Under the pieces are notes generated by a model. That model searched no databases, was not told the DNA's origin, and saw only the letters and a program-made list of their open reading frames with translations. Below are positions 1 to 64,000 of a DNA stretch of 64,000 nt, one piece after another; positions within the stretch are counted from its first letter, which is position 1, and every line of letters starts with the position of its first letter. The DNA is from a bacterium (lineage in GTDB: Bacteria > Patescibacteriota > Microgenomatia > Curtissbacterales > GWA2-41-24), in contig JAKAJD010000001.1 in NCBI GenBank assembly GCA_021813945.1, forward strand, positions 496,412 to 560,411, given 5' to 3'. Made by a program: the position numbers and the translations under genes.

Positions 1-251
1 GCTAGTGTAAATACCCAGCGTTCAAAACTACCCTCTTTGTATTCCATTCCCATATTTCTATTTATAAGCCAACTATCATTAGTTTCTGTTTTGCCTTGCT
101 CTAGCCTGCTGCGCATTGCATCTTTTTCGCCGGCAAGGCCAACAGCCTGCGGACATACTTGACGCAGTAAGGAAAGTTTAGCATCACAAGCTTCCGCTTC
201 TATTTCTATAAGCCCATCCCAAAGACGACTAATCTTATCTTGTTCAGCCAT
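1..251 (-). CDS. hypothetical protein, partial. ATG at 251 on the minus strand; the ORF runs past the window edge
   Basis: Open minus-strand frame from ATG (complement of 249-251) to position 1; translation MAEQDKISRLWDGLIEIEAEACDAKLSLLRQV... It lies immediately downstream of tsf. No recognisable family. Confidence 0.3.
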   Translation of the reverse strand, partial: MAEQDKISRLWDGLIEIEAEACDAKLSLLRQVCPQAVGLAGEKDAMRSRLEQGKTETNDSWLINRNMGMEYKEGSFERWVFTL

Positions 252-710
252 TTAATTTCCTAGCTCAAACCTGATAAACCTTTTGACTACTATATTCTCC
301 CCAACTTTGGCAATTGTTTCTTTAACCAAATCGGAAACCTTTTTGGAAGAATCGCGAATATAATCCTGCGCTTCAAAATCTTTAACATCCTTCGGGTCCA
401 TTGCTGCAATTTGCATCGCCAGCTCGTGCGCCAGATTCTTAAACTCGTCAGTTCTTGCCACAAAATCCGTTTCGCAGTTAACTTCTACCATCGCCCCGAC
501 TTTTCCACCACCGTGGATATATGTTTCTACCAAGCCTGCGCCGGCAACACGGTCCGATTTACTCGCTGCTTTTTCAATCCCCCAGCTTTTAACAAGCTCT
601 TCCGCCTTTTTAAAATCGCCCTTTGCTTCCTCAAGCGCTTTTCTGGAATCCGCAATCCCGGCACCGGTTTTCTCGCGAAGTTTTTTGATGTCCTCAATCT
701 TAATTTGCAT
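252..710 (-). CDS. tsf: translation elongation factor Ts (short form)
   Basis: N-terminal IKKLREKTGAGIADSRKALEE matches the EF-Ts UBA-like signature. It lies downstream of rpsB in the conserved rpsB-tsf arrangement. Confidence 0.9.
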   Translation of the reverse strand: MQIKIEDIKKLREKTGAGIADSRKALEEAKGDFKKAEELVKSWGIEKAASKSDRVAGAGLVETYIHGGGKVGAMVEVNCETDFVARTDEFKNLAHELAMQIAAMDPKDVKDFEAQDYIRDSSKKVSDLVKETIAKVGENIVVKRFIRFELGN

Positions 711-1566
711 CTTTTTTTGCTTGAATCTTTGGCTGTTCGTCTTTAGTTAAGGTCAGGTCTTTTTCTTGGGATCCGGCCTGGGTTAAGGCCTGACCTTTTT
801 GCACAGCCTGACCTTTTTGCACAACCTCTGCAGCAGACTCTCCAGCAAGTGCCACCTTTTGCTGCGCGCTCTTCTTCTCAAACTTTTCCCGCCCGCTCTT
901 ATATGCATCTGCTATAGCGGCAGTAATAATCGCAATCGATTTTATGGCGTCGTCATTTCCAGGAATCGGGTAGTCGACTAGGTTTAAATCCGCATTCGTG
1001 TCGCAAATTGCAACAACCGGTACACCTTTATTTTTAGCCTCCCGGCAAGCGTTTTCTTCGCGCTTAACGTCGATAATGAAAATTGCATCGGGAAGTTTGG
1101 CAAGTTCTTCAACTCCGCCATAAAAGCGGGTCAACTTAGCAATATCTCGGTCTATCAAAAGCTGTTCTTTTTTAGTCCTGTCCTTAAACTCGCCAGTAGC
1201 TTTTTTCTCCTTTAAATCCTTAAGCTTTTTGAGACTTTTGCTGGTTTGCTCAAAGTTAGTAAGAAGTCCACCGATCCAGCGCTCGGTAATGTGCATTGCG
1301 CCAGCTTTTTGGGCTTCTTCCAAAACAATCGATCGGGCTTGTTTTTTTGAACCCAAAAAAATGATAATTCCGCCTGCTTCTCCAATTTTTTCAACAAAAT
1401 TTACAGCTTCTTCCAATTTTGGCACCGTTTGCCCTAAATCTATAACATGAACTCCGTCGCGGGCTCCAAAAATATACTGGTTCATCTTTGGATTCCAACG
1501 ACGTACTTGATGACCGAAGTGGACTCCGGCTTCCAAAAGATCCTGCATTGACGGTACTTTTGACAT
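700..1566 (-). CDS. rpsB: 30S ribosomal protein S2 with a Q/A/K-rich C-terminal extension partly encoded by repeat elements
   Basis: MQDLLEAGVHFGHQVRRWNPKMNQYIFGARDGVHVIDL is the canonical S2 N-terminus. The C-terminal ~60 aa (QKGQAVQKGQALTQAGSQEKDLTLT) overlaps the palindromic repeat copies at 749-819. Confidence 0.92.
   Translation of the reverse strand: MSKVPSMQDLLEAGVHFGHQVRRWNPKMNQYIFGARDGVHVIDLGQTVPKLEEAVNFVEKIGEAGGIIIFLGSKKQARSIVLEEAQKAGAMHITERWIGGLLTNFEQTSKSLKKLKDLKEKKATGEFKDRTKKEQLLIDRDIAKLTRFYGGVEELAKLPDAIFIIDVKREENACREAKNKGVPVVAICDTNADLNLVDYPIPGNDDAIKSIAIITAAIADAYKSGREKFEKKSAQQKVALAGESAAEVVQKGQAVQKGQALTQAGSQEKDLTLTKDEQPKIQAKKDAN
749..819. repeat. AAGGYCWGRCCTT palindromic repeat cluster (3 units), in-frame inside the rpsB 3' region
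   Basis: aaggtcaggtctt (749-761), aaggcctgacctt (785-797), gcctgacctt (807-816). Translated on the minus strand as ...KGQAVQKGQALT... Confidence 0.8.
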
Positions 1567-1722
1567 ATCTTAAATTTATGGGAACAAGCGTGCGTCGTTA
1601 GTCTTTAGACGTTAGACTCTCAAACTTGTCTCCTTTTTCCTCCGCAGGACATGTAGAGTCAGGAGACTTATCCTGCGTGCGAATTAAGGGAAACTATAGC
1701 ACAAAGAAATGTAAAGAATCAA

Positions 1723-2523
1723 TTAGTGGCGGCCAGCCCGATTTCCGCCACGCGGTGAATGAACAGAACGCGATCTCAATTTGTCACCATCCGGCCAAGT
1801 TACTAGACCTAAATCAATTCTTCTATAAACTCTTCCACCAGCTTTCGTGAAACCCTGGTATCTTATGTCTTGATAAGCTCCAAAGACGCGGTTTAATTGT
1901 CTTTCGCTCGCCTCCAGTGGAAACGGCTCGCGACCTTTTGCTTCTTTGCCGTTCATTGCCCTCTTTCGACCCCGCCACTTTGAGGCACTTCAACATTTCT
2001 TGCAGTCTCAGCGTTGCCTTCATCTGACTGAATACGACCAGACACTTGTTCAGCACTTAACCTTGCAGCGAAAGCTCGTGTTTCGGGATTTGGCAAAAAA
2101 TCCCCCACGATGTATCTTCTCCTCTGAAAATTACTTCTATGTACTCTAAATTTTCCGTCCATTTTTCCAAAATAAAAATCGGCAGGAAAAATTTCTTGCC
2201 AACTTATGTGAATTTTATTAAAAAGGCACAAAGCCTGTCAATAAAAGGTGCTAAAAGCTTATGCGCTCCTTACCTTTCCCGAGCAAAGCGTGCCTCTTGC
2301 CCCTATAATACTCCGAAAGTTCACGCGCATGCTCCGGCGTCATCCCTTCCAATCGATTGATTGCTTCCACTACATCTCTATAATCAACTTGCCTAGCTAA
2401 AAAACCTTTTAAAAATGCCTCCTCATCTTCTCTTGGTTTAAAAACACCTTCATTGTGAACCCCATCGCCACCGTTACTTAACCCTCTCCTAAAATTCAAA
2501 GGCGCTGCCAAATGGAATTTCAT
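1723..2523 (-). pseudogene. possible frameshifted or decayed gene: three consecutive minus-strand ORF fragments
   Basis: ORFs 2251-2523, 1953-2231 and 1723-1956 are contiguous on the minus strand in different frames; the last two overlap by 4 nt. The region is GC-richer than neighbouring AT-rich spacers, and no intact ORF over 100 aa exists in about 1 kb. No family recognised. Confidence 0.3.
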
Positions 2524-2638
2524 TCTTCACCCCCTTTTCGACACACATAATTTTATACCTACTCGTCAATAATTTCTTATTTTATACCCGCCAACTTCTT
2601 AGGCCCGCAGTCGATCAAATCGACGAGGACCGCAAGAA

Positions 2639-4411
2639 TCACTTGATACTTGCAAGCTTCTTATCAATTCTCATTTCACTTTCGCGCCTGGCCAAATCGT
2701 ATTTGTTAAAATCCACAAACTTCAAAACATTAACCAGTGTTGGATGGATTTTGGCTACGGCTTCCACCTTTAAATGTTCAATTCTTCTGTAGTCCGGATG
2801 TCCCTGCGGTCCTGTCCTAAGTTCTGCTTCCCAAGCAAGTTCCCTCAAATTTTCCCACTGGTACCAGCGGATTTTATGCCCCATCATCACAACATACTGG
2901 GCTTGGTCCGGATAACGCTTTTTGATCTTCCTGTAAAACTTATCGATTTTCCCCGCCGCATCAACATACGGCTTTTCTAACTTAGCACTGACCAAATCAG
3001 GCGGCACGTCAAACCCTAATTCCGTAGTAAGCCTTTGGCGCTCTTGTGTCAACATCCTGTGACGGTGAAGATCTCGATAGCAGCCAAAATTGGCAATCAG
3101 GTCGAACTTGTAATATGTGTTTTCGAAAGCCCGGACCAATCTATGCTGACGCACACCCCGCCCGGCAATAGCCTTTTTGACAATTGAAAGCTTTTGGTTT
3201 GGCTTCATTTTCAAAACTGCTTCTTTGATCTGATGATAGGAAAGTGTCGAGTACTTGTATAGAAGGCTTGCAACAATTCTGTCTTCGGCGTCTGCATCCC
3301 ATTCCACAAGTTCGACATCGCCTCCTTCGCTAAGGCCAAACCTTTTTCCAAGTGAATCGAGTGCTAAGGTCTGGCCTTTTTCATTGTTAAGGCCAGGCCT
3401 TAACGCTTGAGTGTCCGAGGTAAGGGCCTGGCCTTTACCTAGGCTTGCTGCCAGATCCTCCAACGCCTTTTCCGTCTTCGCCACATACTTTTGGTAAATC
3501 CTTCCCTTTTCACTTGTTGCCCGCTCCACCATCGAAGGGATTACTTCCATCATTTCCCTTTGCGCTGCTTTTCCAATTTCCCGAATTTCCGAAAGTGGCG
3601 ATGCCAAACACTTGGTAATCACATATTCAAAGGCTTGCCCGACACCAAAAAATCCAACATTGGTCAGCGTACCTGCCGGCAAGTACGCCCGCAAAACATC
3701 GTAGGCTTTGGCATTCATCGTTTCACGATATGCCCGGTCGCTTTGCCCTTCTTCCTGCTTAAACTTTCGCCTTAAATATTTAGAAAGGGGCTCCAAAGAC
3801 TCGGAATAGCGCCGAAAAAGCATATTGGAAAGTCGAAGGTACTCGGCCCCGTAAGAAGATTTCGCCAAATTCGGGTCTACAAAATACTGCCAGCTGCCTA
3901 AAACCTTCGTATCAAAAGCTACATAGCGGGTCGATTTTTCCAGTGGCGCAAAGCCGATCCTGAAATCCTCCAGAGTTTTTGTGGCAATTTGCGAAACACC
4001 TTCCAAAAATAAATGCGCTCCGGCCATCTGCGCTATAGAATCATCGCCATAGGCGGCAAGCCACCTTGCAAAGAAACTTCTAGCCCGTTTACTATTTACA
4101 ACTGCTTCCCAGCCGCCATGTGTGTGCAGGAAATCTACAAAAGCTATAAGTTCCTTCTTCATAACCTCCGCCTCTTTTTGCGATTTAGAATCAACACCCT
4201 CCAAATTGGGTTCCAAAATTGGCTTTATGTACTCATCGAAAAATAGTCGGCGCACTCCTTTTGTGGATCTCGAATATCGGGATGCTAGTGCTCCCAAAAC
4301 TTCACTCGGCAAGTACTTCGCCGCAAAAATGTTTTTGTCTAAATTAGTAAAAAACGGGGAAATATACCAAGCCTCTTCTTTTGTAAATTTTTCAACCGGA
4401 AATTTATTCAT
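2639..4411 (-). CDS. thyX: FAD-dependent thymidylate synthase ThyX-family protein (long, 590 aa) carrying an in-frame repeat insertion
   Basis: ThyX signature RHR...S (FGCYRDLHRHRMLTQERQ) and LGALASRYSRS motif. The length is comparable to long two-domain ThyX proteins. Residues GKGQALTSDTQALRPGLNNEKGQTLA are encoded by the repeat copies at 3331-3435. Confidence 0.7.
   Translation of the reverse strand: MNKFPVEKFTKEEAWYISPFFTNLDKNIFAAKYLPSEVLGALASRYSRSTKGVRRLFFDEYIKPILEPNLEGVDSKSQKEAEVMKKELIAFVDFLHTHGGWEAVVNSKRARSFFARWLAAYGDDSIAQMAGAHLFLEGVSQIATKTLEDFRIGFAPLEKSTRYVAFDTKVLGSWQYFVDPNLAKSSYGAEYLRLSNMLFRRYSESLEPLSKYLRRKFKQEEGQSDRAYRETMNAKAYDVLRAYLPAGTLTNVGFFGVGQAFEYVITKCLASPLSEIREIGKAAQREMMEVIPSMVERATSEKGRIYQKYVAKTEKALEDLAASLGKGQALTSDTQALRPGLNNEKGQTLALDSLGKRFGLSEGGDVELVEWDADAEDRIVASLLYKYSTLSYHQIKEAVLKMKPNQKLSIVKKAIAGRGVRQHRLVRAFENTYYKFDLIANFGCYRDLHRHRMLTQERQRLTTELGFDVPPDLVSAKLEKPYVDAAGKIDKFYRKIKKRYPDQAQYVVMMGHKIRWYQWENLRELAWEAELRTGPQGHPDYRRIEHLKVEAVAKIHPTLVNVLKFVDFNKYDLARRESEMRIDKKLASIK
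3331..3435. repeat. AAGGYCWGRCCTT palindromic repeat cluster (4 units), in-frame inside thyX
   Basis: taaggccaaaccttt (3331-3345), aaggtctggcctt (3366-3378), aaggccaggcctt (3389-3401), aagggcctggcctt (3422-3435). Confidence 0.8.
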
Positions 4412-4931
4412 AAGATTTTTTTAGCCAGTTTAAAACCTCCCTATCCCAAAATTTCCGGACCCATTTACTTTTGGTTTCATAAAGTAAAATTCTTTTTAGT
4501 CTATCGATTCCAAGCCATTTCACTTCGTCTATTTCATCTTCTTCTAACTTAAATTTAGTAGCATTCGAAAATAAAGCAAAAACACCCTGAAATTCCGCAT
4601 GTTTCGGCTTGTTACTTTTAAAAACGTTGTAAAATTTAAAATCCTTTTTATAGACTTTTATCCCTAACTCTTCCGAAACTTCCGAACAGGCGTTATCCAA
4701 ATAGTCTTCACCCGGCGCAAGATGCCCTCCGAAAAACGCTTCCCAAAATCCTGGATTTTGGTCTTTTTTTAAAGATCTCCTTTGGCATAAGATCTCCTTT
4801 TTTGAATTGATTATCCAGACACCGCTTGTCCTATGCCACATCCTTTTGCCGTGAACTATCTTCCTCGGTTTCGGTGCTAAAGGCTGATTATTTTCGTCAA
4901 CGACAAATAGCAACTCATCCTTATTTATCAT
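4404..4931 (-). CDS. Nudix hydrolase
   Basis: Nudix box-like GGHLAPGEDYLDNACSEVSEELGI (Gx5Ex7[R/S]EUxEExGU). Confidence 0.7.
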   Translation of the reverse strand: MINKDELLFVVDENNQPLAPKPRKIVHGKRMWHRTSGVWIINSKKEILCQRRSLKKDQNPGFWEAFFGGHLAPGEDYLDNACSEVSEELGIKVYKKDFKFYNVFKSNKPKHAEFQGVFALFSNATKFKLEEDEIDEVKWLGIDRLKRILLYETKSKWVRKFWDREVLNWLKKSYE

Positions 4932-5505
4932 TTACGTGCTCGATAACTTCCTTTGCAATTTTCTCTTTAGCCTTTGTCCCGTCCAAAACAATAAATTTAA
5001 ATTCTTTTGCCAAATCCAAATAATTTTTTCTGACTTTTTCCAAAAATTTCTCTTTTTCAAAAAGCTCTTTTTTACCTCTCGAAGTTTTAATACGCTTCAT
5101 CGCAGTAGGAACCGGCACATCCACCAAAAAAGTGGTGTCCGGCATAGGAAAATTTGGGCTAAGGCCTCTTAACCATTTGCCATCCAGATTTAACTGCCCG
5201 TATGCATAAGTTGAAAAATAATACCTGTCGGAGATGACAACTTTGTCAGTCTTGAGAGAAGGCAATATCAATTTGTCCAAATGGTCTGCCCTGTCGGCAC
5301 TATACATTAACTGCAATGCCTCCCAGGAGAATTTAACCTCTCCCCTTAACGCCTTTCGAATTAATTTGCCAATCGGCCCATCGGTTGGCTCACAGGTTTC
5401 AACAACCTTTTTGCCTTTTGATTTTAAGTATTTAAAAAGAAGGTTTGTTTGAGTTGTAGACCCGGCCCCGTCTATTCCCTCGAAAACTATGAACTTTCCC
5501 TTCAT
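4921..5505 (-). CDS. tmk: thymidylate (dTMP) kinase
   Basis: P-loop FIVFEGIDGAGSTTQ, LID region and DRY-like motif VISDRYYFST; typical Tmk length. Confidence 0.88.
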   Translation of the reverse strand: MKGKFIVFEGIDGAGSTTQTNLLFKYLKSKGKKVVETCEPTDGPIGKLIRKALRGEVKFSWEALQLMYSADRADHLDKLILPSLKTDKVVISDRYYFSTYAYGQLNLDGKWLRGLSPNFPMPDTTFLVDVPVPTAMKRIKTSRGKKELFEKEKFLEKVRKNYLDLAKEFKFIVLDGTKAKEKIAKEVIEHVNDK

Positions 5506-6743
5506 GCTTTGTGGATTTTAGAAGCAACAGCTTTCCTGGAACCCGAATATCTGTCCGACCTTGAGCCTTCGTATTTCATTTTGACAGGCGCAGACAATTT
5601 TTCAAAAGTAAATGCACAAATCGCCATTCCGCAATATAAAATTGCGGGCTTTGGCCCTAGATTTCCAAGTTCCAATACCGGCGCCCCGTTCCACCCCGGA
5701 TCAAACCGAGCTGCCGTTGAATGCACCAAAATCCCTAACCTCGCCAGCGAAGATTTACCTTCCAATCTTCCCAAAACATCTGCCGGCAACTTCAAAACCT
5801 CCGAAGTAGATGCAATCGCAAAAGCTCCGGGTTCCAAAATAAACGGATCGCCCTCTGACAAATTTATCTCCTCCATTGCATCTTCAGGCAAACCCCGCCT
5901 TGTATCTATAAACCTGTAAGCACCGGCCCTAAAAAGCTTAATGTTTGTTCCAAGATGAAAATCCATAGAAACCTGGTCAATCTTTTCCCTCCAGTCGGAA
6001 GTCAACGGGTCGATCTTGATCGTTCCTTTTTCTATAAGCTCAGCAATCTGCCAATCCGCCAAAATCCCGGCACCCTCAGTAATTTTTAACTTTTTAATTT
6101 TGACTTTTGACTTTTTATCTTGTTTCATTTGCCGGAAGTAATCATAAATTATCTGACTCCAGGTTTCCATATTTTTATAGGAACGGCCCAGCTGCGCCAT
6201 TGAAACGAGCTCTCCGCTTTTATGCTCGTCTTTTACCTGAATTTTGTCACTATCGCCAACCAAATGGATTACCAGACCTACATGCACTAAGCCGACATCG
6301 TTCGAATCGTCATTTATAATCCCCAAAAAGTTAGCTTTGTAGTTTCCCGAAAAATCAATCTCTTCGGCAAATTCACGCTTGGCCCAACCCAAAAGCCCTT
6401 GCCCGTTCATGTCGCGGCGATTTATATGGCCGCCAATTCCGATTGAATACTTATTGGAAAGACGTTTGTCTGTATGGTCACCTTTTCGGCGCATCAAAAA
6501 AATCTTGCCGTTGTGCTCAAAAATTAAATAAGGGATTATTTGCTGCCACCTTGCATCCGATTCAACTTCGCCTCTTGCCATAAACCTGTGCTTGGAATTT
6601 ATGGTGTTTATGTATTTCTGGACGTTATCGCCCCTTAAGCCGTGCCAAATTCCGCCGGCAAAAATATCGGATCTTGAAACGACCATAACCCGTTCTTCGT
6701 GTTTAGATCCAATTGGTGATTTTTTCTGAGATTTCTTAGGCAT
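5502..6743 (-). CDS. dcd: fusion protein: N-terminal Nudix-like domain plus C-terminal dCTP deaminase/dUTPase-fold domain
   Basis: N-terminal half has REFAEEIDF (Nudix RExxEE). C-terminal half has ILADWQIAELIEKGTIKIDP ... GRLEGKSSLARLGILVHSTAARFDPGWNGAPVLEL, the canonical Dcd motifs. Confidence 0.75.
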   Translation of the reverse strand: MPKKSQKKSPIGSKHEERVMVVSRSDIFAGGIWHGLRGDNVQKYINTINSKHRFMARGEVESDARWQQIIPYLIFEHNGKIFLMRRKGDHTDKRLSNKYSIGIGGHINRRDMNGQGLLGWAKREFAEEIDFSGNYKANFLGIINDDSNDVGLVHVGLVIHLVGDSDKIQVKDEHKSGELVSMAQLGRSYKNMETWSQIIYDYFRQMKQDKKSKVKIKKLKITEGAGILADWQIAELIEKGTIKIDPLTSDWREKIDQVSMDFHLGTNIKLFRAGAYRFIDTRRGLPEDAMEEINLSEGDPFILEPGAFAIASTSEVLKLPADVLGRLEGKSSLARLGILVHSTAARFDPGWNGAPVLELGNLGPKPAILYCGMAICAFTFEKLSAPVKMKYEGSRSDRYSGSRKAVASKIHKA

Positions 6744-6791
6744 TGTCTAGTCCGGGACAGGAGATTTAACCAGATACGAGTATATTCGAAG

Positions 6792-6862
6792 AAGGCCTTT
6801 TTGTCACGCCCCGTGTTAAGGGCAGGTCTTAGGCCAGGCTTACCCTTGTAAGGTCTGCCCTT
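6792..6862. repeat. palindromic repeat hairpin spanning the dcd-topA intergenic region and the last codons of topA
   Basis: gaaggcctttt (6792-6801); aagggcaggtctt (6818-6830) and aaggtctgccctt (6850-6862) form an inverted pair. The topA stop codon (6840-6842) lies inside the element, so the topA C-terminus ...EEKGQTLQG is encoded by it. Confidence 0.8.
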
Positions 6863-8849
6863 TTTCCTCTGGTTTAGAAACTTCCAATTTCGGCTTCGTC
6901 CAGCTTGCAAACTTACATTTTGGCCAATTGCTGCATCCCCAAAAAGTTTTTCCCCGTTTTGTCCTGCGGGTTACCACGTCACCGGTTTTACAATCCGGGC
7001 ATTTCATACCCGTTTCCTCATTTAAAGCTTTTGTGTTTTTACAATCCGGAAAACCCGAACATGCCAAAAACTTTCCAAACCTTCCGTATCTAACCACCAT
7101 TGGCTTTCCGCATTTGTCGCAAATCTCGTCCGTAGTTTCCACTTCGACTTTCATTTTGTCTGCCTCCTCGGCAACCTTTTCGACCTTCGCTTCAAACGGC
7201 CCCCAAAATTTCTTCATGGTTGGCGGCATTTCTGCCTTACCCTGAGCGATACTATCCAAATCGTCCTCCATCTCCGCCGTAAACGAATAATCGAAAATGT
7301 CGGAAAAATATTTCATCAGAAAATCGATCGTTGTTTTTCCAATCGGCGTCGGTGCGATTTTCTTGCCTTCCATTTTTTCTATATATAACCTGTCGTATAA
7401 AGTTGAAATTGTCGGTGCATAAGTAGAAGGCCTGCCAATCCCGTTTTTCTCCAAGTCGCGGATTAGTGTTGCCTCGGTATACCTTGCTGGCGGTTCAGTG
7501 AATTTCTGTTGAGGATTGATATTTTTGAAGTCGAGCGCTTCACCTTTTACCAAAGTTGGCAACACCTGTTCTGTGATCGGTGCCTTTTCGTAAACCTTAT
7601 ACCAACCGTCAAATTTTATCTGCTGACCCGTAGCCCTCAAAAGATATTTTTGAGAGGTGGCACTTGCCTCAACCTCAACCGCCGTTTCATTAACAACCGC
7701 TTCGGCCATTTGGCAAACAACCATCCGCTTCCATATCAGGTCGTAAAGTTTTTTCTCGTCCGGGCTTCCATCTATCGACTGACGGGAAACATTGGTCGGC
7801 CTAATTGCTTCATGCGCTTCCTGTGCCAACCTCGATTTGACCTTGTATGCCCGCGGCTTTTCCGGTAAATAATTCCTCCCGTAATTTTCTTCAATAAACT
7901 TTCTTGTCGCAGAAACGGCTTGAGGCGACAAATTCACGGAATCTGTTCTCATATAAGTAATCAGTCCGTTTTCATAAAGGCTTTGGGCAACACTCATTGT
8001 GCGCTTTGGCACAAACCCCAAAACGTTAGCTGCCCGCTGCTGCAAGGTTGAAGTTGTAAATGGAGGATTCGGATATTTTTTAACTTCTTTCGACTCAACC
8101 GAAGAGACAGAATAGTCGGAAACCTTAAGGTCTGAAACTGCTTGATCCGCTTCCTTTTGATTTTTAACTTCGGCTTTCTTCCCGTTGATCTTGGCAAGCG
8201 TAATTACAAACTGGTCTCTGGCCTCTGGTTGCTGGCGACTAACTTCTACTTCAATCACCCAGTATTCTTCACTCTTGAACGCTTCTATTTCCCGCTCCCT
8301 TTCAACAACCAGACGCAAAGCTACCGATTGCACCCTGCCAGCCGAAAGCTTGCTTTTGACCTTTTTCCACAAAAGCGGCGAGAGCTTGTAACCGACTAAT
8401 CGATCCAGAATTCGCCTTGCCTGTTGGGCCTCCACCAGATTTTGGTCCAAATCCCTTGGATGCGAAAATGCATCCAGTACCGCGTCTTTTGTAATTTCAT
8501 GGAAAACGACACGCTGGTATTTTTGCCTTGCCATTTTTGCTTTGGATTTCTGCTCAATAACCTTAAGCAAATTCCATGCAATAGCTTCCCCTTCCCGGTC
8601 AGGGTCGGTGGCAAGGTATAAATTGGTAACACCCTCTGTAGATTTAACCAGCTGGTTGACCATCTTCATTTTGTTTTTGGGAATTACGTACTTCGGCTCG
8701 AAGTTGTGATCCACATCCACGCCAAATTCGCCTTTTGGCAAATCACGAACGTGCCCCATCGAAGCCAATATTTGATAGTCGCTTCCCAAATACTGGGTAA
8801 GCGTCCTTGCTTTGGTTGGCGACTCAACAATAACTAAATTTTTCGACAT
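6840..8849 (-). CDS. topA: DNA topoisomerase I
   Basis: N-terminal Toprim LVIVESPTKARTLTQYLG...GHVRDLP and C-terminal Cys4 zinc ribbons (CDKCGKPMV...CSGFPDC, CPDC...CSNWPKC). Confidence 0.93.
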   Translation of the reverse strand: MSKNLVIVESPTKARTLTQYLGSDYQILASMGHVRDLPKGEFGVDVDHNFEPKYVIPKNKMKMVNQLVKSTEGVTNLYLATDPDREGEAIAWNLLKVIEQKSKAKMARQKYQRVVFHEITKDAVLDAFSHPRDLDQNLVEAQQARRILDRLVGYKLSPLLWKKVKSKLSAGRVQSVALRLVVEREREIEAFKSEEYWVIEVEVSRQQPEARDQFVITLAKINGKKAEVKNQKEADQAVSDLKVSDYSVSSVESKEVKKYPNPPFTTSTLQQRAANVLGFVPKRTMSVAQSLYENGLITYMRTDSVNLSPQAVSATRKFIEENYGRNYLPEKPRAYKVKSRLAQEAHEAIRPTNVSRQSIDGSPDEKKLYDLIWKRMVVCQMAEAVVNETAVEVEASATSQKYLLRATGQQIKFDGWYKVYEKAPITEQVLPTLVKGEALDFKNINPQQKFTEPPARYTEATLIRDLEKNGIGRPSTYAPTISTLYDRLYIEKMEGKKIAPTPIGKTTIDFLMKYFSDIFDYSFTAEMEDDLDSIAQGKAEMPPTMKKFWGPFEAKVEKVAEEADKMKVEVETTDEICDKCGKPMVVRYGRFGKFLACSGFPDCKNTKALNEETGMKCPDCKTGDVVTRRTKRGKTFWGCSNWPKCKFASWTKPKLEVSKPEEKGQTLQG

Positions 8850-8930
8850 AAACAGTGGTTTTTACTTTCCTATCTTTGTACCATCCTTGTCAAGAGCTAA
8901 AGCTTAATTGTAAACTTGTGCTTAAGGTAA

Positions 8931-9251
8931 ATGGCTACAATTGACGACTTCCAAAAACTTGCAATAAAAATCGGAACAATCCGCTCCGCCGAAAAAGTTG
9001 AGGGATCCAGCAAACTTTTAAAGCTTGATATCGACTTAGGTCACGAACGCCGCCAAATTTTGGCCGGCATTGGCGAAAAATACGACCCAAAAGACCTTAA
9101 AGGCAAACAGGTTCCGATTATTGCCAATTTGGAACCGCGAATGCTGATGGGACTTGAATCTCAAGGTATGATTTTGGCAGCCGACAAAAACGGCGAGCCG
9201 ATTTTAATTTCCCCTGCCGAAAAAGTCGCCAATGGCACCCAAGTCAGATAA
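8931..9251 (+). CDS. tRNA-binding domain protein (CsaA/Trbp111-like, EMAP fold)
   Basis: FQKLAIKIGTIRSAEKVEGSSKLLKLDIDLG...RQILAGI resembles the OB-fold tRNA-binding domain of MetRS C-terminus/CsaA. Confidence 0.7.
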   Translation: MATIDDFQKLAIKIGTIRSAEKVEGSSKLLKLDIDLGHERRQILAGIGEKYDPKDLKGKQVPIIANLEPRMLMGLESQGMILAADKNGEPILISPAEKVANGTQVR

Positions 9252-9819
9252 AAACCTTAAGCAAATCCTAAAATTCGTCGAAGAAGCAGAAAAGCTAAAA
9301 TCTTTGATGCGCCATTCGTGGCTTTCAACCGGCCGCCGCGAAAGCGTTGCCGAGCATTCCTGGCGCGCCGCGCTTTTTGCAATTGCCTTATGGGGCGAAA
9401 TAGGAAAAAAAGTCGACGTGGGAAAAGTTGTGATGCTATTAACAGTCCACGACATTGCCGAAATTTACGCAGGAGATCCCTGGGCCTGGAAAGGAAAACC
9501 TAAAGATAAAAAGCAAAAAGAGCAAAAAGCCATCAAAAAACTCGTAAAACTTCTGCCTGCAAAACAGGCAAAACTCATCTCTTCTCTTTGGAAAGAATAC
9601 GAAGACAGAAAAACTGAAGAAGCTAAATTCGCAAAAGCAATCGATAAACTGGAAACCCTAAACCAGCATAATCTTGCAGACCTCAAAACCTGGACAAAAG
9701 AGGAGTATGCCTATAACCTTGTCCACGGCACCGAAGAAGTTAAATTTTCCAAAACGCTTTCTCAGCTAAAAGTCCTAATCGACAAACAAACCCGCGCAAA
9801 AATCGCCAAAAAACTGTAA
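9232..9819 (+). CDS. HD-domain phosphohydrolase (YfbR-like 5'-deoxynucleotidase family)
   Basis: HD motif context ESVAEHSWRAALFA...LLTVHDIAEIYAGD, typical of YfbR/HDDC2. Confidence 0.7.
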   Translation: MAPKSDKNLKQILKFVEEAEKLKSLMRHSWLSTGRRESVAEHSWRAALFAIALWGEIGKKVDVGKVVMLLTVHDIAEIYAGDPWAWKGKPKDKKQKEQKAIKKLVKLLPAKQAKLISSLWKEYEDRKTEEAKFAKAIDKLETLNQHNLADLKTWTKEEYAYNLVHGTEEVKFSKTLSQLKVLIDKQTRAKIAKKL

Positions 9820-9828
9820 AATCAAAAA

Positions 9829-10068
9829 ATGCACTGGCAAGACTGGGTTTTTTCTATCGGAAACTGGATCTTTAGCATTGCCCTCATTCCTGCAATATTA
9901 GACAAAGAAAAACCTCCTGTTTCAACAAGCCTAATGAACACAATTGTCTTATTTGTCATGTCGTTTACTTTCTCAACCCTATCACTTTGGTTAAGTGCTT
10001 TTTCGATAGGAATTAACGGAATATTGTGGTTAATCCTCGCAATTCAAAGGTCCAGACAACAGAAATGA
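9829..10068 (+). CDS. small membrane protein, hypothetical
   Basis: 79 aa with two predicted hydrophobic helices; overlaps the next gene start. Confidence 0.35.
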   Translation: MHWQDWVFSIGNWIFSIALIPAILDKEKPPVSTSLMNTIVLFVMSFTFSTLSLWLSAFSIGINGILWLILAIQRSRQQK

Positions 10069-10745
10069 TCAAGCTCGTTGCATTCGACTGGAACGGCACT
10101 TTAATTGCCGACTCAAAAGCAATCGTAGACAGTTGCAATATAGAACTAAAAGAAGTTTATAAAGCAGGGCCCATAACCCTCAAGACCTATCGAGAAGTCT
10201 TCGATATACCGATAAATCAATTTCTTGCCAACCTTGGTATATCCCCACAGTTAGTAGCGGAAAGATCTAAAGAAGCGGCTGATGTGTTTCATAAGGTTTA
10301 CGAAAAGAAAGTACAACGATGCCGAACCAGAAAAAACGTTAAGAAAATTCTTAAATGGCTCCAAGAAAATAAGATAAAGTCGGTAATTGTCAGCAATCAC
10401 GACCAGAATCGGATAAAAGAGCAAGCTAAACGTTTAAAGATTGACAGCTTCATAAATCAAATTTGCGGAAACGATCATATCTATGCCCCATTCACCATAA
10501 AAGGCAAAGAAAAAAGGCTGATTGATTATCTCAAGAAGAACAAAATTGAATCTGACGAAGTCCTATTAATTGGTGATGCAAAGGAGGATATAGAAATAGG
10601 AAAAGACATGGGCGCAACCACAATCGCTCTATTAAATGGCCAGTGTTCCACCCAACGTCTTAAAGCCGCCCGTCCAGACTATTTAATCAATAATTTAGAA
10701 GAATTCATTGGAATTATTAAGAAGTTAAACGCGCCTCTCTCCTAA
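10065..10745 (+). CDS. HAD-superfamily hydrolase (phosphatase)
   Basis: HAD motif I VAFDWNGTL; motif III/IV LLIGDAKEDIEIGKDMG. Start taken at ATG 10065; the listed ORF begins at GTG 10026. Confidence 0.7.
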   Translation: MIKLVAFDWNGTLIADSKAIVDSCNIELKEVYKAGPITLKTYREVFDIPINQFLANLGISPQLVAERSKEAADVFHKVYEKKVQRCRTRKNVKKILKWLQENKIKSVIVSNHDQNRIKEQAKRLKIDSFINQICGNDHIYAPFTIKGKEKRLIDYLKKNKIESDEVLLIGDAKEDIEIGKDMGATTIALLNGQCSTQRLKAARPDYLINNLEEFIGIIKKLNAPLS

Positions 10746-11039
10746 ACTTACGTGGCTAAATTCTACTGTCCGACCCCAACTTTTACGTACCCTAATATCA
10801 GCTGCATTAATCTGGGATCCAAAGTGACGCTTGGAGCTACCCTGGCCGCCAATTCTCCTTTCCCTGTCACATAGAACATTAGTCGATTCTACAGTAACAA
10901 CTCTGTCCCCTAGCTCGCGCTCCGCTAAAATCTCCTCATACCCAGGTTCCAAAATTGTACTTATCTTTAAAGGGCCTAGCCTCAACGTTCTTCTAACTGG
11001 CACGGAAAAATTATACTTTGCAAATTTGAAAACAGTCAA
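10725..11039 (-). CDS. hypothetical protein (doubtful)
   Basis: 104-aa ORF in the gap between convergent genes. No family recognised; a competing plus-strand ORF at 10831-11076 makes this uncertain. Confidence 0.2.
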   Translation of the reverse strand: MTVFKFAKYNFSVPVRRTLRLGPLKISTILEPGYEEILAERELGDRVVTVESTNVLCDRERRIGGQGSSKRHFGSQINAADIRVRKSWGRTVEFSHVSLGERRV

Positions 11040-11052
11040 TTCCAGAAGAAAA

Positions 11053-12486
11053 CTAAGCCGCGATCTGGTCGCTTGAAGGTTCCTCGTCGGCTTCAGTCAA
11101 AATAACTTCTCCAGTTTTTTTAGACCGCAAAACAAAATAATAACCGCTATTGTCACCGGTTCTGTCAAATTCGTCTCTGGCTCTTTTAAAGGTTGCAATT
11201 ACCTCTTCGTCCGCACCGTACTCACTAGCCGGTTCTTTTTGGTCGGCCATCAGAAAATTATGGGAAGCCTCGTGACGAATTCGCACCCCTGGCCAATCTG
11301 GATCTAGAATATATGTGTCCTGCGCTTCATTTATATAACTTCTTCTGCCAATATCATTAGGGCCTGGAAGAGCCTGGAGGTCAGACAAAGCAACATCACT
11401 ACCCTCTGCTCGATTTACAAAATTATCAACAACAGTCTCGCCTTTTTTGTCAAAATAAATCCTCAAATAATCCCGACTTTTGGGAGGTTCTCCCATGGCA
11501 ACAAATATAACCGCCGGACTTGTCATATTACCTTTATCATCGTAAGTATCCTGATGATACTGGCCTAGAACAGTCTGGTGGTCTTTGCTTTTAAGTTGCG
11601 CAGAACGAATGCTGACATCTAAAAGCTCTTTGGCACTCATAAGATGCTGGGTATGATATATAAATGTTTTTAAATCCAAAATAGAAAGATAGTATTCTTC
11701 GGAACCGTAATCTTTTAACGATTTGCGGTTAAGATCAATCTCAGAGTTGTATCCTTTTACCATCTTTTCCCTCAAACCTTCTACGTCAACATCTTCATAT
11801 GGCGCAGCAAGTTCCCTAACAGAATTAAACTTCGGATCTTTTAGGTAATGTCTGGAAACAACTTCTTCGTCGATCATCACGAAAATAAGCTTACGCTTTC
11901 CATCTTTATAACCCGATAGCAGCTCACCATCTCTAAACGCACCTTCCCGGATATGCAGCTCTGTATAATCCGACTGGATAATTTCGATCCCGCGCTTCTT
12001 AAGCTCGGCATCAGTTAAAGTATCTTTCGGTAAATACGCTTCAACGGGGTGTTTCTCAGAAAAATCGGCAGGTGTCGTAGTGATATTTAAATGCTCAACA
12101 TCCACTCGAAACATCTTAAAGACTTCCTCTTCACCATTTATTCGTGCCAGATCTCTGGCTTTTCTTGCCTCATCCACATTGAAATTTACAATAACTCCAT
12201 CCTGGCCTAGGTAAGCTTCGGGTAAACCTTCTGAATTCAGATAGACCTGCGCTCCGTCTAGATCTATAACTCTTTCTTTGGAGGGTTTAATATCAACAGG
12301 TGTTGGAAGCTCAACAGGCAACGTAGCACTTGGAACAGCTTTATCCCTTCCAAGAGCAATTCCACCACACGCCGAACTGGCCGCAGCTAGTGCACCAAGT
12401 CTTCCGATAGAGCCTAAAAAAGCCCGCCTGGAAACAGTTTTTCCTAAAAAATTAGAACCGACCTGCGGTTCATTTTCTTTTTGCAT
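11053..12486 (-). CDS. secreted/lipoprotein-like protein with a twin-arginine (Tat-like) signal and an HExxH zinc-metalloprotease-like motif
   Basis: N-terminal SRRAFLGSIGRLGALAAASSAC (RR motif plus possible lipobox Cys); RIRHEASHNF contains HEASH (HExxH). Confidence 0.5.
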   Translation of the reverse strand: MQKENEPQVGSNFLGKTVSRRAFLGSIGRLGALAAASSACGGIALGRDKAVPSATLPVELPTPVDIKPSKERVIDLDGAQVYLNSEGLPEAYLGQDGVIVNFNVDEARKARDLARINGEEEVFKMFRVDVEHLNITTTPADFSEKHPVEAYLPKDTLTDAELKKRGIEIIQSDYTELHIREGAFRDGELLSGYKDGKRKLIFVMIDEEVVSRHYLKDPKFNSVRELAAPYEDVDVEGLREKMVKGYNSEIDLNRKSLKDYGSEEYYLSILDLKTFIYHTQHLMSAKELLDVSIRSAQLKSKDHQTVLGQYHQDTYDDKGNMTSPAVIFVAMGEPPKSRDYLRIYFDKKGETVVDNFVNRAEGSDVALSDLQALPGPNDIGRRSYINEAQDTYILDPDWPGVRIRHEASHNFLMADQKEPASEYGADEEVIATFKRARDEFDRTGDNSGYYFVLRSKKTGEVILTEADEEPSSDQIAA

Positions 12487-12590
12487 ATTTACCGGAAAAT
12501 TATACCAAACCCAATCTACAGTGTCAAACTATAGGACATGATAATTCCTTTTGATACTTTTGATACCCTTGATACGTTTGATACATTTTT

Positions 12591-13673
12591 TTACACTCCC
12601 CAAATCCCGCTCCCGTAATTTTTAACAAAACCCGTAAGTTCCATCAAAGATAGTGCTGCAGATACTTTTTCTATCGGCAATTTAACTTCCTTGGCAATTG
12701 CATCAACGTGCTTCGTTCCCCCATCCAAAACCGCCAATATCCTCGCCTGATCCTTGTCTTTTGGCTTTTGGTTCCTGGTCTCTGGTAACTGGTCTCTTTT
12801 CCTGCTAATGTCCAGTACCTCCAAAATGTCATCAGCAACTGTCGCCACATGCACCCCGTCTTTTATCAGATTATTCGTACCCTCAGAAGTCTTGGAAGTC
12901 ACCGGCCCGGGCACTGCAAACACTTCCCTGCCTTGCTCTGCCGCATAACCTGCGGTAATCAAAGACCCACTGTCAACCGCAGCTTCCGTAACCAAAACGC
13001 CAAGTGATAAACCGGAAATGATGCGGTTTCTGGCTGTAAAATTGTTCGGCAAGGCAGGGAACCCAAGCGGAAATTCGGAAATCAACGCCCCATTTTTTAC
13101 AATTTCTTCGGCAAGTTTCCTATTTTCCGGCGGATAAATACTATCAATACCCGATCCTAAAACCGCAATCGTCCGGCCGCCGCTATCAAGTGCCATTCTA
13201 TGGGCAACCGCATCTATTCCCCGCGCAAGACCACTAACTATCGTCAGCCCATTCTTTGCCAGGTCAAACACTAACCTTTCCGTTATCTGCCTGCCGTAGA
13301 TCGTCGCGTTGCGGCTACCAACAACCGCAACCGCTAAATCATCCGCAGGCAGTAAATTCCCGCGGAAATACAAAACCGCCGGGCATGCTTCCAGTTGCCG
13401 CAAATTCGCAGGATACTCCCTGTCTATTTTGGCAACGACTTTAATGCCCATTGCGTAAACCTTCTCCAGATAAATTTTCGGGTCAACTTTGTTGCGGAAA
13501 TCAATTATCGACGCCTTAGTTTTAACATCAATCTTAAGCGTTTGAATTTCACTATCCGCCGCCTCCCAAAATTTTTTTAACGATTTGAATTTTTTATGAA
13601 GATAAGAAAAAGTCTGCGACCCAACTCCCGGAATCGCCGAAGTCGCCACCCAATAAGCCAACTCACGGTTCAT
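12591..13673 (-). CDS. dprA: DNA processing protein DprA (Smf)
   Basis: Rossmann-fold DprA core VAVVGSRNATIYGRQITERLVFDLAKNGLTIVSGLARGIDAVAHRMAL...TIAVLGSGID.IYP.EN. Confidence 0.88.
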   Translation of the reverse strand: MNRELAYWVATSAIPGVGSQTFSYLHKKFKSLKKFWEAADSEIQTLKIDVKTKASIIDFRNKVDPKIYLEKVYAMGIKVVAKIDREYPANLRQLEACPAVLYFRGNLLPADDLAVAVVGSRNATIYGRQITERLVFDLAKNGLTIVSGLARGIDAVAHRMALDSGGRTIAVLGSGIDSIYPPENRKLAEEIVKNGALISEFPLGFPALPNNFTARNRIISGLSLGVLVTEAAVDSGSLITAGYAAEQGREVFAVPGPVTSKTSEGTNNLIKDGVHVATVADDILEVLDISRKRDQLPETRNQKPKDKDQARILAVLDGGTKHVDAIAKEVKLPIEKVSAALSLMELTGFVKNYGSGIWGV

Positions 13674-13711
13674 ATCCTAATGATATAATAAACACAATCT
13701 GCCCATAACAA

Positions 13712-14368
13712 ATGGCAGGCCTCGCAGAATTCTTCTACAACATTATCCCCGGTGCTCTTTTCCAAATTGCGCTGGTAATAACCTTTTTCTATACAAAAAC
13801 ACAAAATATAGACTTTTCAAGGATTGAAAATGGCACAGCTGCCATAATAATCGCTTTATTCGTAATTACGTCACTATTTTTAGGCTTCAGCTTTCAAATG
13901 ATAAATAGCTTAGTACCCTGGTTAAACAAAATAAAAACCATAAAAGAAAACGAGAGAAAAAATAAAGAAAATTATGAAAAAGCCCGTAAAATTGTAAAAA
14001 GTCTCGGTGCTAATATTAAAAGTGACGAAGATGATAATGAATTCGAGTGGCTTTTACAGTTACATCACTTCATGGACGATTACCTCAGATTCAAGAATAC
14101 AAGCGATCTTCACAAATTTTTTCATTTTAGAATATCTCTCTGGGCCAACATAACATCAGCAAGCGCTCTTTACGCTTACATAGTACTCATTTTACTGACA
14201 GCGAATGTAATACTTGGAAAACAAAATATCTACTGCTTCCTTTTCCTGATAAGCGCAATAGTCGCAACAGCTTCATACCATGCAACTAAAAAGAGCCAAG
14301 AAATATTTTGTGATTTTGTTCTAAAAACTTTCCTAATGGCTACAAGCGAAAAACTTAAGCCTCATTAA
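13712..14368 (+). CDS. hypothetical polytopic membrane protein
   Basis: Several hydrophobic segments; no family recognised. Confidence 0.4.
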   Translation: MAGLAEFFYNIIPGALFQIALVITFFYTKTQNIDFSRIENGTAAIIIALFVITSLFLGFSFQMINSLVPWLNKIKTIKENERKNKENYEKARKIVKSLGANIKSDEDDNEFEWLLQLHHFMDDYLRFKNTSDLHKFFHFRISLWANITSASALYAYIVLILLTANVILGKQNIYCFLFLISAIVATASYHATKKSQEIFCDFVLKTFLMATSEKLKPH

Positions 14369-14380
14369 TAGCGTGATTTT

Positions 14381-14881
14381 TTAATTTCCCCGCTTCTCTT
14401 CTTCGCGTTGTTTTTTTAATTCTATTGCGGTTTGCATAATTTCCCCTAACTGCCTTGTTGCTTCAAGCCTAAGCCTTAAGGCAAGCAGTGGTGACTTAAC
14501 CGGGGTAAACCGTGTACTAAATTGCTGATAATCTAGCCGACTCCTATTGAGTCCGGATCTCTGCCTCTGTGTTGTGTAAATCCCCCTTCTTTCGGCTGTA
14601 ACTATCGCAAAAGTTCCGTCATCGTGGGGAATAAGAAGCCCGTGACCTGTCTTCGGCACCTGACCCAAATCCAGCGCTTCAACTGGAGTGGTTTTTGCTT
14701 TTCTGGACCCTAATTGACCCGGATCTACAAAATGCTCTTTTGGAATACAGCCCATTTCCCTTGCTTCGGCTAACATCAGAACAAGCAATTTATCTGCTCT
14801 TGTAACTTGCTCAGCAACGCCCTTCCAAATCTTTGATCTTTCCGATTCAAATTGTCTCAATCTCTGTTCCGCTCGCTCCAT
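14381..14881 (-). CDS. hypothetical protein
   Basis: 166-aa ORF in a GC-richer block; no family recognised. Confidence 0.4.
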   Translation of the reverse strand: MERAEQRLRQFESERSKIWKGVAEQVTRADKLLVLMLAEAREMGCIPKEHFVDPGQLGSRKAKTTPVEALDLGQVPKTGHGLLIPHDDGTFAIVTAERRGIYTTQRQRSGLNRSRLDYQQFSTRFTPVKSPLLALRLRLEATRQLGEIMQTAIELKKQREEEKRGN

Positions 14882-14896
14882 AAAAACGTTTTGAAA

Positions 14897-15214
14897 TTAA
14901 AGTCTCTCTTCAATTCTTTCAGAAACAGAAGTACCGTGGATTGCATCATATGCCCTGGCTGCCTCAAGTGCATCCATAACCGTACCCTGCCTGCTATAAA
15001 CAATAAGACCGAAAACAGCATCAGCCTCACTTTTTACCCTTCCTTCAATATTCATTGCATCACACTCTTGGGAGATTGCAGTCGCAACAGCTTCTGGTGT
15101 TGGGACTGCCACGGCACCTAAAGCGTATAGATGTCCGGCAAAATCTTCTAAACCTTCTCGAAGCGCTCTTTCTGACATGGGAAAAAATATATTCTTATTG
15201 TGGATTTTTGTCAA
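14897..15214 (-). CDS. hypothetical protein, paralogue of the C-terminal part of the next gene
   Basis: DALEAARAYDAIHGTSVSERIEERL aligns with NAMTAARLYDAINDTSILPIVTERV of ORF 15229-15954. Confidence 0.45.
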   Translation of the reverse strand: MTKIHNKNIFFPMSERALREGLEDFAGHLYALGAVAVPTPEAVATAISQECDAMNIEGRVKSEADAVFGLIVYSRQGTVMDALEAARAYDAIHGTSVSERIEERL

Positions 15215-15228
15215 ACAATCTTTGCATT

Positions 15229-15954
15229 TTAAGCTACCTTTTTTCTACTGCTAGCATTACGCTTGCTAATCGTTCGAAGCCTCGAAATTTCCTTAAGAAA
15301 AAAGTCCCGTAATGCAATGCAACGACTTTTTGCATGAACTCTTTCCGTGACTATTGGCAAAATAGAAGTATCATTTATGGCATCGTACAGTCTGGCTGCA
15401 GTCATTGCGTTTACTAACATACCTTTTGGGTTATTTACAATAAGGCTTGCAGCAGCATCTTCCCGCGAATAATTATCATCCAATTTCATAACGCGCAACT
15501 GGTCACTTACCGCAGCCTCTACCGCATCCATTGACTGGTCTTGGATAATTCCCATATCACTAAAGGTCGAAGCAAGGCGGCTCCCCGTTGCTCTCAAGTC
15601 AAAAAGTTTGTCTAGGGCTGAGTCTGCAAAATCGTACATCATGTTCCAGGCAGGACCGCCACCTTTTTTATCTGCGCTTTCACGAACAGCTTTGAGCAAT
15701 TCTCTTCTCTGTTCATCATTATTTCCTCCATCTAAAGGCTCAATACAGTCTACGTAGGGCATCTCTATAGATTTATTTATTATTCTTTCTGCACCGCCGC
15801 GCTTATATTCCAGCAAATCCACAGTTGCTAAAACGGAAACGACCATTTTGACGTAAGCCTCTCTCCTTAGTTCGTATACCGTTTTACCCGTGGAAGGCTT
15901 AGTGGTCTCTGTAGCATCAGTTTGAGCCACAGGGCTTGAATCAAACTCAATCAT
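15229..15954 (-). CDS. hypothetical protein; tandem paralogue of 14897-15214
   Basis: Shared C-terminal domain with the adjacent small ORF; no family recognised. Confidence 0.45.
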   Translation of the reverse strand: MIEFDSSPVAQTDATETTKPSTGKTVYELRREAYVKMVVSVLATVDLLEYKRGGAERIINKSIEMPYVDCIEPLDGGNNDEQRRELLKAVRESADKKGGGPAWNMMYDFADSALDKLFDLRATGSRLASTFSDMGIIQDQSMDAVEAAVSDQLRVMKLDDNYSREDAAASLIVNNPKGMLVNAMTAARLYDAINDTSILPIVTERVHAKSRCIALRDFFLKEISRLRTISKRNASSRKKVA

Positions 15955-15977
15955 AACTGGGATTTATACAATAAAGC

Positions 15978-16538
15978 TCAAACTTTTTCAAACATTTCCG
16001 CTTCGAGCTTCGCCCGGCCGGCAATAAACTTGGCGGCAAGCTTTGCCTGCTCGCGGCGAAATGCTAGAGATGTCATAAGAGCGTTTTTGTTAAGTTCTAA
16101 AACCAGCTTTTCCAGGCTTTGGGCGTCAAATGCCAAAGCCACGCTTTTGTAGTTTTTAACTGCAGCGCGAATTAAAGCCTGCCCGCCGATGTCCATAGAT
16201 TCCGGAAAAGTTTCGGCATTTGGGGCATATAAATCGACAACCACAAGGTCAAACGGTTCCAGGTTTTCGCTTTTTAACTGGGTCGAATGGTCCGCATTTT
16301 CCCTATCTGCCAAAATTCGCACAAAATTTGCCCGGTCTAAACTTTTAACTCGCCCGCTGTAGTCAAAACCGCGCAAAACCGATTCGGCCTTAAAGCCTTT
16401 TTCGCGAACATAATTGGCGGTTCCTTCGGTTCCCCAAAACTTTGTCCTTTGCTTGTCCAAAACTCCCAAAAGACCATCGAGAATACTTTTTTCAAAAACC
16501 GCCGCAAAAACGTTATTTACCTCAATTAAACCTTCCAT
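15978..16538 (-). CDS. stand-alone MGS-like / IMP cyclohydrolase-like domain protein (PurH N-domain homologue, possibly degenerate)
   Basis: Aligns with the PurH N-domain: GRVKSLDRANFVRILADR vs GRVKTLHPKVHGGILGRR; FDLVVVDLYAP vs IDMVVVNLYPF; SMDIGGQALIRAAVKNYKSVALA vs [23 protein letters not shown]. The SVSDK and HPK motifs are altered. Confidence 0.65.
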   Translation of the reverse strand: MEGLIEVNNVFAAVFEKSILDGLLGVLDKQRTKFWGTEGTANYVREKGFKAESVLRGFDYSGRVKSLDRANFVRILADRENADHSTQLKSENLEPFDLVVVDLYAPNAETFPESMDIGGQALIRAAVKNYKSVALAFDAQSLEKLVLELNKNALMTSLAFRREQAKLAAKFIAGRAKLEAEMFEKV

Positions 16539-16658
16539 GAAATTTTTAGTTTTTAATTTTCAATTTTTAAAGAAATCTTAATTTCTTAATTTTAAAACAT
16601 TTTGACATTATTAAATTTATTTCAAATTGAAAATTTCGAATTTCAAATTTCTCTTACT

Positions 16659-17627
16659 TTAGTGCTTAAAGTGCCTCACTCCCGTAAACACCATTGTTAT
16701 ACCATGCTTTTTTGAAGCGGCAATAACTGCTTCGTCATTTATAGACCCGCCCGGCTGGATAATTGCCGAAATTCCGGCTTTAGCTGCTAGTTCCACATTG
16801 TCCGGAAACGGAAAAAACGCATCGCTTGCCATAACTGCCCCTGCAGTTTTGTCCTTGGTAACTGACCAGTTTCTGCCCTCCGGCTTCCTGCCTTGTGCTT
16901 GGTGAAGGGCAAGCATTGTTGAATTAACCCTGTTCGGCTGTCCGGTGCCCATTCCAAGCATATTTTCGCCCCGGGCCAAAACTATTGCGTTGCTTTTGAC
17001 ATGCTTTACAACTTTCCAGGCAAATTCCAAATCTGCTTCAGTCTTTTTGTCTGGTGATTTCCCGCAAACGACTTTCCAAGTTTTTGGTGATTCGTCAATT
17101 TCATCTGCAGTCTGGACCAGATAACCGCCAAAAGCACGCGTAAATTCCAAAAGTTTTGCAGGCTTGTCGGCTTTGACAACACGCATTTTGGCGCTTCGCT
17201 TTTTTAATCTTTCCAAAATCGGTTCCGAAAATTTTGGCGCTACCATTAGTTCAAAAAATTTGCCCTTCATGGCCTCGATCATGTCCAAAGTTGGCTCACA
17301 ATTTAGGGCAACGATTCCTCCAAATGCGCTGACCGGATCCGCAGCAAAAGCAGTATTAAAAGCACGGGTTAAATCCTCGTCCGAGGTAATTCCGCTGGGA
17401 TTTGCGTGTTTAATGATAGCTACAGTCGGGCGAGTAAATTCCAAAACGAGTTTCCAGGCCTGGTTGGCATCACCGATATTGTTATGCGAAAGCTCAATTC
17501 CCCAAAGCTGCTCAAAACCCGGCTTCCCGTCACCTAGGTAAAACGCGCTTCTCTGGTGGGGGTTTTCACCATATCGTAAATCCTTGAGTTTCTTGAGGTT
17601 TATTTTTAGGTCTTTTGATAACTGCAT
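16659..17627 (-). CDS. purH: AICAR transformylase domain protein (PurH C-domain as a separate gene)
   Basis: LRYGENPHQRSAFY, KHANPSGI, SAFGGIVALN, SDAFFPF, IQPGGSINDEAVIAA and GITMVFTGVRHFKH are all canonical AICARFT motifs. Confidence 0.85.
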   Translation of the reverse strand: MQLSKDLKINLKKLKDLRYGENPHQRSAFYLGDGKPGFEQLWGIELSHNNIGDANQAWKLVLEFTRPTVAIIKHANPSGITSDEDLTRAFNTAFAADPVSAFGGIVALNCEPTLDMIEAMKGKFFELMVAPKFSEPILERLKKRSAKMRVVKADKPAKLLEFTRAFGGYLVQTADEIDESPKTWKVVCGKSPDKKTEADLEFAWKVVKHVKSNAIVLARGENMLGMGTGQPNRVNSTMLALHQAQGRKPEGRNWSVTKDKTAGAVMASDAFFPFPDNVELAAKAGISAIIQPGGSINDEAVIAASKKHGITMVFTGVRHFKH

Positions 17628-17673
17628 TAAAGTTTTGAATTTTTACTTTAACTTTTGCGTTTTGATTTTTGAC

Positions 17674-19422
17674 TTAGCTTCTGTTCTTTACCCACCAATC
17701 TAAAATTTCCCTGGCAACCGGCCCTGCAACAACCGATCCCTCACCACCGTTTTCGACAACTACAGTAATCGAAACTGCAGGTTTATCAAATGGGGCATAA
17801 GCTGTGAACCAAGCATGTGGGTCACCCAAAGTCTTTTCCGCAGTTCCTGTTTTGCACCCAACTTTATACGGTGCATTAAAAAAGGGCACACCCGTTCCTC
17901 CGCTTTGGCAGGCCTGCTCCATACCAGATCGTACTACACCAACAAACTTTGAATCAACTAAATTCTCGCCTTTTACATTTCCCTTAAAATTTATTTCACC
18001 GCTTCCGGCACCGGCATCAATCTTAGAAACCACGTAAGGTTTAGTTAATTTTCCGCTGGCAACATAAGAAGTCATTTGGTTTATCTGGATTGGTGTTGTC
18101 AGCAAAAATCCCTGGCCTATCCCAAGATGCATCGTATCACCGGGGTACCAATCCTCACCCAAAGTGGATTTTTTCCAAACGCCGTCCGGGACCAGCCCGA
18201 AAGCCTCACCCGGCAAATCTATCCCGGTGACTTGTCCGAATCCCAACTTTACTAACAACTTGTGAAGATCTTCTATCCCCACCATTTGTGCCGCTTTAAA
18301 GAAAAAAATGTCATTGGACCTGGCGATAGCCCTGTCAATTTTTATAACCCCGTCCGTTTTCCCATACTGGTTGAAATACCAATTGGAAAAAGTTGTCCCC
18401 GAAAACTCAAACTTCCCGACGTCTTCGATTTCGGTGTCCGGTGTAATTTTTCCACTGGAGAGCCCGGCCATTGCCACAGCCAGCTTAAAAACAGACCCGG
18501 GCGGATAAACCCCCTGGATTGCCCTGTCGAAAAACGGCTGGTTCGGGTCGCCCATCGATTTTCCAATATCAAACGGGTTAAATGAAGGGGCCGAAGCCAA
18601 AGCCAAAACTTCCCCTGTTTGGGGGTTTTGGACAATAACCGCGCCTTTTTTAGTCCCGATTTTGTCCGTTTGTTTTTTCAAAGCGTCAAAGGCAATTTTT
18701 TGTAAGTTTGAATCTAAAGTTAAATGAAGGTCCCTGCCCGAAACCGCTTTTGCATCGTCCAAAATAGAAATCTTGTTTCCAGTTGCGTCTACCTCGATTA
18801 ATTTTTCGCCGGGCTTTCCCTGCAAAAAACTATCGTAAGCCTGCTCAACACCTAGGCGCCCAACGGAATTTATTTTCGAGAGATTGGGATTATTTTCAAA
18901 ATCCGAACTGTTTGCAACACTTGTGTAACCTAAAACATGGGCAGTGACATCACCTAACGTATAGACACGTTTGACACCTTGTTTGATTTGCCCCAGATCA
19001 CCTTTAAAGTTTTCGCCGGCAAGCCCTTGTTTTTCCAAATCGGCAACTTGTTGATTAGTAATTACTGTATCGTGCCCGTCCTTTTCCAAAACATAAGAAG
19101 TTTGCGACTGGGCCAAAATCCCGCCGTTTCTGTCAAAAATCCTGCCTCTTGGGGCTTCAGTCTTCAGAAGACTGATTCTGTTTCCTTCCGAAAGTTCCTT
19201 ATTTTCTGCGCCGTGAACCACTGAAAGCGAAAAAAGCCTGCCGACAAAAACCAAAAGCACCACAACTACCAAAATGTAAAAAGGGTAAAAAGAAGAAATA
19301 GGAAAGCTTCCACCGTCAGAAAAGAAACTGGATGAATCGGGATCGCGGAATTTCCAATGGCGTTTACCGGAAGCGCTTATGGAATGTTCCATACCCAGCA
19401 GTCTTGGTTTTGGCTTCTTCAC
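17674..19422 (-). CDS. mrdA: penicillin-binding protein 2 (peptidoglycan D,D-transpeptidase; MrdA/FtsI family)
   Basis: N-terminal TM anchor, then PBP dimerisation and transpeptidase domains: SVFKLAVAMAGL (SxxK), KTGTAE (KTG). Adjacent to mreB. Confidence 0.85.
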   Translation of the reverse strand: MKKPKPRLLGMEHSISASGKRHWKFRDPDSSSFFSDGGSFPISSFYPFYILVVVVLLVFVGRLFSLSVVHGAENKELSEGNRISLLKTEAPRGRIFDRNGGILAQSQTSYVLEKDGHDTVITNQQVADLEKQGLAGENFKGDLGQIKQGVKRVYTLGDVTAHVLGYTSVANSSDFENNPNLSKINSVGRLGVEQAYDSFLQGKPGEKLIEVDATGNKISILDDAKAVSGRDLHLTLDSNLQKIAFDALKKQTDKIGTKKGAVIVQNPQTGEVLALASAPSFNPFDIGKSMGDPNQPFFDRAIQGVYPPGSVFKLAVAMAGLSSGKITPDTEIEDVGKFEFSGTTFSNWYFNQYGKTDGVIKIDRAIARSNDIFFFKAAQMVGIEDLHKLLVKLGFGQVTGIDLPGEAFGLVPDGVWKKSTLGEDWYPGDTMHLGIGQGFLLTTPIQINQMTSYVASGKLTKPYVVSKIDAGAGSGEINFKGNVKGENLVDSKFVGVVRSGMEQACQSGGTGVPFFNAPYKVGCKTGTAEKTLGDPHAWFTAYAPFDKPAVSITVVVENGGEGSVVAGPVAREILDWWVKNRS

Positions 19423-19487
19423 TAGTTGGTTGTGTTTACACTGAGCAATTTATTGCGAACATGTTTACCCTGAGCAATAATTCATTA

Positions 19488-20591
19488 TTATTGCGAACGG
19501 GCTATCTTAACTTTCTCGAGAAGTTCCGGATTTTCCAAAAGTTTCGCACAACCCAGAACTACACAAGAAAGCGGCTCGTTGGCAACGATAACCGGCATTT
19601 TTGTTTCCTGGGAGATAAATTTAGGCAAACCATATAAAAGCGCGCCGCCGCCGCAAAGCACAATTCCCCTTTCCGCAATGTCCGAAGCAAGCTCCGGCGG
19701 GGCATCTTCTATCGTATCGCGGATAGCATCAACAATTGTATTTATGGTTGGAGCCAGGGCTTCCCTTATTTGCGTCGATGTCAGCTTCACCGATTTTGGA
19801 AGTCCCTTTTCTAAATCCCGTCCCCTAACAACCATTTGTTTTTCAACGGGCATCGGATAAGCGCTTCCCAAAAGCATCTTCACTTCCTCCGCAGTTTTTT
19901 CGCCAAGCGCAAGCCCAAAGCGAAACCTAACATAGTTGATTATATCCCGCTCCATAGTATCTCCCGCCATCTTCAAAGATTTTCCTGTGACCACTCCTCC
20001 CAAAGAAATAACCGCCATATCGCTTGTCCCTCCGCCAATATCAACAATCATCGACCCGATAGGCTCCCAAACCGCAAGGCCCGCCCCAACGGCAGCAGCC
20101 ATTGGCTCTTCCACCAAATACGCCTCCCTTGCCCCGGACGCCCTGGCAACATCCAAAAGCGCCCGCTTTTCCACTTCGGTAACTTGCGAAGGCACACCCA
20201 AAATTATTCGCGGCCTTGGAATAGAAAATTTTTTGTTCGGTGTCGAATGAATTTTTTTGACAAAGTAAGAAAGCATTGCCAAAGTGGTGTCGTAGTCCGA
20301 AATCACTCCGTCTTTCATCGGCCGGACGGTCAGGAGGTTTGCAGGAGTTCTGCCGATCATTTTTCTGGCTTCCGCCCCAATGGCAATAACGTTTTTTGTT
20401 TTTTTATGCTGGGCAACTATAGAAGGCTCCCGTACAACAATTCCCTTGCCGGAAACATAAATTAAAGTGTTTGCGGTTCCTAAATCTACACCCAAATCAG
20501 AAGAAAACAATCCAAGAATATTATCGACAACCGGAATCATCACAAGCGGCCTAAAGTATAACCAATCTTCACTCTTTATAAAAGTTGCCAA
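19488..20591 (-). CDS. mreB: rod shape-determining protein MreB
   Basis: Actin-fold motifs DLGTANTLIYV, VIAIGAEARKMIGRTPANLLTVRPMKDGVISDYD, DIGGGTSD. Confidence 0.93.
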   Translation of the reverse strand: MATFIKSEDWLYFRPLVMIPVVDNILGLFSSDLGVDLGTANTLIYVSGKGIVVREPSIVAQHKKTKNVIAIGAEARKMIGRTPANLLTVRPMKDGVISDYDTTLAMLSYFVKKIHSTPNKKFSIPRPRIILGVPSQVTEVEKRALLDVARASGAREAYLVEEPMAAAVGAGLAVWEPIGSMIVDIGGGTSDMAVISLGGVVTGKSLKMAGDTMERDIINYVRFRFGLALGEKTAEEVKMLLGSAYPMPVEKQMVVRGRDLEKGLPKSVKLTSTQIREALAPTINTIVDAIRDTIEDAPPELASDIAERGIVLCGGGALLYGLPKFISQETKMPVIVANEPLSCVVLGCAKLLENPELLEKVKIARSQ

Positions 20592-20619
20592 CCAACTTCC
20601 ATATTGCTAACATCAGTGC

Positions 20620-22602
20620 GTGGCAAGCTCGCTTGAAGACTATTTTAAAAAAGCTATCGATTTTTGCCTTTTGGCGCTTGCCGTTGTAACCCCTTTTATT
20701 TTTACGACCCAAACTACCGAACTTTTTGAAGTCCCCAAAATGTTTTTTGTTTATTTGGTTTCTGTGATACTTCTTTTTTTGATAGTTTCAAAATCCATAC
20801 TCGAGAAAAAATTTACATTCCCCACCGGTGCGGCAACAATAGCTTTTGGATTTTTTCTTCTAACCCAAATCGCCTCAACCATAACCTCAACCGATAAATA
20901 TTTGTCGATCTTTGGATATCCAACTCGTTTAAATGGAGGTTTACTTTCACTAATTTCTTATTTCGTGATTTTCGCCTCAGCAATTACCCAGCTGGATAAA
21001 ATCCGTGCGAACCGCATCCTTTTGGCACTTGTTGTTTCCGCAATTGCCGTTTCTCTTTGGGGAATCCCTGCACATTTCGGGCTTGACCCGTCGTGTTTTG
21101 TTTTAACAGGCAACTTAAATTCAAGCTGTTGGACTGCCGATTTCAATCCAATGTTAAGAATTTTCTCAACCATGGGACAACCCAATTGGCTGGCATCTTA
21201 TCTGGTTTTGGCCTTACCGATTTCCTTAGCACACCTTATAAATTTCAAGTCGAAAAACGCCAAACTTTTCTTTGGGGCTGCATCCGCAATAATCTTTATG
21301 GCACTGGTTTTAACAACCTCAAGAGCCGGAATTCTTGGAGCTACAATCTCCCTACTGATTTTTGTTGCTTTTCTGGGAAGAAAAATTTTAAAAACAAACT
21401 TAAAAATTCTAGCTGCAATTTTGGCTGTATTTATCGTAATTTGGTTAACATTCGGAACTGCCCTAACTTCCAGAATTTCAGAAGCCGTTACCTCCAACAA
21501 ATCTCAAATCAAATCACCCCTATCAAACACACCAACTAAACCAATCCAGTCATCACTCACAACCGGCGGCACCGAATCCAGCCAAATCCGATTTATCGTC
21601 TGGCAAGGCGCCCTAAAAGTTTTTGAAAAATGGCCGATTTTGGGAAGCGGCCCGGAGACATTCGTCAACAGCTATTACCTTTTCCGCCCAACCGCCCACA
21701 ACCAAACCACCGAATGGAAATTTTTCTATAATAAAGCCCACAACGAATTTTTAAACTATCTGTCGACAACCGGAATCGTCGGTCTTTTGGGATTTATGGG
21801 TTTTGTTTCAGCAATTTTTTTGCAGCTTGGAAAAAAGGCACCGGACGAAAAAACAAGCGTAATTTCTAAAGCAACGATTGCTGCAATAGCAGGTTACCTT
21901 GTGTCAATCTTTTTTGGTTTCTCTACAGTTGCCACCCAAACCGTCTTCTTTTTGGCATCTGCCACAACACTCGCCCTAACCGGAGCAGAAAAAACTAAAA
22001 CCATAAACTTTAAGGTTGGGAAAATCCAAGCATGGGGAGCGCTGTCCCTTACCACCGTTATCTCTCTTTATCTCTTGACCTTTGTTATAAGAATTGCCCT
22101 TTCCGACACGCTTCAAAGGCGTGCGGACAGCTTTCAGGAAACATCGCCAGGCCGGTCCCTCATAATTTATGACAACGCACTAACCACCTCTCCAACCCAA
22201 AACCCCTTTTTGGCTGCCAACTTTGCCTATTCTTTGGCTTCATACGCCGTGGATATAAAAGACGAGGCCTCAACCCAAAAACTGGTAAATCGTGCAGATT
22301 CTCTTGCACGTCAGACGCAAAAAACTGCTCCTAACAATTTCCTGGCAACTTTAGATATCGCCAAAACTTACTTAATCCTTGCGCAAAAAGATCCTAAATT
22401 CGAAAATGAGGCAAAAAACTACGCCGAAAAGCTTCCGCAAATGGCACCCACTTATCCACCTTCCTACTTAACTCTTGCTAAAACCCAAATAGCCATTGGC
22501 GAAAGGGCTCAGGCCCAACAATCACTTGAAACAGCCCTTAATTTAAGACCTGATTACAAAGAAGCCAAAGACCTACTTGAACAGATCAGGTCAAACCCTT
22601 AA
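20620..22602 (+). CDS. O-antigen ligase/polymerase-family (Wzy_C) membrane protein with C-terminal TPR repeats
   Basis: About 10 TM helices, Wzy_C-like TTSRAGILGATISLLIFV segment, and a C-terminal TPR-like region. Confidence 0.6.
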   Translation: MASSLEDYFKKAIDFCLLALAVVTPFIFTTQTTELFEVPKMFFVYLVSVILLFLIVSKSILEKKFTFPTGAATIAFGFFLLTQIASTITSTDKYLSIFGYPTRLNGGLLSLISYFVIFASAITQLDKIRANRILLALVVSAIAVSLWGIPAHFGLDPSCFVLTGNLNSSCWTADFNPMLRIFSTMGQPNWLASYLVLALPISLAHLINFKSKNAKLFFGAASAIIFMALVLTTSRAGILGATISLLIFVAFLGRKILKTNLKILAAILAVFIVIWLTFGTALTSRISEAVTSNKSQIKSPLSNTPTKPIQSSLTTGGTESSQIRFIVWQGALKVFEKWPILGSGPETFVNSYYLFRPTAHNQTTEWKFFYNKAHNEFLNYLSTTGIVGLLGFMGFVSAIFLQLGKKAPDEKTSVISKATIAAIAGYLVSIFFGFSTVATQTVFFLASATTLALTGAEKTKTINFKVGKIQAWGALSLTTVISLYLLTFVIRIALSDTLQRRADSFQETSPGRSLIIYDNALTTSPTQNPFLAANFAYSLASYAVDIKDEASTQKLVNRADSLARQTQKTAPNNFLATLDIAKTYLILAQKDPKFENEAKNYAEKLPQMAPTYPPSYLTLAKTQIAIGERAQAQQSLETALNLRPDYKEAKDLLEQIRSNP

Positions 22603-22629
22603 AATGAAAGCGAATCTGCTCCGTCTCTG

Positions 22630-23952
22630 ATGTCGATCCTTTTAAAATCCGACCCACAAATCGCCAAACTGATTGCTGCCGAAGAAAAACGCCAAAAAGA
22701 AGTTTTGGAAATGATTCCTTCCGAAAATTATGCTTCTGCTGTTGTGAGATCGGCTCTTGGCACAGTTTTAACTAACAAATATTCAGAAGGCTACCCCAAA
22801 AAACGTTACTATCAGGGAAATCGGGTAATCGACGAAGTGGAATCACTGGCAATCGAACGTGCCAAAAAACTTTTCGGCGTTCCCTATGTCAATGTCCAGG
22901 CGCTTTCCGGTTCCCCTGCCAATTTGGCTGTTTATGTCGCACTTTTGGAACCTCTAAAAGACAAGGTCATGGGGCTTTCTTTAGCTTTCGGAGGTCATTT
23001 GACCCACGGACAACCACAATCCGTAACCGGCCGATATTACAAATCAGTGCTGTATGAATTGGGAAAAGACGGTCGGCTGGATTATGACGCGATAGAAAAA
23101 CAGGCCATGCGAGAAAAGCCGAAAATAATAGTCTGCGGATTTACGGCTTATCCAAGGATTATCGATTTCAAACGCTTCGGCCAGATTGCCGACAAAGTGG
23201 GCGCCTTTTTACTTGCAGATGTTTCCCATATAGCCGGACTGATTGCAGCTGGCGTCCATCCGTCGCCTGCACCGTATGCCCACATCATAACCACAACAAC
23301 CCATAAAACTTTGCGCGGACCCCGAGGTGCTTTAATCATGGTCACCCAAAAAGGATTGAAAAAAGATCCGGAATTGGGCAAAAAAATCGACAGTGCCATT
23401 ATTCCCGGAATCCAAGGCGGACCCCATGATGACCAAACCGCATCAATCGCCGTCGCCCTAAAAGAAGCCTCGACCCCCGCCTTCAAAAAATACTCCGCTC
23501 AAATCGTCAAAAACTCCAAAACCCTCGCCGCAGAACTTAACAAATTTGGGTTTGATTTAGTCTCTGGCGGATCCGACAACCACTTGATCTTGATTGATCT
23601 CAGAAACAAGGGCGTCAACGGATCGGTTGCAGCTTATGCATTGGAAGTAGCCGGAATTGTTATAAACAAAAACGGCGTCCCTTTTGACACTATGCCGCCT
23701 TTTTACCCTTCCGGAATCCGCCTCGGCACTCCGGCAATAACAACCCGCGGAATGAAAGAATCCGAAATGAAAAAAGTTGCCGCCTGGATGAACCGCGCAA
23801 TCGAAGAAGTCAAAGGCGAAAAACTGCCGGAAGACAAAGAAAAACGCAATGATTTTCTCAAGAATTTCCGCGCCCGCGCCGACCGTAACAAAAACCTCCT
23901 CAAAATCGCCGCCGAAGTCAAAACCTTGACTAGCAAATTCCCAATTCCATAA
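22630..23952 (+). CDS. glyA: serine hydroxymethyltransferase
   Basis: TNKYSEGYPKKRYYQGN, PLP-lysine region TTTTHKTLRGPRG, SGGSDNHLILIDL. Confidence 0.95.
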   Translation: MSILLKSDPQIAKLIAAEEKRQKEVLEMIPSENYASAVVRSALGTVLTNKYSEGYPKKRYYQGNRVIDEVESLAIERAKKLFGVPYVNVQALSGSPANLAVYVALLEPLKDKVMGLSLAFGGHLTHGQPQSVTGRYYKSVLYELGKDGRLDYDAIEKQAMREKPKIIVCGFTAYPRIIDFKRFGQIADKVGAFLLADVSHIAGLIAAGVHPSPAPYAHIITTTTHKTLRGPRGALIMVTQKGLKKDPELGKKIDSAIIPGIQGGPHDDQTASIAVALKEASTPAFKKYSAQIVKNSKTLAAELNKFGFDLVSGGSDNHLILIDLRNKGVNGSVAAYALEVAGIVINKNGVPFDTMPPFYPSGIRLGTPAITTRGMKESEMKKVAAWMNRAIEEVKGEKLPEDKEKRNDFLKNFRARADRNKNLLKIAAEVKTLTSKFPIP

Positions 23953-23961
23953 AATCTAACC

Positions 23962-24312
23962 ATGGCATTAGAAAGAGGAGTTCAACAAATTGGAGAGCCA
24001 GAAAGAAAACTGCTCAGGAATCTTAAAAGAGTAGGTGCTATCGGAACATTAGTCTTTGGTGTAACAACCAATGTGGGGATTGCTATAAGTGTAGTTGGAG
24101 TAAGTCGACATAAAAATCCTAGTTACAATGAATCAGGCCAAATAGTAAGACAAGTAGACAACAATGATAGCAACAGGTTGATATTAAGAGGTCTTACCAT
24201 AGCAGAAATATCTCTAGTACTGGGAGTACCGTTTGTCTCCGGACTTAGTTCAGCGTTAATTACCGAATATCTTTTGGATCCTAAAAAACGTCGTCCTGAA
24301 CAAGCAGCATAA
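23962..24312 (+). CDS. hypothetical small membrane protein
   Basis: 116 aa with two hydrophobic segments; no family recognised. Confidence 0.4.
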   Translation: MALERGVQQIGEPERKLLRNLKRVGAIGTLVFGVTTNVGIAISVVGVSRHKNPSYNESGQIVRQVDNNDSNRLILRGLTIAEISLVLGVPFVSGLSSALITEYLLDPKKRRPEQAA

Positions 24313-24346
24313 GCCTACATGACAAGCCGCTTCCCAATCCCTTAAT

Positions 24347-24380
24347 ACTGGAAACTGGAAACTGGAAACTATAAACTATC
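24347..24380. repeat. tandem heptamer (GGAAACT)x3 immediately upstream of the folD start codon
   Basis: actggaaactggaaactggaaactataaactatc, ending 4 nt before the ATG at 24385. Confidence 0.7.
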
Positions 24381-24384
24381 CCTG

Positions 24385-25380
24385 ATGGCAAAAATCTTAG
24401 ACGGCCGGACTGTGCGCGACAAGATATTAGACAATCTTAAAACGCAGATCGCTAATCTTAAAACGAAACCAAAACTGATTATTATTCAAGTCGGCGACCT
24501 GGATGAAAGCAACACTTATATCGGGCAGAAAATTAAATTCGGCCAGAAAATCGGTGCCATTGCCGAACTTAAAAAATTCCCCGCCGACATTACTCAAAAC
24601 CAGCTGACCTCCCAGCTCCAACAGCTAAATGCTGACCCAACAGTCCACGGCATTATCATCCAGCTGCCAATTTCCCAACATTTGGACAAAGACGAATTGA
24701 TAGAGATGATTGATCCAAAAAAAGACGTTGATGGTCTAACTGCTACAAACGAAGAACTTTTGGAAGAAAACAATCCCGATGCCTTAGTCCCCGCAACCGC
24801 CAAAGGCGTCATCACCATCCTTAACTATTACAAAGTGCCGATTAAAGGCAAAAAAGCAGCAGTTGTCGGCCGATCTAAACTTGTCGGCAAGCCGGTAGCA
24901 ACGCTTCTCAGAAATTTGGGAGCCGAAGTTGAAGTCGGCCACAGCCAAACGCCGAATCTGACAGTTCTTACAAAACCGGCAGACATCATCGTTGTCGCCG
25001 TCGGGAAACCAAACTTAATCACCAAAAACCACGTTTCCCCCGGCCAAACAGTAGTCGATGTAGGTATAAACGTTGTCCAACCGGACAAGGTCAGGCCTTG
25101 GAAAACTGAAAGGCCTGACCTTAAAATCAAAGAAAAAGGCCTGACCTTAGCTAAGCCAGATGACAAGGCCAGGCCTTTTGCCAACGACGGATCTCAGTTA
25201 AGGCCTGGCCTTAACGCAAGCCGAAAACTCGTTGGCGACGTCGCCTTCACCGAAGTCGAACCAATTGTCGCTGCCATTACCCCCGTCCCCGGCGGCATTG
25301 GCCCCATGACCGTCGCCTCCCTCTACGAAAACCTTCTCCTAGCCTACGAATCCCAAAAATTAATTTCTAAAAGGAGCTAA
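24385..25380 (+). CDS. folD: bifunctional methylenetetrahydrofolate dehydrogenase/cyclohydrolase carrying a ~45-aa repeat-encoded insertion
   Basis: LIIIQVGD..S..Y, DVDGL, AVVGRSKLVGKPVATLL, VVDVGIN, ITPVPGGIGPMTVA. Insertion VRPWKTERPDLKIKEKGLTLAKPDDKARPFANDGSQLRPGLNASRKL lies between VDVGINVV and GDVAFTE, where canonical FolD has a short loop. Confidence 0.9.
   Translation: MAKILDGRTVRDKILDNLKTQIANLKTKPKLIIIQVGDLDESNTYIGQKIKFGQKIGAIAELKKFPADITQNQLTSQLQQLNADPTVHGIIIQLPISQHLDKDELIEMIDPKKDVDGLTATNEELLEENNPDALVPATAKGVITILNYYKVPIKGKKAAVVGRSKLVGKPVATLLRNLGAEVEVGHSQTPNLTVLTKPADIIVVAVGKPNLITKNHVSPGQTVVDVGINVVQPDKVRPWKTERPDLKIKEKGLTLAKPDDKARPFANDGSQLRPGLNASRKLVGDVAFTEVEPIVAAITPVPGGIGPMTVASLYENLLLAYESQKLISKRS
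25087..25212. repeat. AAGGYCWGRCCTT palindromic repeat cluster (5 units), in-frame inside folD
   Basis: aaggtcaggcctt (25087-99), aaggcctgacctt (25110-22), aaggcctgacctt (25136-48), aaggccaggcctt (25165-77), aaggcctggcctt (25200-12). Confidence 0.85.
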
Positions 25381-25644
25381 ATCTGCAAGACTCACCGGCG
25401 TTGGTCCGGCAATGGCTGTAAAAGTTGATTGGATTTGATTCTCTTGATTAAAAACCGGTGCTGGCTCTTCAACGTGTTCGTCATCTGAATTCAGATCATC
25501 AACTAGTTGGAATCCATCGGAAACTACCGCCATAGATAACAAAACAATCACTGTTGCAGCAACAAAATCAATGGTAGCAATCCCTCTTTCGCAGTCTTTG
25601 CGCATAGCAAAGATTATAGATGAAATCGGCACATTTCGAAACAT
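25360..25644 (-). CDS. hypothetical small protein with one TM segment (doubtful)
   Basis: 94-aa ORF convergent with folD and overlapping its last 20 nt. Confidence 0.25.
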   Translation of the reverse strand: MFRNVPISSIIFAMRKDCERGIATIDFVAATVIVLLSMAVVSDGFQLVDDLNSDDEHVEEPAPVFNQENQIQSTFTAIAGPTPVSLADLAPFRN

Positions 25645-25706
25645 CCTTTTAATAATGTTTCCTTGGTTGACCCCAATAAAACAAACGATATACGATTAAG
25701 TTACCG

Positions 25707-26678
25707 GTGAAATATAAACGCGCATTTGCTCCCATCTTAATAATAATTGTCCTTTTTTCAATAAGCCTTGCAGCAGGTGGCATTTATTATTTCAAAATAA
25801 AAAAACCCAACCCAAAACCAAGTGCTTCTCAAACCGTAACCCCTACTCCCACCCCAAACACAAATCAAAATAACAATTCCGTTTCGAACATAGAAGAAAA
25901 CGCTTCCAAAACCGAACCAAACTCCAAAACAAGTAGTCCCTCAACTTCACCGAACCAAACTTCTTCCCAACCAAAAACTTTTGAATCAGGCGACTTTCAA
26001 GTCACAGTTTCCTGCAACGGATATGCTCCGAAAGTTGCCTTCGGGTGGAAAGACGCAACGGACGAAACCGGCTACTATCTGGATATAAATGACGAAGCAT
26101 GGACCGGGCCAAGCACACCTTCCGGATGGGTTTTTGCAAAACTTGCGGCAAACACCACAACCTACACCTGGGACACTTCCAGAAATTTAGACGGCGCGGA
26201 CAACCCCGTACCCCAAAATTCCAAAACCTATTGGTGGCGGCTTAGAATATTTAACGACTCAAAAACGCCGTACCAGAATACAGACGTTTATCCGGGCAGT
26301 TCAAATCCGCCAGGCAATCCTTTCCAAACACCAAACTGCCAGCCAAACGCAAGTTCTTACAACCTCACCGCTTTTCCTCAAGCAGACCTGTCATTAAACG
26401 TCGGCCAAAGCTACGGAGTAAATGCAGTCCTAAAGGACAATCTTGGAAATGTGGTTTTGTATCAGCAAGATTTCGCTTACACTTGGTCGCAGGAAAACTC
26501 AAAAGTTAAAATTGTGACCGACAACGCTTGCACATTCGAAGTCCAACCGCCCTGTCCAAACGCCCACTCACTTTTTATCGGACAGTTTAAAGGTTCCGAA
26601 AAAGTAACAGTCACAGTCAAAAAGAAATCAACCGGTGAAACCGTTGGCTCCACAATATTCAACGTCACCGTAAATTAA
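25707..26678 (+). CDS. membrane-anchored secreted protein with a Ser/Thr/Pro-rich linker and Ig-like beta domains
   Basis: N-terminal TM/signal anchor, low-complexity TPTPTPNTNQNNNS...STSPNQTSSQ linker, then beta-rich domains. Confidence 0.45.
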   Translation: MKYKRAFAPILIIIVLFSISLAAGGIYYFKIKKPNPKPSASQTVTPTPTPNTNQNNNSVSNIEENASKTEPNSKTSSPSTSPNQTSSQPKTFESGDFQVTVSCNGYAPKVAFGWKDATDETGYYLDINDEAWTGPSTPSGWVFAKLAANTTTYTWDTSRNLDGADNPVPQNSKTYWWRLRIFNDSKTPYQNTDVYPGSSNPPGNPFQTPNCQPNASSYNLTAFPQADLSLNVGQSYGVNAVLKDNLGNVVLYQQDFAYTWSQENSKVKIVTDNACTFEVQPPCPNAHSLFIGQFKGSEKVTVTVKKKSTGETVGSTIFNVTVN

Positions 26679-26715
26679 GTAAAGTCGTCTAAGTTCTTGA
26701 TATAATCCAAGCGCT

Positions 26716-28470
26716 ATGTACGCGGATGTTGTCGTATTAACCTACCAAGCACCGGATATCGACTCTTTTACATATGAAATTCCCAAAGGCCTAGACGTAA
26801 AAATCGGCCAACTGGTCGAAGTGCCATTCGGCAATAGACGTCCGACGGGAATAGTTGTGTCTAAAGACGAACGACTAAAGACTAACGCCAAAAATATTAG
26901 GCCCATTTCAAAGATTCTGCTCAACCGACCGATTTTGCTTCCCTATCAAATCGAACTCCTTAAATGGATGGCCAACTACTACCTCGCCCCAATGGTCAAC
27001 TGTCTGGAAGTAATGATGCCGAAAATCCCCAAAAAGTCTCTAGGCGAAAAGGCCAGGCCTTTACGCACGGACTCACCTCAGTTAAGGCCTGGCCTGAACC
27101 TTAACCATCAAGCGCAAAAGGTCAAGCCTTGGAAAACTGAAAGGTCTGACCTTAAGTTTAGCCAATCAATAATCCTCATCCCCTCAATCAACCGCATTCC
27201 GGAAACGTTAGCCAAATTCCCAAAAGCCAAAAATCCCGTCGTCTATCACAACGAACTAAAACCGGCGGAAAAACTTAACGCTTGGCAAAAAATTCTCTCC
27301 AGCGATGCTGATTACATTTTTGGGTCCAGATCCGCCGTTTTCGCTCCTTGCCCAAACCTTTCGGAGATCATAATCTACGACGAGCACGACGGCGCCTACA
27401 AAGACGAGCGCTCACCTTATTTTGACACCTTAACTGTTGCCCAAAAAATCGTAGAGCTCACCCGCGCCGAGCTAAAAATAGTCGACCCTTGTCCAAAAAT
27501 CACTACTTATTTTGGTCTTAAAAACCATATCAAAATGCAAAACTTTCCTCAAGAAACCACCGTAGTGGATATGCAAAACGAAAAGCAAAGCGGCCGCAAG
27601 AGCCCGATAAGCTTTGACCTCGAAGAAAAAATCCAAAATACTATTGACGAAAAAGGTAGTATTTTCCTGTTCTTAAACAAAAAGAAGGAGTCCGGTCACA
27701 TGTTTTGCAAATCTTGCAAGAATTCGCAGTTTCTGCAAAAACAACCGGAAACTTGCCCTGAATGTGCCTCTGCAGATATTTTTTGGAACGTTTTAAATAT
27801 CGACTCGCTTTCCGCCGAAGTTAAAAGACTATTTCCAAAAACGAAGGTTAATGCTATTTCTGGCGTTAGTCGTTCGTCGTTAAACGTTAGTCAAATTACA
27901 ATCGGGACGGCTTACTCCCTCTATGCCCAGCTTTTGAAAAAATACGATCTTGTAGCCCACATCCAAACCGATTCGGTCGCAAATCTTCCCGACTTTAACT
28001 CGCAAGAAAAACTTTACGCGCAAATTACGTCTTTGAAAAAACTTCTCACACCGGGCGGCAAACTATTCTTGCAAACCTACAATGTTGAAAATCGAACTAT
28101 AGAAGCTGCTGCAACCGGGAACTACCAGGCTTTTTTCGAAAGCGAAATATACCAAAAGAAACCTCTTAACTATCCCCCTTTTGGAATGCTTTTTAAGCTA
28201 ACCGCAAAGGGCAAAAACAAAGAAAAAATTCAAAAAGAGGCTCAGAAATTTTACGCGCAGCTGAAATCAAAACTCGATGAAAACATCACAACCCTCGGGC
28301 CTTATGAATCAGTCTTTATGCAAAAAACGCCAAGCTATCATATAATCTGCAAATACAAGCTTAAAAATTTCAGCTTATCGGAAAGAGAAAAGGCTGCCAA
28401 ACACGTAAGACCCCTAATCACCTTGCCCAAAAACTGGCAAGTTACAGTAGAACCTGATTCAATTAACTAA
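26716..28470 (+). CDS. priA: primosomal protein N' (PriA) homologue lacking an obvious Walker A; the repeat insertion sits at that position
   Basis: N-terminal 3'-DNA-binding domain VVVLTYQAPDIDSFTYEIP...VEVPFGNRRPTGIVV. Helicase motifs Ia/Ib/II present (IILIPSINRIPETLA, FGSRSAVFAP, IIYDEHDGAYKDE), then a Cys cluster CKSC...CPEC. No GxGKT; the corresponding position holds the repeat-derived peptide. Confidence 0.7.
   Translation: MYADVVVLTYQAPDIDSFTYEIPKGLDVKIGQLVEVPFGNRRPTGIVVSKDERLKTNAKNIRPISKILLNRPILLPYQIELLKWMANYYLAPMVNCLEVMMPKIPKKSLGEKARPLRTDSPQLRPGLNLNHQAQKVKPWKTERSDLKFSQSIILIPSINRIPETLAKFPKAKNPVVYHNELKPAEKLNAWQKILSSDADYIFGSRSAVFAPCPNLSEIIIYDEHDGAYKDERSPYFDTLTVAQKIVELTRAELKIVDPCPKITTYFGLKNHIKMQNFPQETTVVDMQNEKQSGRKSPISFDLEEKIQNTIDEKGSIFLFLNKKKESGHMFCKSCKNSQFLQKQPETCPECASADIFWNVLNIDSLSAEVKRLFPKTKVNAISGVSRSSLNVSQITIGTAYSLYAQLLKKYDLVAHIQTDSVANLPDFNSQEKLYAQITSLKKLLTPGGKLFLQTYNVENRTIEAAATGNYQAFFESEIYQKKPLNYPPFGMLFKLTAKGKNKEKIQKEAQKFYAQLKSKLDENITTLGPYESVFMQKTPSYHIICKYKLKNFSLSEREKAAKHVRPLITLPKNWQVTVEPDSIN
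27049..27153. repeat. AAGGYCWGRCCTT palindromic repeat cluster (4 units), in-frame inside priA
   Basis: aaggccaggcctt (27049-61), aaggcctggcct (27084-95), aaggtcaagcctt (27118-30), aaggtctgacctt (27141-53). Shares the loop ggaaaactgaaa with the folD copy. Confidence 0.85.
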
Positions 28471-29003
28471 TGGTAAAACCGATTTTGACAATTCCAAAAG
28501 ATGACCAGGCGCTTCGCCAGAAGTCCCAAGAAATAACTGCGTTCGATAAATCTGTCGAAAATCTAATAACCGATCTTATAGACACCATCGAAGCCCAAAC
28601 CGACCCAATCGGCCTTGGCCTTTCCGCCCCGCAAATTGGGGTTTTTAAAAGGGCTTTTGTTGCCAGAATTAGAAATAAGCTGAAAAGTTTTATAAACCCA
28701 AAAATTACAAAATTTTCCAAAAATGAAACCAGTTTTTTGGAAGGCTGCTTCTCCGTCCCGGAACTTTACGGACATGTCATTCGCCCTTCAGAAATTGATA
28801 TCGAATCTCAAGACATGCACGGTAAAAAGGCCGCCGTTCACTACAACGGTGTAGCAGCTAGAATCATCCAGCATGAAGTTGACCACCTAGATGGCGTTTT
28901 GTTTATCGATCATGTCCACACCCAAAACGGCAAAGTTTTTAAGGTAGAAAAAGACAAACGCGGCAAAGAACAATTCGTCGAAGTGCCTCTTCCTCAAAGT
29001 TAA
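28470..29003 (+). CDS. def: peptide deformylase
   Basis: EGCFSVP (EGCLS) and HEVDHLDG (HExxH) motifs. Confidence 0.92.
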   Translation: MVKPILTIPKDDQALRQKSQEITAFDKSVENLITDLIDTIEAQTDPIGLGLSAPQIGVFKRAFVARIRNKLKSFINPKITKFSKNETSFLEGCFSVPELYGHVIRPSEIDIESQDMHGKKAAVHYNGVAARIIQHEVDHLDGVLFIDHVHTQNGKVFKVEKDKRGKEQFVEVPLPQS

Positions 29004-29027
29004 ATTCCAAAAGAGTAAAATATAGCT

Positions 29028-29879
29028 ATGGAAAAAAGACTAAAAATCATCTTTTTTGGCAGCAGTAAATATTCTGTTATTGATGCTATCGCGCTTCACA
29101 AATCCTTTGGTCTTGAAACAATCGTTACAAGTCCAGACAAAGCAAAAGGCCGCCATAAAGAATTGGTTCCGGCACCGCCAAAAAAATTCGCAACAGAAAA
29201 CAATATCCCTGTAATAACAGCAGACGAAATAGAAGAAAGCCTTATTACAAAAGTTAAAAACCTAAATCCGGACTTTATTGTTGTTGCCGATTATGGACAC
29301 ATTCTTCCAAATACTTTGTTGAATATCCCAAAATACGAACCTTTAAACATCCATCACTCGCTTCTTCCAAATTACCGAGGACCCACTCCGGCACCTTCTG
29401 CGATTCTTGCCGGCGAAAAAGAAACCGGCCTTACGATTATAAAAATGACAGAGGATGTTGATGCCGGGCCAATTTACGCTCAGGAAATTTACAAATTAAA
29501 ACCAAATGAAACGACAGAAACGTTGTTGACAGAACTAAATACAATCGGTGGTAGACTTGCAGTAAAAGTTATAGAAGAAATTGCATCAGGAAAAAACCAG
29601 CCCAATCCGCAGAATAAACCGACTACAGATTACACACCGAAACTAACTAAACAGTCTGGCAAAATCGATATCGAAAATCCACCAGATCCAAAAACTTTAG
29701 ACCGCATGACTAGGGCATATTATCCTTGGCCTGCTGTCTGGACAAAAGTCGAAGGCAAGATAATCAAATTTCTTCCCGATCGCAAAATCCAGCCCGAAGG
29801 AAAACGGCCAATGAGCCTAAAAGAATTCCAAAACGGTTATCCAAAACTTTCTCAAGTAATTTCGACTTTATTTAACTAA
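29028..29879 (+). CDS. fmt: methionyl-tRNA formyltransferase
   Basis: IIFFGSS N-terminus, NIHHSLLPNYRGPTP (HxSLLPxxRG) and the def-fmt operon context. Confidence 0.9.
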   Translation: MEKRLKIIFFGSSKYSVIDAIALHKSFGLETIVTSPDKAKGRHKELVPAPPKKFATENNIPVITADEIEESLITKVKNLNPDFIVVADYGHILPNTLLNIPKYEPLNIHHSLLPNYRGPTPAPSAILAGEKETGLTIIKMTEDVDAGPIYAQEIYKLKPNETTETLLTELNTIGGRLAVKVIEEIASGKNQPNPQNKPTTDYTPKLTKQSGKIDIENPPDPKTLDRMTRAYYPWPAVWTKVEGKIIKFLPDRKIQPEGKRPMSLKEFQNGYPKLSQVISTLFN

Positions 29880-29900
29880 AGTACTTGCAAGAGATAAAAT

Positions 29901-30239
29901 CTACGTAGATAAGATTGCGAGAATTTGTTCTTTTTGCTCTTCAGTTGCATATTTTGATATATCATCCACTAACTGACCAATAACCTCATTATCAACTTTG
30001 TCCAAAATGGCACGTATAGAATCGTTCTGCTGTAAATTTTCATAAACCTCCTGAAATTCTTTATCGCCTGAATTTAATGAGTCGGAAAGTTTTTTTGCGC
30101 CTTGTGTATCTACTTTCTCAATTTCTCCCAGAAGTTTTGAAAAATAATAATTGTAGAAGGTGACCTTAAATTCCTGTCTTTGATCGACAGGATAATTTGC
30201 TGTTTCCAAAATTTTGGAAAGAAGATCATCAAAATTCAT
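29901..30239 (-). CDS. hypothetical acidic protein
   Basis: 112 aa; 4-nt start/stop overlap (ATGA) with the upstream small ORF suggests co-translation. Confidence 0.4.
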   Translation of the reverse strand: MNFDDLLSKILETANYPVDQRQEFKVTFYNYYFSKLLGEIEKVDTQGAKKLSDSLNSGDKEFQEVYENLQQNDSIRAILDKVDNEVIGQLVDDISKYATEEQKEQILAILST

Positions 30240-30568
30240 TTACCTCGTGGCTTATCACCAATACTTTGGCTCCCGGATTGTTCCACACCTTTACCAAGTA
30301 AACGTCTTTGGATCATATCCCTGAATTTAATTGACATAAGCGCTGGCCATCTGAAACCGTAATTCCATGTCACAACTTGGCTGATGTCAAGCGCTGCAGC
30401 AAGAGGTCTTATAACGGTTGGGAATTTATCATGATTGAAAGCTTCAAGTTTTTCGCCTTTTACAATAAAATCCCACCTTCGCCGCCTAGTAGTAAGTGCT
30501 TTCCCAAGATTATCATCCCGATTCGTTTCTCCTGTTTCTCCAGGTGCAATTCTGTCTTGGTCTTCCAT
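30236..30568 (-). CDS. hypothetical protein
   Basis: 110 aa, downstream of rpmB on the same strand; no family recognised. Confidence 0.4.
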   Translation of the reverse strand: MEDQDRIAPGETGETNRDDNLGKALTTRRRRWDFIVKGEKLEAFNHDKFPTVIRPLAAALDISQVVTWNYGFRWPALMSIKFRDMIQRRLLGKGVEQSGSQSIGDKPRGK

Positions 30569-30612
30569 AAAGGCATTATAAAGGAATCAAAAAAGATACG
30601 TCAAAAAATAAT

Positions 30613-30882
30613 TTAAGCGTTGGCAACTTGAGGAATTTCTGGAACAACTTTTTCTTCTTTTTTAGAAACTTTCTTTTCCATTTCCGTCTTAACTCTTCTT
30701 AAACATTTTGTACAAAGCCGCATTGTTTTGCGAACGCCTTTGTAAGTCACTTTCACCGAGTGAAGGTTAACCTGCCAAACTTTTCGTTTTTTGGTCGCCC
30801 TCATAGCCCAGCCTCCACCGTATTGGTGGGCACCGGACTTTTGGATTACAGATTTTTTTCCGCAAACTTCACAAGCTCTCAT
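30613..30882 (-). CDS. rpmB: 50S ribosomal protein L28
   Basis: MRACEVCGKK...SGAHQYGG...LCTKC: the L28 zinc-ribbon pattern with SxAxxxT..R-like core. Confidence 0.8.
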   Translation of the reverse strand: MRACEVCGKKSVIQKSGAHQYGGGWAMRATKKRKVWQVNLHSVKVTYKGVRKTMRLCTKCLRRVKTEMEKKVSKKEEKVVPEIPQVANA

Positions 30883-30945
30883 TTAGACTCCAACACAAAT
30901 CGTGTTAAACTATAGCATGCGTGGCCAATTTGGTCAATAATTCCA

Positions 30946-31617
30946 ATGTTTATTCAGCAATTCTTAAATAATCTTCAATCCAATCCTTCCGCGGCCATTT
31001 TAAACATGTTCGTGTATGTCGCCGCGCTAGTTGTAGCTATCTCGATCCACGAGGCAGCACATGCTTTTGTTGCTTACAGACTTGGTGACCCCACAGCAAA
31101 AATTGCCGGCAGATTAACACTTAATCCCTTCGCGCACTTAGATCCTTTGGGAACTCTAGCCATGTTATTAGTCGGAATCGGCTGGGGCAAACCCACACCA
31201 TTTGACCCATTCAACCTGCGAAACGTTAAAAGGGATTCTGCGTTAATTTCTGTAGCCGGCGCAGTCTCCAATTTTATCCTAGCAATAGTCATTTCCTTGC
31301 CTTACACCATTTCATACTATTTTTTAGGACGTATTCCTCAAAGTCTCGCAATTGTCTACGATTACGCATATATCGTGATTTTATTAAATTTATTACTTGG
31401 CGTTTTCAATTTAATTCCGGTTCATCCGTTGGATGGTTTTAAGGTACTGGCTGGCCTTCTTCCTCGTGACTGGTATTACGATTTTATACAAACAGAACGC
31501 TACGGAATTTTTATTCTTATACTTTTGCTTTTTACAGGCATGGTCTCAAGAATACTTTTTCCCATTGTATCGGTCCTTTTCAACCTTCTAGTCCCAGGTT
31601 TCAATGCCCCATTTTAG
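30946..31617 (+). CDS. M50-family (site-2 protease-like) membrane metallopeptidase
   Basis: HExxH in a TM helix (SIHEAAHAFVAYRLGD) and LNPFAHLDPLGT motif; polytopic. Confidence 0.8.
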   Translation: MFIQQFLNNLQSNPSAAILNMFVYVAALVVAISIHEAAHAFVAYRLGDPTAKIAGRLTLNPFAHLDPLGTLAMLLVGIGWGKPTPFDPFNLRNVKRDSALISVAGAVSNFILAIVISLPYTISYYFLGRIPQSLAIVYDYAYIVILLNLLLGVFNLIPVHPLDGFKVLAGLLPRDWYYDFIQTERYGIFILILLLFTGMVSRILFPIVSVLFNLLVPGFNAPF

Positions 31618-31852
31618 CCTCAAAAACTGCTTTTTTTAGGTTGACTTTTGTGTTATTATTAAATTGTTCACAGGAAGCAAGCCCTACTTAGGTAGCACTT
31701 TAAAAAAGTTTTAGCCTTTTTCTTCGCCTTCAAGTATTATCTCGGGGATCTAATATTCGCAAATACCGAGGTATGGCGATGAAGATACCCACCTGGGAGA
31801 ACCCGAAGAAAAACTAAACCATGCGCCAAAAGTAGGGTCGCAATTATCTTTA

Positions 31853-31878
31853 AACCAAGCAATCGCTTGGTTTTTTTT
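31853..31878 (+). terminator. rho-independent terminator-like hairpin
   Basis: aaccaagc-aatc-gcttggtt followed by TTTTTTTT. Confidence 0.5.
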
Positions 31879-31894
31879 ATCTGAAAATGGAAAA

Positions 31895-32005
31895 AAGGCC
31901 AGGCCTTTTCGCAGTAGTTCGTCTTGGTTAAGGCCTGGCCTTAACGAACGTTGACTAAAGGGCAGGCCTCAACCAAAGCCCTTTCCACGAAAAAGACCTG
32001 CCTTT
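31895..32005. repeat. intergenic cluster of palindromic repeat units (4 units)
   Basis: aaggccaggcctt (31895-907), aaggcctggcctt (31930-42), aagggcaggcct (31958-69), agacctgcctt (31994-32004). Confidence 0.8.
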
Positions 32006-32039
32006 GACTAGAGCCAGATTTTTAATTTTTTTTGGAAAT

Positions 32040-32597
32040 TTATTTTGTCCCGACTATTACTGCAATATCCGCAGAATCAGTTGATTCCAGGGGCGTTGCG
32101 CCTGCAACAGCGGAATACTTGTCTGAAAGATCAGAAATTAACTGATCCTTGTACTTAAGAAAGTCAGCCTTAAAATCAACCTCTGTGTTGGTGTAATCGT
32201 AATTTGAGGCATTACCAACAGAAACAACTGTGTAACCCTTACCCTGGAGGAAATCCTTAACAGCGGATGCTTTTCCGGCAACACCGCTTCCATTCAAAAC
32301 TTTTATCTTTGGAACGCTCCTGTCTAATGTTTGCGGGGAAGAGCTTGCCTCTTCAGCAGGTGCAACAGTTGCCTCAGGAGTTGGAGTTGCTTTCGCGACA
32401 AATGGACTGTATTTTGCAAAAGGACCAATGCCTCTAAAAAGCGCAAATGCCAAAGCTCCGATAATTATAAGGATGATAAGAATCCATAACCACTTGGCGC
32501 TTTTGCCCTGTGACTCCTGGTAAATTGGGCCGGTTGCCTGCGGTGTGTTTTGATCGTCCATAATATAAACCGACCAAATTGTATCAAATCGTGTCAA
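32040..32597 (-). CDS. LytR_C (LytR/CpsA/Psr C-terminal domain) membrane-anchored protein
   Basis: TM anchor, then KIKVLNGSGVAGKASAVKDFLQGKGYTVVSVGNA, typical of the LytR_C domain. The true start may be the internal MDDQ at about 32561. Confidence 0.6.
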   Translation of the reverse strand: MTRFDTIWSVYIMDDQNTPQATGPIYQESQGKSAKWLWILIILIIIGALAFALFRGIGPFAKYSPFVAKATPTPEATVAPAEEASSSPQTLDRSVPKIKVLNGSGVAGKASAVKDFLQGKGYTVVSVGNASNYDYTNTEVDFKADFLKYKDQLISDLSDKYSAVAGATPLESTDSADIAVIVGTK

Positions 32598-32685
32598 CCC
32601 CGTAAAGATAACAACTATCTTATGGGGTCAAGTAGGTAAATAACCTTGTTAAAATTCATGCTATATTATTCCTAAACCGAATCAA

Positions 32686-34602
32686 ATGCCTCGAAAAATT
32701 AACCTTACGATTCTGGCTCTTTTTGTGCTTCTTGGAATCTACTTTGCCAGAGTCAGAACCGTTGGCGACACAGCGGATACATACTGGCACTTAGCAGTTG
32801 GCCGGCAAGTTTGGCAGCAAAAAGAAATCCCAAAAACTGATGATTTTATCTATGGCAAAGCCGACACACACTACACCTCAACAGAATGGCTTTCCGGCTT
32901 AATCTTTTTTTTATTTGATGATTTTTTTGGATTTAAAAGTTTAGTTATCCTAAGGATCGCCTGTGCCCTTAGTACAATCTTTTTTCTTTACAAAACAGTC
33001 GAAGTTTTTACAAAAGACGAAAAAATCCAGTTCGCCGTTCTGGCAGCAACCGGCTACCCTCTTGCCGTTCGCCTTTTCGACCGGCCTGAGAACTTCAGCT
33101 ATTTATTTGTTGCTCTTATTAACTACGTTTGTTTTAAATATTTCTTCAAAGGAATTTTTAGCAAGTCCTTTTATGCACTTCCCGCAATTTTTCTTACCTG
33201 GCCCAGCATTCATGCATTTGTGGTTTACGGTTACGCCTTATTATCTTTTTGGATAACAATTTTTGTTTTTGAGCACTTCCGCAAAGTGAAATCCCGGCCA
33301 AACTTTATGTCGGTCATTTCGATTTGGTTAGTATCAACAATAGCAATCTTAATCCAAGCAAAAAGATTTTTCTTCTTCTTGGAGTTGAAAAAGCTAACAA
33401 GCTTTAGCGTCAACGAATGGGGTTCCCTAACAGATAGAATTTTTCTTTCAAGGGGCTATCAATTTTTTCAGCAAATGCCGGTTGAAGTTTATTTTTACGT
33501 GTTTTTATCCATAGTTGGACTCATTCTTGCAATTCACTGGATAGCTAAAAAGAGAGAAAATAATCTATCGCTTTATTTGATTTTTGCCACCTATTTTGCC
33601 ATCAGTCTGACACCAATCAGATATTATCGACTAATCCCACTCGTCCTTTTAACAGTTGCCCCGCTAATAATATTCTTCCTAAAAGACTTTAAAAACCAAG
33701 TATTTGACATCACTGTTAAACTTGTCGCCGGATTTTTGATAATTTTGACACTTGGTTCAATTTTCGTCGGCTACACAATTGGCTCGAAGTCGTACTTCAA
33801 AGCATCATTTGACGAAAGTGGCAAAACAATCGGCGTTAAATCGCGCCTTTGGGGTCAAGTTTTCCCCCAACAAACTTCAACTGTTATCGAAGGTTATCTC
33901 ACAACAAAACATCTTTACACGTTCGACTGGTGGAGCAACTTTTTCATTTGGCGAAATCCGACCGTTCAAACATACAGTGATGTCATGTATCAATATCGAA
34001 CTCCACAGGATTTCCAAGATGATCAAATAATCGGTTCCGGTCAAGAAGGCTGGGATAGGTTAGTTGAAAAATACAATATCGACACGGTTGTAAACAGCCA
34101 GTTTGCAGCGCCAAAAGGAAACAACACACCTGTATATAAACTATCCAACTGGAAGCTAGTTTATGTCGACAACATTTCTGCACTCTGGGCAAGAAACGAT
34201 GTTATAAAAACCTTGCCTGTTGATCTTTCAGCTTTAAGTTTGGAAATCCAGGAACCTTTGAAATTCAAACCGGAAAACAAAAATAGGGCGATTGACCAGC
34301 TTCAAAATCTGCTAAAATTTTATCCAAAAAACGATTTCGCCAGAGGACAGCTCATCCAAAACTACATAGACGAGTCAAAAATAACCGAGGCAAAAAGCCT
34401 GGCGGAGGAATCAAGAAAACTTATGCCTAATGATCCGACTTTCCCACTGTATCTTTCTGCAGTTTACGCATCATCCGGAAACTGCCAGCAAGCTTCCCAA
34501 TTTTCCAAAGAATCCTTGCAAAAAAGCTATAACGATTTCAATTTCCAAGCACTCGAAGCAATCATCCTGTCAAGTTGTCAAAGTCAAAATCAGTCACTTT
34601 GA
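32686..34602 (+). CDS. large polytopic membrane protein with C-terminal TPR-like region (putative GT-C-type glycosyltransferase)
   Basis: More than 10 predicted TM helices in the N-terminal ~400 aa; soluble C-terminal domain with TPR-like helices. Confidence 0.4.
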   Translation: MPRKINLTILALFVLLGIYFARVRTVGDTADTYWHLAVGRQVWQQKEIPKTDDFIYGKADTHYTSTEWLSGLIFFLFDDFFGFKSLVILRIACALSTIFFLYKTVEVFTKDEKIQFAVLAATGYPLAVRLFDRPENFSYLFVALINYVCFKYFFKGIFSKSFYALPAIFLTWPSIHAFVVYGYALLSFWITIFVFEHFRKVKSRPNFMSVISIWLVSTIAILIQAKRFFFFLELKKLTSFSVNEWGSLTDRIFLSRGYQFFQQMPVEVYFYVFLSIVGLILAIHWIAKKRENNLSLYLIFATYFAISLTPIRYYRLIPLVLLTVAPLIIFFLKDFKNQVFDITVKLVAGFLIILTLGSIFVGYTIGSKSYFKASFDESGKTIGVKSRLWGQVFPQQTSTVIEGYLTTKHLYTFDWWSNFFIWRNPTVQTYSDVMYQYRTPQDFQDDQIIGSGQEGWDRLVEKYNIDTVVNSQFAAPKGNNTPVYKLSNWKLVYVDNISALWARNDVIKTLPVDLSALSLEIQEPLKFKPENKNRAIDQLQNLLKFYPKNDFARGQLIQNYIDESKITEAKSLAEESRKLMPNDPTFPLYLSAVYASSGNCQQASQFSKESLQKSYNDFNFQALEAIILSSCQSQNQSL

Positions 34603-34653
34603 TAACAAATTGCCCAAAAAATTTATATAAGGTAAAATCATATTCGCTTACAT

Positions 34654-34726
34654 GCCGAGATAGCTCAGTGGTAGAGCAACCGTTTTGTAAACGGTAGGTC
34701 CGGGGTTCGACCCCCCGTCTCGGCTC
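34654..34726 (+). tRNA. tRNA-Thr (anticodon UGU)
   Basis: Cloverleaf: acceptor gccgaga/tctcggc, D-arm gctc-agtggtag-agc, anticodon stem accgt/acggt with loop ttTGTaa, T-arm ggggttcgacccc. Confidence 0.85.
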
Positions 34727-34751
34727 AAAAGCTCGTTCTCTATTCCGATGC

Positions 34752-34836
34752 GCTGGGATGGCAGAGTGGACAATTGCAACGGTCTGTAAAACCGTCGTCC
34801 GAAAGGACTCCGAAGGTTCGAATCCTTCTCCCAGCA
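34752..34836 (+). tRNA. tRNA-Tyr (anticodon GUA), long variable arm
   Basis: Acceptor gctggga/tcccagc, anticodon stem acggt/accgt with loop ctGTAaa, long variable arm, T-arm gaagg-ttcgaat-ccttc. Confidence 0.85.
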
Positions 34837-34840
34837 CACA

Positions 34841-34912
34841 GCCGGCGTGGCTCAGTGGCAGAGCGTTTCCTTGGTAAGGAAAAGGTCATGGGTCCGATTC
34901 CCATCGCCGGCT
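34841..34912 (+). tRNA. tRNA-Thr (anticodon GGU)
   Basis: Acceptor gccggcg/cgccggc, anticodon stem tttcc/ggaaa with loop ttGGTaa, T-arm atggg-tccgatt-cccat. Together these match the Thr-Tyr-(Gly)-Thr cluster order seen upstream of tufB in many bacteria. Confidence 0.85.
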
Positions 34913-35008
34913 CAACTTCGGAGTCGTTGTTTATTCACAACTTATCTCCTAATGCCAAACCGATAAACCCCTATTATTTTTAGTTTGTTATAATAGCCTT
35001 AAAGGCTA

Positions 35009-36388
35009 ATGGATCCACAAGCTCCCCCTCCTCAATACCCTCCAGTTTCACCGCCAACACAAGTTCCAAATCCAGCCTCGCCTGCTATAAACATAGTCCA
35101 GGAACCGCCTCAAAAATCCCCAAAAAAGCTTTTTTTAATTATCCTGGCTGGCCTAGTCATCACACTAGTAACAGCATCTACCAGCGTTTACTTTTTCTAT
35201 TACCTACCACGCAAAAACACAACCGAAAACATCAGCTCTGTCTCGAAGTCGGTTTCCGATTTTAAAACATCTGTTTCTCAAATTAATTCATTGCTTCAGG
35301 ACATATCAAACCTTTCTCTTGGCAAAAAAGGCTCAGATTCAACATCGCTTCAAGTTTCGGGGCTAGCAATCCACCCTCAAATCGCCAGTTTAGAGCAAAA
35401 CACCAAAGTTCTCGGGGCAAAAACGTCACCCCAACTTGGACCAATCGAAACAGACGTCTCCAGTCTCAAAAAGATGATTATCTCCGAAAACCCATTTAAA
35501 AAACATCAAAACTCCAAGGTAGCAGGGGCAACAACTACTTCCGAAAGCGAAAGTGTAATAAATTCACGCAAAATCAAAGACGATTCCAGCAAAGCTCTTG
35601 ATACGGTAGACAGCGGCACTAAAAACCTGAAGGAGGTAACCGCAAAAACTGCAAACTTGAAAGGTGTTCCAAATAAAAGTAAAGCGATTTTAGAAAACAT
35701 TACTTATAAAGAGAGCGCAAACAGCTATTTAGAAGAAGCAGGAAAAATCTCAAATTACTACAACACCTTAAGCAGTACTACAATTGCACTAGACAGTAAA
35801 ATTAGATCGTACCAAGCTCTGATCGCAGAAGCCTCTGCGGAAATTGGGGCTGCCTTAACTACAAAGAATCTCTATGATGCAAAAGACGCTGTCGGCGCAG
35901 CACAAATATCACTTAACAAGGCAAATCAGTTAGCGCAAGATATAAAATCCCTTGGGTCAACGCTTGAGTCTACAGGTCAAACCAGTATGCCAAACGCTGC
36001 CCAAAAGTACCAACAGCACAACCTTAAAGTTGTCTCCTCAGTCACTGACTATTTCACAAGCGAGACAGAAATCCTGAAAAAATTCTCGACAACGCTGGAC
36101 GGTAGTATCACTACTGCCCAGCAAAGGCCGCTCAGCACAGACGAAGTTAACACCCTTTCTCAAGCATGGAACACTGCAATTTCCCAAGAAAATTTAGCTG
36201 ACGCAAACTTTACTACAGAACTGACAGCCCTATTAGGTGAAGAGATTAACCTCGCAGCCTCTTTCTGGCAAGATAATGGTATTTTAAGATTAAGCACAAG
36301 TGTTAATGGTGACATCGATACTTATCAAAAAGCGCTAAACGACCTAAAAACTGCCAATAAAATTCCATTCCAGAAAACCACCAACTAA
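35009..36388 (+). CDS. hypothetical membrane-anchored protein with Pro-rich N-terminus
   Basis: PPQYPPVSPPTQVPNPASP, then one TM, then a long polar extracellular region. Confidence 0.45.
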   Translation: MDPQAPPPQYPPVSPPTQVPNPASPAINIVQEPPQKSPKKLFLIILAGLVITLVTASTSVYFFYYLPRKNTTENISSVSKSVSDFKTSVSQINSLLQDISNLSLGKKGSDSTSLQVSGLAIHPQIASLEQNTKVLGAKTSPQLGPIETDVSSLKKMIISENPFKKHQNSKVAGATTTSESESVINSRKIKDDSSKALDTVDSGTKNLKEVTAKTANLKGVPNKSKAILENITYKESANSYLEEAGKISNYYNTLSSTTIALDSKIRSYQALIAEASAEIGAALTTKNLYDAKDAVGAAQISLNKANQLAQDIKSLGSTLESTGQTSMPNAAQKYQQHNLKVVSSVTDYFTSETEILKKFSTTLDGSITTAQQRPLSTDEVNTLSQAWNTAISQENLADANFTTELTALLGEEINLAASFWQDNGILRLSTSVNGDIDTYQKALNDLKTANKIPFQKTTN

Positions 36389-36430
36389 AGTAATTAACAT
36401 CCAAAGGGCTTTCCTGCTAAAATTATACTA

Positions 36431-36805
36431 ATGCCCAAACGACCAGGATTCACCTTAATCGAAGTCCTGCTTTCTTCATTTTTCTTTATCGCTCTTATCA
36501 CCATCCTCCTTTCTTCCTCCGGAACACTTCTAAATACCAGAAAAACTAATCTGGAAACTGTAGCTGCCAAAATCGCCAGCAAACAAATAGAAGACTTAAG
36601 AAATATGGCTTACACCTCAGTCGCCTCAGGACCGATTACAGATACCGATCTCTCAAAGTTACCCCAAGGGGCAGCAAACAAAACTGTCACAAACTACCAA
36701 TCCAGTGCAGACATAAAAGACGTATTAATAACAGTCACCTGGACAGAAAACAGTGCAGCAAAACAACTTAAAATGGAAACACTAATTTATAAAAACGGCC
36801 TTTAA
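36431..36805 (+). CDS. type IV pilin / pseudopilin (prepilin N-terminal methylation motif)
   Basis: KRPGFTLIEVLLSSFF: class III signal G|FTLIE followed by a hydrophobic helix. Confidence 0.75.
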   Translation: MPKRPGFTLIEVLLSSFFFIALITILLSSSGTLLNTRKTNLETVAAKIASKQIEDLRNMAYTSVASGPITDTDLSKLPQGAANKTVTNYQSSADIKDVLITVTWTENSAAKQLKMETLIYKNGL

Positions 36806-36807
36806 TC

Positions 36808-37461
36808 ATGGCAATTAAAAAGCATAGAAAAAGACTCGCGGATCTTCTAAGGGGTATGTCGGTTGTCGAAATAACAGCGGCAATTGGCATTATTGGAATT
36901 ATATCCATAATGGTGGTTTCCATTTATTTTGCCCACTTCCGGCTTTTTTCCAACCAAAGTAAAACCATAGATGTTGCCAATGAAACAAGAATCGCCTTAG
37001 ACGCCATTACAAACCAAATCCGGGAATCTTCCGCAGTTGTTTCGAGCTGCCCGGTAGGTTCGCCATACAATGGATGCGGCGGTGCAACCACCTCCTCAAC
37101 TGCCACCTCCTGTAATAACACAACTAGCTACTCAGCAAAAGTCGTTTTGCAGTTGTGGCCGCTTGACTCCAATGGCAACCCAACCGATCCTGGTAGCTCA
37201 AATTACGATTACGTTGTCATAAAAAAAGACGACTTGGAAAATACCAAACTCAAAATGATAACCTACCCCTCAAGTATAAGTTCAAGAAAACCCTCGTCAT
37301 TAATACTTTCCGACGAGATATCCTGCCTCAGCTTTACTTTTGATAACGCTGACCCAACTCAAGCATCCGAAGTCACCGCAGGGATTACTAACACCACAAC
37401 CCAATTTGGCAAAACTTACATACAGGCACAAGAAACAAAAGCAGTGATTAGAAATAAATGA
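36808..37461 (+). CDS. minor pilin-like protein
   Basis: LLRGMSVVEITAAIGIIGIISIMVV: prepilin-like N-terminus (G|MSVVE). Confidence 0.5.
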   Translation: MAIKKHRKRLADLLRGMSVVEITAAIGIIGIISIMVVSIYFAHFRLFSNQSKTIDVANETRIALDAITNQIRESSAVVSSCPVGSPYNGCGGATTSSTATSCNNTTSYSAKVVLQLWPLDSNGNPTDPGSSNYDYVVIKKDDLENTKLKMITYPSSISSRKPSSLILSDEISCLSFTFDNADPTQASEVTAGITNTTTQFGKTYIQAQETKAVIRNK

Positions 37462-38678
37462 AAAAAAGCATACTAGTAACAAACTTAAGAGGCCAGGTTT
37501 TGATAATAGCCATCATTTTTATGGCAGTAGTTTTGATACTTTCCGCTTCCATGCTTTCCAAAGTCGGCAGTTACCTTCGCTTCGGTGCAATTTCCGTCCA
37601 AGGCGAACAGGCAATCGAGCTTGCAGAAGCAGGAGTTGATAACGCAGTTTGGCAATTAAACTTGAATGCTGGAGCGTGCCCCCCAGCGACATGCAGCAAC
37701 GAAATCGCAATTGGCACAGCCGGAACATTCAAGGTAGCAATCCAAGATAAGTCATCAAATTTAAAAACCATAACCTCAACTGGGTATATTCCAAATTCCA
37801 CAAACCCAAAACAGAAAAGAACAATAAAAGTAGATATTGGAATAAACAATGAGATAGTCGAATTCAACTACGCCGTTCAGGTGGGTGACGGTGGTGTTGA
37901 TCTTGGGCAAGGTGCTCAAATAACAGGCGCTGGAGGAACACCCGGAAATGTCTATTCTAATGGAAACATAACAGGAAACCAAAGTTCAGTAATAACAGGC
38001 GATGCTTGGGCAGTTGGAACAATTTCAAATCCTCCAACCGTACAAGGTACGCGACACCCCGGGTCGCCACAAACAGACATGCCACAATTTAATTATCAGC
38101 AGTGGATAGATGAAGCAACAAACGGCGGCACTATTAATTGCACTCTAACACCTTCTCAGTGTAACCTCTCGGGATTCGCAACTATAGGCAGAAGAATGTA
38201 TATTAACGGTGACTTAAATTTTGCTCAAGGCACAATTGTCACTATGACAGGACCAGTTTATATCCGGGACGGGAACTTAGACATGGGTCAAGACACCCGC
38301 CTTGATCTGGATAGCAGCTTCGGATCCACATCAGTAGCGCTTGTGCTGAATGGAACAGTCAACGTAGGGCAAAACTCATCAATAAACCCTACAAGTGCAA
38401 GTCCTAAGGGTTACATCCTGGTTGCAACACCATCAAACGCAAACCCTGCAATTAGAATCAGCCAATCTGGGGCGAATGCCATCTTCTATGCGCTAAACGG
38501 CGAAGTTAGACTCATTCAATCATCACACGCCACTGCTGTTATTGCCAAAAGATTAACTCTTGGCCAATCAGTAATTTTGACTTATGACGAAGGTTTAGCA
38601 TCAACAAATATTTCAGGCGGCCCGGGTGGCTCCTGGCAAATTAAAAAGGGCACATATAAACAAACTGTTTCACCGTGA
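37458..38678 (+). CDS. PilX-like / minor pilin assembly protein (N-terminal TM anchor)
   Basis: N-terminal hydrophobic helix LIIAIIFMAVVLILSASMLS typical of PilX-like proteins; sits in the pilin cluster. Confidence 0.4.
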   Translation: MKKSILVTNLRGQVLIIAIIFMAVVLILSASMLSKVGSYLRFGAISVQGEQAIELAEAGVDNAVWQLNLNAGACPPATCSNEIAIGTAGTFKVAIQDKSSNLKTITSTGYIPNSTNPKQKRTIKVDIGINNEIVEFNYAVQVGDGGVDLGQGAQITGAGGTPGNVYSNGNITGNQSSVITGDAWAVGTISNPPTVQGTRHPGSPQTDMPQFNYQQWIDEATNGGTINCTLTPSQCNLSGFATIGRRMYINGDLNFAQGTIVTMTGPVYIRDGNLDMGQDTRLDLDSSFGSTSVALVLNGTVNVGQNSSINPTSASPKGYILVATPSNANPAIRISQSGANAIFYALNGEVRLIQSSHATAVIAKRLTLGQSVILTYDEGLASTNISGGPGGSWQIKKGTYKQTVSP

Positions 38679-40864
38679 AATCAAGAGTTTCAATAAAAAT
38701 CTTCACAGTATCAGTAATCACCACCATTCTGCTTCTTCTTAAAATTAGCCCAGTCTTCGCATTAAACTACAATTTAGTGCCAAACTCGTCGTTTGAAGAA
38801 GGTGAAACCTTTCCTACCGGGTGGAATATCGTAACAAGTGACTTTTGCAACATTCCCGCATCAAATTATCAGTCTTCTGTCGAATGGAGCTCCTCTAGAT
38901 CAAGTACTGGTTCTAAATCCGTAGGCATTACAAACGTTTACCTCCCAAACCAGGGAGACTACACCTCCGTAAAAATAGCATCAGAATTCATCCTGATAAA
39001 CCCTATACAAATCTACAACTTAAGTGCCTTAATCCAGGGAACGACTGGGAACAAAGGCATAAAACCAGAAATCGACGTATGCTTCTACGATAAAGACGGA
39101 AACAAAACCGGAATAAATAGTGTCACGTCTCAGTATCCGCCTGACGATAAAACATGGTATGGAATTTCGTTTGGAGGATTAAAACTGAGCTACTTTCCAC
39201 CAAACACAACAAAAATAAAAGTTGGGCTATCAGCAAACTGCAGTTACCAATTTCTACCGCCAGGGGCAGCACAAGATTGTTCTGGTTCCATCTGGTTAGA
39301 CGACATTAGTCTTCTTCCCCTGGGCAATATTACTATGCATAAATTTGAAGATTTAAACAAAAACGGATTGCAGGACATAAACGAACCAAATCTTCAATAT
39401 TGGGAAATGTCCGTCTATAAAGAAGCAAACTGTGACAGCTCAAAAGAAATCGGCGGGGCATCAACCGACGCAAGCGGTAATGCAATATTTAAGAACACTC
39501 CATTCGGGGACTACTCCGTTAAGGAAACATTCTACTACGAAGACTTTAATCCTCCACCACATCTCGTAGATGCCACAAAAGAAGGTTGGTATACTACAAC
39601 TCCACTTTGCCAAAACGTCACCCTAGATTCTACTTCCGGTGCAACAGTCAACATTGGCAACTTCCATGGTCCCTCTTTTCCCTATCTCAGCCAACTTGAC
39701 CCGGCTTGGAAAGACCTAACGTACGATCATGCATCCACCTCAAACCCGTTTTTTTGCGGAACGACAATTGGCGGTTGTGGCTGTGCCATAACTTCGGCTG
39801 CAATGCTCCTAAATTACTATGGTGTTTCGAGAACTCCAAGCGGCAATCCTACTAATCCCCAAACCTTAAACGATTGGCTAAATCAAAATCAGGGTTATGC
39901 TTTTGGAGCCTTAAAGTGGAATTCAGTCGCTGCATATTCTGTTAGGGTAAACGAAAACTTCGGCACTCAAAAAATCCGCTTCGTAGGTGTTGGAAGCGGC
40001 AATGATTTTGATACCCTCAATACCGATCTTGCAAACTCTAAGCCCGAAATTTTAGAAGAGCCGGGTCATTTTATCGTCGCAAACGCCAAGCAAGACCCAA
40101 CATATCAAATCGCAGATCCAGCGTACGAAAACAAAAAGACACTTGCCACCTATTCCAATAATTTCTTAAGCTCAAGAAGATATGAAAAAACAAATACAGA
40201 CCTAAGCTCCATCTATATTTCAAGCCCGACTCCAAACGACTTATTCATTACGGATTCCCTCGGAAGATCGACTGGCAAAAATCCCGAAACAGGCGAAATT
40301 CTAACTCAAATACCTAATTCTTATTATTTTGTTGAACCGTCCTTTACCAATCAAACAGATCCTAATTCTCAGGTTCCAAACACCGGTGTAACCACACTTG
40401 TTATCATCAATCCAGAGGAGGGTAGCTTTACTTTGGATTCCAAATCCGGACCGATTGATGTTTCAGCTTATGACACTCTAGGCAATATCCAAGTCAAAAA
40501 TTTCGAAACTGTGGCGCCAGACACATTCGAACTTAACTACTCACCGAATACTGGATCGACTTTTAAAGTTTTTCAAAAAGTTTCTATCGACTTAAAACCT
40601 CAAAACATAAATAAAGGAAATGGAGTTTTTCCAATAGTCATAAAATCGGACGACAACTTTAATGTCCAAGATATAGATTTTCAGTCAATACAACTTTCGC
40701 CTTCTGGTATTTCGCCGATTAAGTTTCCGCTTCTGGTCTCAAACGGAAAAGATAATAAAAAAGACCTTCAAATTTTCTTTCTCGCCTCACAAATTTCCAG
40801 AAACAATAATCTTTGCTTAACCGGCACCACAATAAGCGGAATCCAATTTAAGGGTTGTACTTAA
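38675..40864 (+). CDS. large secreted protein with Cna-B/SdrD-like domain and C39-like (papain-fold) cysteine peptidase domain
   Basis: Signal peptide; MHKFEDLNKNGLQDINEP (SD-repeat B/Cna B-like); FFCGTTIGGCGCAITSAAMLLNYYG resembles the peptidase C39/C39_2 active-site Cys motif. Confidence 0.5.
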   Translation: MKSRVSIKIFTVSVITTILLLLKISPVFALNYNLVPNSSFEEGETFPTGWNIVTSDFCNIPASNYQSSVEWSSSRSSTGSKSVGITNVYLPNQGDYTSVKIASEFILINPIQIYNLSALIQGTTGNKGIKPEIDVCFYDKDGNKTGINSVTSQYPPDDKTWYGISFGGLKLSYFPPNTTKIKVGLSANCSYQFLPPGAAQDCSGSIWLDDISLLPLGNITMHKFEDLNKNGLQDINEPNLQYWEMSVYKEANCDSSKEIGGASTDASGNAIFKNTPFGDYSVKETFYYEDFNPPPHLVDATKEGWYTTTPLCQNVTLDSTSGATVNIGNFHGPSFPYLSQLDPAWKDLTYDHASTSNPFFCGTTIGGCGCAITSAAMLLNYYGVSRTPSGNPTNPQTLNDWLNQNQGYAFGALKWNSVAAYSVRVNENFGTQKIRFVGVGSGNDFDTLNTDLANSKPEILEEPGHFIVANAKQDPTYQIADPAYENKKTLATYSNNFLSSRRYEKTNTDLSSIYISSPTPNDLFITDSLGRSTGKNPETGEILTQIPNSYYFVEPSFTNQTDPNSQVPNTGVTTLVIINPEEGSFTLDSKSGPIDVSAYDTLGNIQVKNFETVAPDTFELNYSPNTGSTFKVFQKVSIDLKPQNINKGNGVFPIVIKSDDNFNVQDIDFQSIQLSPSGISPIKFPLLVSNGKDNKKDLQIFFLASQISRNNNLCLTGTTISGIQFKGCT

Positions 40865-40904
40865 CCCTTGCCAAATTTGCGCCTGATCCGCTAAACTTAC
40901 CTCT

Positions 40905-41093
40905 ATGGCAAAGTCAAAAAGAGTCTTGTTCCAGCTGCAATGCACTGTTTGTAAATCGAAAAATTACACAAACAGCAAAAATCCGGACAATATCGCGCTA
41001 AAGCGCAAAAGCCAGGACACCAAAATTAACCTCAAAAAGTTCTGTAAGCGTTGCAGAAAAGTTACCGAGCATAAAGAGGTCAAGATAGCTTAA
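40905..41093 (+). CDS. rpmG: 50S ribosomal protein L33
   Basis: Zinc-ribbon CTVCKS...CKRC and KVTEHKEVK; typical L33 length. Confidence 0.88.
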   Translation: MAKSKRVLFQLQCTVCKSKNYTNSKNPDNIALKRKSQDTKINLKKFCKRCRKVTEHKEVKIA

Positions 41094-41138
41094 GGTCAGG
41101 TCTTAGGCTAAAAACTAATCCAACAAAGGCCTGACCTT
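41092..41138. repeat. ~47-bp composite palindromic element (terminator-like) starting at the rpmG stop codon
   Basis: aaggtcaggtcttaggctaaaaactaatccaacaaaggcctgacctt. Near-identical copies at 61676-61721 (same orientation) and 62751-62786 (inverted). Confidence 0.85.
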
Positions 41139-41187
41139 TTCGCGAACTCCCTTGCCTCAAAGACCCAAAACCCTTAATCTATAAATA

Positions 41188-43701
41188 GTGGCAAAACATA
41201 AGCTCCTCAAAACCTGGTCACTGGTTACTGGAAACTGGAAACGTAGAGTCGGTTTCACTCTTATTGAAGTCATGGTCGTTATTGCCATAATCGGGACGCT
41301 GGCCAGCATAAGCACTTTCGCGCTTGGCAAAGCAAGAACTAAAGGGAGCGATTCTAAAAGAAAGGCGGATCTAAAAGCCATCCAAACTGCTGCAGTTGCT
41401 TATTATCAGGACTTCAACCAGTTCCCTCCAGGCACAACACCAGGCAACGTATTTTCTTCGGACACCGGCGCTAACTGGATTCCCGGAATATCAGACTACA
41501 TCAAAAAACTCCCCAAAGACCCGCTCCAATCCGGTATCTTATATTACCTGGCCAATCTTATTAAAAATCCTGTTCAAAATGGCGAAAAATTCTTAGCCGG
41601 ATTATTTTCCAAACCAGCTCAAACAACAAAAACCATACCCCAAGTTGCAGCAGCAACAACAGTAACTTTAAGGCCTAACGGCGTTGGCTCGAGTACTCAG
41701 TGGACTCCGTTAACCGCACCAAATTATTCCCAGGTAAAAGAAGCCACCGCGGACAATGATGCAACTTACGTAAAATCTAATGTTATCAATCAAATGGATC
41801 TCTATAAAATCGACCCAAACTCAATCAGCGGTACTATTACAGGTATTACGGTCAAAGTTGTAACTCGCGCCAACGCAGGCCAAGACCCGATGAGCTATAT
41901 TTACATCCGCACAGGCAGCACCAACTATGCAAGCAGCCCGGGCTTCCAAACCGGCATAGGCGGAACTTACGTGACTTCCAGCTATACCTGGGCAACAAAC
42001 CCTAAAACCGGTGTGGCATGGACGCCTGCAGATATTACCGCTCTTGAGATCGGCATACTAAATAGTTGGACTGAATACCGCTTCTTGACCCAAGAATATG
42101 TGGAGGTAACATACACTCCGACAGGCACGTCTGTAAACATCAATGCAAACACAACAGACAACACCATCAGGTTTTATGCTAGTGGATACTATCCACCCGA
42201 CCCCAGCGGGGGCTGCGATATTGCCCCTCCTGCTGGATCAACCTATTCTCTAACTGGTCAATACTATACCGGCGGCGGTTATTACAAATACAGAAGCTAT
42301 CTCGCCTTTGACACTTCTTCAATCCCAGCTGGCTCAACAATAAACTCGGTAACCTTGACACAAACGGTGTACGTTAAAAGTTTGGGAACTAATTTTAACC
42401 TCCTTGCCTTAAATTATAACTGGGGGCCTACAGTCGACTGCACAAAATGGGGAGGTACACCACCCACAGCCCCACAAGTTGGCAGCATTGCCACAACAAG
42501 CCTTCCTGCCGTAGGATCTTCCTTCACAATGTCCCTGGCAAACTCTGTTGTTAACGCTGGAGGATCAACCTACATGATGCTTCTAAGTGACAGGGACGCA
42601 GCCAACACAATCCCAACAGGGCTGGAAGCCTTTGGCGCATACAGCGCAGAATCGGCCACCCCGCCTCAAATAAGTATCAATTATACGCCGCCAGCCACGC
42701 CGATAGTCACAACAACTGCCGCAACAGGTCTCAGCGGATCTGGCGCAACCTTAAATGGAACTGCAAACCCAAATGGTTCTGCAACAACAGGATGGTTCCG
42801 CTACAGCACCACAAGCCCTGGAACCTGCAATGACACATTCGGCACAAGAGCACCCTCTACTGGAGGCAACGCTCTCGGATCAGGCACAACCGCGGCACCC
42901 TATTCCCAAACAATTGGCAGCCTTACAGCATCAACAACTTATTACTTCTGTGCTCTTGCTTCAAATGCAAGCGGCACAGGTTATGGCACAGTGCTTTCCT
43001 TTACAACTTCTGCCTCAGCACCAGTCGGGACAATTTCCGCAGGGGCCCCAACAATTCCAAGCGGCAGCAGCACATCAATCACCTGGAGTACAACACCTAG
43101 CGGCACGGGGTGCGCCGTTTCCCCGGGTGGAGGAAGCGGGCCCAGCGGCACCTTATCCACCGGGCCACTAACGTCTACAACAACATACACCTTACATTGC
43201 ACCGACGCGGGCTTCATAGATAAAACTGCAACAGTGACAGTCAGCGGCGCTTCTTCTTCTGCCAACATCAAAGCCAATGGATCCGACGGTCCATATTCAG
43301 CAAATGTTGGCGATTCGATAAACATAACCTGGACCTCATCAAATACCACCAGCTGCACAGTAACAGGGGGGCCTGGCGGCTCAGGCACATCCGGTTCATT
43401 TTCGTGGACTGTACCAGGCACTCCGACTCCTCCAACTAGCTACTCCTTCTCACTTTCCTGCACAGGTGGTACTGCCAGCGACAGTGTCACCGTTAATGTA
43501 ACCTCTTTGGGAGTTGCAACCTGTCAAAACAAGAAGAATATTTATTGCTATATAGTCAATACAGACAGAAGTTCGTTTGTTATTTGGGCCCAACTCGACA
43601 ACACATCTGATCCGCAAATTTCTACCAATCCTGGTGCACTTTGCACACTTTCCCCACCGGACCCCAACTTCAACTACTGCGTCGAGTCCTCGTCGCTTTA
43701 G
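41188..43701 (+). CDS. giant type IV pilin-like protein (837 aa): prepilin N-terminus plus large Ser/Thr/Gly-rich beta-repeat C-terminal region
   Basis: RRVGFTLIEVMVVIAIIGTLASI: canonical G|FTLIE prepilin cleavage/methylation motif and pilin alpha-helix. The C-terminal 780 aa is rich in T/S/G with repeated modules (GSGATLNGTANPNGSATTGWFRYSTT...). The two plus/minus ORFs listed inside it are alternate-frame artefacts. Confidence 0.7.
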   Translation: MAKHKLLKTWSLVTGNWKRRVGFTLIEVMVVIAIIGTLASISTFALGKARTKGSDSKRKADLKAIQTAAVAYYQDFNQFPPGTTPGNVFSSDTGANWIPGISDYIKKLPKDPLQSGILYYLANLIKNPVQNGEKFLAGLFSKPAQTTKTIPQVAAATTVTLRPNGVGSSTQWTPLTAPNYSQVKEATADNDATYVKSNVINQMDLYKIDPNSISGTITGITVKVVTRANAGQDPMSYIYIRTGSTNYASSPGFQTGIGGTYVTSSYTWATNPKTGVAWTPADITALEIGILNSWTEYRFLTQEYVEVTYTPTGTSVNINANTTDNTIRFYASGYYPPDPSGGCDIAPPAGSTYSLTGQYYTGGGYYKYRSYLAFDTSSIPAGSTINSVTLTQTVYVKSLGTNFNLLALNYNWGPTVDCTKWGGTPPTAPQVGSIATTSLPAVGSSFTMSLANSVVNAGGSTYMMLLSDRDAANTIPTGLEAFGAYSAESATPPQISINYTPPATPIVTTTAATGLSGSGATLNGTANPNGSATTGWFRYSTTSPGTCNDTFGTRAPSTGGNALGSGTTAAPYSQTIGSLTASTTYYFCALASNASGTGYGTVLSFTTSASAPVGTISAGAPTIPSGSSTSITWSTTPSGTGCAVSPGGGSGPSGTLSTGPLTSTTTYTLHCTDAGFIDKTATVTVSGASSSANIKANGSDGPYSANVGDSINITWTSSNTTSCTVTGGPGGSGTSGSFSWTVPGTPTPPTSYSFSLSCTGGTASDSVTVNVTSLGVATCQNKKNIYCYIVNTDRSSFVIWAQLDNTSDPQISTNPGALCTLSPPDPNFNYCVESSSL

Positions 43702-43705
43702 CAAA

Positions 43706-43772
43706 AAGGTCAGGCCTTAGGCAAAAAGGTCAGGCCTTAAAGTACGCCAGTTCCAAGAAAAAGGCCTGACCT
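43706..43772. repeat. palindromic repeat cluster (3 units) downstream of the giant pilin gene
   Basis: aaggtcaggcctt x2 (43706-18, 43726-38) and the inverted aaggcctgacct (43761-72). Confidence 0.8.
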
Positions 43773-43838
43773 CAAACTATGCCATCTTTTCGCTCTTTAC
43801 CGAGTTTTATCCGATTTTATATAATATTGACTGAATTT

Positions 43839-43909
43839 ACGGGCGTCGTTCAGTGGTAGGACCGCAGTCTCCAAAACTGCCGACGAGGGTTCGATTCCTT
43901 CCGCCCGTG
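43839..43909 (+). tRNA. tRNA-Trp (anticodon CCA)
   Basis: Acceptor acgggcg/cgcccgt, D-arm gttc-agtggtag-gac, anticodon stem gcagt/actgc with loop ctCCAaa, T-arm gaggg-ttcgatt-ccttc. Confidence 0.8.
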
Positions 43910-44118
43910 CAGGTTCGTATATAGCGAAGCTATACTAGACCGAAGGTCTATATCCTCTAGGCCCTGCAGGAAAGTTCGCATATATGAGGGGTGACTCATA
44001 TACTAATTGAAAATTATTTCCTTCCACCCGTGCAGAGTTCCTCCCCACCCATAATCCCATAGTTTGCATTAACCGCTTGCTCATTGTTATAATACGTGAC
44101 TAATTTCAGCTAAGGTAT

Positions 44119-45153
44119 ATGAAAGAAGCCACCGAAAGAAGTCCATTAGATAGACTAACAACCAGGAGAGCTTTTTTTTCTGTCGCAGGTGGCGCCCTAG
44201 CTGCCGCGACTCTTTATGATATGGCAAAACTTAAAAGAGATTGGGAAGGCATTGAAACCAAAGATGCCCAATATATCCCCCTTTACGAAAATCACATTGA
44301 CAGAATAACTGCTGATTCCCTTCCCCCGGATATAGATATCTTTTTCAAAGAAACAGGTGTCGAACCCGACAGTCAAAATTCCCAATATGAGGTTTTTAAA
44401 AACGATAAGCCTCCAGGCAAGAACCCTACTTTATCTATTCCAAAAGATGTAATTAGCAAGTTGGCTAAAAATAAGGTTAAGGTAATGCTTGGAGACGCAA
44501 AGATGCCCTTGCCAACTGCGCTGGCCTCGGTATCAACCTTACCGGCCGAAGTGGCAGTCGGGGCGGGAATTGGCGCATCCCTTATTATCACAGGAACGAA
44601 AGAAAGGACAACCCGCCGAAAATTCCTTAGAGCCGGTTTAGGCTACGGTGCCTTGTGGGGACTATCAAACATAGTGCCATTTGCCACAGGTTCTTTTTCC
44701 TCAGATAGCCAATCTAGGCGCAGAATAAGCTCAAGATTTACCCATATATTTCAACAAGCGCATCCTGAAAACCTTGTGGAATTTCCAAGAAGCTTGCTCT
44801 GGGCTATAAAAATGCATGACGCAGCAAAGCGCCTTAGAGCTGAAAAGGGCAGAAAATTAAAAATTGCATATGACGTAGGGCAATTTCACGGTAACGTCGA
44901 AGACTTTTTGAAATCCGGACAGGATTTCATTAGAAAAATTTTGCTCAGTTACCCTGCACCTATCCTGAAACAGATTATCGATGCAAACGGGGGTGTCGAT
45001 TCATTTGCAAGTTATAATTTAATATCGCTTCCGCAAGATCTTGACCCCAATTCCGGCACTTATGATCAAGATCTTCAGTCGATGGAAATACAAGAGATGA
45101 CTGAAACGACTCTAGCTCATCAGCTTAAAGTCAGGTTAAAATCTGTTGTTTAA
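44119..45153 (+). CDS. hypothetical protein with an N-terminal twin-arginine-like signal and a second internal RR-hydrophobic segment
   Basis: TTRRAFFSVAGGALAAATL at the N-terminus; TTRRKFLRAGLGYGALWG at about residue 165. Confidence 0.45.
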   Translation: MKEATERSPLDRLTTRRAFFSVAGGALAAATLYDMAKLKRDWEGIETKDAQYIPLYENHIDRITADSLPPDIDIFFKETGVEPDSQNSQYEVFKNDKPPGKNPTLSIPKDVISKLAKNKVKVMLGDAKMPLPTALASVSTLPAEVAVGAGIGASLIITGTKERTTRRKFLRAGLGYGALWGLSNIVPFATGSFSSDSQSRRRISSRFTHIFQQAHPENLVEFPRSLLWAIKMHDAAKRLRAEKGRKLKIAYDVGQFHGNVEDFLKSGQDFIRKILLSYPAPILKQIIDANGGVDSFASYNLISLPQDLDPNSGTYDQDLQSMEIQEMTETTLAHQLKVRLKSVV

Positions 45154-45231
45154 AAATTAAGGTTTATCCGCTGAAGAACTCACTACTGTTGTATTTTGGC
45201 CTATCTAAATCAAAAGTAATCACAAAATGAA

Positions 45232-46308
45232 TTAGTGATGAGCCTTTAAACCTAAAGCTTGTACACGTTCAGCGTAATCTAAGTAAGAACCAACAACATC
45301 GGCATCAAATTCTAATGCTTTGTCAAAATTTGTTCCCTGCAATTCGTCGGCAAATTCGCCCAAAACGTCCTGGGGAAAAACATTGTTTTTAATTAAATGC
45401 CAGCGTATTGTCCGTAAATTCTCGTCTGCTTGGTAGTTTGCAATTTGCCTTGCCTCATCAGTTGCGCTTTCCGGCGTGACCACTATATCGTACAACCTCA
45501 ATCCATAGTGGTTTTCCAAATATCTCCTTGCAAAACCCATGTAATTGGCAAGACCCATATGTTGAACTTGCAAAGCTGCTGATATTGACCCCGTATCCAA
45601 GATGTCCTTCGAAAATTTCTCTCCTTCTTTTTTAATCATCAAATCAGGATCTTTCCTTTCATCTATTTGGTCATTTACTGTCATCCCGTTATCCTCTGCA
45701 ACTGACCTAATATACTGGAAAAGCCCAACAGCATCGGCGTCTGAAGTTGCATTAGGATCCCCTTTAGACTCCCAAAGTAGCATTCCCATTAAAACCTGGA
45801 ATTTTGCCTCGTCGTGGCCGGAAGCTTCCCAAAGCTTGTCTGCATATTCTTTGTTAACATGGCGCACAATGTCGTCATTGAGGCTTGCGTTTACACGATC
45901 CCTTGCATCGACAAGTTTTATAAAAGCATCTTCTCTGGCCTTTTCATTTTGGCTCGGAAAGACCGTATCGAAAACGGAAACAGGCTTTGCCTCAACTGGC
46001 TCTACTAACACCCCTTGAGCCGCCTTTTTGGTGCTCGCAAAAAAATCCTGGCCCGCGCTTGCAACGCCACCTGCAACTTCCTTAACTAAGTCTGGGTGTT
46101 TTGATGCTTGTCCGGCACCCAATCCAATAGCCAAAGTCCCAACAGTAGCACCAATGCCAAGTGCCAAACTATTGGATTTTTTATCGTTCTTCTTTGCTAA
46201 CCCACTTTGTGAACTCGGCCTATTTGACTTGCCTGATCTTCTCTTATAACGAGCTAAATTTTCTCTGGAATGTTCTGCTAGTCTAGTCTCACCCGCCATA
46301 TATACCAA
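45232..46308 (-). CDS. membrane-anchored lytic transglycosylase (SLT domain) protein
   Basis: ESKGDPNATSDADAVGLFQYIRSVAEDNG matches the SLT catalytic motif ES...P.A.S.AGA.GLMQ; N-terminal TM. Confidence 0.6.
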   Translation of the reverse strand: MVYMAGETRLAEHSRENLARYKRRSGKSNRPSSQSGLAKKNDKKSNSLALGIGATVGTLAIGLGAGQASKHPDLVKEVAGGVASAGQDFFASTKKAAQGVLVEPVEAKPVSVFDTVFPSQNEKAREDAFIKLVDARDRVNASLNDDIVRHVNKEYADKLWEASGHDEAKFQVLMGMLLWESKGDPNATSDADAVGLFQYIRSVAEDNGMTVNDQIDERKDPDLMIKKEGEKFSKDILDTGSISAALQVQHMGLANYMGFARRYLENHYGLRLYDIVVTPESATDEARQIANYQADENLRTIRWHLIKNNVFPQDVLGEFADELQGTNFDKALEFDADVVGSYLDYAERVQALGLKAHH

Positions 46309-46324
46309 ACTTTATTTAAAAAAG

Positions 46325-46669
46325 TTACTTGCCAAGTTGATTATCGGCTGCAGGCGCAGGAGGAGCAACTTCGGGTGCGGAAGGCTGGCTTGCAGGTTGC
46401 TGGGAACTGGCGTTCTCTGATGGAAACCTATTGGCTATACCCTTATATAAATCCAGCCCAGCTTTATCCGCTTTCCTTACCGCCTTAGCACTATCGTCAA
46501 TTGCCTGATGTGGATGGCGATAATATTCAACCCCTTGCTTGCCAACCGCGGCTACTCCTGCAACAAGAAGGCCTGTTCTGACTAGCTTCGTTGCAGAACC
46601 AACGACGCCCCTTACTTTTCCTAATTTGGAACTAGTTTGACCAATTGCAGCTTCTGAATCGACTGCCAT
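46325..46669 (-). CDS. hypothetical small protein with one TM and an Ala/Pro-rich tail
   Basis: 114-aa ORF; no family recognised. Confidence 0.35.
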   Translation of the reverse strand: MAVDSEAAIGQTSSKLGKVRGVVGSATKLVRTGLLVAGVAAVGKQGVEYYRHPHQAIDDSAKAVRKADKAGLDLYKGIANRFPSENASSQQPASQPSAPEVAPPAPAADNQLGK

Positions 46670-46739
46670 AGTATTATTTTAACTCTCCCTATTATTTATT
46701 GCCAGTCTCGACTGTAAATATGTATAATCGGCAAACAAA

Positions 46740-47822
46740 ATGGGACACAATATTAATATAGTAAATACTCTAAAAGGCAAAAATTTAGATGCGGCGATTA
46801 TTACAAATCCGATAAATATTTTTTATCTATCGGGTTTTCGTGGCGTTTCTCCGACAGAGCGCGAGGCAATCATGATCGTTTTTAAATCCAAACCATCACT
46901 TCTTATAACCGCCAAACTTTATCAGGCAGAAGCCCAAAAGCTTAAATCGAAAAATCTTAAGATCCAAATAACAGCCGAAAGGGCCGAAGTTCAAAAAACC
47001 ATCGAATCGGCGCTTTCAAATCTTAAAGGAATTGCTTTTGAGGGGGAAAATCTCACTTTTTCGGAATATAAAAAATATCAGAAACTTCTTAAAAGAAAAC
47101 TTGTCCCTGTAAGGGATTTAGTTGAAAATCTCCGACAAATTAAAAATGAAGATGAAATTGCAAATATCAAAAAAGCTCAGGCCTTGACTCAATCGGTCTT
47201 TGATGAAGTGTTAAAAACCATAAAAGTCGGCCAACCCGAAGCAGAAATTAAAGATAACCTGGAAAAAATCGCCAAGATCAAGTCACGAGAACCGCTTGCT
47301 TTTGATCCAATCATTGCTTCCGGACCAAATTCATCTTTGCCTCATTACGTAACTGGAAACCGCAAAATCAAAAAGGGTGATGCATTACTTTTTGATTTTG
47401 GCCTAAAGTACAAAAATTACTGCGCCGATTTTTCCCGAACTATTTTTGTCGGCCGCGCTACTGAAGAACAAAAAAACATTTACACTCTTGTTGCTCTAGC
47501 CCAAAAGGAAGCGCTTAAAAAGCTAAAGACAAATATCAAAGCCAAAGATGTTTACCTGGAAGCTTTTAACCTTTTCAAAAAGAATTCGCTGGAGGACAAA
47601 TTTATCCACAGCCTAGGTCACGGCATCGGCTTAGAAGTTCACGAAAAACCTTCTCTATATGTAAAAAGCAAGGATATCCTCGTTCCCGGCATGGTTTTCT
47701 CCGTTGAGCCGGGCCTTTACATGAGCTGGGGCGGAGTCAGAATTGAAGATTTAGCAACCATAAAAAACAACCAGGCAGAAATTTTTGGGAAAAACGCGAA
47801 GTTTATTGAGCTAAACCATTAG
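46740..47822 (+). CDS. pepP: M24-family Xaa-Pro aminopeptidase/dipeptidase
   Basis: Creatinase N-domain plus pita-bread fold with metal ligands: DFG...D, HSLGHGIGLEVHE, FSVEPGLY. Confidence 0.8.
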   Translation: MGHNINIVNTLKGKNLDAAIITNPINIFYLSGFRGVSPTEREAIMIVFKSKPSLLITAKLYQAEAQKLKSKNLKIQITAERAEVQKTIESALSNLKGIAFEGENLTFSEYKKYQKLLKRKLVPVRDLVENLRQIKNEDEIANIKKAQALTQSVFDEVLKTIKVGQPEAEIKDNLEKIAKIKSREPLAFDPIIASGPNSSLPHYVTGNRKIKKGDALLFDFGLKYKNYCADFSRTIFVGRATEEQKNIYTLVALAQKEALKKLKTNIKAKDVYLEAFNLFKKNSLEDKFIHSLGHGIGLEVHEKPSLYVKSKDILVPGMVFSVEPGLYMSWGGVRIEDLATIKNNQAEIFGKNAKFIELNH

Positions 47823-48521
47823 CTCTTTTAGCTTCTTAGCTTCCCTTTCAAAATCCTTGTCACTATCTTTCCTCGGCCTTGGCATAGAAACTTCCATAAT
47901 GCCCCGAATAGACCCATCCACAACTACACCAATCCGATCAGCCAAAAGCACCGCTTCCTCCAAAATATGAGAAACCATAATAATTGTAATTTTTGTTTGC
48001 TTCCAAATTGCTAAAAGATCCTTGTGAAGTTCGTCGGTAGTAATCGAATCTAGTGCAGAAAAAGGTTCGTCCAAAAGTAACGCCTGGGGTTCAACTGCAA
48101 GCGCTCTTGCAATCCCCACCCTCTGGCGTTGTCCGCCCGAAAGCTCTCTTGGATACTTCTCGCTGAAATGCTGCAAGTTGACCATTTCTAAATATTTATT
48201 GCAAAGGTCATGGATTTTCTGTGCCCCATCCCCGCGCATCTTAAGGCCAAAGGCAACATTTTCCTCAACTGTAAGCCAGGGCATCAAGGCCCCGGATTGA
48301 AAATCCATACTGATCCCCATTGGTCTTTGAACTTGACCAGAAGTTGGTTTTTCCAAACCGACAATAAGCTTAAGGACAGTCGACTTGCCACAACCGGAAG
48401 GTCCCACCAAGCAAAAGAATTCCTGGTTTTTAACTTCAAGCGTAAAATCCCGAACAGCCCACTTTTCAGGCGTTGTAGGATAAGATTTATAAACTTTATT
48501 AAGGCGTATTCCGTCAGTCAA
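47811..48521 (-). CDS. ABC transporter ATP-binding protein (NitT/TauT-like)
   Basis: Walker A GPSGCGKST, signature LSGGQRQRVGIARAL, Walker B LLLDEPFSALD. Confidence 0.88.
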   Translation of the reverse strand: MTDGIRLNKVYKSYPTTPEKWAVRDFTLEVKNQEFFCLVGPSGCGKSTVLKLIVGLEKPTSGQVQRPMGISMDFQSGALMPWLTVEENVAFGLKMRGDGAQKIHDLCNKYLEMVNLQHFSEKYPRELSGGQRQRVGIARALAVEPQALLLDEPFSALDSITTDELHKDLLAIWKQTKITIIMVSHILEEAVLLADRIGVVVDGSIRGIMEVSMPRPRKDSDKDFEREAKKLKELMV

Positions 48522-49332
48522 ATTTGTACCTCTCCGCCAAATGCAATAATTTTTGCCAAATGAAAAAATTCATAAGGCCAATAAGAATTACCATCGCGAC
48601 CAAGGCTGAAATGAACGGCAAATTCTTTCCCTGATAGCTGGCGTTAACCAAAAGGCTGCCCAGACCGTACAAATCTTGGGATTGAGTCCCGCCGGGAATG
48701 TAGTTATGCAAAACCTCGGCAACAATCAAAATATTCCAACCTTGCCCCCACGCCAAAAGCGAACCCATGATAAGGTACGGGAAAACTGCAGGCAACGTCA
48801 CAGTCGTTAATTTTCTTATACCTTTTGAACCAAAAACGAAGGCTGCCGCTTCGATATCCTGGGGAATTGTTTTAAGGCCCCCTACCATACTAAAAACTAT
48901 GTTCCAAAGCATTGCCATAAAAAGAACAAAAATTGCCGCTCCTTCAAAAAAATTGACTTTAACAAAAAGAAGGACTATTACCGGAAAAAAGGCCAAAACA
49001 GGAACCGATTGGACGATATCAAAAGTTGGCAATAAAATTTTTTCAAGCCTTGGGCTTTTTGTGATAAAAAGAGCCAAAGGAATTGCCAAAATTAAAGCAA
49101 AAATATATGCCGCAGCCAATCGAAAAAATGTTGCAAAACAAGCTAAAGTAAGTCCCGTTAGAGAAAGGTCTTCTAGTTTAAGAAGTGCCCTTGAAGGCTC
49201 AATAAAATAAAAGGCTAAAAGCAAAAGAATAATTATAAAAACAGCCCAAATTCCGATCAAAAGAAAATGCTTTCTCAGTGAAGTCTCATAGCTATAACGG
49301 AAACTATGGTGGTAATGCCTAACGGTTGACAT
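48514..49332 (-). CDS. ABC transporter permease (binding-protein-dependent transport, TM component)
   Basis: Six TM segments and the EAA-like loop region; overlaps the ATPase gene, as in an operon. Confidence 0.75.
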   Translation of the reverse strand: MSTVRHYHHSFRYSYETSLRKHFLLIGIWAVFIIILLLLAFYFIEPSRALLKLEDLSLTGLTLACFATFFRLAAAYIFALILAIPLALFITKSPRLEKILLPTFDIVQSVPVLAFFPVIVLLFVKVNFFEGAAIFVLFMAMLWNIVFSMVGGLKTIPQDIEAAAFVFGSKGIRKLTTVTLPAVFPYLIMGSLLAWGQGWNILIVAEVLHNYIPGGTQSQDLYGLGSLLVNASYQGKNLPFISALVAMVILIGLMNFFIWQKLLHLAERYKFD

Positions 49333-49404
49333 CTAAAAACATTATTCCACACGTTTCTTAAAAAAATCCATTAGATTTCGCGCCATATAGTGTAAAATTG
49401 TCCT

Positions 49405-49809
49405 ATGGGCAAAAAGTACAAATTCATTTATGCCGCCATAATAATCATTTTGCTTCTCGCCTTAGGTTTTGTCGTTTTCAAAAAAGAAGTACAAGCACCT
49501 ACACGTCAAAATAATCCAGCCCCAAGCTACGCCCCAAAGGAAGCCTCCTCGTCCCCAAATATCAAAGCTCAAGACGAAATTCTTAAAAATGCCCTCAATC
49601 TCTATTTGGAAAAGAAACGGGAAAATGTTGATATGTCAAACGGGCCATGCCTTGGAAAAATTGCTGATGATTGGGTTTTGGATATCGCCCATAATCCAAG
49701 GCAATTAGTCGACAACAAACCCGAAAACCAATGCAGTGAGATCAAAAATGCTACAGCTCATCATTTTGTAGAACTTGATCCGGATGGCAAATTAATCAGG
49801 ATCTACTAA
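49405..49809 (+). CDS. hypothetical secreted/membrane-anchored small protein
   Basis: N-terminal hydrophobic anchor; no family recognised. Confidence 0.4.
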   Translation: MGKKYKFIYAAIIIILLLALGFVVFKKEVQAPTRQNNPAPSYAPKEASSSPNIKAQDEILKNALNLYLEKKRENVDMSNGPCLGKIADDWVLDIAHNPRQLVDNKPENQCSEIKNATAHHFVELDPDGKLIRIY

Positions 49810-49846
49810 AGTTGTTTTTTTCAAAAGAAACTGCCATTATTAGGAT

Positions 49847-50422
49847 ATGAAGCTAAAATCGAGGCCCGGTTTCTTCATACCTTTCCCGGTCATTGCAATA
49901 ATTCTCATACTAGTTGGCGGATTCTTCCTAATTAAGCTAATCTCCAACTATATTCCTACAATAAACGCTCAAATTTCCAATAAATACCTGCTTCCAGGGG
50001 AAACGACTTCAACCTCCATTAACGACACCGGCAAGTGGCTAACACATACTAACGACAAATACAACTACACTATAAAATACCCCCAAATTTTAAGTGGCAA
50101 GTATAACTACGACACAAAAGATAGCCTTATTCTTTCCAGGGAAAGGTTCATATCCAACAAAATTGATATCACTGTAACAGTTTATAGCAAATTTGACACA
50201 GCTGACTTGAAAGATCAAACCAGGGTAGGCAATAACGGTTTTCTGTACTATCGAAATGACTTAGACGCCAAAAGCGTAGTTGTCGAGCACAATAATCTCT
50301 TTTACGCCATAGAATTTACTCAGGTAAATTACTTTACCGAAACACCCTATTTTTCCAGCTCAAACCAATTTAGGGAAATCTTCGACCTGATCCTCAAGAA
50401 CTTCCAATTCAACGACCAATAG
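49847..50422 (+). CDS. hypothetical membrane-anchored protein
   Basis: N-terminal TM, beta-rich remainder; no family recognised. Confidence 0.4.
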   Translation: MKLKSRPGFFIPFPVIAIILILVGGFFLIKLISNYIPTINAQISNKYLLPGETTSTSINDTGKWLTHTNDKYNYTIKYPQILSGKYNYDTKDSLILSRERFISNKIDITVTVYSKFDTADLKDQTRVGNNGFLYYRNDLDAKSVVVEHNNLFYAIEFTQVNYFTETPYFSSSNQFREIFDLILKNFQFNDQ

Positions 50423-50548
50423 ATCTTCGATCAGAAAGCTTGGAATCTGCTCTCGCAATTTACGCGATCATCCGTAACGATTAAAGCACTAGAGACCTTC
50501 ACGCTAGAAAGCGCAAGCTAAACATTTCACAAAATGCTAGGAATAAAT

Positions 50549-50812
50549 CTAGTTCTCTCGCGGAGCTTGGGGCCTTGCTTCCGAAACAAAGATCTTCCTG
50601 CCATCTACTTCTGTACCGTTCAAATCGGCAATTGCTTTTTTAGCTTCATCGTCTGATGCCATTTCCACAAATCCGAATCCTCGAGATCTACCTGTCATTT
50701 TGTCCATCACGATGTTGCTATCAACAACTTTACCGACTTTTTCAAAAACAGCCCTAAGGCTGTCTCCAGTCATAGAATAAGGCAAGTTACCTACAAATAA
50801 TTTCGCTGCCAT
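50549..50812 (-). CDS. RRM-type RNA-binding protein
   Basis: RNP-2 KLFVGNL and RNP-1 RGFGFVEM motifs. Confidence 0.85.
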   Translation of the reverse strand: MAAKLFVGNLPYSMTGDSLRAVFEKVGKVVDSNIVMDKMTGRSRGFGFVEMASDDEAKKAIADLNGTEVDGRKIFVSEARPQAPREN

Positions 50813-51013
50813 TTAAAAAACTGTTTGTGCATTAAAGATGCACAAACGTAAGACTCAATTCACCTCCTTTACAAATAAATTCATTTCACTAATTTTCGGG
50901 AAAAGACATTAATAATATTATTTAAGAAGACCTTGCGGCAAAAACCTAACTTTCTCTAAGCAAATTGTAAATTAACTGTTAAGCGCTTGTCAATTGCAAA
51001 CACGTCTAAAGCT

Positions 51014-51062
51014 AAGGCCGGTCCTTAGCTCAAGCTAATTCTCGGAAAAAAGGTCTGGCCTT
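51014..51062. repeat. palindromic repeat pair
   Basis: aaggccggtcctt (51014-26) and aaggtctggcctt (51050-62). Confidence 0.7.
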
Positions 51063-51143
51063 TATACCGCCTAGCTAATCTCTAATGTCCGATTAACTAC
51101 TGTTTTTGCCTCTTGCAAAAACAGGGCCTTTTTTGTAAATTCT

Positions 51144-51506
51144 ATGCGAGGTTACGTGCAAAATGTAAAAAAATCTAAACTGATACTAAGTTCCCGTCCT
51201 AACCTACTTACAATAAGGCCAAGCACTTCGTATACAAAAATCCTCAAAAAAATTTACAAGAATAAAGAGCTCGACTTCATTCACCTCGAAAAGGCCAATG
51301 CCACTCAAATGGCCGCTGTTATAACAGCAAGACTTATGGGCAAAAAATTTTATTGGATGCAGGAATTTACTAACCCGCCGCAAGCAAGTATCGTGACCCG
51401 TTTCTTGCTAACCCAAGCCGACAAAATCTTCGTTCACGACAGGGAAGATGCCGTGAAGCTAAAAAAATACGGGGTCAAGCCCGGCCGAGTGCACTACGTT
51501 AAATAA
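51144..51506 (+). CDS. hypothetical protein
   Basis: 120-aa ORF, basic; no family recognised. Confidence 0.35.
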   Translation: MRGYVQNVKKSKLILSSRPNLLTIRPSTSYTKILKKIYKNKELDFIHLEKANATQMAAVITARLMGKKFYWMQEFTNPPQASIVTRFLLTQADKIFVHDREDAVKLKKYGVKPGRVHYVK

Positions 51507-51536
51507 AAAGTTCTTCAATTTGAAGAGCTTCCATAA

Positions 51537-51569
51537 CTTTTGACTTTTGAGCTTTGACTTTTGACTTTA
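51537..51569. repeat. (TTTTGAC)n heptamer tandem repeat between convergent genes
   Basis: ttgacttttgagctttgacttttgactttatt. A near-identical tract is at 63004-63036. Confidence 0.7.
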
Positions 51570-51956
51570 TTCCAACACCACCCAGGGCCTTAAATCCCGC
51601 TTAGGAATTTCCGGTGCAATAATAAATTTGGTAACCGATTTTATAAACATCAAAGTAATGTAATTTACCTTTTCTCTCGAGAGCCAAAACGATTTAGGTA
51701 GATCAAGCTGGCTTTCATATTTCTTCTTGACCTCCTCAAGCTCTTCATGTCTTGGGTGGTCAAAGTAAAAAACCCTATCAACTATAAACTGTCCTACAAT
51801 CTCCTCACCTGAAACTTTTATATATACAATGTCCCCTGCTGAAACAGAAAGAAACGGTACAATTCTAATTTTTGAAAAACGGCCCTCAATCTTTTTCTTT
51901 CCGGAAAAAATTGCCTCCGCTGCTTCACTATCAAACACCGCCAAATGCTTTGTCAT
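51567..51956 (-). CDS. hypothetical protein (possible ASCH/PUA-like fold)
   Basis: 129 aa; weak resemblance only. Confidence 0.3.
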   Translation of the reverse strand: MTKHLAVFDSEAAEAIFSGKKKIEGRFSKIRIVPFLSVSAGDIVYIKVSGEEIVGQFIVDRVFYFDHPRHEELEEVKKKYESQLDLPKSFWLSREKVNYITLMFIKSVTKFIIAPEIPKRDLRPWVVLE

Positions 51957-51999
51957 GTTCGGATTATATCTGATAGTGGTAAATTTAAAAACCAGCCGG

Positions 52000-52884
52000 C
52001 TATAAATCTAACCCCTTGAGGTAATCACGCAGCTCAGAATTGACATCCTCGTGCATTAATCCATGGTCAATTACGGTCTTTAGATACCCAATTTTAGACC
52101 CGCAGTCATAGTATTTGCCGTTTTTAATCTCAATTGCATGGACTTTTTTGCCATCCTTCATCATATTGTTGACTCCATCCACATAATAAAGTTCCTTACC
52201 TTTATCAATAGTGTCTGGAATTGCACGCTCTAGCGCATCAAAAATATCCGGCGTAAATAAAAATCCGGAAACCACAGCTAAATCCGAAGGCGCCTTACCG
52301 GGCCCTGGCTTCTCGATAAATTGACTAACATCAATTACGCCTTCATCAATCTTCTTTCCACCAACATAACCGTATTTTTTAGTATCTTCAGGATTTGTTG
52401 TCCTGATTCCGGAAAGAATTGACGTACCGTATTTTTCGTAAGCGTCTATCATCTGGCGAGTTCGAGACGGTTTTGCCGCCACAAAGTCGTCTCCCCAAAG
52501 CATTACAACCGGCTCGTCGCCGACAATTTCCCGCGCAACCAAAAGCGCGTGGCCATTCCCAAGCGCTTCTTTTTGCCTCACATATACAAAGTTGGCAAGC
52601 TCCGAAATCCTTTGTACTTCCTCAAGCATCTCCATCTTACCATCCTTTTCCAAGCGCGCTTCAAGTTCAAAATGTTTGTCGAAGTGGTCCTCAATCGCTC
52701 GTTTGTGCCAGCCGGTAACCAAAATAACCTGTTCAATCCCTGCTTCAATCGCCTCTTCAACCACATATTGGATAATCGGTTTATCGACAACAGGCAACAT
52801 TTCCTTGGGCATTGCCTTTGTTGCCGGCAAAAACCTTGTCCCAAAACCCGCCGCAGGAATAACTGCTTTTCTAACTTTCTTCAT
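52000..52884 (-). CDS. galU: UTP--glucose-1-phosphate uridylyltransferase
   Basis: KAVIPAAGFGTRFLPATKAMPKEMLPVVDKPIIQYVVEEA is the canonical GalU N-terminus. Confidence 0.9.
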   Translation of the reverse strand: MKKVRKAVIPAAGFGTRFLPATKAMPKEMLPVVDKPIIQYVVEEAIEAGIEQVILVTGWHKRAIEDHFDKHFELEARLEKDGKMEMLEEVQRISELANFVYVRQKEALGNGHALLVAREIVGDEPVVMLWGDDFVAAKPSRTRQMIDAYEKYGTSILSGIRTTNPEDTKKYGYVGGKKIDEGVIDVSQFIEKPGPGKAPSDLAVVSGFLFTPDIFDALERAIPDTIDKGKELYYVDGVNNMMKDGKKVHAIEIKNGKYYDCGSKIGYLKTVIDHGLMHEDVNSELRDYLKGLDL

Positions 52885-53020
52885 ATTAGGTAAGTGTAAT
52901 TATCTCTCTATCAGTTAACCAAAATCAACAACATTTATTTCCAATTCTTAATTCTTGCTTCTTGATTAAAAATTCTGTTATCATACTCGCTAACCTTGAC
53001 AATTGAAGGGAGATTTCTTA

Positions 53021-53215
53021 GTGGCATTTAATCCGTTAACATACGTCAAAGAATCGAAAGCTGAACTCGAAAAAGTTATCTGGCCTACCCGCCAGGAAAC
53101 TTTACGATTAACTGTAATAGTTCTTTTAGTTGCAGTTGTGGTTGGCGCTTATGTTGCTGGCCTTGACACAATTTTTACTAAAATAACCGAAAGCCTTCTT
53201 AAGGTACACAAGTAA
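53021..53215 (+). CDS. secE: preprotein translocase subunit SecE
   Basis: [40 protein letters not shown]. Start placed at GTG 53021, with GGGAG 10 nt upstream. Stop overlaps the nusG ATG by 1 nt. Confidence 0.8.
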
Positions 53216-54126
53216 TGGACGACCAGGACGACAAGAAAATACAAGAAGATATAGCTGAAGAGGTTCCACAGGTTGTGGAAGAAAACAGCGCGGAAGAAAC
53301 AATGCCAACGGAGGATCAGTCGGAACCGTTGGAGGATCAAGCAACTTTTGCCCAGCCAGAAGACCAAGAGCCTTCTGAAAATCAGCCTTCTGGGGAAGAT
53401 CAGCCACAGTCAGAAGAAGAATCGCAAGAACTAGCATCTGAGCCAGAATCACCAAACGACCGAAACGCCGAAGAACAAAAAACCGCAGAAGAGCCAGTTG
53501 CAGACGAAGCTTCCGAATCAGTGGATCAAGCTGAAGAAAACCCGGAGGAATCTGAAATCCCAACCCCTGAAGAAAAACCGGCGCCCCAAAAACCCAAAAC
53601 CCCTGGTGCCAATTGGTACGTAGTCCACACCTACTCGGGTCATGAGTCAAAAGTCGCCGCTACCCTAAAACAAAGGGTGGACTCGCAAAAACTTTCGGAC
53701 AAAATCTTAGACATACTTGTCCCTACACAAGAAAAGATCGAAATAAAAGAAGGTAAGAAAAACACAGTAAAAGAGAAAATCTTCCCCGGCTATCTTCTAG
53801 TTCATATGATTTTGGATGATGCCACCTGGCTTGCCGTCAGAACAACACCTGGAATAACTGGTTTTATTGGAACTTCCAACAAACCAACCCCTCTTCCAGA
53901 AGACGAGGTTGAAACCATCAAACGCTTCATGAGCATGGAAGCGCCGAAATTTAAAGCCGCATTTTCAGTTGGTGAGGCAGTCAAAATTACCGACGGCCCA
54001 TTTTCGGAATTTTTGGGGTCGATTTCTGAAATCGACGAAGAAAAAGGCAAACTCAAAGTTTTGGTTTCGATTTTTGGACGAGAAACACCAGTCGAATTGG
54101 ATTTCCTCCAAGTTGCTAAGCTTTAA
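53215..54126 (+). CDS. nusG: transcription termination/antitermination factor NusG with a ~130-aa acidic N-terminal extension
   Basis: NGN domain [14 protein letters not shown]...[10 protein letters not shown] and C-terminal KOW ([22 protein letters not shown]). Residues 1-130 are D/E/Q/P-rich low complexity. Confidence 0.9.
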
Positions 54127-54157
54127 TACCAGTCAGCTATCATGGAATTCGTTGCAT

Positions 54158-54203
54158 AAGGGCAGGCCTTTGTGCTGCATAATCAGGGTTAAGGCCTGCC
54201 CTT
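54158..54203. repeat. inverted palindromic repeat pair (terminator-like) 30 nt after the nusG stop
   Basis: aagggcaggcctt (54158-70) ... aaggcctgccctt (54191-203). Confidence 0.8.
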
Positions 54204-54269
54204 AACTGAGAAGGAGGCCTCAAGAACAAGGCGGTTTTTTAACTTTTTCGAATCGTCTAAAATACATAT

Positions 54270-55184
54270 ATGCCCTTACCTCTTTATCGAAAAATTCGAG
54301 TCCCATTAATTCTAATTTCGATCTTCGTGATCCTACTCTACATCTCCACAAAAAACACCAAAAGTTACATCAACCCTTATTTTTTTGGGGCAAAAAACAA
54401 TTTCAGTGCCCTATTTTCAGATAAACCCAACAAGCAAATTCAATCTTATCTCGAAAATCAAATTTCAAATTTTCCCGGAAGTTACGGCGTCTTTATAAAA
54501 GACCTTAAACATCAAACAATTTACTCTGTAAACGAAAACCAAACATTCCAAACTGCCAGCATCTACAAGCTTGCTGTACTCTACAAAACCTATGATGCCA
54601 TTTCCAAAGGAGAAATTAAAAAAGACGATGTTTTATCTGAAGACGAATACACCTTAGATCAAGTCCTGGCACCGGATGACGAAAACACTGCAAACGGAAT
54701 CGTAACTTACAAAGTTTCAGAAGCTCTAAATTCAATGATTACAGTTTCCGACAACTATGCCGCATTGCTTTTAGCACATAAATTAGGCTGGGATAATATA
54801 GACAGCTTCCTTCACCAGCAAAATATCTCCGGTTTTGATCTTTCCGCTCCCCAACAACCAGTTGCCAGTCCGAGGGCCGTTTCTCAAATACTGGAAAAAA
54901 TTCATAACGGTACTGCCGTTGACGCCCAAAGCTCTCAAGAAATGAGAGATTTACTTTTAGATCAGACCATAAACGACAAAATTCCCAAATATTTGCCTCC
55001 AAGAACCAAGATTGCCCACAAAACCGGCGAGCTGGACAATATCCGAAACGATGCAGCCATAATTTATGGCAGAAACAGCACATACATTTTTGTTATCCTT
55101 TCCGAAGCGCCTGTACCCGAAGAGGCAACAGAAAACATCGCAAATCTTTCTAAGAATATGTACGAAAAGCTCGAGGCAAACTAG
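54270..55184 (+). CDS. class A beta-lactamase-like serine hydrolase (secreted)
   Basis: N-terminal anchor; S-x-x-K (TASIYKLA), SDN-like (SDNYA) and KTG (HKTGELDN) motifs. Confidence 0.7.
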   Translation: MPLPLYRKIRVPLILISIFVILLYISTKNTKSYINPYFFGAKNNFSALFSDKPNKQIQSYLENQISNFPGSYGVFIKDLKHQTIYSVNENQTFQTASIYKLAVLYKTYDAISKGEIKKDDVLSEDEYTLDQVLAPDDENTANGIVTYKVSEALNSMITVSDNYAALLLAHKLGWDNIDSFLHQQNISGFDLSAPQQPVASPRAVSQILEKIHNGTAVDAQSSQEMRDLLLDQTINDKIPKYLPPRTKIAHKTGELDNIRNDAAIIYGRNSTYIFVILSEAPVPEEATENIANLSKNMYEKLEAN

Positions 55185-55282
55185 AACTTGTTATTGCTTG
55201 AAATAATCCCGCGATTTAGCGTATACTTCATATCTGTCGACACGTTAGTAGTTAAACTTAAAACGTTAGTCGTCTTTTTAAA

Positions 55283-55708
55283 ATGGCCAAAAAGATAAAA
55301 GCAATTGTTAAACTAAATGTCAAAGGCGGTCAGGCAACCGCTGCTCCACCTGTGGGTCCTGCTCTTTCCCAGCACGGCTTGCCGATTATGGATTTTGTCA
55401 AAAGTTTCAACGACAAAACCAAAGATCAGCAAGGTACCGTTCTGCCGGTTGTTGTCACAATTTATGAAGATCGCACATTTTCCTTTTTAGTTAAAAAACC
55501 GCCTGTTGCCATTCTTATCAAAAAAACCTTAAACCTGGAAAAAGCTGCTAAAACTCCCGGCAAACAAACTGTTGCCAAGCTTGGGAAAGCTCAAGCCAGA
55601 AAAATAGCGGAAGAAAAAATGGAAGATTTAAATACCAAAGATATCGAAGCCGCAATTAGAATAGTTGAAGGCACAGCCCGCAGCATGGGTGTGGAGGTAA
55701 CCGAGTAA
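55283..55708 (+). CDS. rplK: 50S ribosomal protein L11
   Basis: KIKAIVKLNVKGGQATAAPPVGPALSQHGLPIMDFVKSFN is canonical L11. Confidence 0.95.
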   Translation: MAKKIKAIVKLNVKGGQATAAPPVGPALSQHGLPIMDFVKSFNDKTKDQQGTVLPVVVTIYEDRTFSFLVKKPPVAILIKKTLNLEKAAKTPGKQTVAKLGKAQARKIAEEKMEDLNTKDIEAAIRIVEGTARSMGVEVTE

Positions 55709-55735
55709 AGGAGTCCCCATTTATGGGGTTAAGTC

Positions 55736-56668
55736 ATGGGAACAACTCGCATTAAAGTCATCGATCTTTCGTCAAGCCAGCAGGAAATTAAAACTTCCCG
55801 AAAGCATGCAGAAAAACTGGCAGGTGTTCCAAAGCTTGAAAAAGAAGAAAAAGAAAAGAGGCAAGAAAAACAAGCCGAGGAAGCGGTACCTCAAGATCAA
55901 ACAGCCGAAACAGAAACAACTCAGCCGGATAAAAATTTAGCATCAGAGTCAGAAACTAAAGCCGAAGAAGCTAAAAAAGCAGCACCGGCGTCATTAAAGA
56001 AAAAGGCTCCCGGACGACATCGCGGTTCAAATTATGAAAAAGCCAAGAAATTAGTTGAGGACAAGCTCTACAGCGCCCAAGACGCGCTGGAACTTTTGCC
56101 AAAAACCTCGTTTACTAAATTCGACCCGGCCGTAGAAATGCACCTTGGCGTTTCGGAAAAAAATATTAAAGGTTCTGTTAATTTTCCCCATTTGGAAGTC
56201 AAAACAAAAGATAAAAAATACCTCGTGTTTTCAGAGAAAAAACCCCAGGCAAACGCAAAAAACGTCACATTCGCTAACGAAAAAACAATAGACGATCTTG
56301 AAAGCGGCAAGATCAAACCGGGCCGCGATTTCGACACTGTCATAGCCAGCCCTAAATTTATGCCTGCTCTTGCTAAAGTCGCCAAAATTCTAGGTCCTCG
56401 GGGCATGATGCCAAACCCCAAAAACGGTACCGTGACAGAAAATTTTGAAAAAGTCCTAGAGGACACTAAAACCGCCAGTACTTTGTTTAAGACAGACCCA
56501 TCATCTCCGGTTGTCCATATAAAAATCGGCAAACTTTCACAAAAACAAGACGAACTTACTAAAAATATGAAAGCCCTGGTTCTTGCAATTGGCACTTCAA
56601 AAATCAAAAAGGCAACTATAACTACCACTATGGGGCCAGCCATAAAGCTTGATCCCGCTTCCCTTTAA
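55736..56668 (+). CDS. rplA: 50S ribosomal protein L1 with a ~90-aa K/E-rich N-terminal extension
   Basis: L1 core from YEKAKKLVEDKLYSAQDALELL through ILGPRGMMPNPKNGTVT. No in-frame ATG/GTG/TTG sits near the canonical L1 N-terminus, so the extension appears genuine or a non-canonical start is used. Confidence 0.85.
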   Translation: MGTTRIKVIDLSSSQQEIKTSRKHAEKLAGVPKLEKEEKEKRQEKQAEEAVPQDQTAETETTQPDKNLASESETKAEEAKKAAPASLKKKAPGRHRGSNYEKAKKLVEDKLYSAQDALELLPKTSFTKFDPAVEMHLGVSEKNIKGSVNFPHLEVKTKDKKYLVFSEKKPQANAKNVTFANEKTIDDLESGKIKPGRDFDTVIASPKFMPALAKVAKILGPRGMMPNPKNGTVTENFEKVLEDTKTASTLFKTDPSSPVVHIKIGKLSQKQDELTKNMKALVLAIGTSKIKKATITTTMGPAIKLDPASL

Positions 56669-56836
56669 ATTTCGGCAAAATCAACTCCTTGACAGGAACG
56701 TTTGCATCTGATAATTTTCCCCTGCTATTTCCCAAAACTGCCTTTTTATTCAAACTATCATGCCGGCAAAAACCCTAATTAATATTCAAAGTTGGATCAA
56801 GCTTCGCTTGACGTTAAAAAGGAGGTGATAAAAAGA

Positions 56837-56929
56837 ATGATCGATGAAACAAGAATTATTGACGACGAAGACGACGACGAAGAAGAAAAAGACGAGGAAG
56901 AATCAGCAGATGAGGACGACGCAATGTAG
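56837..56929 (+). CDS. 30-aa hyper-acidic peptide (MIDETRIIDDEDDDEEEKDEEESADEDDAM) with strong SD and its own terminator
   Basis: Perfect Shine-Dalgarno aaggaggtga 7 nt upstream of the ATG, in a genome where most genes lack an SD. Terminator hairpin immediately downstream. Confidence 0.4.
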   Translation: MIDETRIIDDEDDDEEEKDEEESADEDDAM

Positions 56930-56943
56930 TCTGGAAGTTTCAT

Positions 56944-56980
56944 AAAAGCCTCACGAATGTTTGTTTTGTGAGGCTTTTTC
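56944..56980 (+). terminator. rho-independent terminator
   Basis: aaaagcctcac-gaatgtttgttttg-gtgaggcttttt: 10-bp stem plus T-run. Confidence 0.65.
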
Positions 56981-56997
56981 GTTGTAAAAACCTGGTT

Positions 56998-57080
56998 AAG
57001 GGCAGGCCTTAACCTATGGCTTTTGCTGCAAAAAGGCCTGCCCTTTATCGTGTAAATGAGGTAGAAAAAGACCTGACCTT
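56998..57080. repeat. palindromic repeat cluster (3 units)
   Basis: aagggcaggcctt (56998-57010), aaggcctgccctt (57033-45), agacctgacctt (57068-80). Confidence 0.8.
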
Positions 57081-57103
57081 GAGTATGAAGTAGGTGATCT
57101 GTA

Positions 57104-57133
57104 TTGACAAACTTCACCAAAATCTAGTTTAAT
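57104..57133 (+). promoter_or_regulatory. sigma70-like promoter candidate for the rplJ-rplL leader
   Basis: TTGACA (57104-09), 18-nt spacer, TTTAAT (57128-33). Followed by a ~180-nt untranslated leader, consistent with the L10 autoregulatory leader position. Confidence 0.4.
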
Positions 57134-57313
57134 ACCCTCAATCCAAAGACCGCAGCTCTTCACTTCGTTCAGAGTAAACTGGACAAAGTGAAGTTAAATT
57201 TCGGAAGGCTATCAGGTTTACCCTGAGGAGGTACGACGAAGGGCTGCGCAGGAGAAAGTAAGTTTTTTCTTCTCTTTGGCCGCAAGTCGGCCATTTTCTT
57301 TGGACACAGTTTA

Positions 57314-57868
57314 ATGAAAAAAGTAGCTAAATCAGCACGCGAGAAAAAAGAAGAAAAAATCCAAAGTTTGGCCGAAAAATTTAAAAAGGCTAAAACTTTG
57401 ACTTTTGCAGACTATCGCGGCCTTTCGGCAAACCAAATAGCAACCCTCAGGTCAAAAATAAAAGCTTCTGGCGGCGAAATGCTCGTTGAAAAAAATACGC
57501 TCATTTCGTTGGCTCTCAAAGACTCGGGTCATAAATTAGGAAAAACAGAAGATCCCGAAGGCACACTTCTTACCGGCCCAACCGCTACAATTCTTTCCTA
57601 TGAAGACGAGATTGCTCCAATAAAAGAAACGGCCCAAAGTAACAAAGAAATAGGCCTCCCCAGTTTCAAATTTGGCTTTTTTGGCCTTGATTTTTTAAAC
57701 TCCCAAGGCCTAGAAAGTCTTTCCAAAATTCCCGGCCGTGATGCACTTCACGCCAAATTGGTGGGATCACTTTCCTCGCCAATTTATGGAGTTGTTGGTG
57801 TTCTGAGCGCCAATCTCAGAAACCTGGTTTACGCACTCGATCAAATTCAAAAAAAGAAAGGAGCGTGA
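57314..57868 (+). CDS. rplJ: 50S ribosomal protein L10
   Basis: KEEKIQSLAEKFKKAKTLTFADYRGLSANQIATLRSKI is the canonical L10 N-terminus. Confidence 0.92.
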   Translation: MKKVAKSAREKKEEKIQSLAEKFKKAKTLTFADYRGLSANQIATLRSKIKASGGEMLVEKNTLISLALKDSGHKLGKTEDPEGTLLTGPTATILSYEDEIAPIKETAQSNKEIGLPSFKFGFFGLDFLNSQGLESLSKIPGRDALHAKLVGSLSSPIYGVVGVLSANLRNLVYALDQIQKKKGA

Positions 57869-57876
57869 TAAATTAA

Positions 57877-58470
57877 ATGGCAGACGACGATCAAAAACAA
57901 GACGAAGCAAAGCAAGCAGAAGAATCAGCAGACGCTGCCGAGGAAGCTGCCGACAAAGCAGAAGAATCAGCAGACGCTGCCGAGCAAGCAGCTCAAGAGG
58001 CAAAAGACGCCGAAAAAGAAGTAAAAGAAGAAATTAAAGAGGTAAAAGAAGAGAAAAAGGAAGAAGCCAAAGCCGATGTAAAAGTCAGCAAAAAGTTAGA
58101 GGGCTTAATTTCCGATATCGAAAAACTTTCTGTTTTGGAGCTTTCTGAATTGGTTAAAGCACTCGAGGCAAAATTCGGAGTTTCGGCCGCACCTCAGGTA
58201 GTTGCAGGAAGCGCTGCTCCAGCCGCAGCTGGTGGCGACGAAGGTGCTTCAGAACAAACCACTTTCAATGTCATAATCTCAGACAGCGGAGCCAATAAAA
58301 TTTCCGTCATTAAAGTGGTTCGCGAACTAGTTCCAACTCTTGGACTTAAAGAAGCAAAAGATTTGGTAGATGCAGCCCCCAAACAAGTTTTGGAAGGGGT
58401 AAACAAAGAAACGGCAAATGAGGCAAAGACAAAGCTAGAAGCAGCAGGCGCGAAAGTAGAGCTCAAATAG
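57877..58470 (+). CDS. rplL: 50S ribosomal protein L7/L12 with a ~65-aa acidic/Lys-rich N-terminal extension
   Basis: L12 [26 protein letters not shown] and [34 protein letters not shown]...AGAKVELK. Preceded by [30 protein letters not shown] repeats. Confidence 0.9.
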
Positions 58471-58476
58471 CTAGAA

Positions 58477-58524
58477 AAGGTCAGGCCTTAGCCTAAGTCA
58501 AGACTAAGAAAAAGGCCTGACCTT
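58477..58524. repeat. inverted palindromic repeat pair (terminator-like) 7 nt after the rplL stop
   Basis: aaggtcaggcctt-agcctaagtcaagactaagaaa-aaggcctgacctt. Confidence 0.85.
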
Positions 58525-58569
58525 GAGCTATTGATATGCAACCATTGCCAAAACCCCCTTTTTGCCCAC

Positions 58570-58598
58570 TTGACCGGCAATTTTTCCCATGATACATT
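58570..58598 (+). promoter_or_regulatory. sigma70-like promoter candidate upstream of the excisionase-like gene
   Basis: TTGACC, 17-nt spacer, TACATT. Confidence 0.25.
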
Positions 58599-58680
58599 GG
58601 AGTCCGAAAGTGATTTCTTCGTTCTCTAGAATGACACACTTAGATCACACTAATTTATTAATCAAAATTCAAACATCAAC

Positions 58681-58893
58681 ATGGCATTAGGAGACGACTG
58701 GCCGGATTTATTAACAGTTAAAGAAGTGGCCAAAATCCTAAGGGTTGCCCCACTCACAGTCAAACGCTGGGGCAAACGAGGAAAACTTCCGGCAATCCGC
58801 ATCAACTCTCGCGGCGACCGTAGGTACAAAAAAGAGGCAGTACTTTGGCTTCTTGGCGCGATCAAATCCGGCGACCAAGGTCTAAATCAATAA
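58681..58893 (+). CDS. excisionase-family (MerR-like HTH) DNA-binding protein
   Basis: LLTVKEVAKILRVAPLTVKRWGKRGKLPAIRINSRGDRRYKKEAVLWL matches the Xis/AlpA-type helix-turn-helix family. Confidence 0.65.
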   Translation: MALGDDWPDLLTVKEVAKILRVAPLTVKRWGKRGKLPAIRINSRGDRRYKKEAVLWLLGAIKSGDQGLNQ

Positions 58894-58932
58894 ACCCTTT
58901 TCCTTGCTTTAAAATTTCCTTCTATATATAAT

Positions 58933-59790
58933 TTGTCATCCTTTATGGAAAGACTTGAACCAAGGCCGGTTACCGAAACTGCCCGAGGAATTTTAGAAGA
59001 TCCGCCGCAGGCTATTTTGTGTTTTGACAACTATCGGGGCAATTCTCCAGATGCGAGAGCTATCGCCAGCCTTATCATGATGCAAAGGGCAATAACAGCC
59101 TTGATCGTAAGCCATTCTAAAAAACTTTATCCAAAAGAAAACCGCCCGAAAATCGCCTGCTTCGCCGGCGAACATAAAAAGGGTTTGGTGTCAGGGTCAG
59201 CTTTGATGAAAAGAACTCTAATGGCACTTGGCGCCGAAGAAAGCGAAATAGAAACTCGGTCAACTACGGTATCAACCACCACAGACATCACCCAATTCCA
59301 TTCCTACATCAAAGAAAACAATATAACCGGCCCTGTAGCAATTGTCACAAGCGATGATCACATCGAAAGAACAGAGCAAGAAATAGTTAACCATTTCCAA
59401 AAACATAAACATGGCCCAATTCCAAAGATTTACGTTCTGTCGCTGCATTCAGAAGAAATCGCAAGCCTTCCATTGCCAACTGAAGTTAGAAAATCTCTTT
59501 TCTATCTAGGTAACTTTAGTGCCTTAGTTAAAGCGGAACGTGAAGGTTCCCTAAGTGGAGGTAGAACCGAAAAAATTGCAACCAGAATTTCCAAAATAAA
59601 ACACCAACACAGAAGAGAAACGGTTCAAGCCGTTGCTGAATTTGTAAATCATCTGCACACTCCAGAAGCTCTAAGAAGGATAAGAAGGGTAAATCGTCAA
59701 TTCCGACGAGGTCATAAAAACCTTTATGTTAAACGGAAAGATAGAAATCCCAAAATTAGAGCATTTCCCGATATGCCAGCTCATGGATAA
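58933..59790 (+). CDS. hypothetical protein, possibly DUF218/YdcF-like
   Basis: VAIVTSDDHIERTEQE resembles the DUF218 VTSxxHxxRA motif; weak. Confidence 0.35.
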   Translation: MSSFMERLEPRPVTETARGILEDPPQAILCFDNYRGNSPDARAIASLIMMQRAITALIVSHSKKLYPKENRPKIACFAGEHKKGLVSGSALMKRTLMALGAEESEIETRSTTVSTTTDITQFHSYIKENNITGPVAIVTSDDHIERTEQEIVNHFQKHKHGPIPKIYVLSLHSEEIASLPLPTEVRKSLFYLGNFSALVKAEREGSLSGGRTEKIATRISKIKHQHRRETVQAVAEFVNHLHTPEALRRIRRVNRQFRRGHKNLYVKRKDRNPKIRAFPDMPAHG

Positions 59791-59865
59791 ATTTTATCCC
59801 CAAAATCGTTTTATTTTAAAAAATTTTATGCTCAACTGTCATATGTCTCCAAAAATTGCTATACT

Positions 59866-60621
59866 TTGAGCATGCTACAAACAGCAATAGACGCAGCCAA
59901 AGCTGGCGGCAAACACGCACTCTCCTACTTTAACAACCTTCCGGAAGTCAAAAAGAAGGCAGATGAAAGTCCGGTTACCATGGCCGATATCGAAACCGAA
60001 CAGCTTATCCGCAGGCTAATTTCCAAAAAATACCCGGATCACGGCTTTATTGGCGAAGAATTTGGATCCACCAATCCAAAAGCCAAATTCCAATGGGTTA
60101 TAGACCCGATAGACGGCACCCGATCTTATATCAGAAACATTCCCCAGTGGTGTATTCTGATATCTGTCCTGGAAGACAATAAACCGATAGTTGGGGTATG
60201 TTATTTCCCCAATCAGGACGAATTATTCAGCGCCGAAAAAGGAAAAGGTACATTTTTCAACGGAAAAAAGACTACGGTTTCTAAAGTCGAAAACTTAAAT
60301 GAAGCATACATTTCTTACTACAATCTTAAACATTTTGAAAGACTCGGCAAAACAAAAAATTTGGTGGATATTTGCCAAAAATCCAACACCTCTATGAATT
60401 TAGCTTCATTTGCAATGAGTTTTTTTCTAAAAGGAAAAATTGAAGCCTACATTTGCGCCCATGGACAACTCTGGGATTTCGCAGCATTTTCCCTTTTAAC
60501 AGAAGAAGCAGGCGGAACATTTTCCGACTTTTCCGGCAAAAAGTCTTTAACCTCCGGCGACATAATCTTGGCAAACAAACCCATCCACGATCAAGTACTA
60601 AATATCCTCAATACTAAATAA
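59866..60621 (+). CDS. inositol monophosphatase family protein (SuhB/IMPase-like)
   Basis: Metal-binding motifs FIGEE, WVIDPIDGTRSYIRNIP, and the WD.AA... C-terminal motif. Confidence 0.85.
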   Translation: MSMLQTAIDAAKAGGKHALSYFNNLPEVKKKADESPVTMADIETEQLIRRLISKKYPDHGFIGEEFGSTNPKAKFQWVIDPIDGTRSYIRNIPQWCILISVLEDNKPIVGVCYFPNQDELFSAEKGKGTFFNGKKTTVSKVENLNEAYISYYNLKHFERLGKTKNLVDICQKSNTSMNLASFAMSFFLKGKIEAYICAHGQLWDFAAFSLLTEEAGGTFSDFSGKKSLTSGDIILANKPIHDQVLNILNTK

Positions 60622-60672
60622 GCGCTAACCCATAAAAATCGCCTAATCCCATAACTCCTCATTTTTACGCTC

Positions 60673-60825
60673 AAGGCCAGGCCTTCAGGCTGAAAATGGC
60701 CGATTTCAGGCTGAAGCCTTAAAAGCTAAAACTAGCAAGTTAGGTCAAATTTGAGGCTAAATATCCGCTTTCGAGGTCAAGAGCAGGCCTTTACCTTGGC
60801 GTTTTCAGGAAAAAGGCCTGCCCTT
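60673..60825. repeat. intergenic palindromic repeat cluster plus a short direct repeat
   Basis: aaggccaggcctt (60673-85); direct repeat ttcaggctgaa x2; aagagcaggcctt (60779-91); aaggcctgccctt (60813-25). Confidence 0.8.
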
Positions 60826-60875
60826 ATTCCACCTTTCGCCTTAATCCTCCACATTTTTTGTGCTAAAATACCTAA

Positions 60876-61667
60876 ATGGAACCCGCATCCAAAGCTAATC
60901 TCAAAAACAAGCATCTTATCGTTTTTGATCTCGATGGCACCCTCGCCCCCACTAAATCGACAATCGATTTAGAAATGAGCGACCTTCTCGAAAAACTCCT
61001 CAAAGCCAAAAAGGTAGCCGTTATTGGTGGCGGCAAATTCGAACTCTTTCAGGAACAACTCTTAAACGGCCTTAAAGCCCCAACCAATCTTCTTAAAAAT
61101 ATGTTTTTATTCCCTACCACAGCCACGACTTTCTATAAATTTGAAGATGGATGGAAAAAGGTCTACTCGCACGACTTAACTCAACAAGAAGTTAAAAGAA
61201 TCATCGCTGCGTTCGAAGAAATCATCGCAAAAATCGGCTACAAGCCCGAAAAAACGTATGGCATTATCATCGAAGACCGCGGTACCCAAGTAACCTGGTC
61301 TGCTCTCGGCCAAGACGTCGTTAAGATTCTTGGCGACAAAGGTGTCGAGCTCAAAAACAAATGGAAAGAGGAAAACACTCCGCTCAAGTTGGAAATTGCC
61401 AAATATGTCCAAGAAAAACTGCCCGATCTTGAAGTTCATGCTGCCGGTTACACTTCAATAGACGTAACCAAAAAAGGCATCGACAAAGCATACGGCCTTA
61501 AACAAATGGAAGACCACCTTAAGACTAAAATTAAGGATATGCTCTTTGTTGGCGATGCCATTTTCCCCGGCGGCAACGACTATGCCGTCACCAAAACCCC
61601 GATTGACTACATTCAGGTTAAAGGCCCCGAAGAAACGAAGCAAATCATCCGCCAAATCCTTGAGTAA
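60876..61667 (+). CDS. HAD-IIB family hydrolase (sugar phosphatase/phosphomannomutase-type HAD)
   Basis: Motif I FDLDGTL, cap domain, motif IV FVGDAIFPGGNDY. Confidence 0.7.
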   Translation: MEPASKANLKNKHLIVFDLDGTLAPTKSTIDLEMSDLLEKLLKAKKVAVIGGGKFELFQEQLLNGLKAPTNLLKNMFLFPTTATTFYKFEDGWKKVYSHDLTQQEVKRIIAAFEEIIAKIGYKPEKTYGIIIEDRGTQVTWSALGQDVVKILGDKGVELKNKWKEENTPLKLEIAKYVQEKLPDLEVHAAGYTSIDVTKKGIDKAYGLKQMEDHLKTKIKDMLFVGDAIFPGGNDYAVTKTPIDYIQVKGPEETKQIIRQILE

Positions 61668-61675
61668 GTTTAGTT

Positions 61676-61775
61676 AAGGTCAGGTCTTAGGCTAAGAATA
61701 TCCCAACAAAGGCCTGACCTTTTAGCTCACACTCTTACGAAGGTCTGGCCTTGGAAAACTAAAAGGCCAGACCTT
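61676..61775. repeat. composite palindromic element array flanking the galT 3' side
   Basis: Copy of the 47-bp element (61676-61721), then aaggtctggccttggaaaactaaaaggccagacctt (61740-75) and TTGAGATAAC. Confidence 0.85.
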
Positions 61776-61808
61776 GAGATAACAATTGGTTATCTGAAAA
61801 CGCAACTT

Positions 61809-62717
61809 TTACCCGTTTAAAATCTTCTCTTCCAAAGTCTCACCAATATCTTCTTCCTTCAAGGCTTCCGCAGCATCAACAGGATCAATAGTATTTACAG
61901 AAAGCCCCGTCCCCAACTCAAATCCGGCCCTGTGCACCAACCTTGGAATTATCCGTATATACCAATCTTTTCCATGGTGGACGTAGTAGTTGTAAGCAGG
62001 CCCGTCTTTAAACGCAACCATGGGCATTCCGGGATGGTAATGCCCCGCTCCCGAAAGATGCTTTATCAGCCGCCTTAAGGCGTTTTGAAGCACGTATGCC
62101 AAATCATCTGCCTCTTCGTCTGTTATTTGGCCAAAAAACTCCCCACGCCGTTTAGGAGCTATCCATAATTCAAAGGGCCATTGCGAGAAATTCGGGCAGA
62201 ACACTACGAAGTTTTTGTTATCCACAACCGTATTGACAACAGCCTCAAGCGGTAGTGTGTCTAAATTGATTTGCTTAGGCACAACCACCAGCTGCGAATG
62301 GGGATGTCTAATAGAAGCCCCTGCAACCTCCCCAACGTTGTTAAAGATAATCGTATGGCCAATATCTTTATTGGCATTAAATCGCTCCCTATAAACCCGC
62401 AAAATAAGCCTTACCTGCTCAAGCGGTAGTTTATCAATATCGAGCTTATCGTCTGGTGAATGGACAATCACTTCATGGAAATCGGTGATCGGAAACTTAT
62501 TTTTTATAACCCTTACCTTCCAGCCTCGCTCATAAGCTTTCCCCTCACCAACTCGATAGATTTCCTCGCCTGGTATGCGCTCAAAACCCGGACAAAAAAC
62601 GCATATCTTATTGACGTTTGCCGACTTTGTCTTGTCTGTATCTACCGGCCTTTTTGTGCGACCCTCGGCAAAGATAACCCAACGGTTGGTAGTTATATCT
62701 GGAACGTACTTCGCCAT
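61809..62717 (-). CDS. galT: galactose-1-phosphate uridylyltransferase (HIT-family, GalT type)
   Basis: CVFCPG (Zn site), FENKG-like NNVGEVAGASIRHPHSQLVVVP (HxHxQ active site), duplicated HIT-like halves. Confidence 0.85.
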   Translation of the reverse strand: MAKYVPDITTNRWVIFAEGRTKRPVDTDKTKSANVNKICVFCPGFERIPGEEIYRVGEGKAYERGWKVRVIKNKFPITDFHEVIVHSPDDKLDIDKLPLEQVRLILRVYRERFNANKDIGHTIIFNNVGEVAGASIRHPHSQLVVVPKQINLDTLPLEAVVNTVVDNKNFVVFCPNFSQWPFELWIAPKRRGEFFGQITDEEADDLAYVLQNALRRLIKHLSGAGHYHPGMPMVAFKDGPAYNYYVHHGKDWYIRIIPRLVHRAGFELGTGLSVNTIDPVDAAEALKEEDIGETLEEKILNG

Positions 62718-62750
62718 AAACTCAGTTTAGCATTTTTACGAAGGTCTGGC

Positions 62751-62865
62751 CTTTGTTGGGATATTCTCAGCCTAAGACCTGACCTTGAGATAGCGGTCGG
62801 TAACTTATCCCACGCAAAGCGCAGGCCTTTTTTCTGACAAAAGACTGAGGTCAAGGCCTGTCCTG
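62751..62865. repeat. composite palindromic element array flanking the galT 5' side (inverted relative to 61676-61775)
   Basis: ttacgaaggtctggcctttgttgggatattctcagcctaagacctgaccttgagatagc is the reverse complement of the 47-bp element; further units at 62819-35 and 62848-65. Confidence 0.85.
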
Positions 62866-63003
62866 TAACTGGCGGCTGGCCCCGATAACTGGCAACTGAC
62901 TAATTTACTACAAGACACATTAACACTCTCCCCCAAAAACACCGATTTTTAATCGTTTGAGTAACAAATGTACTATAGATTATTTTTGTAAATTTGAAGC
63001 TAA

Positions 63004-63036
63004 TTTTTGACTTTTGACTTTTGACTTTTGACTTTC
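63004..63036. repeat. (TTTTGAC)x4 heptamer tandem repeat
   Basis: tttttgacttttgacttttgacttttgacttt. Confidence 0.75.
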
Positions 63037-63147
63037 GCGAAGCTTCCTATCGGCTTAAATTTTTTATCCAATAGTTTTTACTAAGATGTAAATTCGAAAT
63101 TTTCAAAAATTTTTCAGATTTTTTTTGAAAAAATTTTTAGAAATTTT

Positions 63148-63909
63148 TCAGAAGATTTTAGAAATTTTCACTTTTGCAAATTTTGCCAAAAACATCAAAA
63201 AAAACACCGGAATAACCCTATGTCTCCATGCCCTGCCAGGTTCGTGGATCAAACGCCACAACCACTCAAAACCGGCACCCTGAACGGGTTTTGGGGCCCT
63301 TTTTTTCACACCAGCCAGTAAATCTAGCGCTCCACCGACCCCTATAAAAACTCCGACGTTGAGCTTGTTGCGCATGGCATTGATCCAGAACTCCTGCCTA
63401 CCCATACCTAGCGCAACGAAAAGTATGTCCACCCTCTCTGTGGCGGGAAATGGTAATTTTAGCCTCAAATCTTGACCTATAGTCTCCTCTCCAGGCCCTG
63501 CAAACCCTACTTTTAACCCGGGATAAGCCTTAATTTGGCGCTTACTAGCCTCCTGTGCTACACCCGAAAAACCTCCCAAAAAGCCTATTACAATAGCCTT
63601 TCCGGCACTTTTTTGACACAATTTTTCGATTAAATCTACGCCTGTTATTCTATCTTGTGCCGAACCACCCGAAATTAGCTTCGAAAATACCACCCACTGG
63701 CCGTCCGGTAAAGCCAAGTCGGCATCTTCTAAAATGCGCGCAAACTCTTTATTTCGTCTGGCCATCATTACGAATTCCGCATTGACCGTAACTACATATT
63801 TTCCTCTATTTTCACGCTTGGCCAGGTTTAAAATCTCCGAGACCGCTTCATCGGCAGATATATCGTCCACTTTTACACCAAAAACGTCGATTTTTCGTGA
63901 TTTATCCAT
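63148..63909 (-). CDS. WecB/TagA/CpsF-family glycosyltransferase (N-acetylmannosaminyltransferase-like)
   Basis: VVTVNAEFVMMARRNKEFARILEDADLALPDGQWVV and GFLGG...G..G are typical of the WecG/TagA family. The 3' end runs into an AT-rich repetitive tract. Confidence 0.8.
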   Translation of the reverse strand: MDKSRKIDVFGVKVDDISADEAVSEILNLAKRENRGKYVVTVNAEFVMMARRNKEFARILEDADLALPDGQWVVFSKLISGGSAQDRITGVDLIEKLCQKSAGKAIVIGFLGGFSGVAQEASKRQIKAYPGLKVGFAGPGEETIGQDLRLKLPFPATERVDILFVALGMGRQEFWINAMRNKLNVGVFIGVGGALDLLAGVKKRAPKPVQGAGFEWLWRLIHEPGRAWRHRVIPVFFLMFLAKFAKVKISKIF

Positions 63910-64000
63910 AGTCTTTTAACCTTTTAAGCCTTTTTAGGGGCTTTTATCGCCCCGCAATTTTCCGACCATTTTCCGAGAAACTTCAGAAAGGCCAGTAAAC

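Follow-up and report, generated by a model that had tools for sequence, protein, structure and literature searches.

The window analysed here, a 64,000-nucleotide stretch of a Candidatus Curtissbacteria genome (CPR, roughly 1 Mb), carries genes for S2, tandem ThyX, FolD, PriA, TopA, L33, NusG, L7/L12, HAD/PMM, and a pilin, all confirmed by Pfam. A CPR-type host had been proposed in an initial annotation made from the sequence, and this affiliation stands. Distributed among these genes is an over-represented 13-mer family (AAGGNCWGNCCTT), whose copies mostly occur as inverted pairs forming hairpins with 13-bp stems (Table 1). The strict pattern AAGGYCWRRCCTT returned 48 strand-matches at ~25 sites, where dinucleotide shuffles would give 0.06, and a search for AAGGCCWGGCCTT with ≤2 mismatches identified 46 copies in 18 clusters, against a chance level of 1.8 (maximum 5) in first-order Markov simulations. 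This agrees with the more than 40 copies originally claimed. One or two isolated 13-mers, e.g., at 47173, may be chance occurrences. Beyond the window, the family is dispersed across a clade of Candidatus Curtissbacteria genomes.

Table 1 Modules and 13-mer copies in the 64-kb window (strand as reported).
Site	Coordinates	Strand	Description
rpsB gene	700-1566	-	In-frame copies within the S2 C-terminal tail, encode ...QKGQAVQKGQALTQAGSQEKDLTL...
rpsB tail	749..819	-	49-bp module, arms 749-761 and 785-797
rpsB extra 13-mer	about 805-817	-	Decayed, direct orientation
Tandem thyX gene	2639-4411	-	In-frame copies between the two ThyX halves, encode GKGQALTSDTQALRPGLNNEKGQTLALDSLGKRFGLS
thyX linker	3332..3435	-	Two 47-bp modules (3389-3435, 3332-3378) built from four 13-mers
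thyX overlapping pairing	3366-3401	-	36 bp
topA 3' end	6818..6862	-	45-bp module; topA at 6840-8849
folD insert	25087..25212	+	126 bp (42 codons), encodes KVRPWKTERPDLKIKEKGLTLAKPDDKARPFANDGSQLRPGL
folD type B module	25087-25122	+	36 bp, loop GGAAAACTGA
folD single 13-mer	25136-25148	+	Between type B and type A modules
folD type A module	25165-25212	+	48 bp
priA linker insert	27049..27153	+	Encodes KARPLRTDSPQLRPGLN...KVKPWKTERSDLK
priA modules	27049-27096; 27118-27153	+	Type A, 48 bp; type B, 36 bp, partly decayed
M50 peptidase/LytR_C spacer	31895..31970	.	Convergent genes; 48-bp module and one more 13-mer
rpmG (L33) end	41092..41138	.	47-bp module beginning within the stop codon
Pilin-like gene end (837 aa)	43706..43773	.	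Three 13-mers, from 4 nt past the stop
RRM-protein gene spacer	51014..51062	.	49-bp module, arms partly decayed
nusG end	54158..54203	.	46-bp module, G:C arm variant (AAGGGCAGGCCTT / AAGGCCTGCCCTT), 31 nt past the stop
rplA/rplJ spacer	56998..57080	.	48-bp module (G:C variant) and an additional 13-mer
rplL end	58477..58524	.	48-bp module, perfect arms, 6 nt past the stop; flanks lengthen the stem
Cluster	60673..60825	.	One 13-mer, two decayed longer repeats (about 60673-60752), 47-bp module 60779-60825
HAD/PMM-galT-like spacer	61676..61775	.	Convergent genes; type A module, 46 bp, 61676-61721
HAD/PMM-galT-like type B module	61740-61775	.	36 bp, loop GGAAAACTAA
Upstream of galT-like gene	62741..62865	.	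46-bp module 62741-62786; decayed 49-bp pair 62817-62865

The copies fall into the two classes initially described, at gene ends and in frame within genes. For the former, six modules start 0–31 nt past stop codons (rpmG, pilin, rplL, HAD/PMM, nusG, and topA), and the element can contribute to the gene end itself: an arm supplies, with its first two bases, the rest of the TAA stop of rpmG, and the final codons of topA (KGQTLQG) derive from its module, with the TAA stop inside the module loop, as had been noted for this gene. At the pilin-like gene, a direct pair of 13-mers 20 nt apart precedes a 48-bp hairpin. For the latter, 17 of 45 copies (38%) lie within five real genes (rpsB, thyX, folD, priA, and topA), all in frame; an additional minus-strand ORF kept open by the rplA/rplJ module (56797-57120) is probably spurious. 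Given a coding fraction of 0.887, coding DNA is depleted of copies (p = 5e-16), which fits purifying selection on insertions.

Each module consists of two 13-nt imperfect palindromes (consensus AAGGNCAGGCCTT and its complement), inverted relative to each other, with a spacer of 10 nt or 19–23 nt. In the window, inverted pairs are mostly 23 or 32–36 nt apart (start to start). A non-redundant set of 47 doublets measured either 36 bp or 41–49 bp. We distinguish type B modules, 36 bp long with a conserved loop (GGAAAACTRA) that is nearly invariant except for flips, from type A modules, 45–49 bp long with loose spacers that are less conserved than the arms (~64–68% alike by hand comparison). The sharing of one module between folD, priA, and the galT flank, already reported in the initial annotation, corresponds to the same 36-bp module at 25087, 27118, and 61740, and this module was also detected, with the same loop, at unrelated loci in L005, L006, L015, and L016. 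Among the arm flanks, a subset shows G-W-W before the arm (GTTAAGG), and A predominates at the two positions directly downstream.

The two arms of a doublet vary together. At the variable stem position (T:A in 24 doublets, C:G in 14, G:C in 7), 45 of the 47 doublets were Watson-Crick paired between arms, against 19.0 ± 3.1 (maximum 32) when partners were shuffled in 20,000 permutations, and only 11 of 47 were self-complementary at this position within a single 13-mer. At the central base (stem position 7), 40 doublets had A:T and 4 had T:A, i.e., a common and a rare configuration. When folded as RNA, the inverted pairs reached −20 to −31 kcal/mol (z −3 to −7), and as single-stranded DNA −14 to −17 kcal/mol (z −5 to −6.4). 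The initial description of the copies as mostly hairpin-forming inverted pairs holds.

Within genes, the copies encode recurring peptides (KGQALT, LRPGLN, KARPF/KARPL, and KVRPWKTERPDLK) in several frames and both orientations, and all five genes include recurrent words of this type (KGQAL, LRPGL, KARP, and VRPWKTERPDL); these translations agree with the earlier proposal that the same DNA is read in different ways. No stop codon interrupts the 13-mer in five or six of its six frames (the number differs between variants), nor the 36-bp module in four of six; with so few stops, surviving in-frame copies are most likely translated, judging from the reading frames, as extra loops, linkers, and tails. 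The inserts occupy permissive loops, linkers, and tails, not protein cores. A folded domain is interrupted in FolD alone: residues 238–279 have no counterpart in solved FolD structures, and in the AlphaFold model (mean pLDDT 88) residues 236–277 form the sole segment with pLDDT <50, taken as disordered. In S2, the Pfam domain ends at residue 225 of 288 and the copies lie beyond it, and the PriA insert occupies a linker that follows the 3'BD and precedes the helicase lobe. The predicted ThyX model is poor and contributes little on insert location.

Comparison with relatives showed that these insertions are lineage-specific, since orthologous sites of all five genic inserts were found to be filled, differently filled, or empty. 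For rpsB, relative L017 has a decayed copy, and L018 and L019 lack the segment. The two ThyX relatives at 88% and 86% identity have one module, and the relative at 79% and most others have none. TopA in L017 and L018 ends with a longer acidic tail instead of the module, with modules directly past the stop in L017. The FolD site is empty or holds a forward type B, a flipped type B, or a type A module depending on the relative, and the PriA site holds type A only in L007, flipped type B in L008, L009, and L010, and forward type B in L011. Hence, the 10-nt loop is seen in both orientations at one codon, and its flip leads to alternative peptides at the same site (VRP-WKTE-RPDL or VRP-LSFP-RPDL). 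Outside genes, the L007 spacer orthologous to 31895..31970 contains a module with covarying arms (18299-18345).

Overall, module arms are 90–97% identical between genomes in which synonymous sites are near saturation and third-codon positions of folD and priA are only 43–55% identical. This conservation could also reflect a host function instead of ongoing copying. A more distant Curtissbacteria genome has a second arm family (CACCCCCGGGGTG) with the same architecture (49 bp, conserved 23-nt spacer), which is also present in the FolD loop of that genome. In L020, three copies have a 23-nt spacer in common. Between two same-species assemblies, modules showed no differences.

A candidate enzyme is encoded in a sister genome (MAG WY5.bin133, L005:1522-2124): a 200-aa Y1 transposase (PF01797, E = 1.4e-17) with HUH and YIHLNP motifs, which scores highest in NCBIfam against REP_Tyr_transpos (71 bits, short of the curated equivalog cut-off of 80), with IS200 at 23.6. 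The enzyme has no PDB match at the sequence level. Copies of the 13-mer flank the gene on both sides, 27 nt before the start and 64 nt past the stop, each within a 42-nt direct repeat present in three copies; these 13-mers are single, not hairpin doublets. The decayed longer repeats at about 60673-60752 in the window are this same repeat. No RAYT-like gene was detected by tblastn in the 64-kb window, and we infer that one is also encoded elsewhere in the same genome, and that an enzyme of the L005 type mobilises the modules.

Taken together, these data suggest, with a probability of about 0.68, that the elements are a REPIN/RAYT-type system which behaves like Rickettsia palindromic elements (RPEs). 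A REP-associated tyrosine (Y1/HUH) transposase would copy modules via single-stranded hairpin intermediates, and since these genomes are ~89% coding and roughly 1 Mb, many insertions would strike genes. Genic insertions would survive only as multiples of three with an open frame at structurally permissive sites, i.e., a surface loop in FolD, linkers in ThyX and PriA, and tails in S2 and TopA, where translation would yield short Lys/Arg/Pro/Gly-rich peptides. After insertion, arms would remain complementary and the loop would sometimes flip, possibly through template switching or cruciform resolution. The initial annotation had described an RPE-like selfish element: its in-frame behaviour and its dispersal hold, and a dispersed selfish palindromic element located at gene ends and in frame in housekeeping proteins of a CPR-type genome is supported, but the anatomy of the modules and the Y1 transposase of the sister genome make a REPIN/RAYT-type filing better than that of an RPE relative. 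An origin independent of RPEs is likewise supported, RPEs being compared by description. In the literature, we found no earlier report of such a REPIN/RAYT-type system in CPR.

Among other explanations, functional RNA hairpins (terminators, attenuators, or 3'-end stabilisers) selected at gene ends, with genic copies being accidental, are improbable yet fare best. The six modules past stop codons and the strength of the hairpins are consistent with such a role, and co-option for attenuation has been proposed in the literature for REPINs. However, loops are 10–23 nt long with no T-run downstream, the modules match no Rfam family, and either orientation is seen for the same modules, which also lie within ORFs. 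A terminator scan identified 30 sites against 25 expected and did not flag the modules, and the earlier comparison with REP/BIME-like bidirectional terminators is accordingly not supported. Moreover, a terminator role leaves the spread of the element unexplained and would thus be at most secondary and co-opted.

It is slightly less probable still that a conventional DDE transposase moves these elements as a MITE- or RPE-type family, with the 13-mers as terminal inverted repeats and a target-site duplication. Inverted-repeat ends, dispersal, and RPE-like in-frame insertion would all be expected for such a family, but no target-site duplication was observed in the filled-versus-empty site comparisons or in the flank profile, and no parent IS bearing such ends was seen. 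In addition, modules of 36–49 bp are shorter than described MITEs and than RPEs (about 100–150 bp), their arms form a single hairpin by pairing from end to end, changes in one arm being compensated in the other, and the sole transposase adjoining the repeat is a Y1 enzyme.

We consider it quite unlikely that the motif is maintained by drive or selection, as a USS/DUS-like, HIP1-like, or dimeric-protein site, with pairs as a by-product. Uptake sequences of Pasteurellaceae and Neisseriaceae occur about once per kb, include coding copies in several frames and inverted pairs after genes, and are conserved among related species; they are also asymmetric, mostly single, and arise by substitution. 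The present 13-mers resemble them in density (~0.7 per kb, similar to that of uptake sequences), in coding copies read in several frames, and in conservation at orthologous sites with diverged flanks, and the window includes competence-type genes (DprA and type IV pilins). Here, however, the unit is a doublet: paired copies at preferred spacings make up the majority, and arms covary although many single 13-mers lack self-complementarity, which is not expected of independent copies of a binding motif. Genic copies are also insertions of whole 36–48-bp modules, not substitutions in existing codons, and whole modules, including loops, recur at unlinked loci. An equally unlikely local, enzyme-independent origin, in which quasi-palindrome template switching and slippage act without transposition between loci, would account for the perfect or near-perfect arms, the loop flips at one codon (plastome hairpins are known to flip), and the tandem and nested arrangements in folD and thyX, but identical arms and 10-nt loops at many unlinked loci in several genomes, along with the spacer common to the L020 copies, need copying between loci. 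Template switching probably has a part in maintaining and flipping the modules, but not in dispersing them.

The preferred REPIN/RAYT-type assignment is based on several parallels with the REPINs of Pseudomonas and E. coli (Bertels and Rainey 2011, PMC3116915, PMC3337134; Bertels et al. 2017, PMC5581495), which are likewise over-represented imperfect palindromes arranged in inverted hairpin doublets. In REPINs, doublets divide by a central asymmetric base into a common and a rare configuration (PMC3337134), as in the present doublets; several spacings also coexist, type A spacers are less conserved than arms, and related genomes differ in arm families. RAYT genes are typically single-copy and flanked by the REPs of their own family, and the repeat-flanked Y1/HUH gene of the sister genome, scoring best against the RAYT model but below its cut-off, is a tentative further parallel. 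Conversely, the present elements are only 36–49 bp long with 13-nt arms, Pseudomonas REPINs being at least about 89 bp, and include a 36-bp subfamily with a conserved 10-nt loop, where REPINs typically have variable spacers. Whereas in SBW25 only 14 of 1,067 REP 16-mers, about 1%, overlap genes (PMC3116915), 38% of the copies in the window are genic and in frame. Most REPs are reported to carry a GTAG/CGTC tag at one palindrome end (PMC3733652), but here arms start with AAGG and neither tag was present in the flank profile. The host also differs, being a CPR bacterium whose genome is roughly 1 Mb.

RPEs (Ogata et al. 2000 and 2002, as summarised in PMC10969869) comprise ten families of about 100–150 bp that are restricted to Rickettsia, with no established transposase association. 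Like them, the present modules are found in frame in unrelated housekeeping genes of a small gene-dense genome, at fold-compatible sites, and encode recurring peptides. Unlike RPEs, they are three to four times shorter, built as 13-mer doublets, and read in several frames and both orientations; set apart by description, they have no evident relationship to RPEs. Similarly, ERIC/RU elements and ORF-carrying MITEs (Delihas 2007, PMC2759123; PMC2229807) are small non-autonomous stem-loop repeats that sometimes form in-frame fusions, but these are 100–170 bp long, mainly intergenic, and often have terminal inverted repeats and target duplications, the latter not seen here. Finally, plastid small inversions (e.g., PMC6824564) also involve a loop between short inverted repeats whose orientation at a given locus differs among related genomes, a pattern indicating recurrent flip-flop through a hairpin or cruciform. 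While these plastid inversions are non-coding, the flip observed here occurs inside an ORF, keeps the frame, and swaps four amino acids.

The strict 13-mer pattern of the AAGGCC-type imperfect palindrome (AAGGYCWRRCCTT) gave 48 strand-matches at ~25 sites in the window against 0.06 expected, and allowing ≤2 mismatches gave 46 copies in 18 clusters against 1.8 expected from Markov simulations, so that the more than 40 copies claimed in the initial annotation are real and lie far above chance. Most copies form inverted pairs (modules), including a 36-bp type B and a longer type A. As had been proposed, these pairs fold into stable hairpins: each forms a 13-bp stem, at -20 to -31 kcal/mol as RNA (z -3 to -7) and -14 to -17 kcal/mol as ssDNA (z -5 to -6.4). 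In 47 non-redundant doublets, taken from the window and from related loci, stem position 5 was T:A in 24, C:G in 14, and G:C in 7; it was Watson-Crick between arms in 45/47 and self-complementary within one 13-mer in 11/47, while shuffling arm partners yielded 19.0 ± 3.1 Watson-Crick pairs (maximum 32 in 20,000 permutations). At the central base, 40 doublets had A:T and 4 had T:A. The unit is thus the hairpin doublet and not the palindromic 13-mer. No Rfam family matched the modules, and an assembly artefact was rejected, as modules are identical across independent NCBI, ENA, and JGI assemblies. A lone imperfect 13-mer (AAGCTCAGGCCTT, encoding KAQALT) within an Xaa-Pro aminopeptidase-like gene may match by chance or represent the decayed remains of a single copy.

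Positions and occupancy of modules and associated features (L-numbers, contigs or loci of relatives; L005 and L007, sister MAG WY5.bin133; L020, distant Curtissbacteria GCA_001775235.1)
Feature	Sequence	Position	Description
Type B module	window	25087, 27118, 61740	36 bp: 13-mer + 10-nt loop GGAAAACTRA + 13-mer
Type A module			45-49 bp; 19-23-nt spacer, loosely conserved
Second-family sites	L020	8703-8751, 12092-12140, 16798-16843, 16858-16909	arms CACCCCCGGGGTG / CACCCCGGGGGTG, with variant CACTCCCGGAGTG
FolD codon position	L009		empty
FolD codon position	window, L007, L003, L014		type B forward
FolD codon position	L008		type B, loop reversed
FolD codon position	L011		type A, other frame
FolD codon position	window		type B + single 13-mer + type A
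PriA linker	window		type A + type B
PriA linker	L007		type A alone
PriA linker	L008, L009, L010		type B flipped
PriA linker	L011		type B forward
S2	window	700-1566	Pfam-supported
Tandem ThyX	window	2639-4411	Pfam-supported
TopA	window	6840-8849	Pfam-supported
FolD	window	24385-25380	Pfam-supported
PriA	window	26716-28470	Pfam-supported
Lone 13-mer	window	47173-47185	within gene 46740-47822
NusG	window	53215-54126	domain starts ~aa 133
L1	window	55736-56668	domain starts ~aa 123
L7/L12	window	57877-58470	domain starts ~aa 74
Stop-free ORFs	window	56797-57120 (-), 62693-62854 (-)	largely repeat sequence
Doubtful ORFs	window	1600-2620	short
Decayed 42-nt repeats	window	~60673-60752	
Y1 transposase ORF	L005	1522-2124	200 aa
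'KPETEP' word	L020	8752-8790	same FolD loop
Extra FolD insert	L007	10700-10741	39 nt, upstream of module
bAvd-like genes	L017; L007	1508-1864; 7081-7443	adjoin topA, SHMT

Genic copies account for 17/45-46 (38%) and occur in all three frames within five real genes, encoding recurrent peptides (KGQALT/KGQTLA/KGLTLA, LRPGLN/ERPDLK, and KARPF/KVRPWK); predicted insert peptides include VRPWKTERPDLK and ARPFANDGSQLRPGLN. Both this in-frame placement in housekeeping genes and the gene identities had been read from the sequence initially, and the latter are borne out by Pfam, which also supports L33, NusG, L7/L12, the HAD/PMM gene, and a large pilin-like protein. Copies are nevertheless strongly under-represented in coding DNA, 17/45 being genic where the coding fraction is 0.887 (p = 5e-16). 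In FolD, PriA, ThyX, S2, and TopA, relatives displayed filled, differently filled, and empty sites, and such comparisons indicate that the inserts are lineage-specific and lie in permissive places. In the ThyX linker, the window has two modules, relatives with 88% and 86% identity have one, and most others have none; the S2 tail module of the window is found in decayed form in L017, and L018 and L019 lack it; and in the window a module replaces the acidic TopA tail kept by relatives, with the stop codon inside its loop. For FolD, residues 238-279 are absent from every solved structure (the alignment skips from chain residue 246 to 250), and among the 120 closest homologues 12 have at least two module-encoded words in the loop and 28 are ≤290 aa long. 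Inserts had been expected to occupy surface loops. In the FolD AlphaFold model (mean pLDDT 88), only residues 236-277 score below 50, and they leave the fold without structure between two strands; this is also the sole insert breaking a folded domain, and the ThyX model (mean pLDDT 61) is too poor to place its insert confidently. A reading of these peptides as ancestral low-complexity segments was rejected given the empty sites in relatives, the use of the same DNA in three frames and both orientations, and a nucleotide conservation far above synonymous-site identity.

Several features of these host genes were observed alongside the modules. PriA of the window and relatives (~566-584 aa) matches solved PriA structures only along the 3'BD and in the helicase from residue ~261 onward; the winged-helix domain and Walker-A segment are missing (no GKT), the DEHD Walker-B is retained, and the hairpin insert lies within the linker standing in for the missing parts. 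Throughout Curtissbacteria, ThyX is conserved as a tandem fusion (~560-590 aa) whose inter-domain linker is hypervariable. In L007 the FolD loop includes an extra insert (gaccagttaccagagaccagagaccagaca..., DQLPETRDQTEGQ) with its own internal short repeat, unrelated to the 13-mer. A contig labelled 'uncultured Gammaproteobacteria' (L003, CAZEDQ010000027.1) is probably mis-binned, since it encodes a Curtissbacteria-type folD with a type-B module. Finally, the bAvd / 23S-rRNA-IVP-like four-helix-bundle genes next to topA and SHMT in relatives, not seen at the corresponding window sites, could mark retroelement-related cassettes.

Across the window, L007, L008, and L009, folD and priA are 61-77% identical overall and 43-55% identical at third-codon positions, while identity over the 26 arm nucleotides is 90-97% and the type-B loop differs only by flips. 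From these alignments, the arm and loop DNA is held constant by something beyond the encoded peptide, for which recent or recurrent copying, hairpin-templated correction, or function are candidates. Both loop orientations occur at one codon, in folD and in priA (VRP-WKTE-RPDL and VRP-LSFP-RPDL), for which flipping in place through the hairpin, as documented for hairpin loops in plastomes (e.g. PMC6824564), is the best explanation. Purely local template switching would account for these flips and for the perfect arms, but leaves the identical modules at unlinked loci unaccounted for.

Intergenic modules start 0-31 nt past the stops of rpmG, the pilin gene, rplL, the HAD gene, and nusG, consistent with the proximity to stop codons first noticed, and in rpmG the stop codon runs into an arm, whose first two bases complete it. 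This placement had suggested bidirectional terminators, and a co-opted role at gene ends is possible; terminator function as the primary explanation is however not supported, as the loops are long, no T-run follows, and a terminator scan left the modules unflagged. A conventional MITE is disfavoured by the tiny size of the elements, a hairpin spanning their full length, and the lack of target-site duplication; module flanks, examined for such a duplication or a conserved target, displayed nothing more than a weak G-W-W / W-W-C stem extension. Independent copies of an uptake sequence or binding motif are likewise disfavoured, because arms covary, doublets dominate, and copies arise by insertion, not substitution.

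Taken together, anatomy and association point to a REPIN/RAYT-type system (inverted REP doublets and their REP-associated tyrosine transposase) with the behavior of Rickettsia palindromic elements (RPEs). The RPE comparison made initially thus stands for in-frame genic behavior, but not for anatomy or transposase association. Published REPINs consist of two inverted REPs with hairpin complementarity, variable spacers, and an asymmetric central base for which one configuration is frequent and the other rare (PMC3337134), a description that the Curtissbacteria doublets match, with spacers variable in type A. Unlike described REPINs, the modules are 36-49 bp, one subfamily has a conserved loop, and the arms lack the GTAG/CGTC tag reported for most REPs (PMC3733652); in addition, 38% of copies are genic, whereas in P. 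fluorescens SBW25 ~1% of REP 16-mers overlap genes (PMC3116915). RPEs are ~100-150 bp and restricted to Rickettsia (PMC10969869).

A candidate enzyme was identified in the sister MAG: the L005 ORF encodes an IS200-like Y1 transposase (PF01797, E = 1.4e-17) with HUH (PNHIHLL) and YIHLNP motifs, whose best NCBIfam model was REP-associated tyrosine transposase NF047646 (71 bits, below the 80 cut-off; IS200 model, 23.6 bits), and which had no PDB sequence match. Copies of the 13-mer flank this ORF, 27 nt before its start and 64 nt past its stop, inside a 42-nt repeat with three copies around the gene, and decayed copies of this repeat are found in the window. The RAYT hallmark is a Y1 transposase gene that has the abundant palindromic repeat of its genome on either side (PMC3337134). 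The 64-kb window contains no RAYT-like gene, as expected if it is single-copy; we infer that the window's own genome encodes one, that the modules are mobile, and that the inserts are translated.

In L020 the AAGGCC family is absent, and 49-bp modules with arms CACCCCCGGGGTG / CACCCCGGGGGTG and a conserved 23-nt spacer were found instead, with three copies and one covarying variant within 17 kb, one of them in the same FolD loop (HPRGEIKTKPGEHPGG). These modules show that the architecture is common to both, that arm sequence is lineage-specific, and that the FolD loop was colonised independently by two families. FolDs of distant Curtissbacteria (P0040-P0060) also have a recurring 'KPETEP' word in this loop, whose DNA (AAGCCAGAAACTGAACC) resembles the type-B loop region and did not resolve as a repeat. 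Scans with patterns, which are not a census, indicate a narrow distribution: 4 loci in a genome collection with the type-B loop fixed as CTRA, which misses flipped and TTA-loop variants, and 7 in metagenomes with a looser pattern. The 46-aa FolD insert peptide had no word-index candidates, and an index-free search of 1.84 billion representatives returned 0 at E <= 0.001, single modules being too short to score in either. Viral contigs contained no hairpin pairs and gave no evidence for a phage vector. Searches of a paper collection identified no work tying such elements, or RAYTs, to CPR/Patescibacteria.

REPs are extragenic by name and observation, and RPEs have for 25 years been near-unique as palindromic repeats colonising protein-coding genes. 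The Curtissbacteria case unites REPIN anatomy and a RAYT-like neighbor (in the sister genome) with more than one third of copies in frame in core genes, in an ultra-small, gene-dense CPR genome. This suggests that scarce intergenic space filters hairpin repeats into permissive protein loops, which may account for some unexplained insertions in CPR proteins. With 36-bp modules, two arm families, and one candidate enzyme, it offers a compact system in which to test REPIN mobility, hairpin-templated maintenance, loop flipping, and insert effects on proteins. A bolder and, in our estimation, unlikely view is that REPIN/RAYT systems of Curtissbacteria, and perhaps other CPR, are a standing source of protein change, with arms fixed and loops toggling, and not mere tolerated parasites. 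If so, modules would time and again colonise the same permissive core-enzyme loops, a host- or RAYT-linked function or hairpin-templated correction would keep the DNA of the arms constant, and in-situ flips would toggle one locus between the WKTE and LSFP variants, i.e., a DNA-hairpin-based switch working within essential genes.

In practice, stop-free repeats open spurious ORFs, extend annotated proteins, and can inflate MAG gene calls; two minus-strand ORFs in the window are probably artefacts held open in this way. NusG, L1, and L7/L12 are extended at the N-terminus by long acidic low-complexity stretches that bear no relation to the 13-mer family. The region between rpsB and thyX includes only short doubtful ORFs, with no Rfam or tRNA match, and small unannotated ORFs occupy the same place in relatives.

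Follow-up and report, generated by a model that had tools for sequence, protein, structure and literature searches.

The locus described here, lying in a window of 64 kb that is the whole stretch of DNA analysed, raises the question of what becomes of the last two steps to IMP when the bifunctional enzyme PurH is encoded not by one gene but by two, which stand in the reverse of the canonical domain order and of which the smaller seems to have lost familiar motifs. Do both halves still work together, does only one of them work, or is the split not real at all? Our results argue that purV and purJ probably replace the canonical bifunctional PurH together, as the outcome of an old, lineage-specific fission in which the halves were swapped. 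The features concerned are the following, in their order on the minus strand.

16659..17627, minus strand: purV, predicted stand-alone AICAR formyltransferase (AICARFT), the C-terminal half of canonical PurH; 322 aa; PF01808, NF002049
16539..16658, minus strand: AT-rich intergenic spacer between purV and purJ, exactly 120 bp
15978..16538, minus strand: purJ, predicted stand-alone IMP cyclohydrolase (IMPCH), the MGS-like N-terminal half of canonical PurH; 186 aa; NF002049, AF2 model, active-site residues

Two genes in reversed order

The first-pass annotation had placed both open reading frames and the 120-bp AT-rich spacer exactly, and its reading of a split purH with AICARFT ahead of IMPCH is borne out by domain-specific profile matches together with conserved synteny. 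In fact the matches to the NCBIfam PurH model NF002049 part cleanly at the domain boundary of PurH, with PurJ covering positions 5-180 and PurV positions 202-510 of 510 (E 1.6e-111 for the latter), and the profile matches of both genes are much stronger than chance would give. Public records name the two genes either 'bifunctional ... PurH' or 'hypothetical', and these names are misleading.

The arrangement is shared by close relatives, and purJ is a member of a divergent Curtissbacteria-type clade. In 22 of the 22 clade loci with both genes visible, drawn from about 20 different genomes of Curtissbacteria type and from three assemblies of a single Amesbacteria genome, the order is mreB-PBP2-purV-purJ-...-dprA and the two genes are never fused; the neighbours mreB, PBP2, purV, dprA and topA are conserved across about 20 genomes. 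Moreover, the 120 best relatives of PurV are all about 308-349 aa in length with no fusion among them, and all matches outside the clade have the canonical fused order. The spacer runs from about 0 to 142 bp across the relatives, and its lengths are not divisible by three. At one locus, L003, the assembly has a frameshift inside purV.

Could the split itself be false, one gene broken in two by an error of assembly or sequencing? That purV and purJ share one reading frame is what such an artefact would give, and the case of L003 shows that assemblies do go wrong within purV. However, the domains stand in the opposite order to those of PurH, and no frameshift could yield the canonical protein from them; the 40 codons of the spacer hold five additional stop codons; the independent NCBI and ENA assemblies are identical in sequence; and the same split, with spacers that do not keep a multiple of three, recurs in about 20 genomes. 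An artefact is hardly conceivable to us, and the initial argument that the order speaks against a frameshift is strengthened by the related loci, all 22 of which keep the split, with varying spacer lengths and zero fusions.

Lying head to tail, purV and purJ probably form one transcription unit. On the minus strand of the 120-bp spacer, no terminator-like or sigma-70-like consensus site is found, and the RNA structure of the spacer is not significant (fold z -0.47); in the 64-kb window no Rfam family reaches its gathering score except four tRNAs, which leaves no ZTP riboswitch at that threshold. A regulatory RNA or a terminator within the spacer was thus considered and ruled out by the Rfam search, the folding score and the scans for consensus sites. 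A 241-aa open reading frame downstream of purJ (15229-15954) was likewise considered as the remnant of a duplicated AICARFT and rejected (BLASTP against PurV, E 7.1; no Pfam or PHROG match).

As for the origin of the arrangement, the fission of a bifunctional purH would have occurred within Curtissbacteria-type Microgenomates, and the swapped order might, speculatively, have come about by tandem duplication of purH and then loss of the outer halves. The protein P0256, which has 483 aa and is matched by IMPCH at residues 325-477, was taken up as a possible fused and circularly permuted AICARFT-IMPCH and was discarded: the 320 residues at its N-terminus are of unrelated sequence, and the match marks where an ordinary purH begins on a contig that is cut short. 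Two loci with 37-41% identity (L028 and L029) were also discarded as clues to a donor; they hold fused purH in a context that does not look like the candidate phyla radiation (CPR), with citrate/TctA transporters and purB. Across 70 full-length PurH proteins, the similarity of PurV and that of PurJ are uncorrelated (Spearman -0.16), and no donor lineage can be named.

Active sites of the two halves

The larger gene had been described as an intact AICARFT, and so it is. PurV matches PF01808 with 266 bits against a cutoff of 25 (E 4.9e-79), and it aligns over nearly its whole length with the AICARFT domain of M. tuberculosis PurH (E 1.2e-65), where the motifs LRYGENPHQ, IIKHANPSG (paired with IIKHANPCG of the M. 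tuberculosis protein), GMGTGQPNRV, SDAFFPF, QPGGS and RHFKH are aligned. The catalytic pair of AICARFT is Lys267/His268 in ATIC numbering (PMC9525906). In PurV this Lys-His pair is K73 and H74; across 121 clade sequences it shows 100% conservation, shared by RYGENPHQ, GQPNRV, SDAFFPF, PGGS and RHF.H, and 92 positions are invariant. On these grounds PurV is predicted to be a folate-dependent AICAR formyltransferase, an activity that in PurH belongs to a homodimer whose active site lies at the interface.

The smaller gene had been described as motif-degenerate and its product as inactive or repurposed. PurV would then work alone, and PurJ would be a relic with the IMPCH fold, either dead or repurposed, whether as a partner in regulation or scaffolding or to act enzymatically on another nucleotide. 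In the profile searches the Pfam MGS score of PurJ, 18.7 bits, stays under the gathering score of 24.1, as such a relic might; PurJ is matched by NF002049 (E 3.8e-24) and by a further NCBIfam PurH model (E 3.8e-17), the cutoffs of these models being set for the full-length bifunctional protein. The AF2 model of PurJ (pLDDT 92.9, pTM 0.90) has M. tuberculosis PurH (3zzm) as its top Foldseek match with a TM of 0.86, and solved PurH structures as a whole lie at 0.79-0.86; the 25 best matches are all PurH/ATIC or ForH, and the MGS-like domains of carbamoyl phosphate synthetase reach a TM of only 0.40-0.48. Among these matches ForH (6nko) lends something to the idea of a repurposed PurJ, being a solved stand-alone homologue that goes under a secondary-metabolism name and not under that of PurH, from which it appears that the fold can serve other substrates.

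The residues of the active site bear on the question more directly. From the ATIC mutagenesis literature we take human Lys137 to be catalytic in IMPCH. The published active-site list comprises, in human numbering, Arg64, Lys66, Thr67, Tyr104, Asp125, Ile126 and Gly127 (PMC9525906). In PurJ, R63, K65, S66, Y104, D116, I117, G118 and K128 correspond to human R64, K66, T67, Y104, D125, I126, G127 and K137; none of R63, K65, Y104, D116, G118 and K128 varies among the 122 clade PurJ sequences, while position 66 is Ser or Thr, the Thr-to-Ser change being conservative, and position 117 is Ile or Val. A careful alignment had been named beforehand as a way to overturn the idea of an inactive or repurposed PurJ, and its outcome goes against that idea, with all the listed IMPCH active-site residues retained among the 122 clade members.

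Besides these retained residues, the substitutions that had been noted in the SVSDK and HPK regions are present indeed. PurJ reads A-V-F-E-K for the canonical S-V-[SYF]-D-K, with Lys14 of the motif kept, and K-S-L-D-R-A for the canonical K-T-L-H-P-K. Canonical Ser10, which is Ser in 71 of 72 full-length PurH, is Ala in all 122 clade PurJ (Ala13 in the query); Gly35 is Glu in 91 of the 122; His69-Pro70 is replaced by Asp-Arg (Asp68-Arg69 in the query) and Gly75 by Arg; further clade substitutions are N102D and PF105-106 to A/K-P; and the loop before the catalytic Lys (104-125) is two residues shorter, as compared by eye between the human protein and the query. S10A, G35E (to the extent just given), the change of H69P70 to DR and G75R are fixed in the clade at near-invariant positions of canonical IMPCH, which speaks for a PurJ that is dead or repurposed, but position 15, being Phe or Ser, is inside the canonical range of Tyr/Ser/Phe. 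Moreover, none of the substituted positions figures in the active-site list of PMC9525906, and they are therefore better regarded as a clade signature than as a failed catalytic test.

The rates of change tell in both directions. Identity to canonical PurH is on average 5.4 points lower for PurJ than for PurV, and in canonical pairs it is the N-domain that is more conserved, by 1.9 points; PurJ has diverged somewhat faster than PurV, in keeping with a relic or a new role, and the larger divergence suggests some acceleration or altered substrate handling. However, against the closest relative (L006) dN/dS is 0.054 for PurV and 0.098 for PurJ, at dS values of 0.66-1.27 in these comparisons, and a dead relic would not stay conserved where synonymous sites are saturated. 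In addition purJ always adjoins purV, in a housekeeping setting with no biosynthetic gene cluster, and its catalytic side chains are those that never vary in the 122 sequences. A dead or repurposed PurJ is in our judgement very unlikely, and both PurH halves look functional as far as sequences can tell.

If purV and purJ replace PurH together, PurV would move the formyl group of 10-formyl-tetrahydrofolate to AICAR (ZMP) to give FAICAR, and PurJ would close the ring from FAICAR to IMP, with the second step pulling the unfavourable first step forward as in PurH.

Folate genes and the source of AICAR

Four folate one-carbon genes had been reported from the same window, and all four of them are found there.

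22630..23952, plus strand: glyA, serine hydroxymethyltransferase; PF00464 on the identical gene in locus L001
24385..25380, plus strand: folD, methylene-THF dehydrogenase/cyclohydrolase; PF00763 and PF02882 on the identical gene in locus L001
29028..29879, plus strand: fmt, methionyl-tRNA formyltransferase; PF00551 (E 1.8e-35), PF02911
2639..4411, minus strand: thyX, flavin-dependent thymidylate synthase, 590 aa; PF02511 (E 7.6e-30), two Thy1 stretches

GlyA makes 5,10-methylene-THF, from which the one-carbon unit used by PurV would derive, and FolD makes 10-formyl-THF, the co-substrate of PurV; within the window 10-formyl-THF has one other consumer, fmt, and thyX consumes methylene-THF. Encoded 5-8 kb from purV, GlyA and FolD could presumably supply the 10-formyl-THF for the first of the two steps.

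The supply of AICAR is a different matter, as no other pur or his gene is found within the 64-kb window, though other nucleotide-metabolism genes are there (thyX, tmk, dcd, NUDIX and HD phosphohydrolase). This would suit an orphan module of two steps, in which the upstream purine steps are absent and AICAR, scavenged from the host or the environment or drawn from histidine synthesis, is turned into IMP. Such a module is a sub-case of the replacement of PurH by purV and purJ, with the same chemistry, and its likelihood does not exclude that of the latter. It agrees with the general report that CPR bacteria are without complete nucleotide synthesis (PMC3812714, PMC7143001, PMC8407418), and the search of 185,579 species representatives brought up clade-type purJ from no more than about 22 contigs, all closely related, which would mean lineage-specific retention. 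However, 64 kb is about 6.5% of a genome of roughly 976 kb, so absence from the window says little; purine capacity varies among candidate phyla (Kantor et al., PMC3812714); and no AICAR transporter or kinase was found. Moreover, in the survey of Cruz et al. (PMC6486802) the last two steps tend to be kept or lost with the rest of the pathway, 132 of 1,403 genomes being without these two steps and mostly without the other pathway genes too. Taken together, we hold an orphan module to be a tentative possibility, with somewhat less than an even chance.

A more far-reaching picture, which we think unlikely as a whole, would have an episymbiont with all upstream steps lost that lives on AICAR or its riboside leaked by the host; the remodelling of the nucleotide pocket (S10A, G35E, HP to DR and the shortened lid loop) would stand for altered substrate handling or for a dedicated PurV-PurJ complex, and the swapped order would be the fossil of a permutation by tandem duplication of purH.

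With purV and purJ acting together in place of PurH, a narrow Curtissbacteria-type clade would retain the two reactions that end in IMP, their genes being under strong purifying selection and beside formyl-folate genes, whereas the usual picture is of CPR bacteria unable to make nucleotides. If the upstream pathway is present, these bacteria would depend less on a host for purines than has been assumed; if it is absent, AICAR would be a specific metabolite exchanged between host and symbiont. To enzymologists the clade presents an experiment of nature, namely an IMPCH without the near-universal Ser10 and His69-Pro70, in a pair whose halves stay linked in reversed order.

Comparison with known systems

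A split PurH had at first been presented as unusual, and this was overstated, since stand-alone purV and purJ are documented in bacteria. Cruz et al. (2019, Genome Biol Evol, PMC6486802) give purV/purJ pairs as replacing purH in about 5% of bacterial genomes and count them in 44 out of 1,266 bacterial genomes, among them those of Prevotellaceae, Fervidobacteriaceae, Thermodesulfobacteria, Desulfovibrionales and Desulfobacterales; the accessible part of that survey names no CPR lineage, and our literature search returned no paper linking CPR with purH or AICAR, nor one specific to nucleotide metabolism in Curtissbacteria. Like the pairs described there, the present one has one gene for each PurH domain, predicted for steps 9 and 10 in place of purH, and it can be seen as a variant, confined to this lineage, of a gene split that is already on record. 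Unlike those pairs, however, purV is here always followed immediately by purJ, and the two lie between mreB/PBP2 and dprA and not among pur genes. Three sampled non-CPR stand-alone purJ genes have no purV within 4-5 kb. Compared with the stand-alone AICARFT of NCBI, PurV is much closer to the bifunctional enzyme (373.6 bits on the bifunctional PurH model versus 146.9 on the stand-alone model NF005492), and this far better fit points to a separate, independent fission event.

With canonical PurH/ATIC (3zzm; human 1pkx) both domains share homology over their full length and the catalytic residues of both sites; the differences are the two polypeptides, the swapped gene order, the substituted IMPCH half and the shorter 104-125 loop. 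Another likeness is to ForH, which we take to be encoded in the Streptomyces gene cluster for formycin and to act on a pyrazole nucleotide. ForH has about 200 aa and the same fold as PurJ (PDB 6nko; TM 0.73-0.77, 25-26% identity), but purJ stands beside purV in a conserved housekeeping neighbourhood and not in a nucleoside-antibiotic biosynthetic cluster.

The remaining comparison is with Archaeoglobus fulgidus AF1811, an unfused PurH2-type IMPCH, 25-29% identical to characterised enzymes, for which the conversion of FAICAR to IMP has been shown, with a kcat of about 1 per second, and which complements E. coli (Hunter et al. 2019, PMC6797443); the separated domains of human PurH are active as well (PMC6797443). 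AF1811 differs from PurJ in being archaeal, in pairing with the formate-dependent PurP and in having no adjacent folate-dependent PurV. Nevertheless, going by its published description, it is like PurJ a naturally stand-alone IMPCH, and it provides a precedent for an unfused and divergent IMPCH that is active.

Two halves of PurH in the window

In the window, the two domains of PurH are found in two separate minus-strand genes, which are named here after their enzymatic halves, AICAR formyltransferase (AICARFT) and IMP cyclohydrolase (IMPCH), and matched with the NCBIfam bifunctional PurH model NF002049:

16659-17627, minus strand: purV, AICARFT half, 322 aa; PF01808, E 4.9e-79; NF002049 positions 202-510 of 510, E 1.6e-111
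15978-16538, minus strand: purJ, IMPCH half, 186 aa; NF002049 positions 5-180, E 3.8e-24

Judged by these profile matches, and as the first-pass annotation had proposed, purV and purJ are the C-terminal and N-terminal halves of PurH, divided between the two domains and standing in swapped order; relatives share this arrangement. The ORF coordinates give a gap of exactly 120 bp between purV and the downstream purJ, again in agreement with that annotation; the Pfam MGS score of purJ, 18.7 bits, lies below the gathering score of 24.1. The two genes happen to be in a common frame, 40 codons apart, with five extra stop codons between them (16536-16661, minus strand), and this sharing is a coincidence because relatives differ in spacer length. 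A sequencing frameshift, raised earlier as an alternative source of the split, is excluded by the five spacer stops together with spacer lengths in relatives that are not multiples of three.

The AICARFT gene is intact with all its motifs, as first read. PurV residues 13-322 align with M. tuberculosis PurH over its AICARFT domain (E 1.2e-65), and across 121 PurV sequences, which have 92 invariant positions, the catalytic Lys-His pair identified in PMC9525906 and the motifs RYGENPHQ, GQPNRV, SDAFFPF, PGGS and RHF.H are 100% conserved. Moreover, because the bifunctional PurH model gives PurV 373.6 bits and the NCBI stand-alone AICARFT model NF005492 only 146.9 bits, in three fragments, we read purV as having arisen by independent fission of a bifunctional ancestor, outside the previously modelled stand-alone family.

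The locus among relatives

Independent assemblies from NCBI and ENA (GCA_027349345.1 and others), as well as a 976-kb contig, carry the identical 186-aa PurJ. An exhaustive HMMER search places it in an isolated and tight clade of divergent Curtissbacteria-type relatives, with four representative clusters below E 1e-30, then a gap, and canonical PurH at about 1e-19. Scanning a single genome for each of 185,579 species gave 63 loci, about 22 of which carry the clade-type purJ; the relatives with names are Candidatus Curtissbacteria and a single Amesbacteria, both from the Microgenomates within the candidate phyla radiation (CPR). Every clade locus showing both genes, namely 22 fetched loci of which three are assemblies of one Amesbacteria genome, has the order mreB, PBP2, purV, purJ, a variable stretch and dprA on a single strand, with purV-purJ spacers of about 0 to 142 bp and no purV-purJ fusion among the 22. 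Hits outside the clade (Pelagibacterales, Chlamydiae, Bathyarchaeota, WOR-3 and others) all have the canonical fused order.

Several features of these records deserve mention. The species-representative contigs L007, L008, L018, L020, L023, L027 and L017, which carry the locus, bear the titles 'uncultured Gammaproteobacteria' or 'Saccharimonadales', yet they group with Curtissbacteria by synteny and by MreB, PBP2 and DprA identities of 52-95%, so the records are probably mislabelled. In the Amesbacteria assembly GCA_000997715.1 (L003, 3503-4460) purV is frameshifted, but a second assembly made independently from that sample (L004, 3231-4202) is free of the frameshift, which is probably an assembly error and not a sign of a pseudogene; in locus L015 purV is truncated to 273 aa. 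The purJ-dprA interval is variable, since several relatives have dprA directly after purJ and one has a Y1 transposase there; in the window (14381-15954, minus strand) it holds three ORFs without Pfam or PHROG match, two of which, of 241 and 105 aa, match each other as paralogues over about 80 residues (BLASTP E 1e-10).

Active site, fold and constraint of PurJ

The alignment comprised 122 sequences of the clade, 72 N-domains taken from full-length PurH, 33 stand-alone IMPCH-like proteins and human ATIC, whose numbering agrees with published residue numbers. Human Lys137 is a catalytic IMPCH residue according to mutagenesis work. For the IMPCH active site, the paper on the Cryptococcus ATIC structure lists Arg, Lys, Thr, Tyr, Asp, Ile and Gly, which correspond to human 64, 66, 67, 104, 125, 126 and 127 (PMC9525906). 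The counterparts of these seven and of Lys137 in PurJ are R63, K65, S66, Y104, D116, I117, G118 and K128, six of the eight being invariant in 122/122 clade sequences, with Ser/Thr at position 66 and Ile/Val at 117; the equivalents of Lys14, Thr37, Arg133 and Asn138 are also conserved. The clade nevertheless bears substitutions of its own.

Substitutions of the clade, in human ATIC numbering
Ser10 to Ala: 122/122 clade members; Ser in 71/72 full-length PurH
Gly35 to Glu: 91/122
His69-Pro70 to Asp-Arg: fixed
Gly75 to Arg: fixed
Asn102 to Asp: fixed
Pro-Phe 105-106 to Ala/Lys-Pro: fixed

By eye, PurJ has a loop ahead of the catalytic Lys that is shorter by two residues; this loop is a mobile lid which closes upon ligand binding (PMC9525906), and it is the lowest-confidence region of the AlphaFold2 model. 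The model, built with 59 family sequences (mean pLDDT 92.9), superposes with TM 0.86 on M. tuberculosis PurH in its IMPCH domain, and also on the human, avian, fungal and Thermotoga enzymes; TM is 0.77 against the stand-alone homologue ForH and only 0.4-0.5 against genuine MGS-like domains. Compared with the closest relative, where dS is unsaturated, dN/dS is 0.098 for purJ and 0.054 for purV. PurJ averages 5.4 identity points below PurV in similarity to 70 full-length PurH; among canonical pairs that have diverged to a comparable degree, it is the N-domain that is the more similar, by 1.9 points (sd 5.2). The picture suggested by sequence and model is a moderately accelerated yet constrained enzyme, not a relic. 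The first-pass annotation was half right in this respect: besides the split and reordering, the substitutions it saw are real and fixed in the clade, but the small ORF it took for motif-degenerate, and perhaps inactive or repurposed, retains the catalytic residues on alignment, evolves under constraint and has a predicted IMPCH fold.

Pathway context and known split systems

In the proposed scheme PurV would formylate AICAR with 10-formyl-THF, which GlyA and FolD, 5-8 kb away, could supply, and PurJ would cyclise FAICAR to IMP, while Fmt and ThyX would be the remaining one-carbon users; glyA, folD, fmt and thyX are all present in the window as first listed, along with tmk, dcd, a NUDIX and an HD hydrolase. 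The two genes are probably co-transcribed, considering their adjacency, their common strand and the absence of terminator-like sites. AICAR comes from both the upstream purine steps and histidine synthesis, and Buchnera, which keeps purH and recycles AICAR from histidine synthesis, provides a precedent for retaining this segment. Since complete nucleotide pathways are generally reported to be missing from CPR genomes, with variation among lineages (PMC3812714, PMC7143001, PMC8407418), purV and purJ may form an orphan AICAR-to-IMP module, a live possibility though less likely than not.

Other features of the window are worth recording. The thyX gene (2639-4411, minus strand) encodes a protein of 590 aa, roughly double the usual length, in which two Thy1-domain stretches stand apart, so that it resembles a ThyX fused or duplicated in tandem; the gene is first in a dense thyX-NUDIX-tmk-dcd cluster (2639-6743) whose stops and starts overlap. 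With the ORF starts taken as listed, NusG and ribosomal proteins L1 and L7/L12 (53215-54126, 55736-56668 and 57877-58470, plus strand) would be extended at the N terminus by about 130, 120 and 70 residues ahead of the Pfam domain. Several large ORFs in a row (35009-43701, plus strand) have few or no family matches; among their products are a protein of 837 aa bearing a type IV pilin N-methylation motif, another of 729 aa that has a C39-like peptidase domain, and a DUF7305 protein, and the group may represent a pilus or surface apparatus. Over 1-64000, all 32 two-kb bins have a negative GC skew (-0.04 to -0.24), regardless of gene strand; one-directional skew of whole chromosomes is reported in other Microgenomates (PMC7143001), for comparison with which 64 kb is too short.

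As for the swapped order, a tandem duplication of purH followed by loss of the outer halves might be imagined; it stays a speculation because the ORF downstream of purJ, compared with PurV, is no remnant of a duplicated purH, and the best 120 PurV relatives, all of 308-349 aa, include no fused purV-purJ intermediate. The human AICARFT and IMPCH domains are active when separated, channelling is absent in the fused enzyme, and the naturally unfused IMPCH AF1811 of Archaeoglobus is active and complemented E. coli (PMC6797443); by analogy, fusion is dispensable for both activities.

We found no literature description of a purV/purJ split in CPR, of purV constantly and directly followed by purJ, with cell-wall genes on one side and dprA on the other, or of the clade-specific PurJ signature. 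Split purH is in itself of an already known kind, because Cruz et al. 2019 (PMC6486802) name stand-alone AICARFT and IMPCH genes purV and purJ, count the pair in 44/1,266 bacterial genomes as characteristic of several families and orders, argue that it replaces purH, and report some pairs in mutual context. Three sampled stand-alone purJ genes outside CPR have no purV nearby, whereas the purJ of the clade adjoins purV.

Follow-up and report, generated by a model that had tools for sequence, protein, structure and literature searches.

The window, by which we mean the whole 64-kb stretch of DNA analysed here, includes a folD gene whose coding sequence contains, in frame, a 126-bp segment made up of short near-palindromic repeats. 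The gene and the parts of the segment are as follows.

24385..25380, forward strand: folD ORF, 331 amino acids, intact, encoding the bifunctional methylene-THF dehydrogenase/cyclohydrolase (assigned from the ORF list, Pfam, PDB matches and a fold match)
25087..25122, forward strand: type A hairpin of 36 nt, with arm AAGGTCAGGCCTT, loop GGAAAACTGA and arm AAGGCCTGACCTT, the arms complementary at 13 of 13 positions
25136..25148, forward strand: lone third arm, AAGGCCTGACCTT, a direct repeat of arm 2 (15 of 15 positions identical, one flanking base on each side included)
25165..25212, forward strand: type B hairpin of 48 nt, with arm AAGGCCAGGCCTT, a variable loop of 22 nt and arm AAGGCCTGGCCTT, the arms complementary at 13 of 13 positions

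Membership of the 331-residue product in the FolD family is supported both by its Pfam domains, PF00763 and PF02882, which score well over the cut-offs, and by its conserved residues: those involved in catalysis and NADP binding, namely Y45/K49, Q93, D116, GRS at 162-164 and PGGxGP at 302-307, are invariant in an alignment of 32 homologues, so the catalytic motifs are intact, as the earlier note on this DNA had held. A PDB search matches solved FolD structures at an E-value of 1e-58, and the nearest homologues detected by BLASTP among 5.8 billion proteins are at most 73% identical. The alignment with the structure 8wfc falls into two blocks, query residues 3-237 corresponding to chain residues 6-246 and query residues 280-321 to chain residues 250-291; given that the two blocks match consecutive residues of the structure, about 42 residues stand where the loop of the solved structures has about 3. 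Thus, the 8wfc alignment and the Pfam assignments bear out the earlier claim of an in-frame insertion in the NAD(P)-binding domain, between the VDVGIN and GDVAFTE motifs, where canonical FolD has only a short loop.

In the AlphaFold2 model built on the 32-homologue alignment, which has a mean pLDDT of 83, confidence falls below 50 solely at residues 234-278, and the loop is modelled as unstructured; the fold is kept, with target-normalised TM scores of 0.90-0.94 and an rmsd of about 2 Å against solved FolDs. The inserted peptide is far more hydrophilic than the remaining protein (mean hydropathy -1.18 versus -0.03), and its base composition is unremarkable (GC 0.49 versus 0.47 in the rest of folD, GC3 0.50 versus 0.49). 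The reading frame is uninterrupted, which lends no support to a pseudogene. With the ORF intact, the key residues conserved and the fold kept in the model, the protein is very probably a functional enzyme that bears an unstructured extra loop, as had been proposed.

Within the segment (25087-25212), a 13-nt near-palindrome, AAGGNCWGNCCTT, occurs five times without a mismatch, starting at 25087, 25110, 25136, 25165 and 25200; the segment begins at codon phase 0 and encodes FolD residues 235-276, KVRPWKTERPDLKIKEKGLTLAKPDDKARPFANDGSQLRPGL. An example of a peptide across the same interval is VRPWKTERPDLK. The five copies and the 126-bp extent agree with the earlier description of the segment as an array of five palindromic units, but a tandem array it is not: Tandem Repeats Finder reports nothing in the folD region, the spacings of the arms are irregular (23, 26, 29 and 35 nt), and the arms are inverted, so that the units pair as inverted repeats into two hairpins and one lone arm. 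The irregular spacing and the inverted arms likewise do away with a CRISPR or any other set of regularly spaced direct repeats. The type A hairpin, with its loop of 10 nt, encodes KVRPWKTERPDL, and the type B hairpin, the architecture of which recurs at 27049-27096 (in priA) and at 31895-31942, encodes KARPFANDGSQLRPGL. Because the arms are individually near-palindromic, any arm can pair with any other and the stem possesses dyad symmetry; the third arm can alternatively pair with the fourth, and the minimum-free-energy RNA fold indeed pairs it with 25165-25179, whereas an arm flanked by TTAA is able to fold on itself. Both strands of the segment fold much more stably than their shuffled counterparts (z = -5.2 and -4.8). 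Reading the sequence shows that the arms within folD alone use all three codon phases. The 13-mer is free of stop codons in two of the three frames, and in the third frame a stop appears solely in the ...CTGA... variant; the 13-mer being palindromic, the same rule applies to the opposite strand.

The repeats are by no means confined to folD. The window harbors 29 exact copies of the 13-mer, compared to 0.07 expected from dinucleotide shuffles, none of 100 of which reached 29, and 46 copies when one mismatch is allowed; the density of exact arms is about one per 2.2 kb. The arms form 15 clusters, 10 of which are intergenic and five lie in frame in S2, ThyX, TopA, FolD and PriA. The clusters other than that in folD are listed below.

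27049..27153, forward strand: one type B and one type A hairpin, read in frame as part of priA (residues ~111-150), in the stretch that separates the 3'BD domain from the helicase core
3332..3435, reverse strand: four arms, forming two hairpins, in the reading frame of a ThyX-like gene (residues ~323-365), directly preceding the Thy1 domain
749..797, reverse strand: in-frame hairpin in the C-terminal tail of ribosomal protein S2, the S2 Pfam domain stopping at residue 225 of 288
6818..6862, reverse strand: hairpin across the stop codon of topA (topoisomerase I), the element encoding the last seven residues, KGQTLQG
31895..31970, no strand: intergenic cluster between convergent genes; the orthologous spacer of L119 has a hairpin
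41092..41138, no strand: intergenic hairpin with a long loop
43706..43773, no strand: intergenic cluster of three arms, 5 nt past a stop codon
51014..51062, no strand: intergenic hairpin with divergent genes on either side
54158..54203, no strand: intergenic hairpin, 32 nt past the nusG stop codon
56998..57080, no strand: intergenic cluster of three arms, overlapping a 107-aa ORF that has no Pfam match
58477..58524, no strand: intergenic hairpin, 7 nt past the rplL stop codon
60673..60825, no strand: intergenic cluster, 3' of an inositol monophosphatase gene
61676..61775, no strand: intergenic type B plus type A, the type A loop being GGAAAACTAA, 9 nt past a stop codon, between convergent genes
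62741..62865, no strand: intergenic cluster of four arms

Throughout the family, the stems consist of 13 bp clamped by AAGG...CCTT, and the loops measure either some 10 nt or some 22 nt; the 36-nt type A sequence of folD is also present in non-coding DNA, at 61740-61775. Coding DNA accounts for 90% of the window and yet holds only 5 of the 15 clusters (p=1e-7), as expected if disruptive insertions are purged, and the in-frame copies sit in tails, linkers or loops of the five proteins. Most of the intergenic clusters are located 5-52 nt past a stop codon, for example, after the nusG, rplL, inositol monophosphatase and phosphomannomutase-like genes; the genes beside the intergenic clusters are complete and unrelated to each other, so that none has been split by an element.

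Several searches for a more familiar identity of the hairpins came back empty. At gathering thresholds, only tRNAs in the window pass the Rfam models, and a permissive search of the folD region yielded generic hairpin matches of at most 24 bits, against thresholds of at least 37, and no family. A role as canonical intrinsic terminators is unsupported, the hairpins lacking T-tracts and the terminator scan revealing no clear enrichment (33 terminator-like sites versus 24.8 +/- 4.1). Imperfect hairpins are few, and the balance of G-U (G-T) and A-C mismatches among them has mixed signs, so that no strand bias indicative of pairing in RNA stands out. There is no IS in the window, and no longer terminal repeats could be defined at the elements.

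Comparison of the folD orthologs brings out the most telling feature of these elements. At least eight related species have a type A hairpin here. In seven loci, L119, L122, L123, L124, L126, L079 and L125, both the site and the codon phase (phase 0) agree with those of the window; in L125, further sequence is nested inside the element. In an eighth related species (L120), a type A element occupies the same site with the loop reverse-complemented, so that the flipped loop yields the unrelated peptide LSFP. The relatives that carry the type A element are 70-81% identical in the FolD alignment. Six homologues, including P0004 (L121; 81% identical in the alignment), have instead an 11-aa loop, as solved FolDs do, which we take to represent the empty site. 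Over 115 homologues, this loop measures anywhere between 7 and 54 aa and accommodates elements of several types and in several phases, among them type-B-like peptides in P0032 and P0033 and other-phase variants such as SRSDLETTERSDL. The distal 90 nt of the segment (the lone arm plus type B) were encountered in no other FolD found. Accordingly, the insertion is not a single lineage-specific event, considering that the first 36 nt are present at the same site and phase in relatives and the distal 90 nt alone are unique to this genome. The possibility, raised in advance, that the segment is conserved in related FolDs independently of the repeat was not borne out, because what is conserved is the repeat itself.

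The differences between species in the folD stem are compensatory: TCAGG/CCTGA, TCAGA/TCTGA and CCAGG/CCTGG replace one another as pairs, L126 has two further changed pairs, and the encoded residues change in pairs that follow the base pairing, V/D becoming A/G and R/R becoming L/K. Among 12 type A copies, 97% of the cells are paired and 5 of the 13 pairs have changed on both sides; the covariation score was reached by none of 500 shuffles and collapses in slid controls. In pairwise comparisons, codons for the same residue are identical in 92% of the cases within the element, compared to 51% in the flanks, taken as the 40 codons on either side of the element, where FolD is most conserved. All 15 pairs agree throughout the 10-nt loop, and the synonymous sites of the flanks are near saturation. 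The difference in codon identity (0.92 versus 0.51), together with the invariant loop, implies constraint on, or homogenisation of, the nucleic acid and not the peptide.

The priA site tells a similar story. It is occupied by B plus A in the window, by B alone in L119, by A alone in L183 and by a flipped type A in L120, L141 and L193, with nothing recognisable in L125; between the window and L119, the type B loop is about 64% identical by manual count and the arms are perfect. In L120, one flipped loop variant, TAAGTTTTCC, is common to folD and priA, which is difficult to account for unless sequence has been copied from one locus to another. In the window and in L119 alike, a hairpin is also present in the spacer that separates the gene for the M50 peptidase from that for LytR. 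The varied occupancy and loop lengths suggest that these sites behave as long-lived landing pads, in which modules are added, lost and flipped. No close relative showed a presence/absence polymorphism, so that the mobility of these elements is presumptive.

The hairpins extend far beyond this lineage. A scan for pairs of arms separated by 8-30 nt, in which each species was represented by a single genome (596 Gb in all), retrieved at least 116 loci, compared to about 3 expected by chance by our own calculation under uniform base composition. Among the matches listed, 53 of 80 titles name Patescibacteria (the Candidate Phyla Radiation, or CPR), and the classes represented are Paceibacterota, Zambryski-, Nomura-, Kaiser-, Adler-, Campbell-, Vogel-, Berkel-, Woese-, Collier- and Gottesmanbacteria as well as Saccharibacteria. 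The arms vary by lineage, with AAGGTCAGACCTT and, in Saccharibacteria, AAGGACAGTCCTT as examples, and the complementary partner arm is always present, in a set of CPR loci picked by the arm search pattern itself; loop types are shared across phyla, e.g. GGGAATTCAAA and related ones, or AAGAGAGTTTCCCC. In 30 of the 53 CPR-labelled loci among the matches listed, the hairpin lies within an ORF of at least 150 aa. The intragenic copies include those in the zinc finger of LigA, the NAD-dependent DNA ligase (same site in L041 and L116), and in Dus (same site in L042 and L050), and further hosts are UvrA, PheT, RNase R and a copper ATPase. All CPR copies are likely to be homologous to the hairpin family of the window. 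The non-CPR matches include a Sphingomonas REP family that looks unrelated and has longer flanking stems.

Among viral contigs, one in 2.9 million contained a hairpin pair, and a BLASTN search of plasmids with the folD segment returned no match. The 18-nt type A core, CCTTGGAAAACTKAAAGG, proved unspecific as a metagenome probe: most of the 120 loci that it retrieved represent an unrelated conserved coding block, ...FLGKLKGVSDPE.KRKIIG..., which we take to be GMP-synthase-like. Real hairpins, with at least 12 of 13 arm positions complementary, are present in 8 loci of that scan, including L141, L183, L193, L197, L204, L230 and L244. A search of the literature accessible without subscription, covering 8 million papers and preprints, produced no description of these hairpin elements.

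Short palindromic elements that invade or adjoin genes are not without precedent, and several known systems share some but not all features of this family. The Rickettsia palindromic elements are present in many in-frame copies in unrelated housekeeping genes and are translated in a manner apparently compatible with fold and function (PMC10969869). Like these, the present elements are dispersed palindromic repeats of a small genome, with in-frame copies in unrelated ORFs, namely, those for the five window proteins and, elsewhere, LigA, Dus, UvrA, PheT and RNase R. However, the Rickettsia elements are ~100-150 bp long and comprise ten Rickettsia-specific families, each with a conserved peptide, whereas the modules described here measure 36 and 48 nt and use all three phases; by this description, with a CPR host, they stand apart. 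They also differ in being spread superphylum-wide and in that orthologous copies have kept their nucleotide sequence even between widely diverged relatives.

REP elements are described as short imperfect palindromes with a GTAG or CGTC tag at one end (PMC3733652). The hairpins resemble REP/REPIN elements and BIMEs in being imperfect palindromes of 20-40 nt in high copy number, mostly placed just 3' of genes, and in forming mixed-orientation clusters in which hairpin complementarity is kept (PMC3733652 and general background). They differ in lacking the GTAG/CGTC tag, the arms starting with AAGG and ending with CCTT, and in not being extragenic, with 5 of the 15 window clusters and 30 of the 53 listed CPR loci intragenic. 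No gene for RAYT, the Y1 transposase, was seen among the 47 ORFs scanned with Pfam in the window, which represents about 6% of the genome. MITEs, such as intragenic ERIC, Correia/NEMIS and cyanobacterial MITEs, can also make in-frame fusions with host ORFs (PMC10969869), and the present elements are similar to them as small non-autonomous repeats with inverted ends that are readable as part of host ORFs; the arms are inverted repeats, but inspection of the borders gave no consistent target-site duplication and no longer terminal inverted repeats, no parent IS was found in the window, and the units are far shorter than those of typical MITEs.

In mitochondria, too, hairpins occur within genes. 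The GC clusters and byp elements of yeast are hairpin elements in genes, and the byp elements are bypassed by the ribosome. In Nematomorpha, hairpin-forming inverted repeats lie inside protein-coding mitochondrial genes (PMC6649704). The elements described here share with these organellar hairpins that inverted repeats are embedded in protein-coding genes and retained, but differ from them in that every intragenic copy leaves the reading frame of its host gene open, so that translation through these copies is the simplest reading. By analogy, the behaviour of the family appears nearest to that of REP/REPIN elements and, as far as the intragenic copies are concerned, to that of Rickettsia palindromic elements.

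The explanation that we favor, with a probability of roughly 60%, is that these repeats constitute a dispersed hairpin family and that the folD segment is a composite cluster of its members (36-nt type A, lone arm, 48-nt type B) tolerated in a permissive, disordered loop of a functional FolD. Given that the 13-mer is mostly stop-free on either strand, copies that land in tolerant loops, linkers and C-terminal tails would simply be translated, as hydrophilic, disordered peptide. The type A hairpin of folD would have been in place already in the common ancestor of the group of related species, and the other 90 bp would have accreted beside it in this lineage, perhaps through insertion of further copies next to the existing one or through template switching between complementary arms. 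Taken together, the sequence comparisons show a hairpin that is actively kept intact at the level of the nucleic acid; conceivably, the hairpin is under selection, the palindrome corrects itself, or the copies homogenise one another. Template switching is a process that self-corrects quasi-palindromes. Such self-correction could account for the perfect stems but not for the invariant loop, which requires sequence-specific selection or copying from other copies; hence we infer a trans-acting factor or process that recognizes the hairpin. Some observations run against a mobile origin: Pfam scanning of 47 ORFs of the window revealed no gene for a transposase or a RAYT-like protein, and inspection of the element borders in the window and in orthologues revealed no consistent target-site duplication.

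The main rival, to which we attach appreciable but much lower likelihood, holds that the hairpins are host-functional cis elements and not primarily mobile DNA, the folD copy being held in place by selection. They would act as a structured signal, in RNA or in DNA, to which a conserved protein of CPR bacteria responds. Possible roles would be protection or processing of mRNA 3'-ends, or binding of a homodimeric nuclease or nucleoid protein to the symmetric stem, whose dyad is supplied by the palindromic arms. The invariant loop and compensatory stem at an orthologous intragenic site, despite near-saturated synonymous flanks, and the location of intergenic copies mostly 5-50 nt past stop codons, in the window as well as in other CPR genomes, would fit such a signal as well as they fit the dispersed family, and the recurrence of motif and architecture over many CPR classes, with shared sites in LigA and Dus, also speaks for it. 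However, a host signal offers no obvious reason for placement in coding loops of folD, priA, thyX, ligA and dus, copies occur in both orientations and their loops flip, and site occupancy differs between relatives; the lack of T-tracts, of a clear RNA-type strand asymmetry among the few mismatches and of an Rfam family is also unfavorable to it. The two explanations are compatible, inasmuch as a host signal could have had a mobile origin.

A DNA uptake signal similar to the DUS of Neisseria or the USS of Pasteurellaceae, accrued through biased uptake and recombination in competent CPR bacteria, appears improbable. In the known systems, coding copies lie in tolerated frames and inverted pairs follow genes, and the same holds here; the density of the arms is similar, the motif has lineage-specific variants across CPR, and the window encodes DprA (12591-13673) and a pilin-like protein (41188-43701). 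Nevertheless, an uptake sequence is a single one-strand word that accrues by substitution, whereas comparison with empty sites shows the present elements to be genuine insertions, 36-126 nt in length, and nearly all arms belong to complementary pairs with covarying variable positions, which means that what matters is intrastrand pairing and not a word on one strand. The conserved sequence of the loops would also be left unexplained.

Even less credence can be given to the 42-residue loop as an adaptive feature of the protein, for example, an interaction loop, with the palindromy of the DNA incidental. Although several species have kept KVRPWKTERPDL in their FolD and PriA contains a peptide resembling it, the synonymous positions are conserved as well, the residue changes follow the base pairing, the same 36 nt recur in non-coding DNA, and the flipped loop encodes an unrelated peptide at the same site of a segment that is predicted to be disordered. 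An assembly artefact, which palindromic repeats in general can cause, or a folD pseudogene can be dismissed within the limits of sequence data, the identical 331-aa protein being encoded on contigs of separate NCBI and ENA records, one of these contigs 976 kb long, and relatives having the same element at the same site, in addition to the intact ORF with all its conserved residues.

To return to the dispersed family of hairpins, two of its properties sit uneasily with purely selfish DNA: the invariant loop has been conserved at orthologous sites for longer than a decaying selfish insertion would predict, which suits a function in the host no less well, and a single core motif across very deep CPR lineages is unusual for selfish repeats. 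We mention, tentatively, a bolder possibility that we consider less probable than the tolerated-cluster explanation itself, namely, that the hairpin is a superphylum-wide, structure-specific cis element of Patescibacteria, with a dyad-symmetric AAGG...CCTT stem and a few loop types, maintained by conserved trans-acting machinery even where it lies within essential genes for proteins. Candidates for this machinery would be a transposase or nuclease that has been domesticated, an enzyme of RNA processing, or a dimer that binds DNA.

Palindromic repeats that are inserted in frame in housekeeping genes have classically been considered a peculiarity of Rickettsia. If the Candidate Phyla Radiation as a whole behaves likewise, such insertion would be a widespread means for proteins of small genomes to gain loops. 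Here, the modules are much shorter than those of Rickettsia, and conservation of the hairpin at orthologous sites is stronger than that of synonymous codon positions and points to an undiscovered factor. On the practical side, the elements inflate and vary the lengths of proteins, so that they can confuse orthology and alignment in CPR genomes, and they show where enzymes such as FolD, PriA, LigA and Dus tolerate an insertion. If the hairpin indeed is a superphylum-wide element, a signal at the level of the nucleic acid, inscribed in the reading frames, would have a systematic influence on the make-up of CPR proteomes.

Single copies of the 13-nt arm, when flanked by TTAA (GTTAAGGNCWGNCCTTAAC), can fold on themselves into mini-hairpins of 8 bp, which both the terminator scan and RNA folding detected. 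Two such copies in the window, and the intergenic cluster discussed below, are as follows.

25195-25215: TTAA-flanked single arm
56994-57014: TTAA-flanked single arm
60673-60825: intergenic cluster, with a 'caggctgaa...' repeat at 60686-60720

The repeat in this cluster resembles additional sequence, caggcagagagaccttcagtctgaagcctt, that is nested between the first arm and the loop of the folD hairpin of a relative (L125, 10701-10786). The two may represent another small repeat, with the hairpins as its target.

An alignment of FolD homologues that includes the window protein (A1) contains a different, second insertion, of 25-40 aa, in seven related FolDs (P0011, P0022, P0023, P0027, P0034, P0035 and P0088). 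It occupies alignment columns ~150-190, after NEELLEE, corresponding to residues ~128-130 of the window's FolD, which lacks it. This insertion, examples of which are GKIDYSSFLTRHPRESEDQILDQVENDT and ...VIPAEAGIQ..., looks like another translated repeat family.

Several other genes of the window encode proteins with long N-terminal extensions.

2639-6743: nucleotide-metabolism gene cluster, comprising genes for ThyX-like, NUDIX, thymidylate kinase and dCTP-deaminase-like proteins
53215-54126: nusG, NusG, 303 aa
57877-58470: rplL, ribosomal protein L7/L12, 197 aa

The extensions of NusG (~130 aa) and L7/L12 (~70 aa) are acidic and of low complexity, and neither contains hairpin arms; those of the ThyX-like and dCTP-deaminase-like proteins comprise ~320 aa and ~220 aa, respectively. 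A relative with the folD hairpin (L119) carries, between its Wzy_C and SHMT genes (7081-7443), a gene of the bAvd/23S_rRNA_IVP family, accessory proteins of diversity-generating retroelements, and there is no gene of this family at the corresponding position of the window. GC skew is negative in all 2-kb bins of the window (1-64000), from -0.04 to -0.24, so the entire window belongs to a single replichore and its strands are strongly asymmetric. A Microgenomates genome reportedly shows a comparable disparity between strands (PMC7143001).

Genomes of Sphingomonas and Novosphingobium harbor a REP-like family with the identical AAGG..CCTT arm pattern (L018, L019, L027, L031, L054, L056, L062, L064, L077 and others), in which the arms sit within an extended stem (gagcttgtcg ... 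cgacaagctc). These repeats matched the search pattern but probably form a family of independent origin. The window's own variant of the motif is also present in metagenome-assembled genomes labelled 'uncultured Gammaproteobacteria' (L079, L009, L020 and L049), one of which, L079, possesses a Microgenomates-type folD with a type A hairpin. Probably, these labels are wrong or the bins are contaminated. The only contig from a viral collection with the hairpin pattern (L127) contains three copies within 240 nt (6370-6607).

In another relative (L120), the type A hairpins of folD and priA (10703-10738; 12653-12688) both have a reverse-complemented loop and share a single loop variant, TAAGTTTTCC, which is also found in five metagenome loci with real hairpins (L141, L193, L197, L230 and L244). 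The occurrence of the same flipped variant in both genes, together with its recurrence elsewhere, suggests either copying between loci or a genome-specific subfamily in L120.
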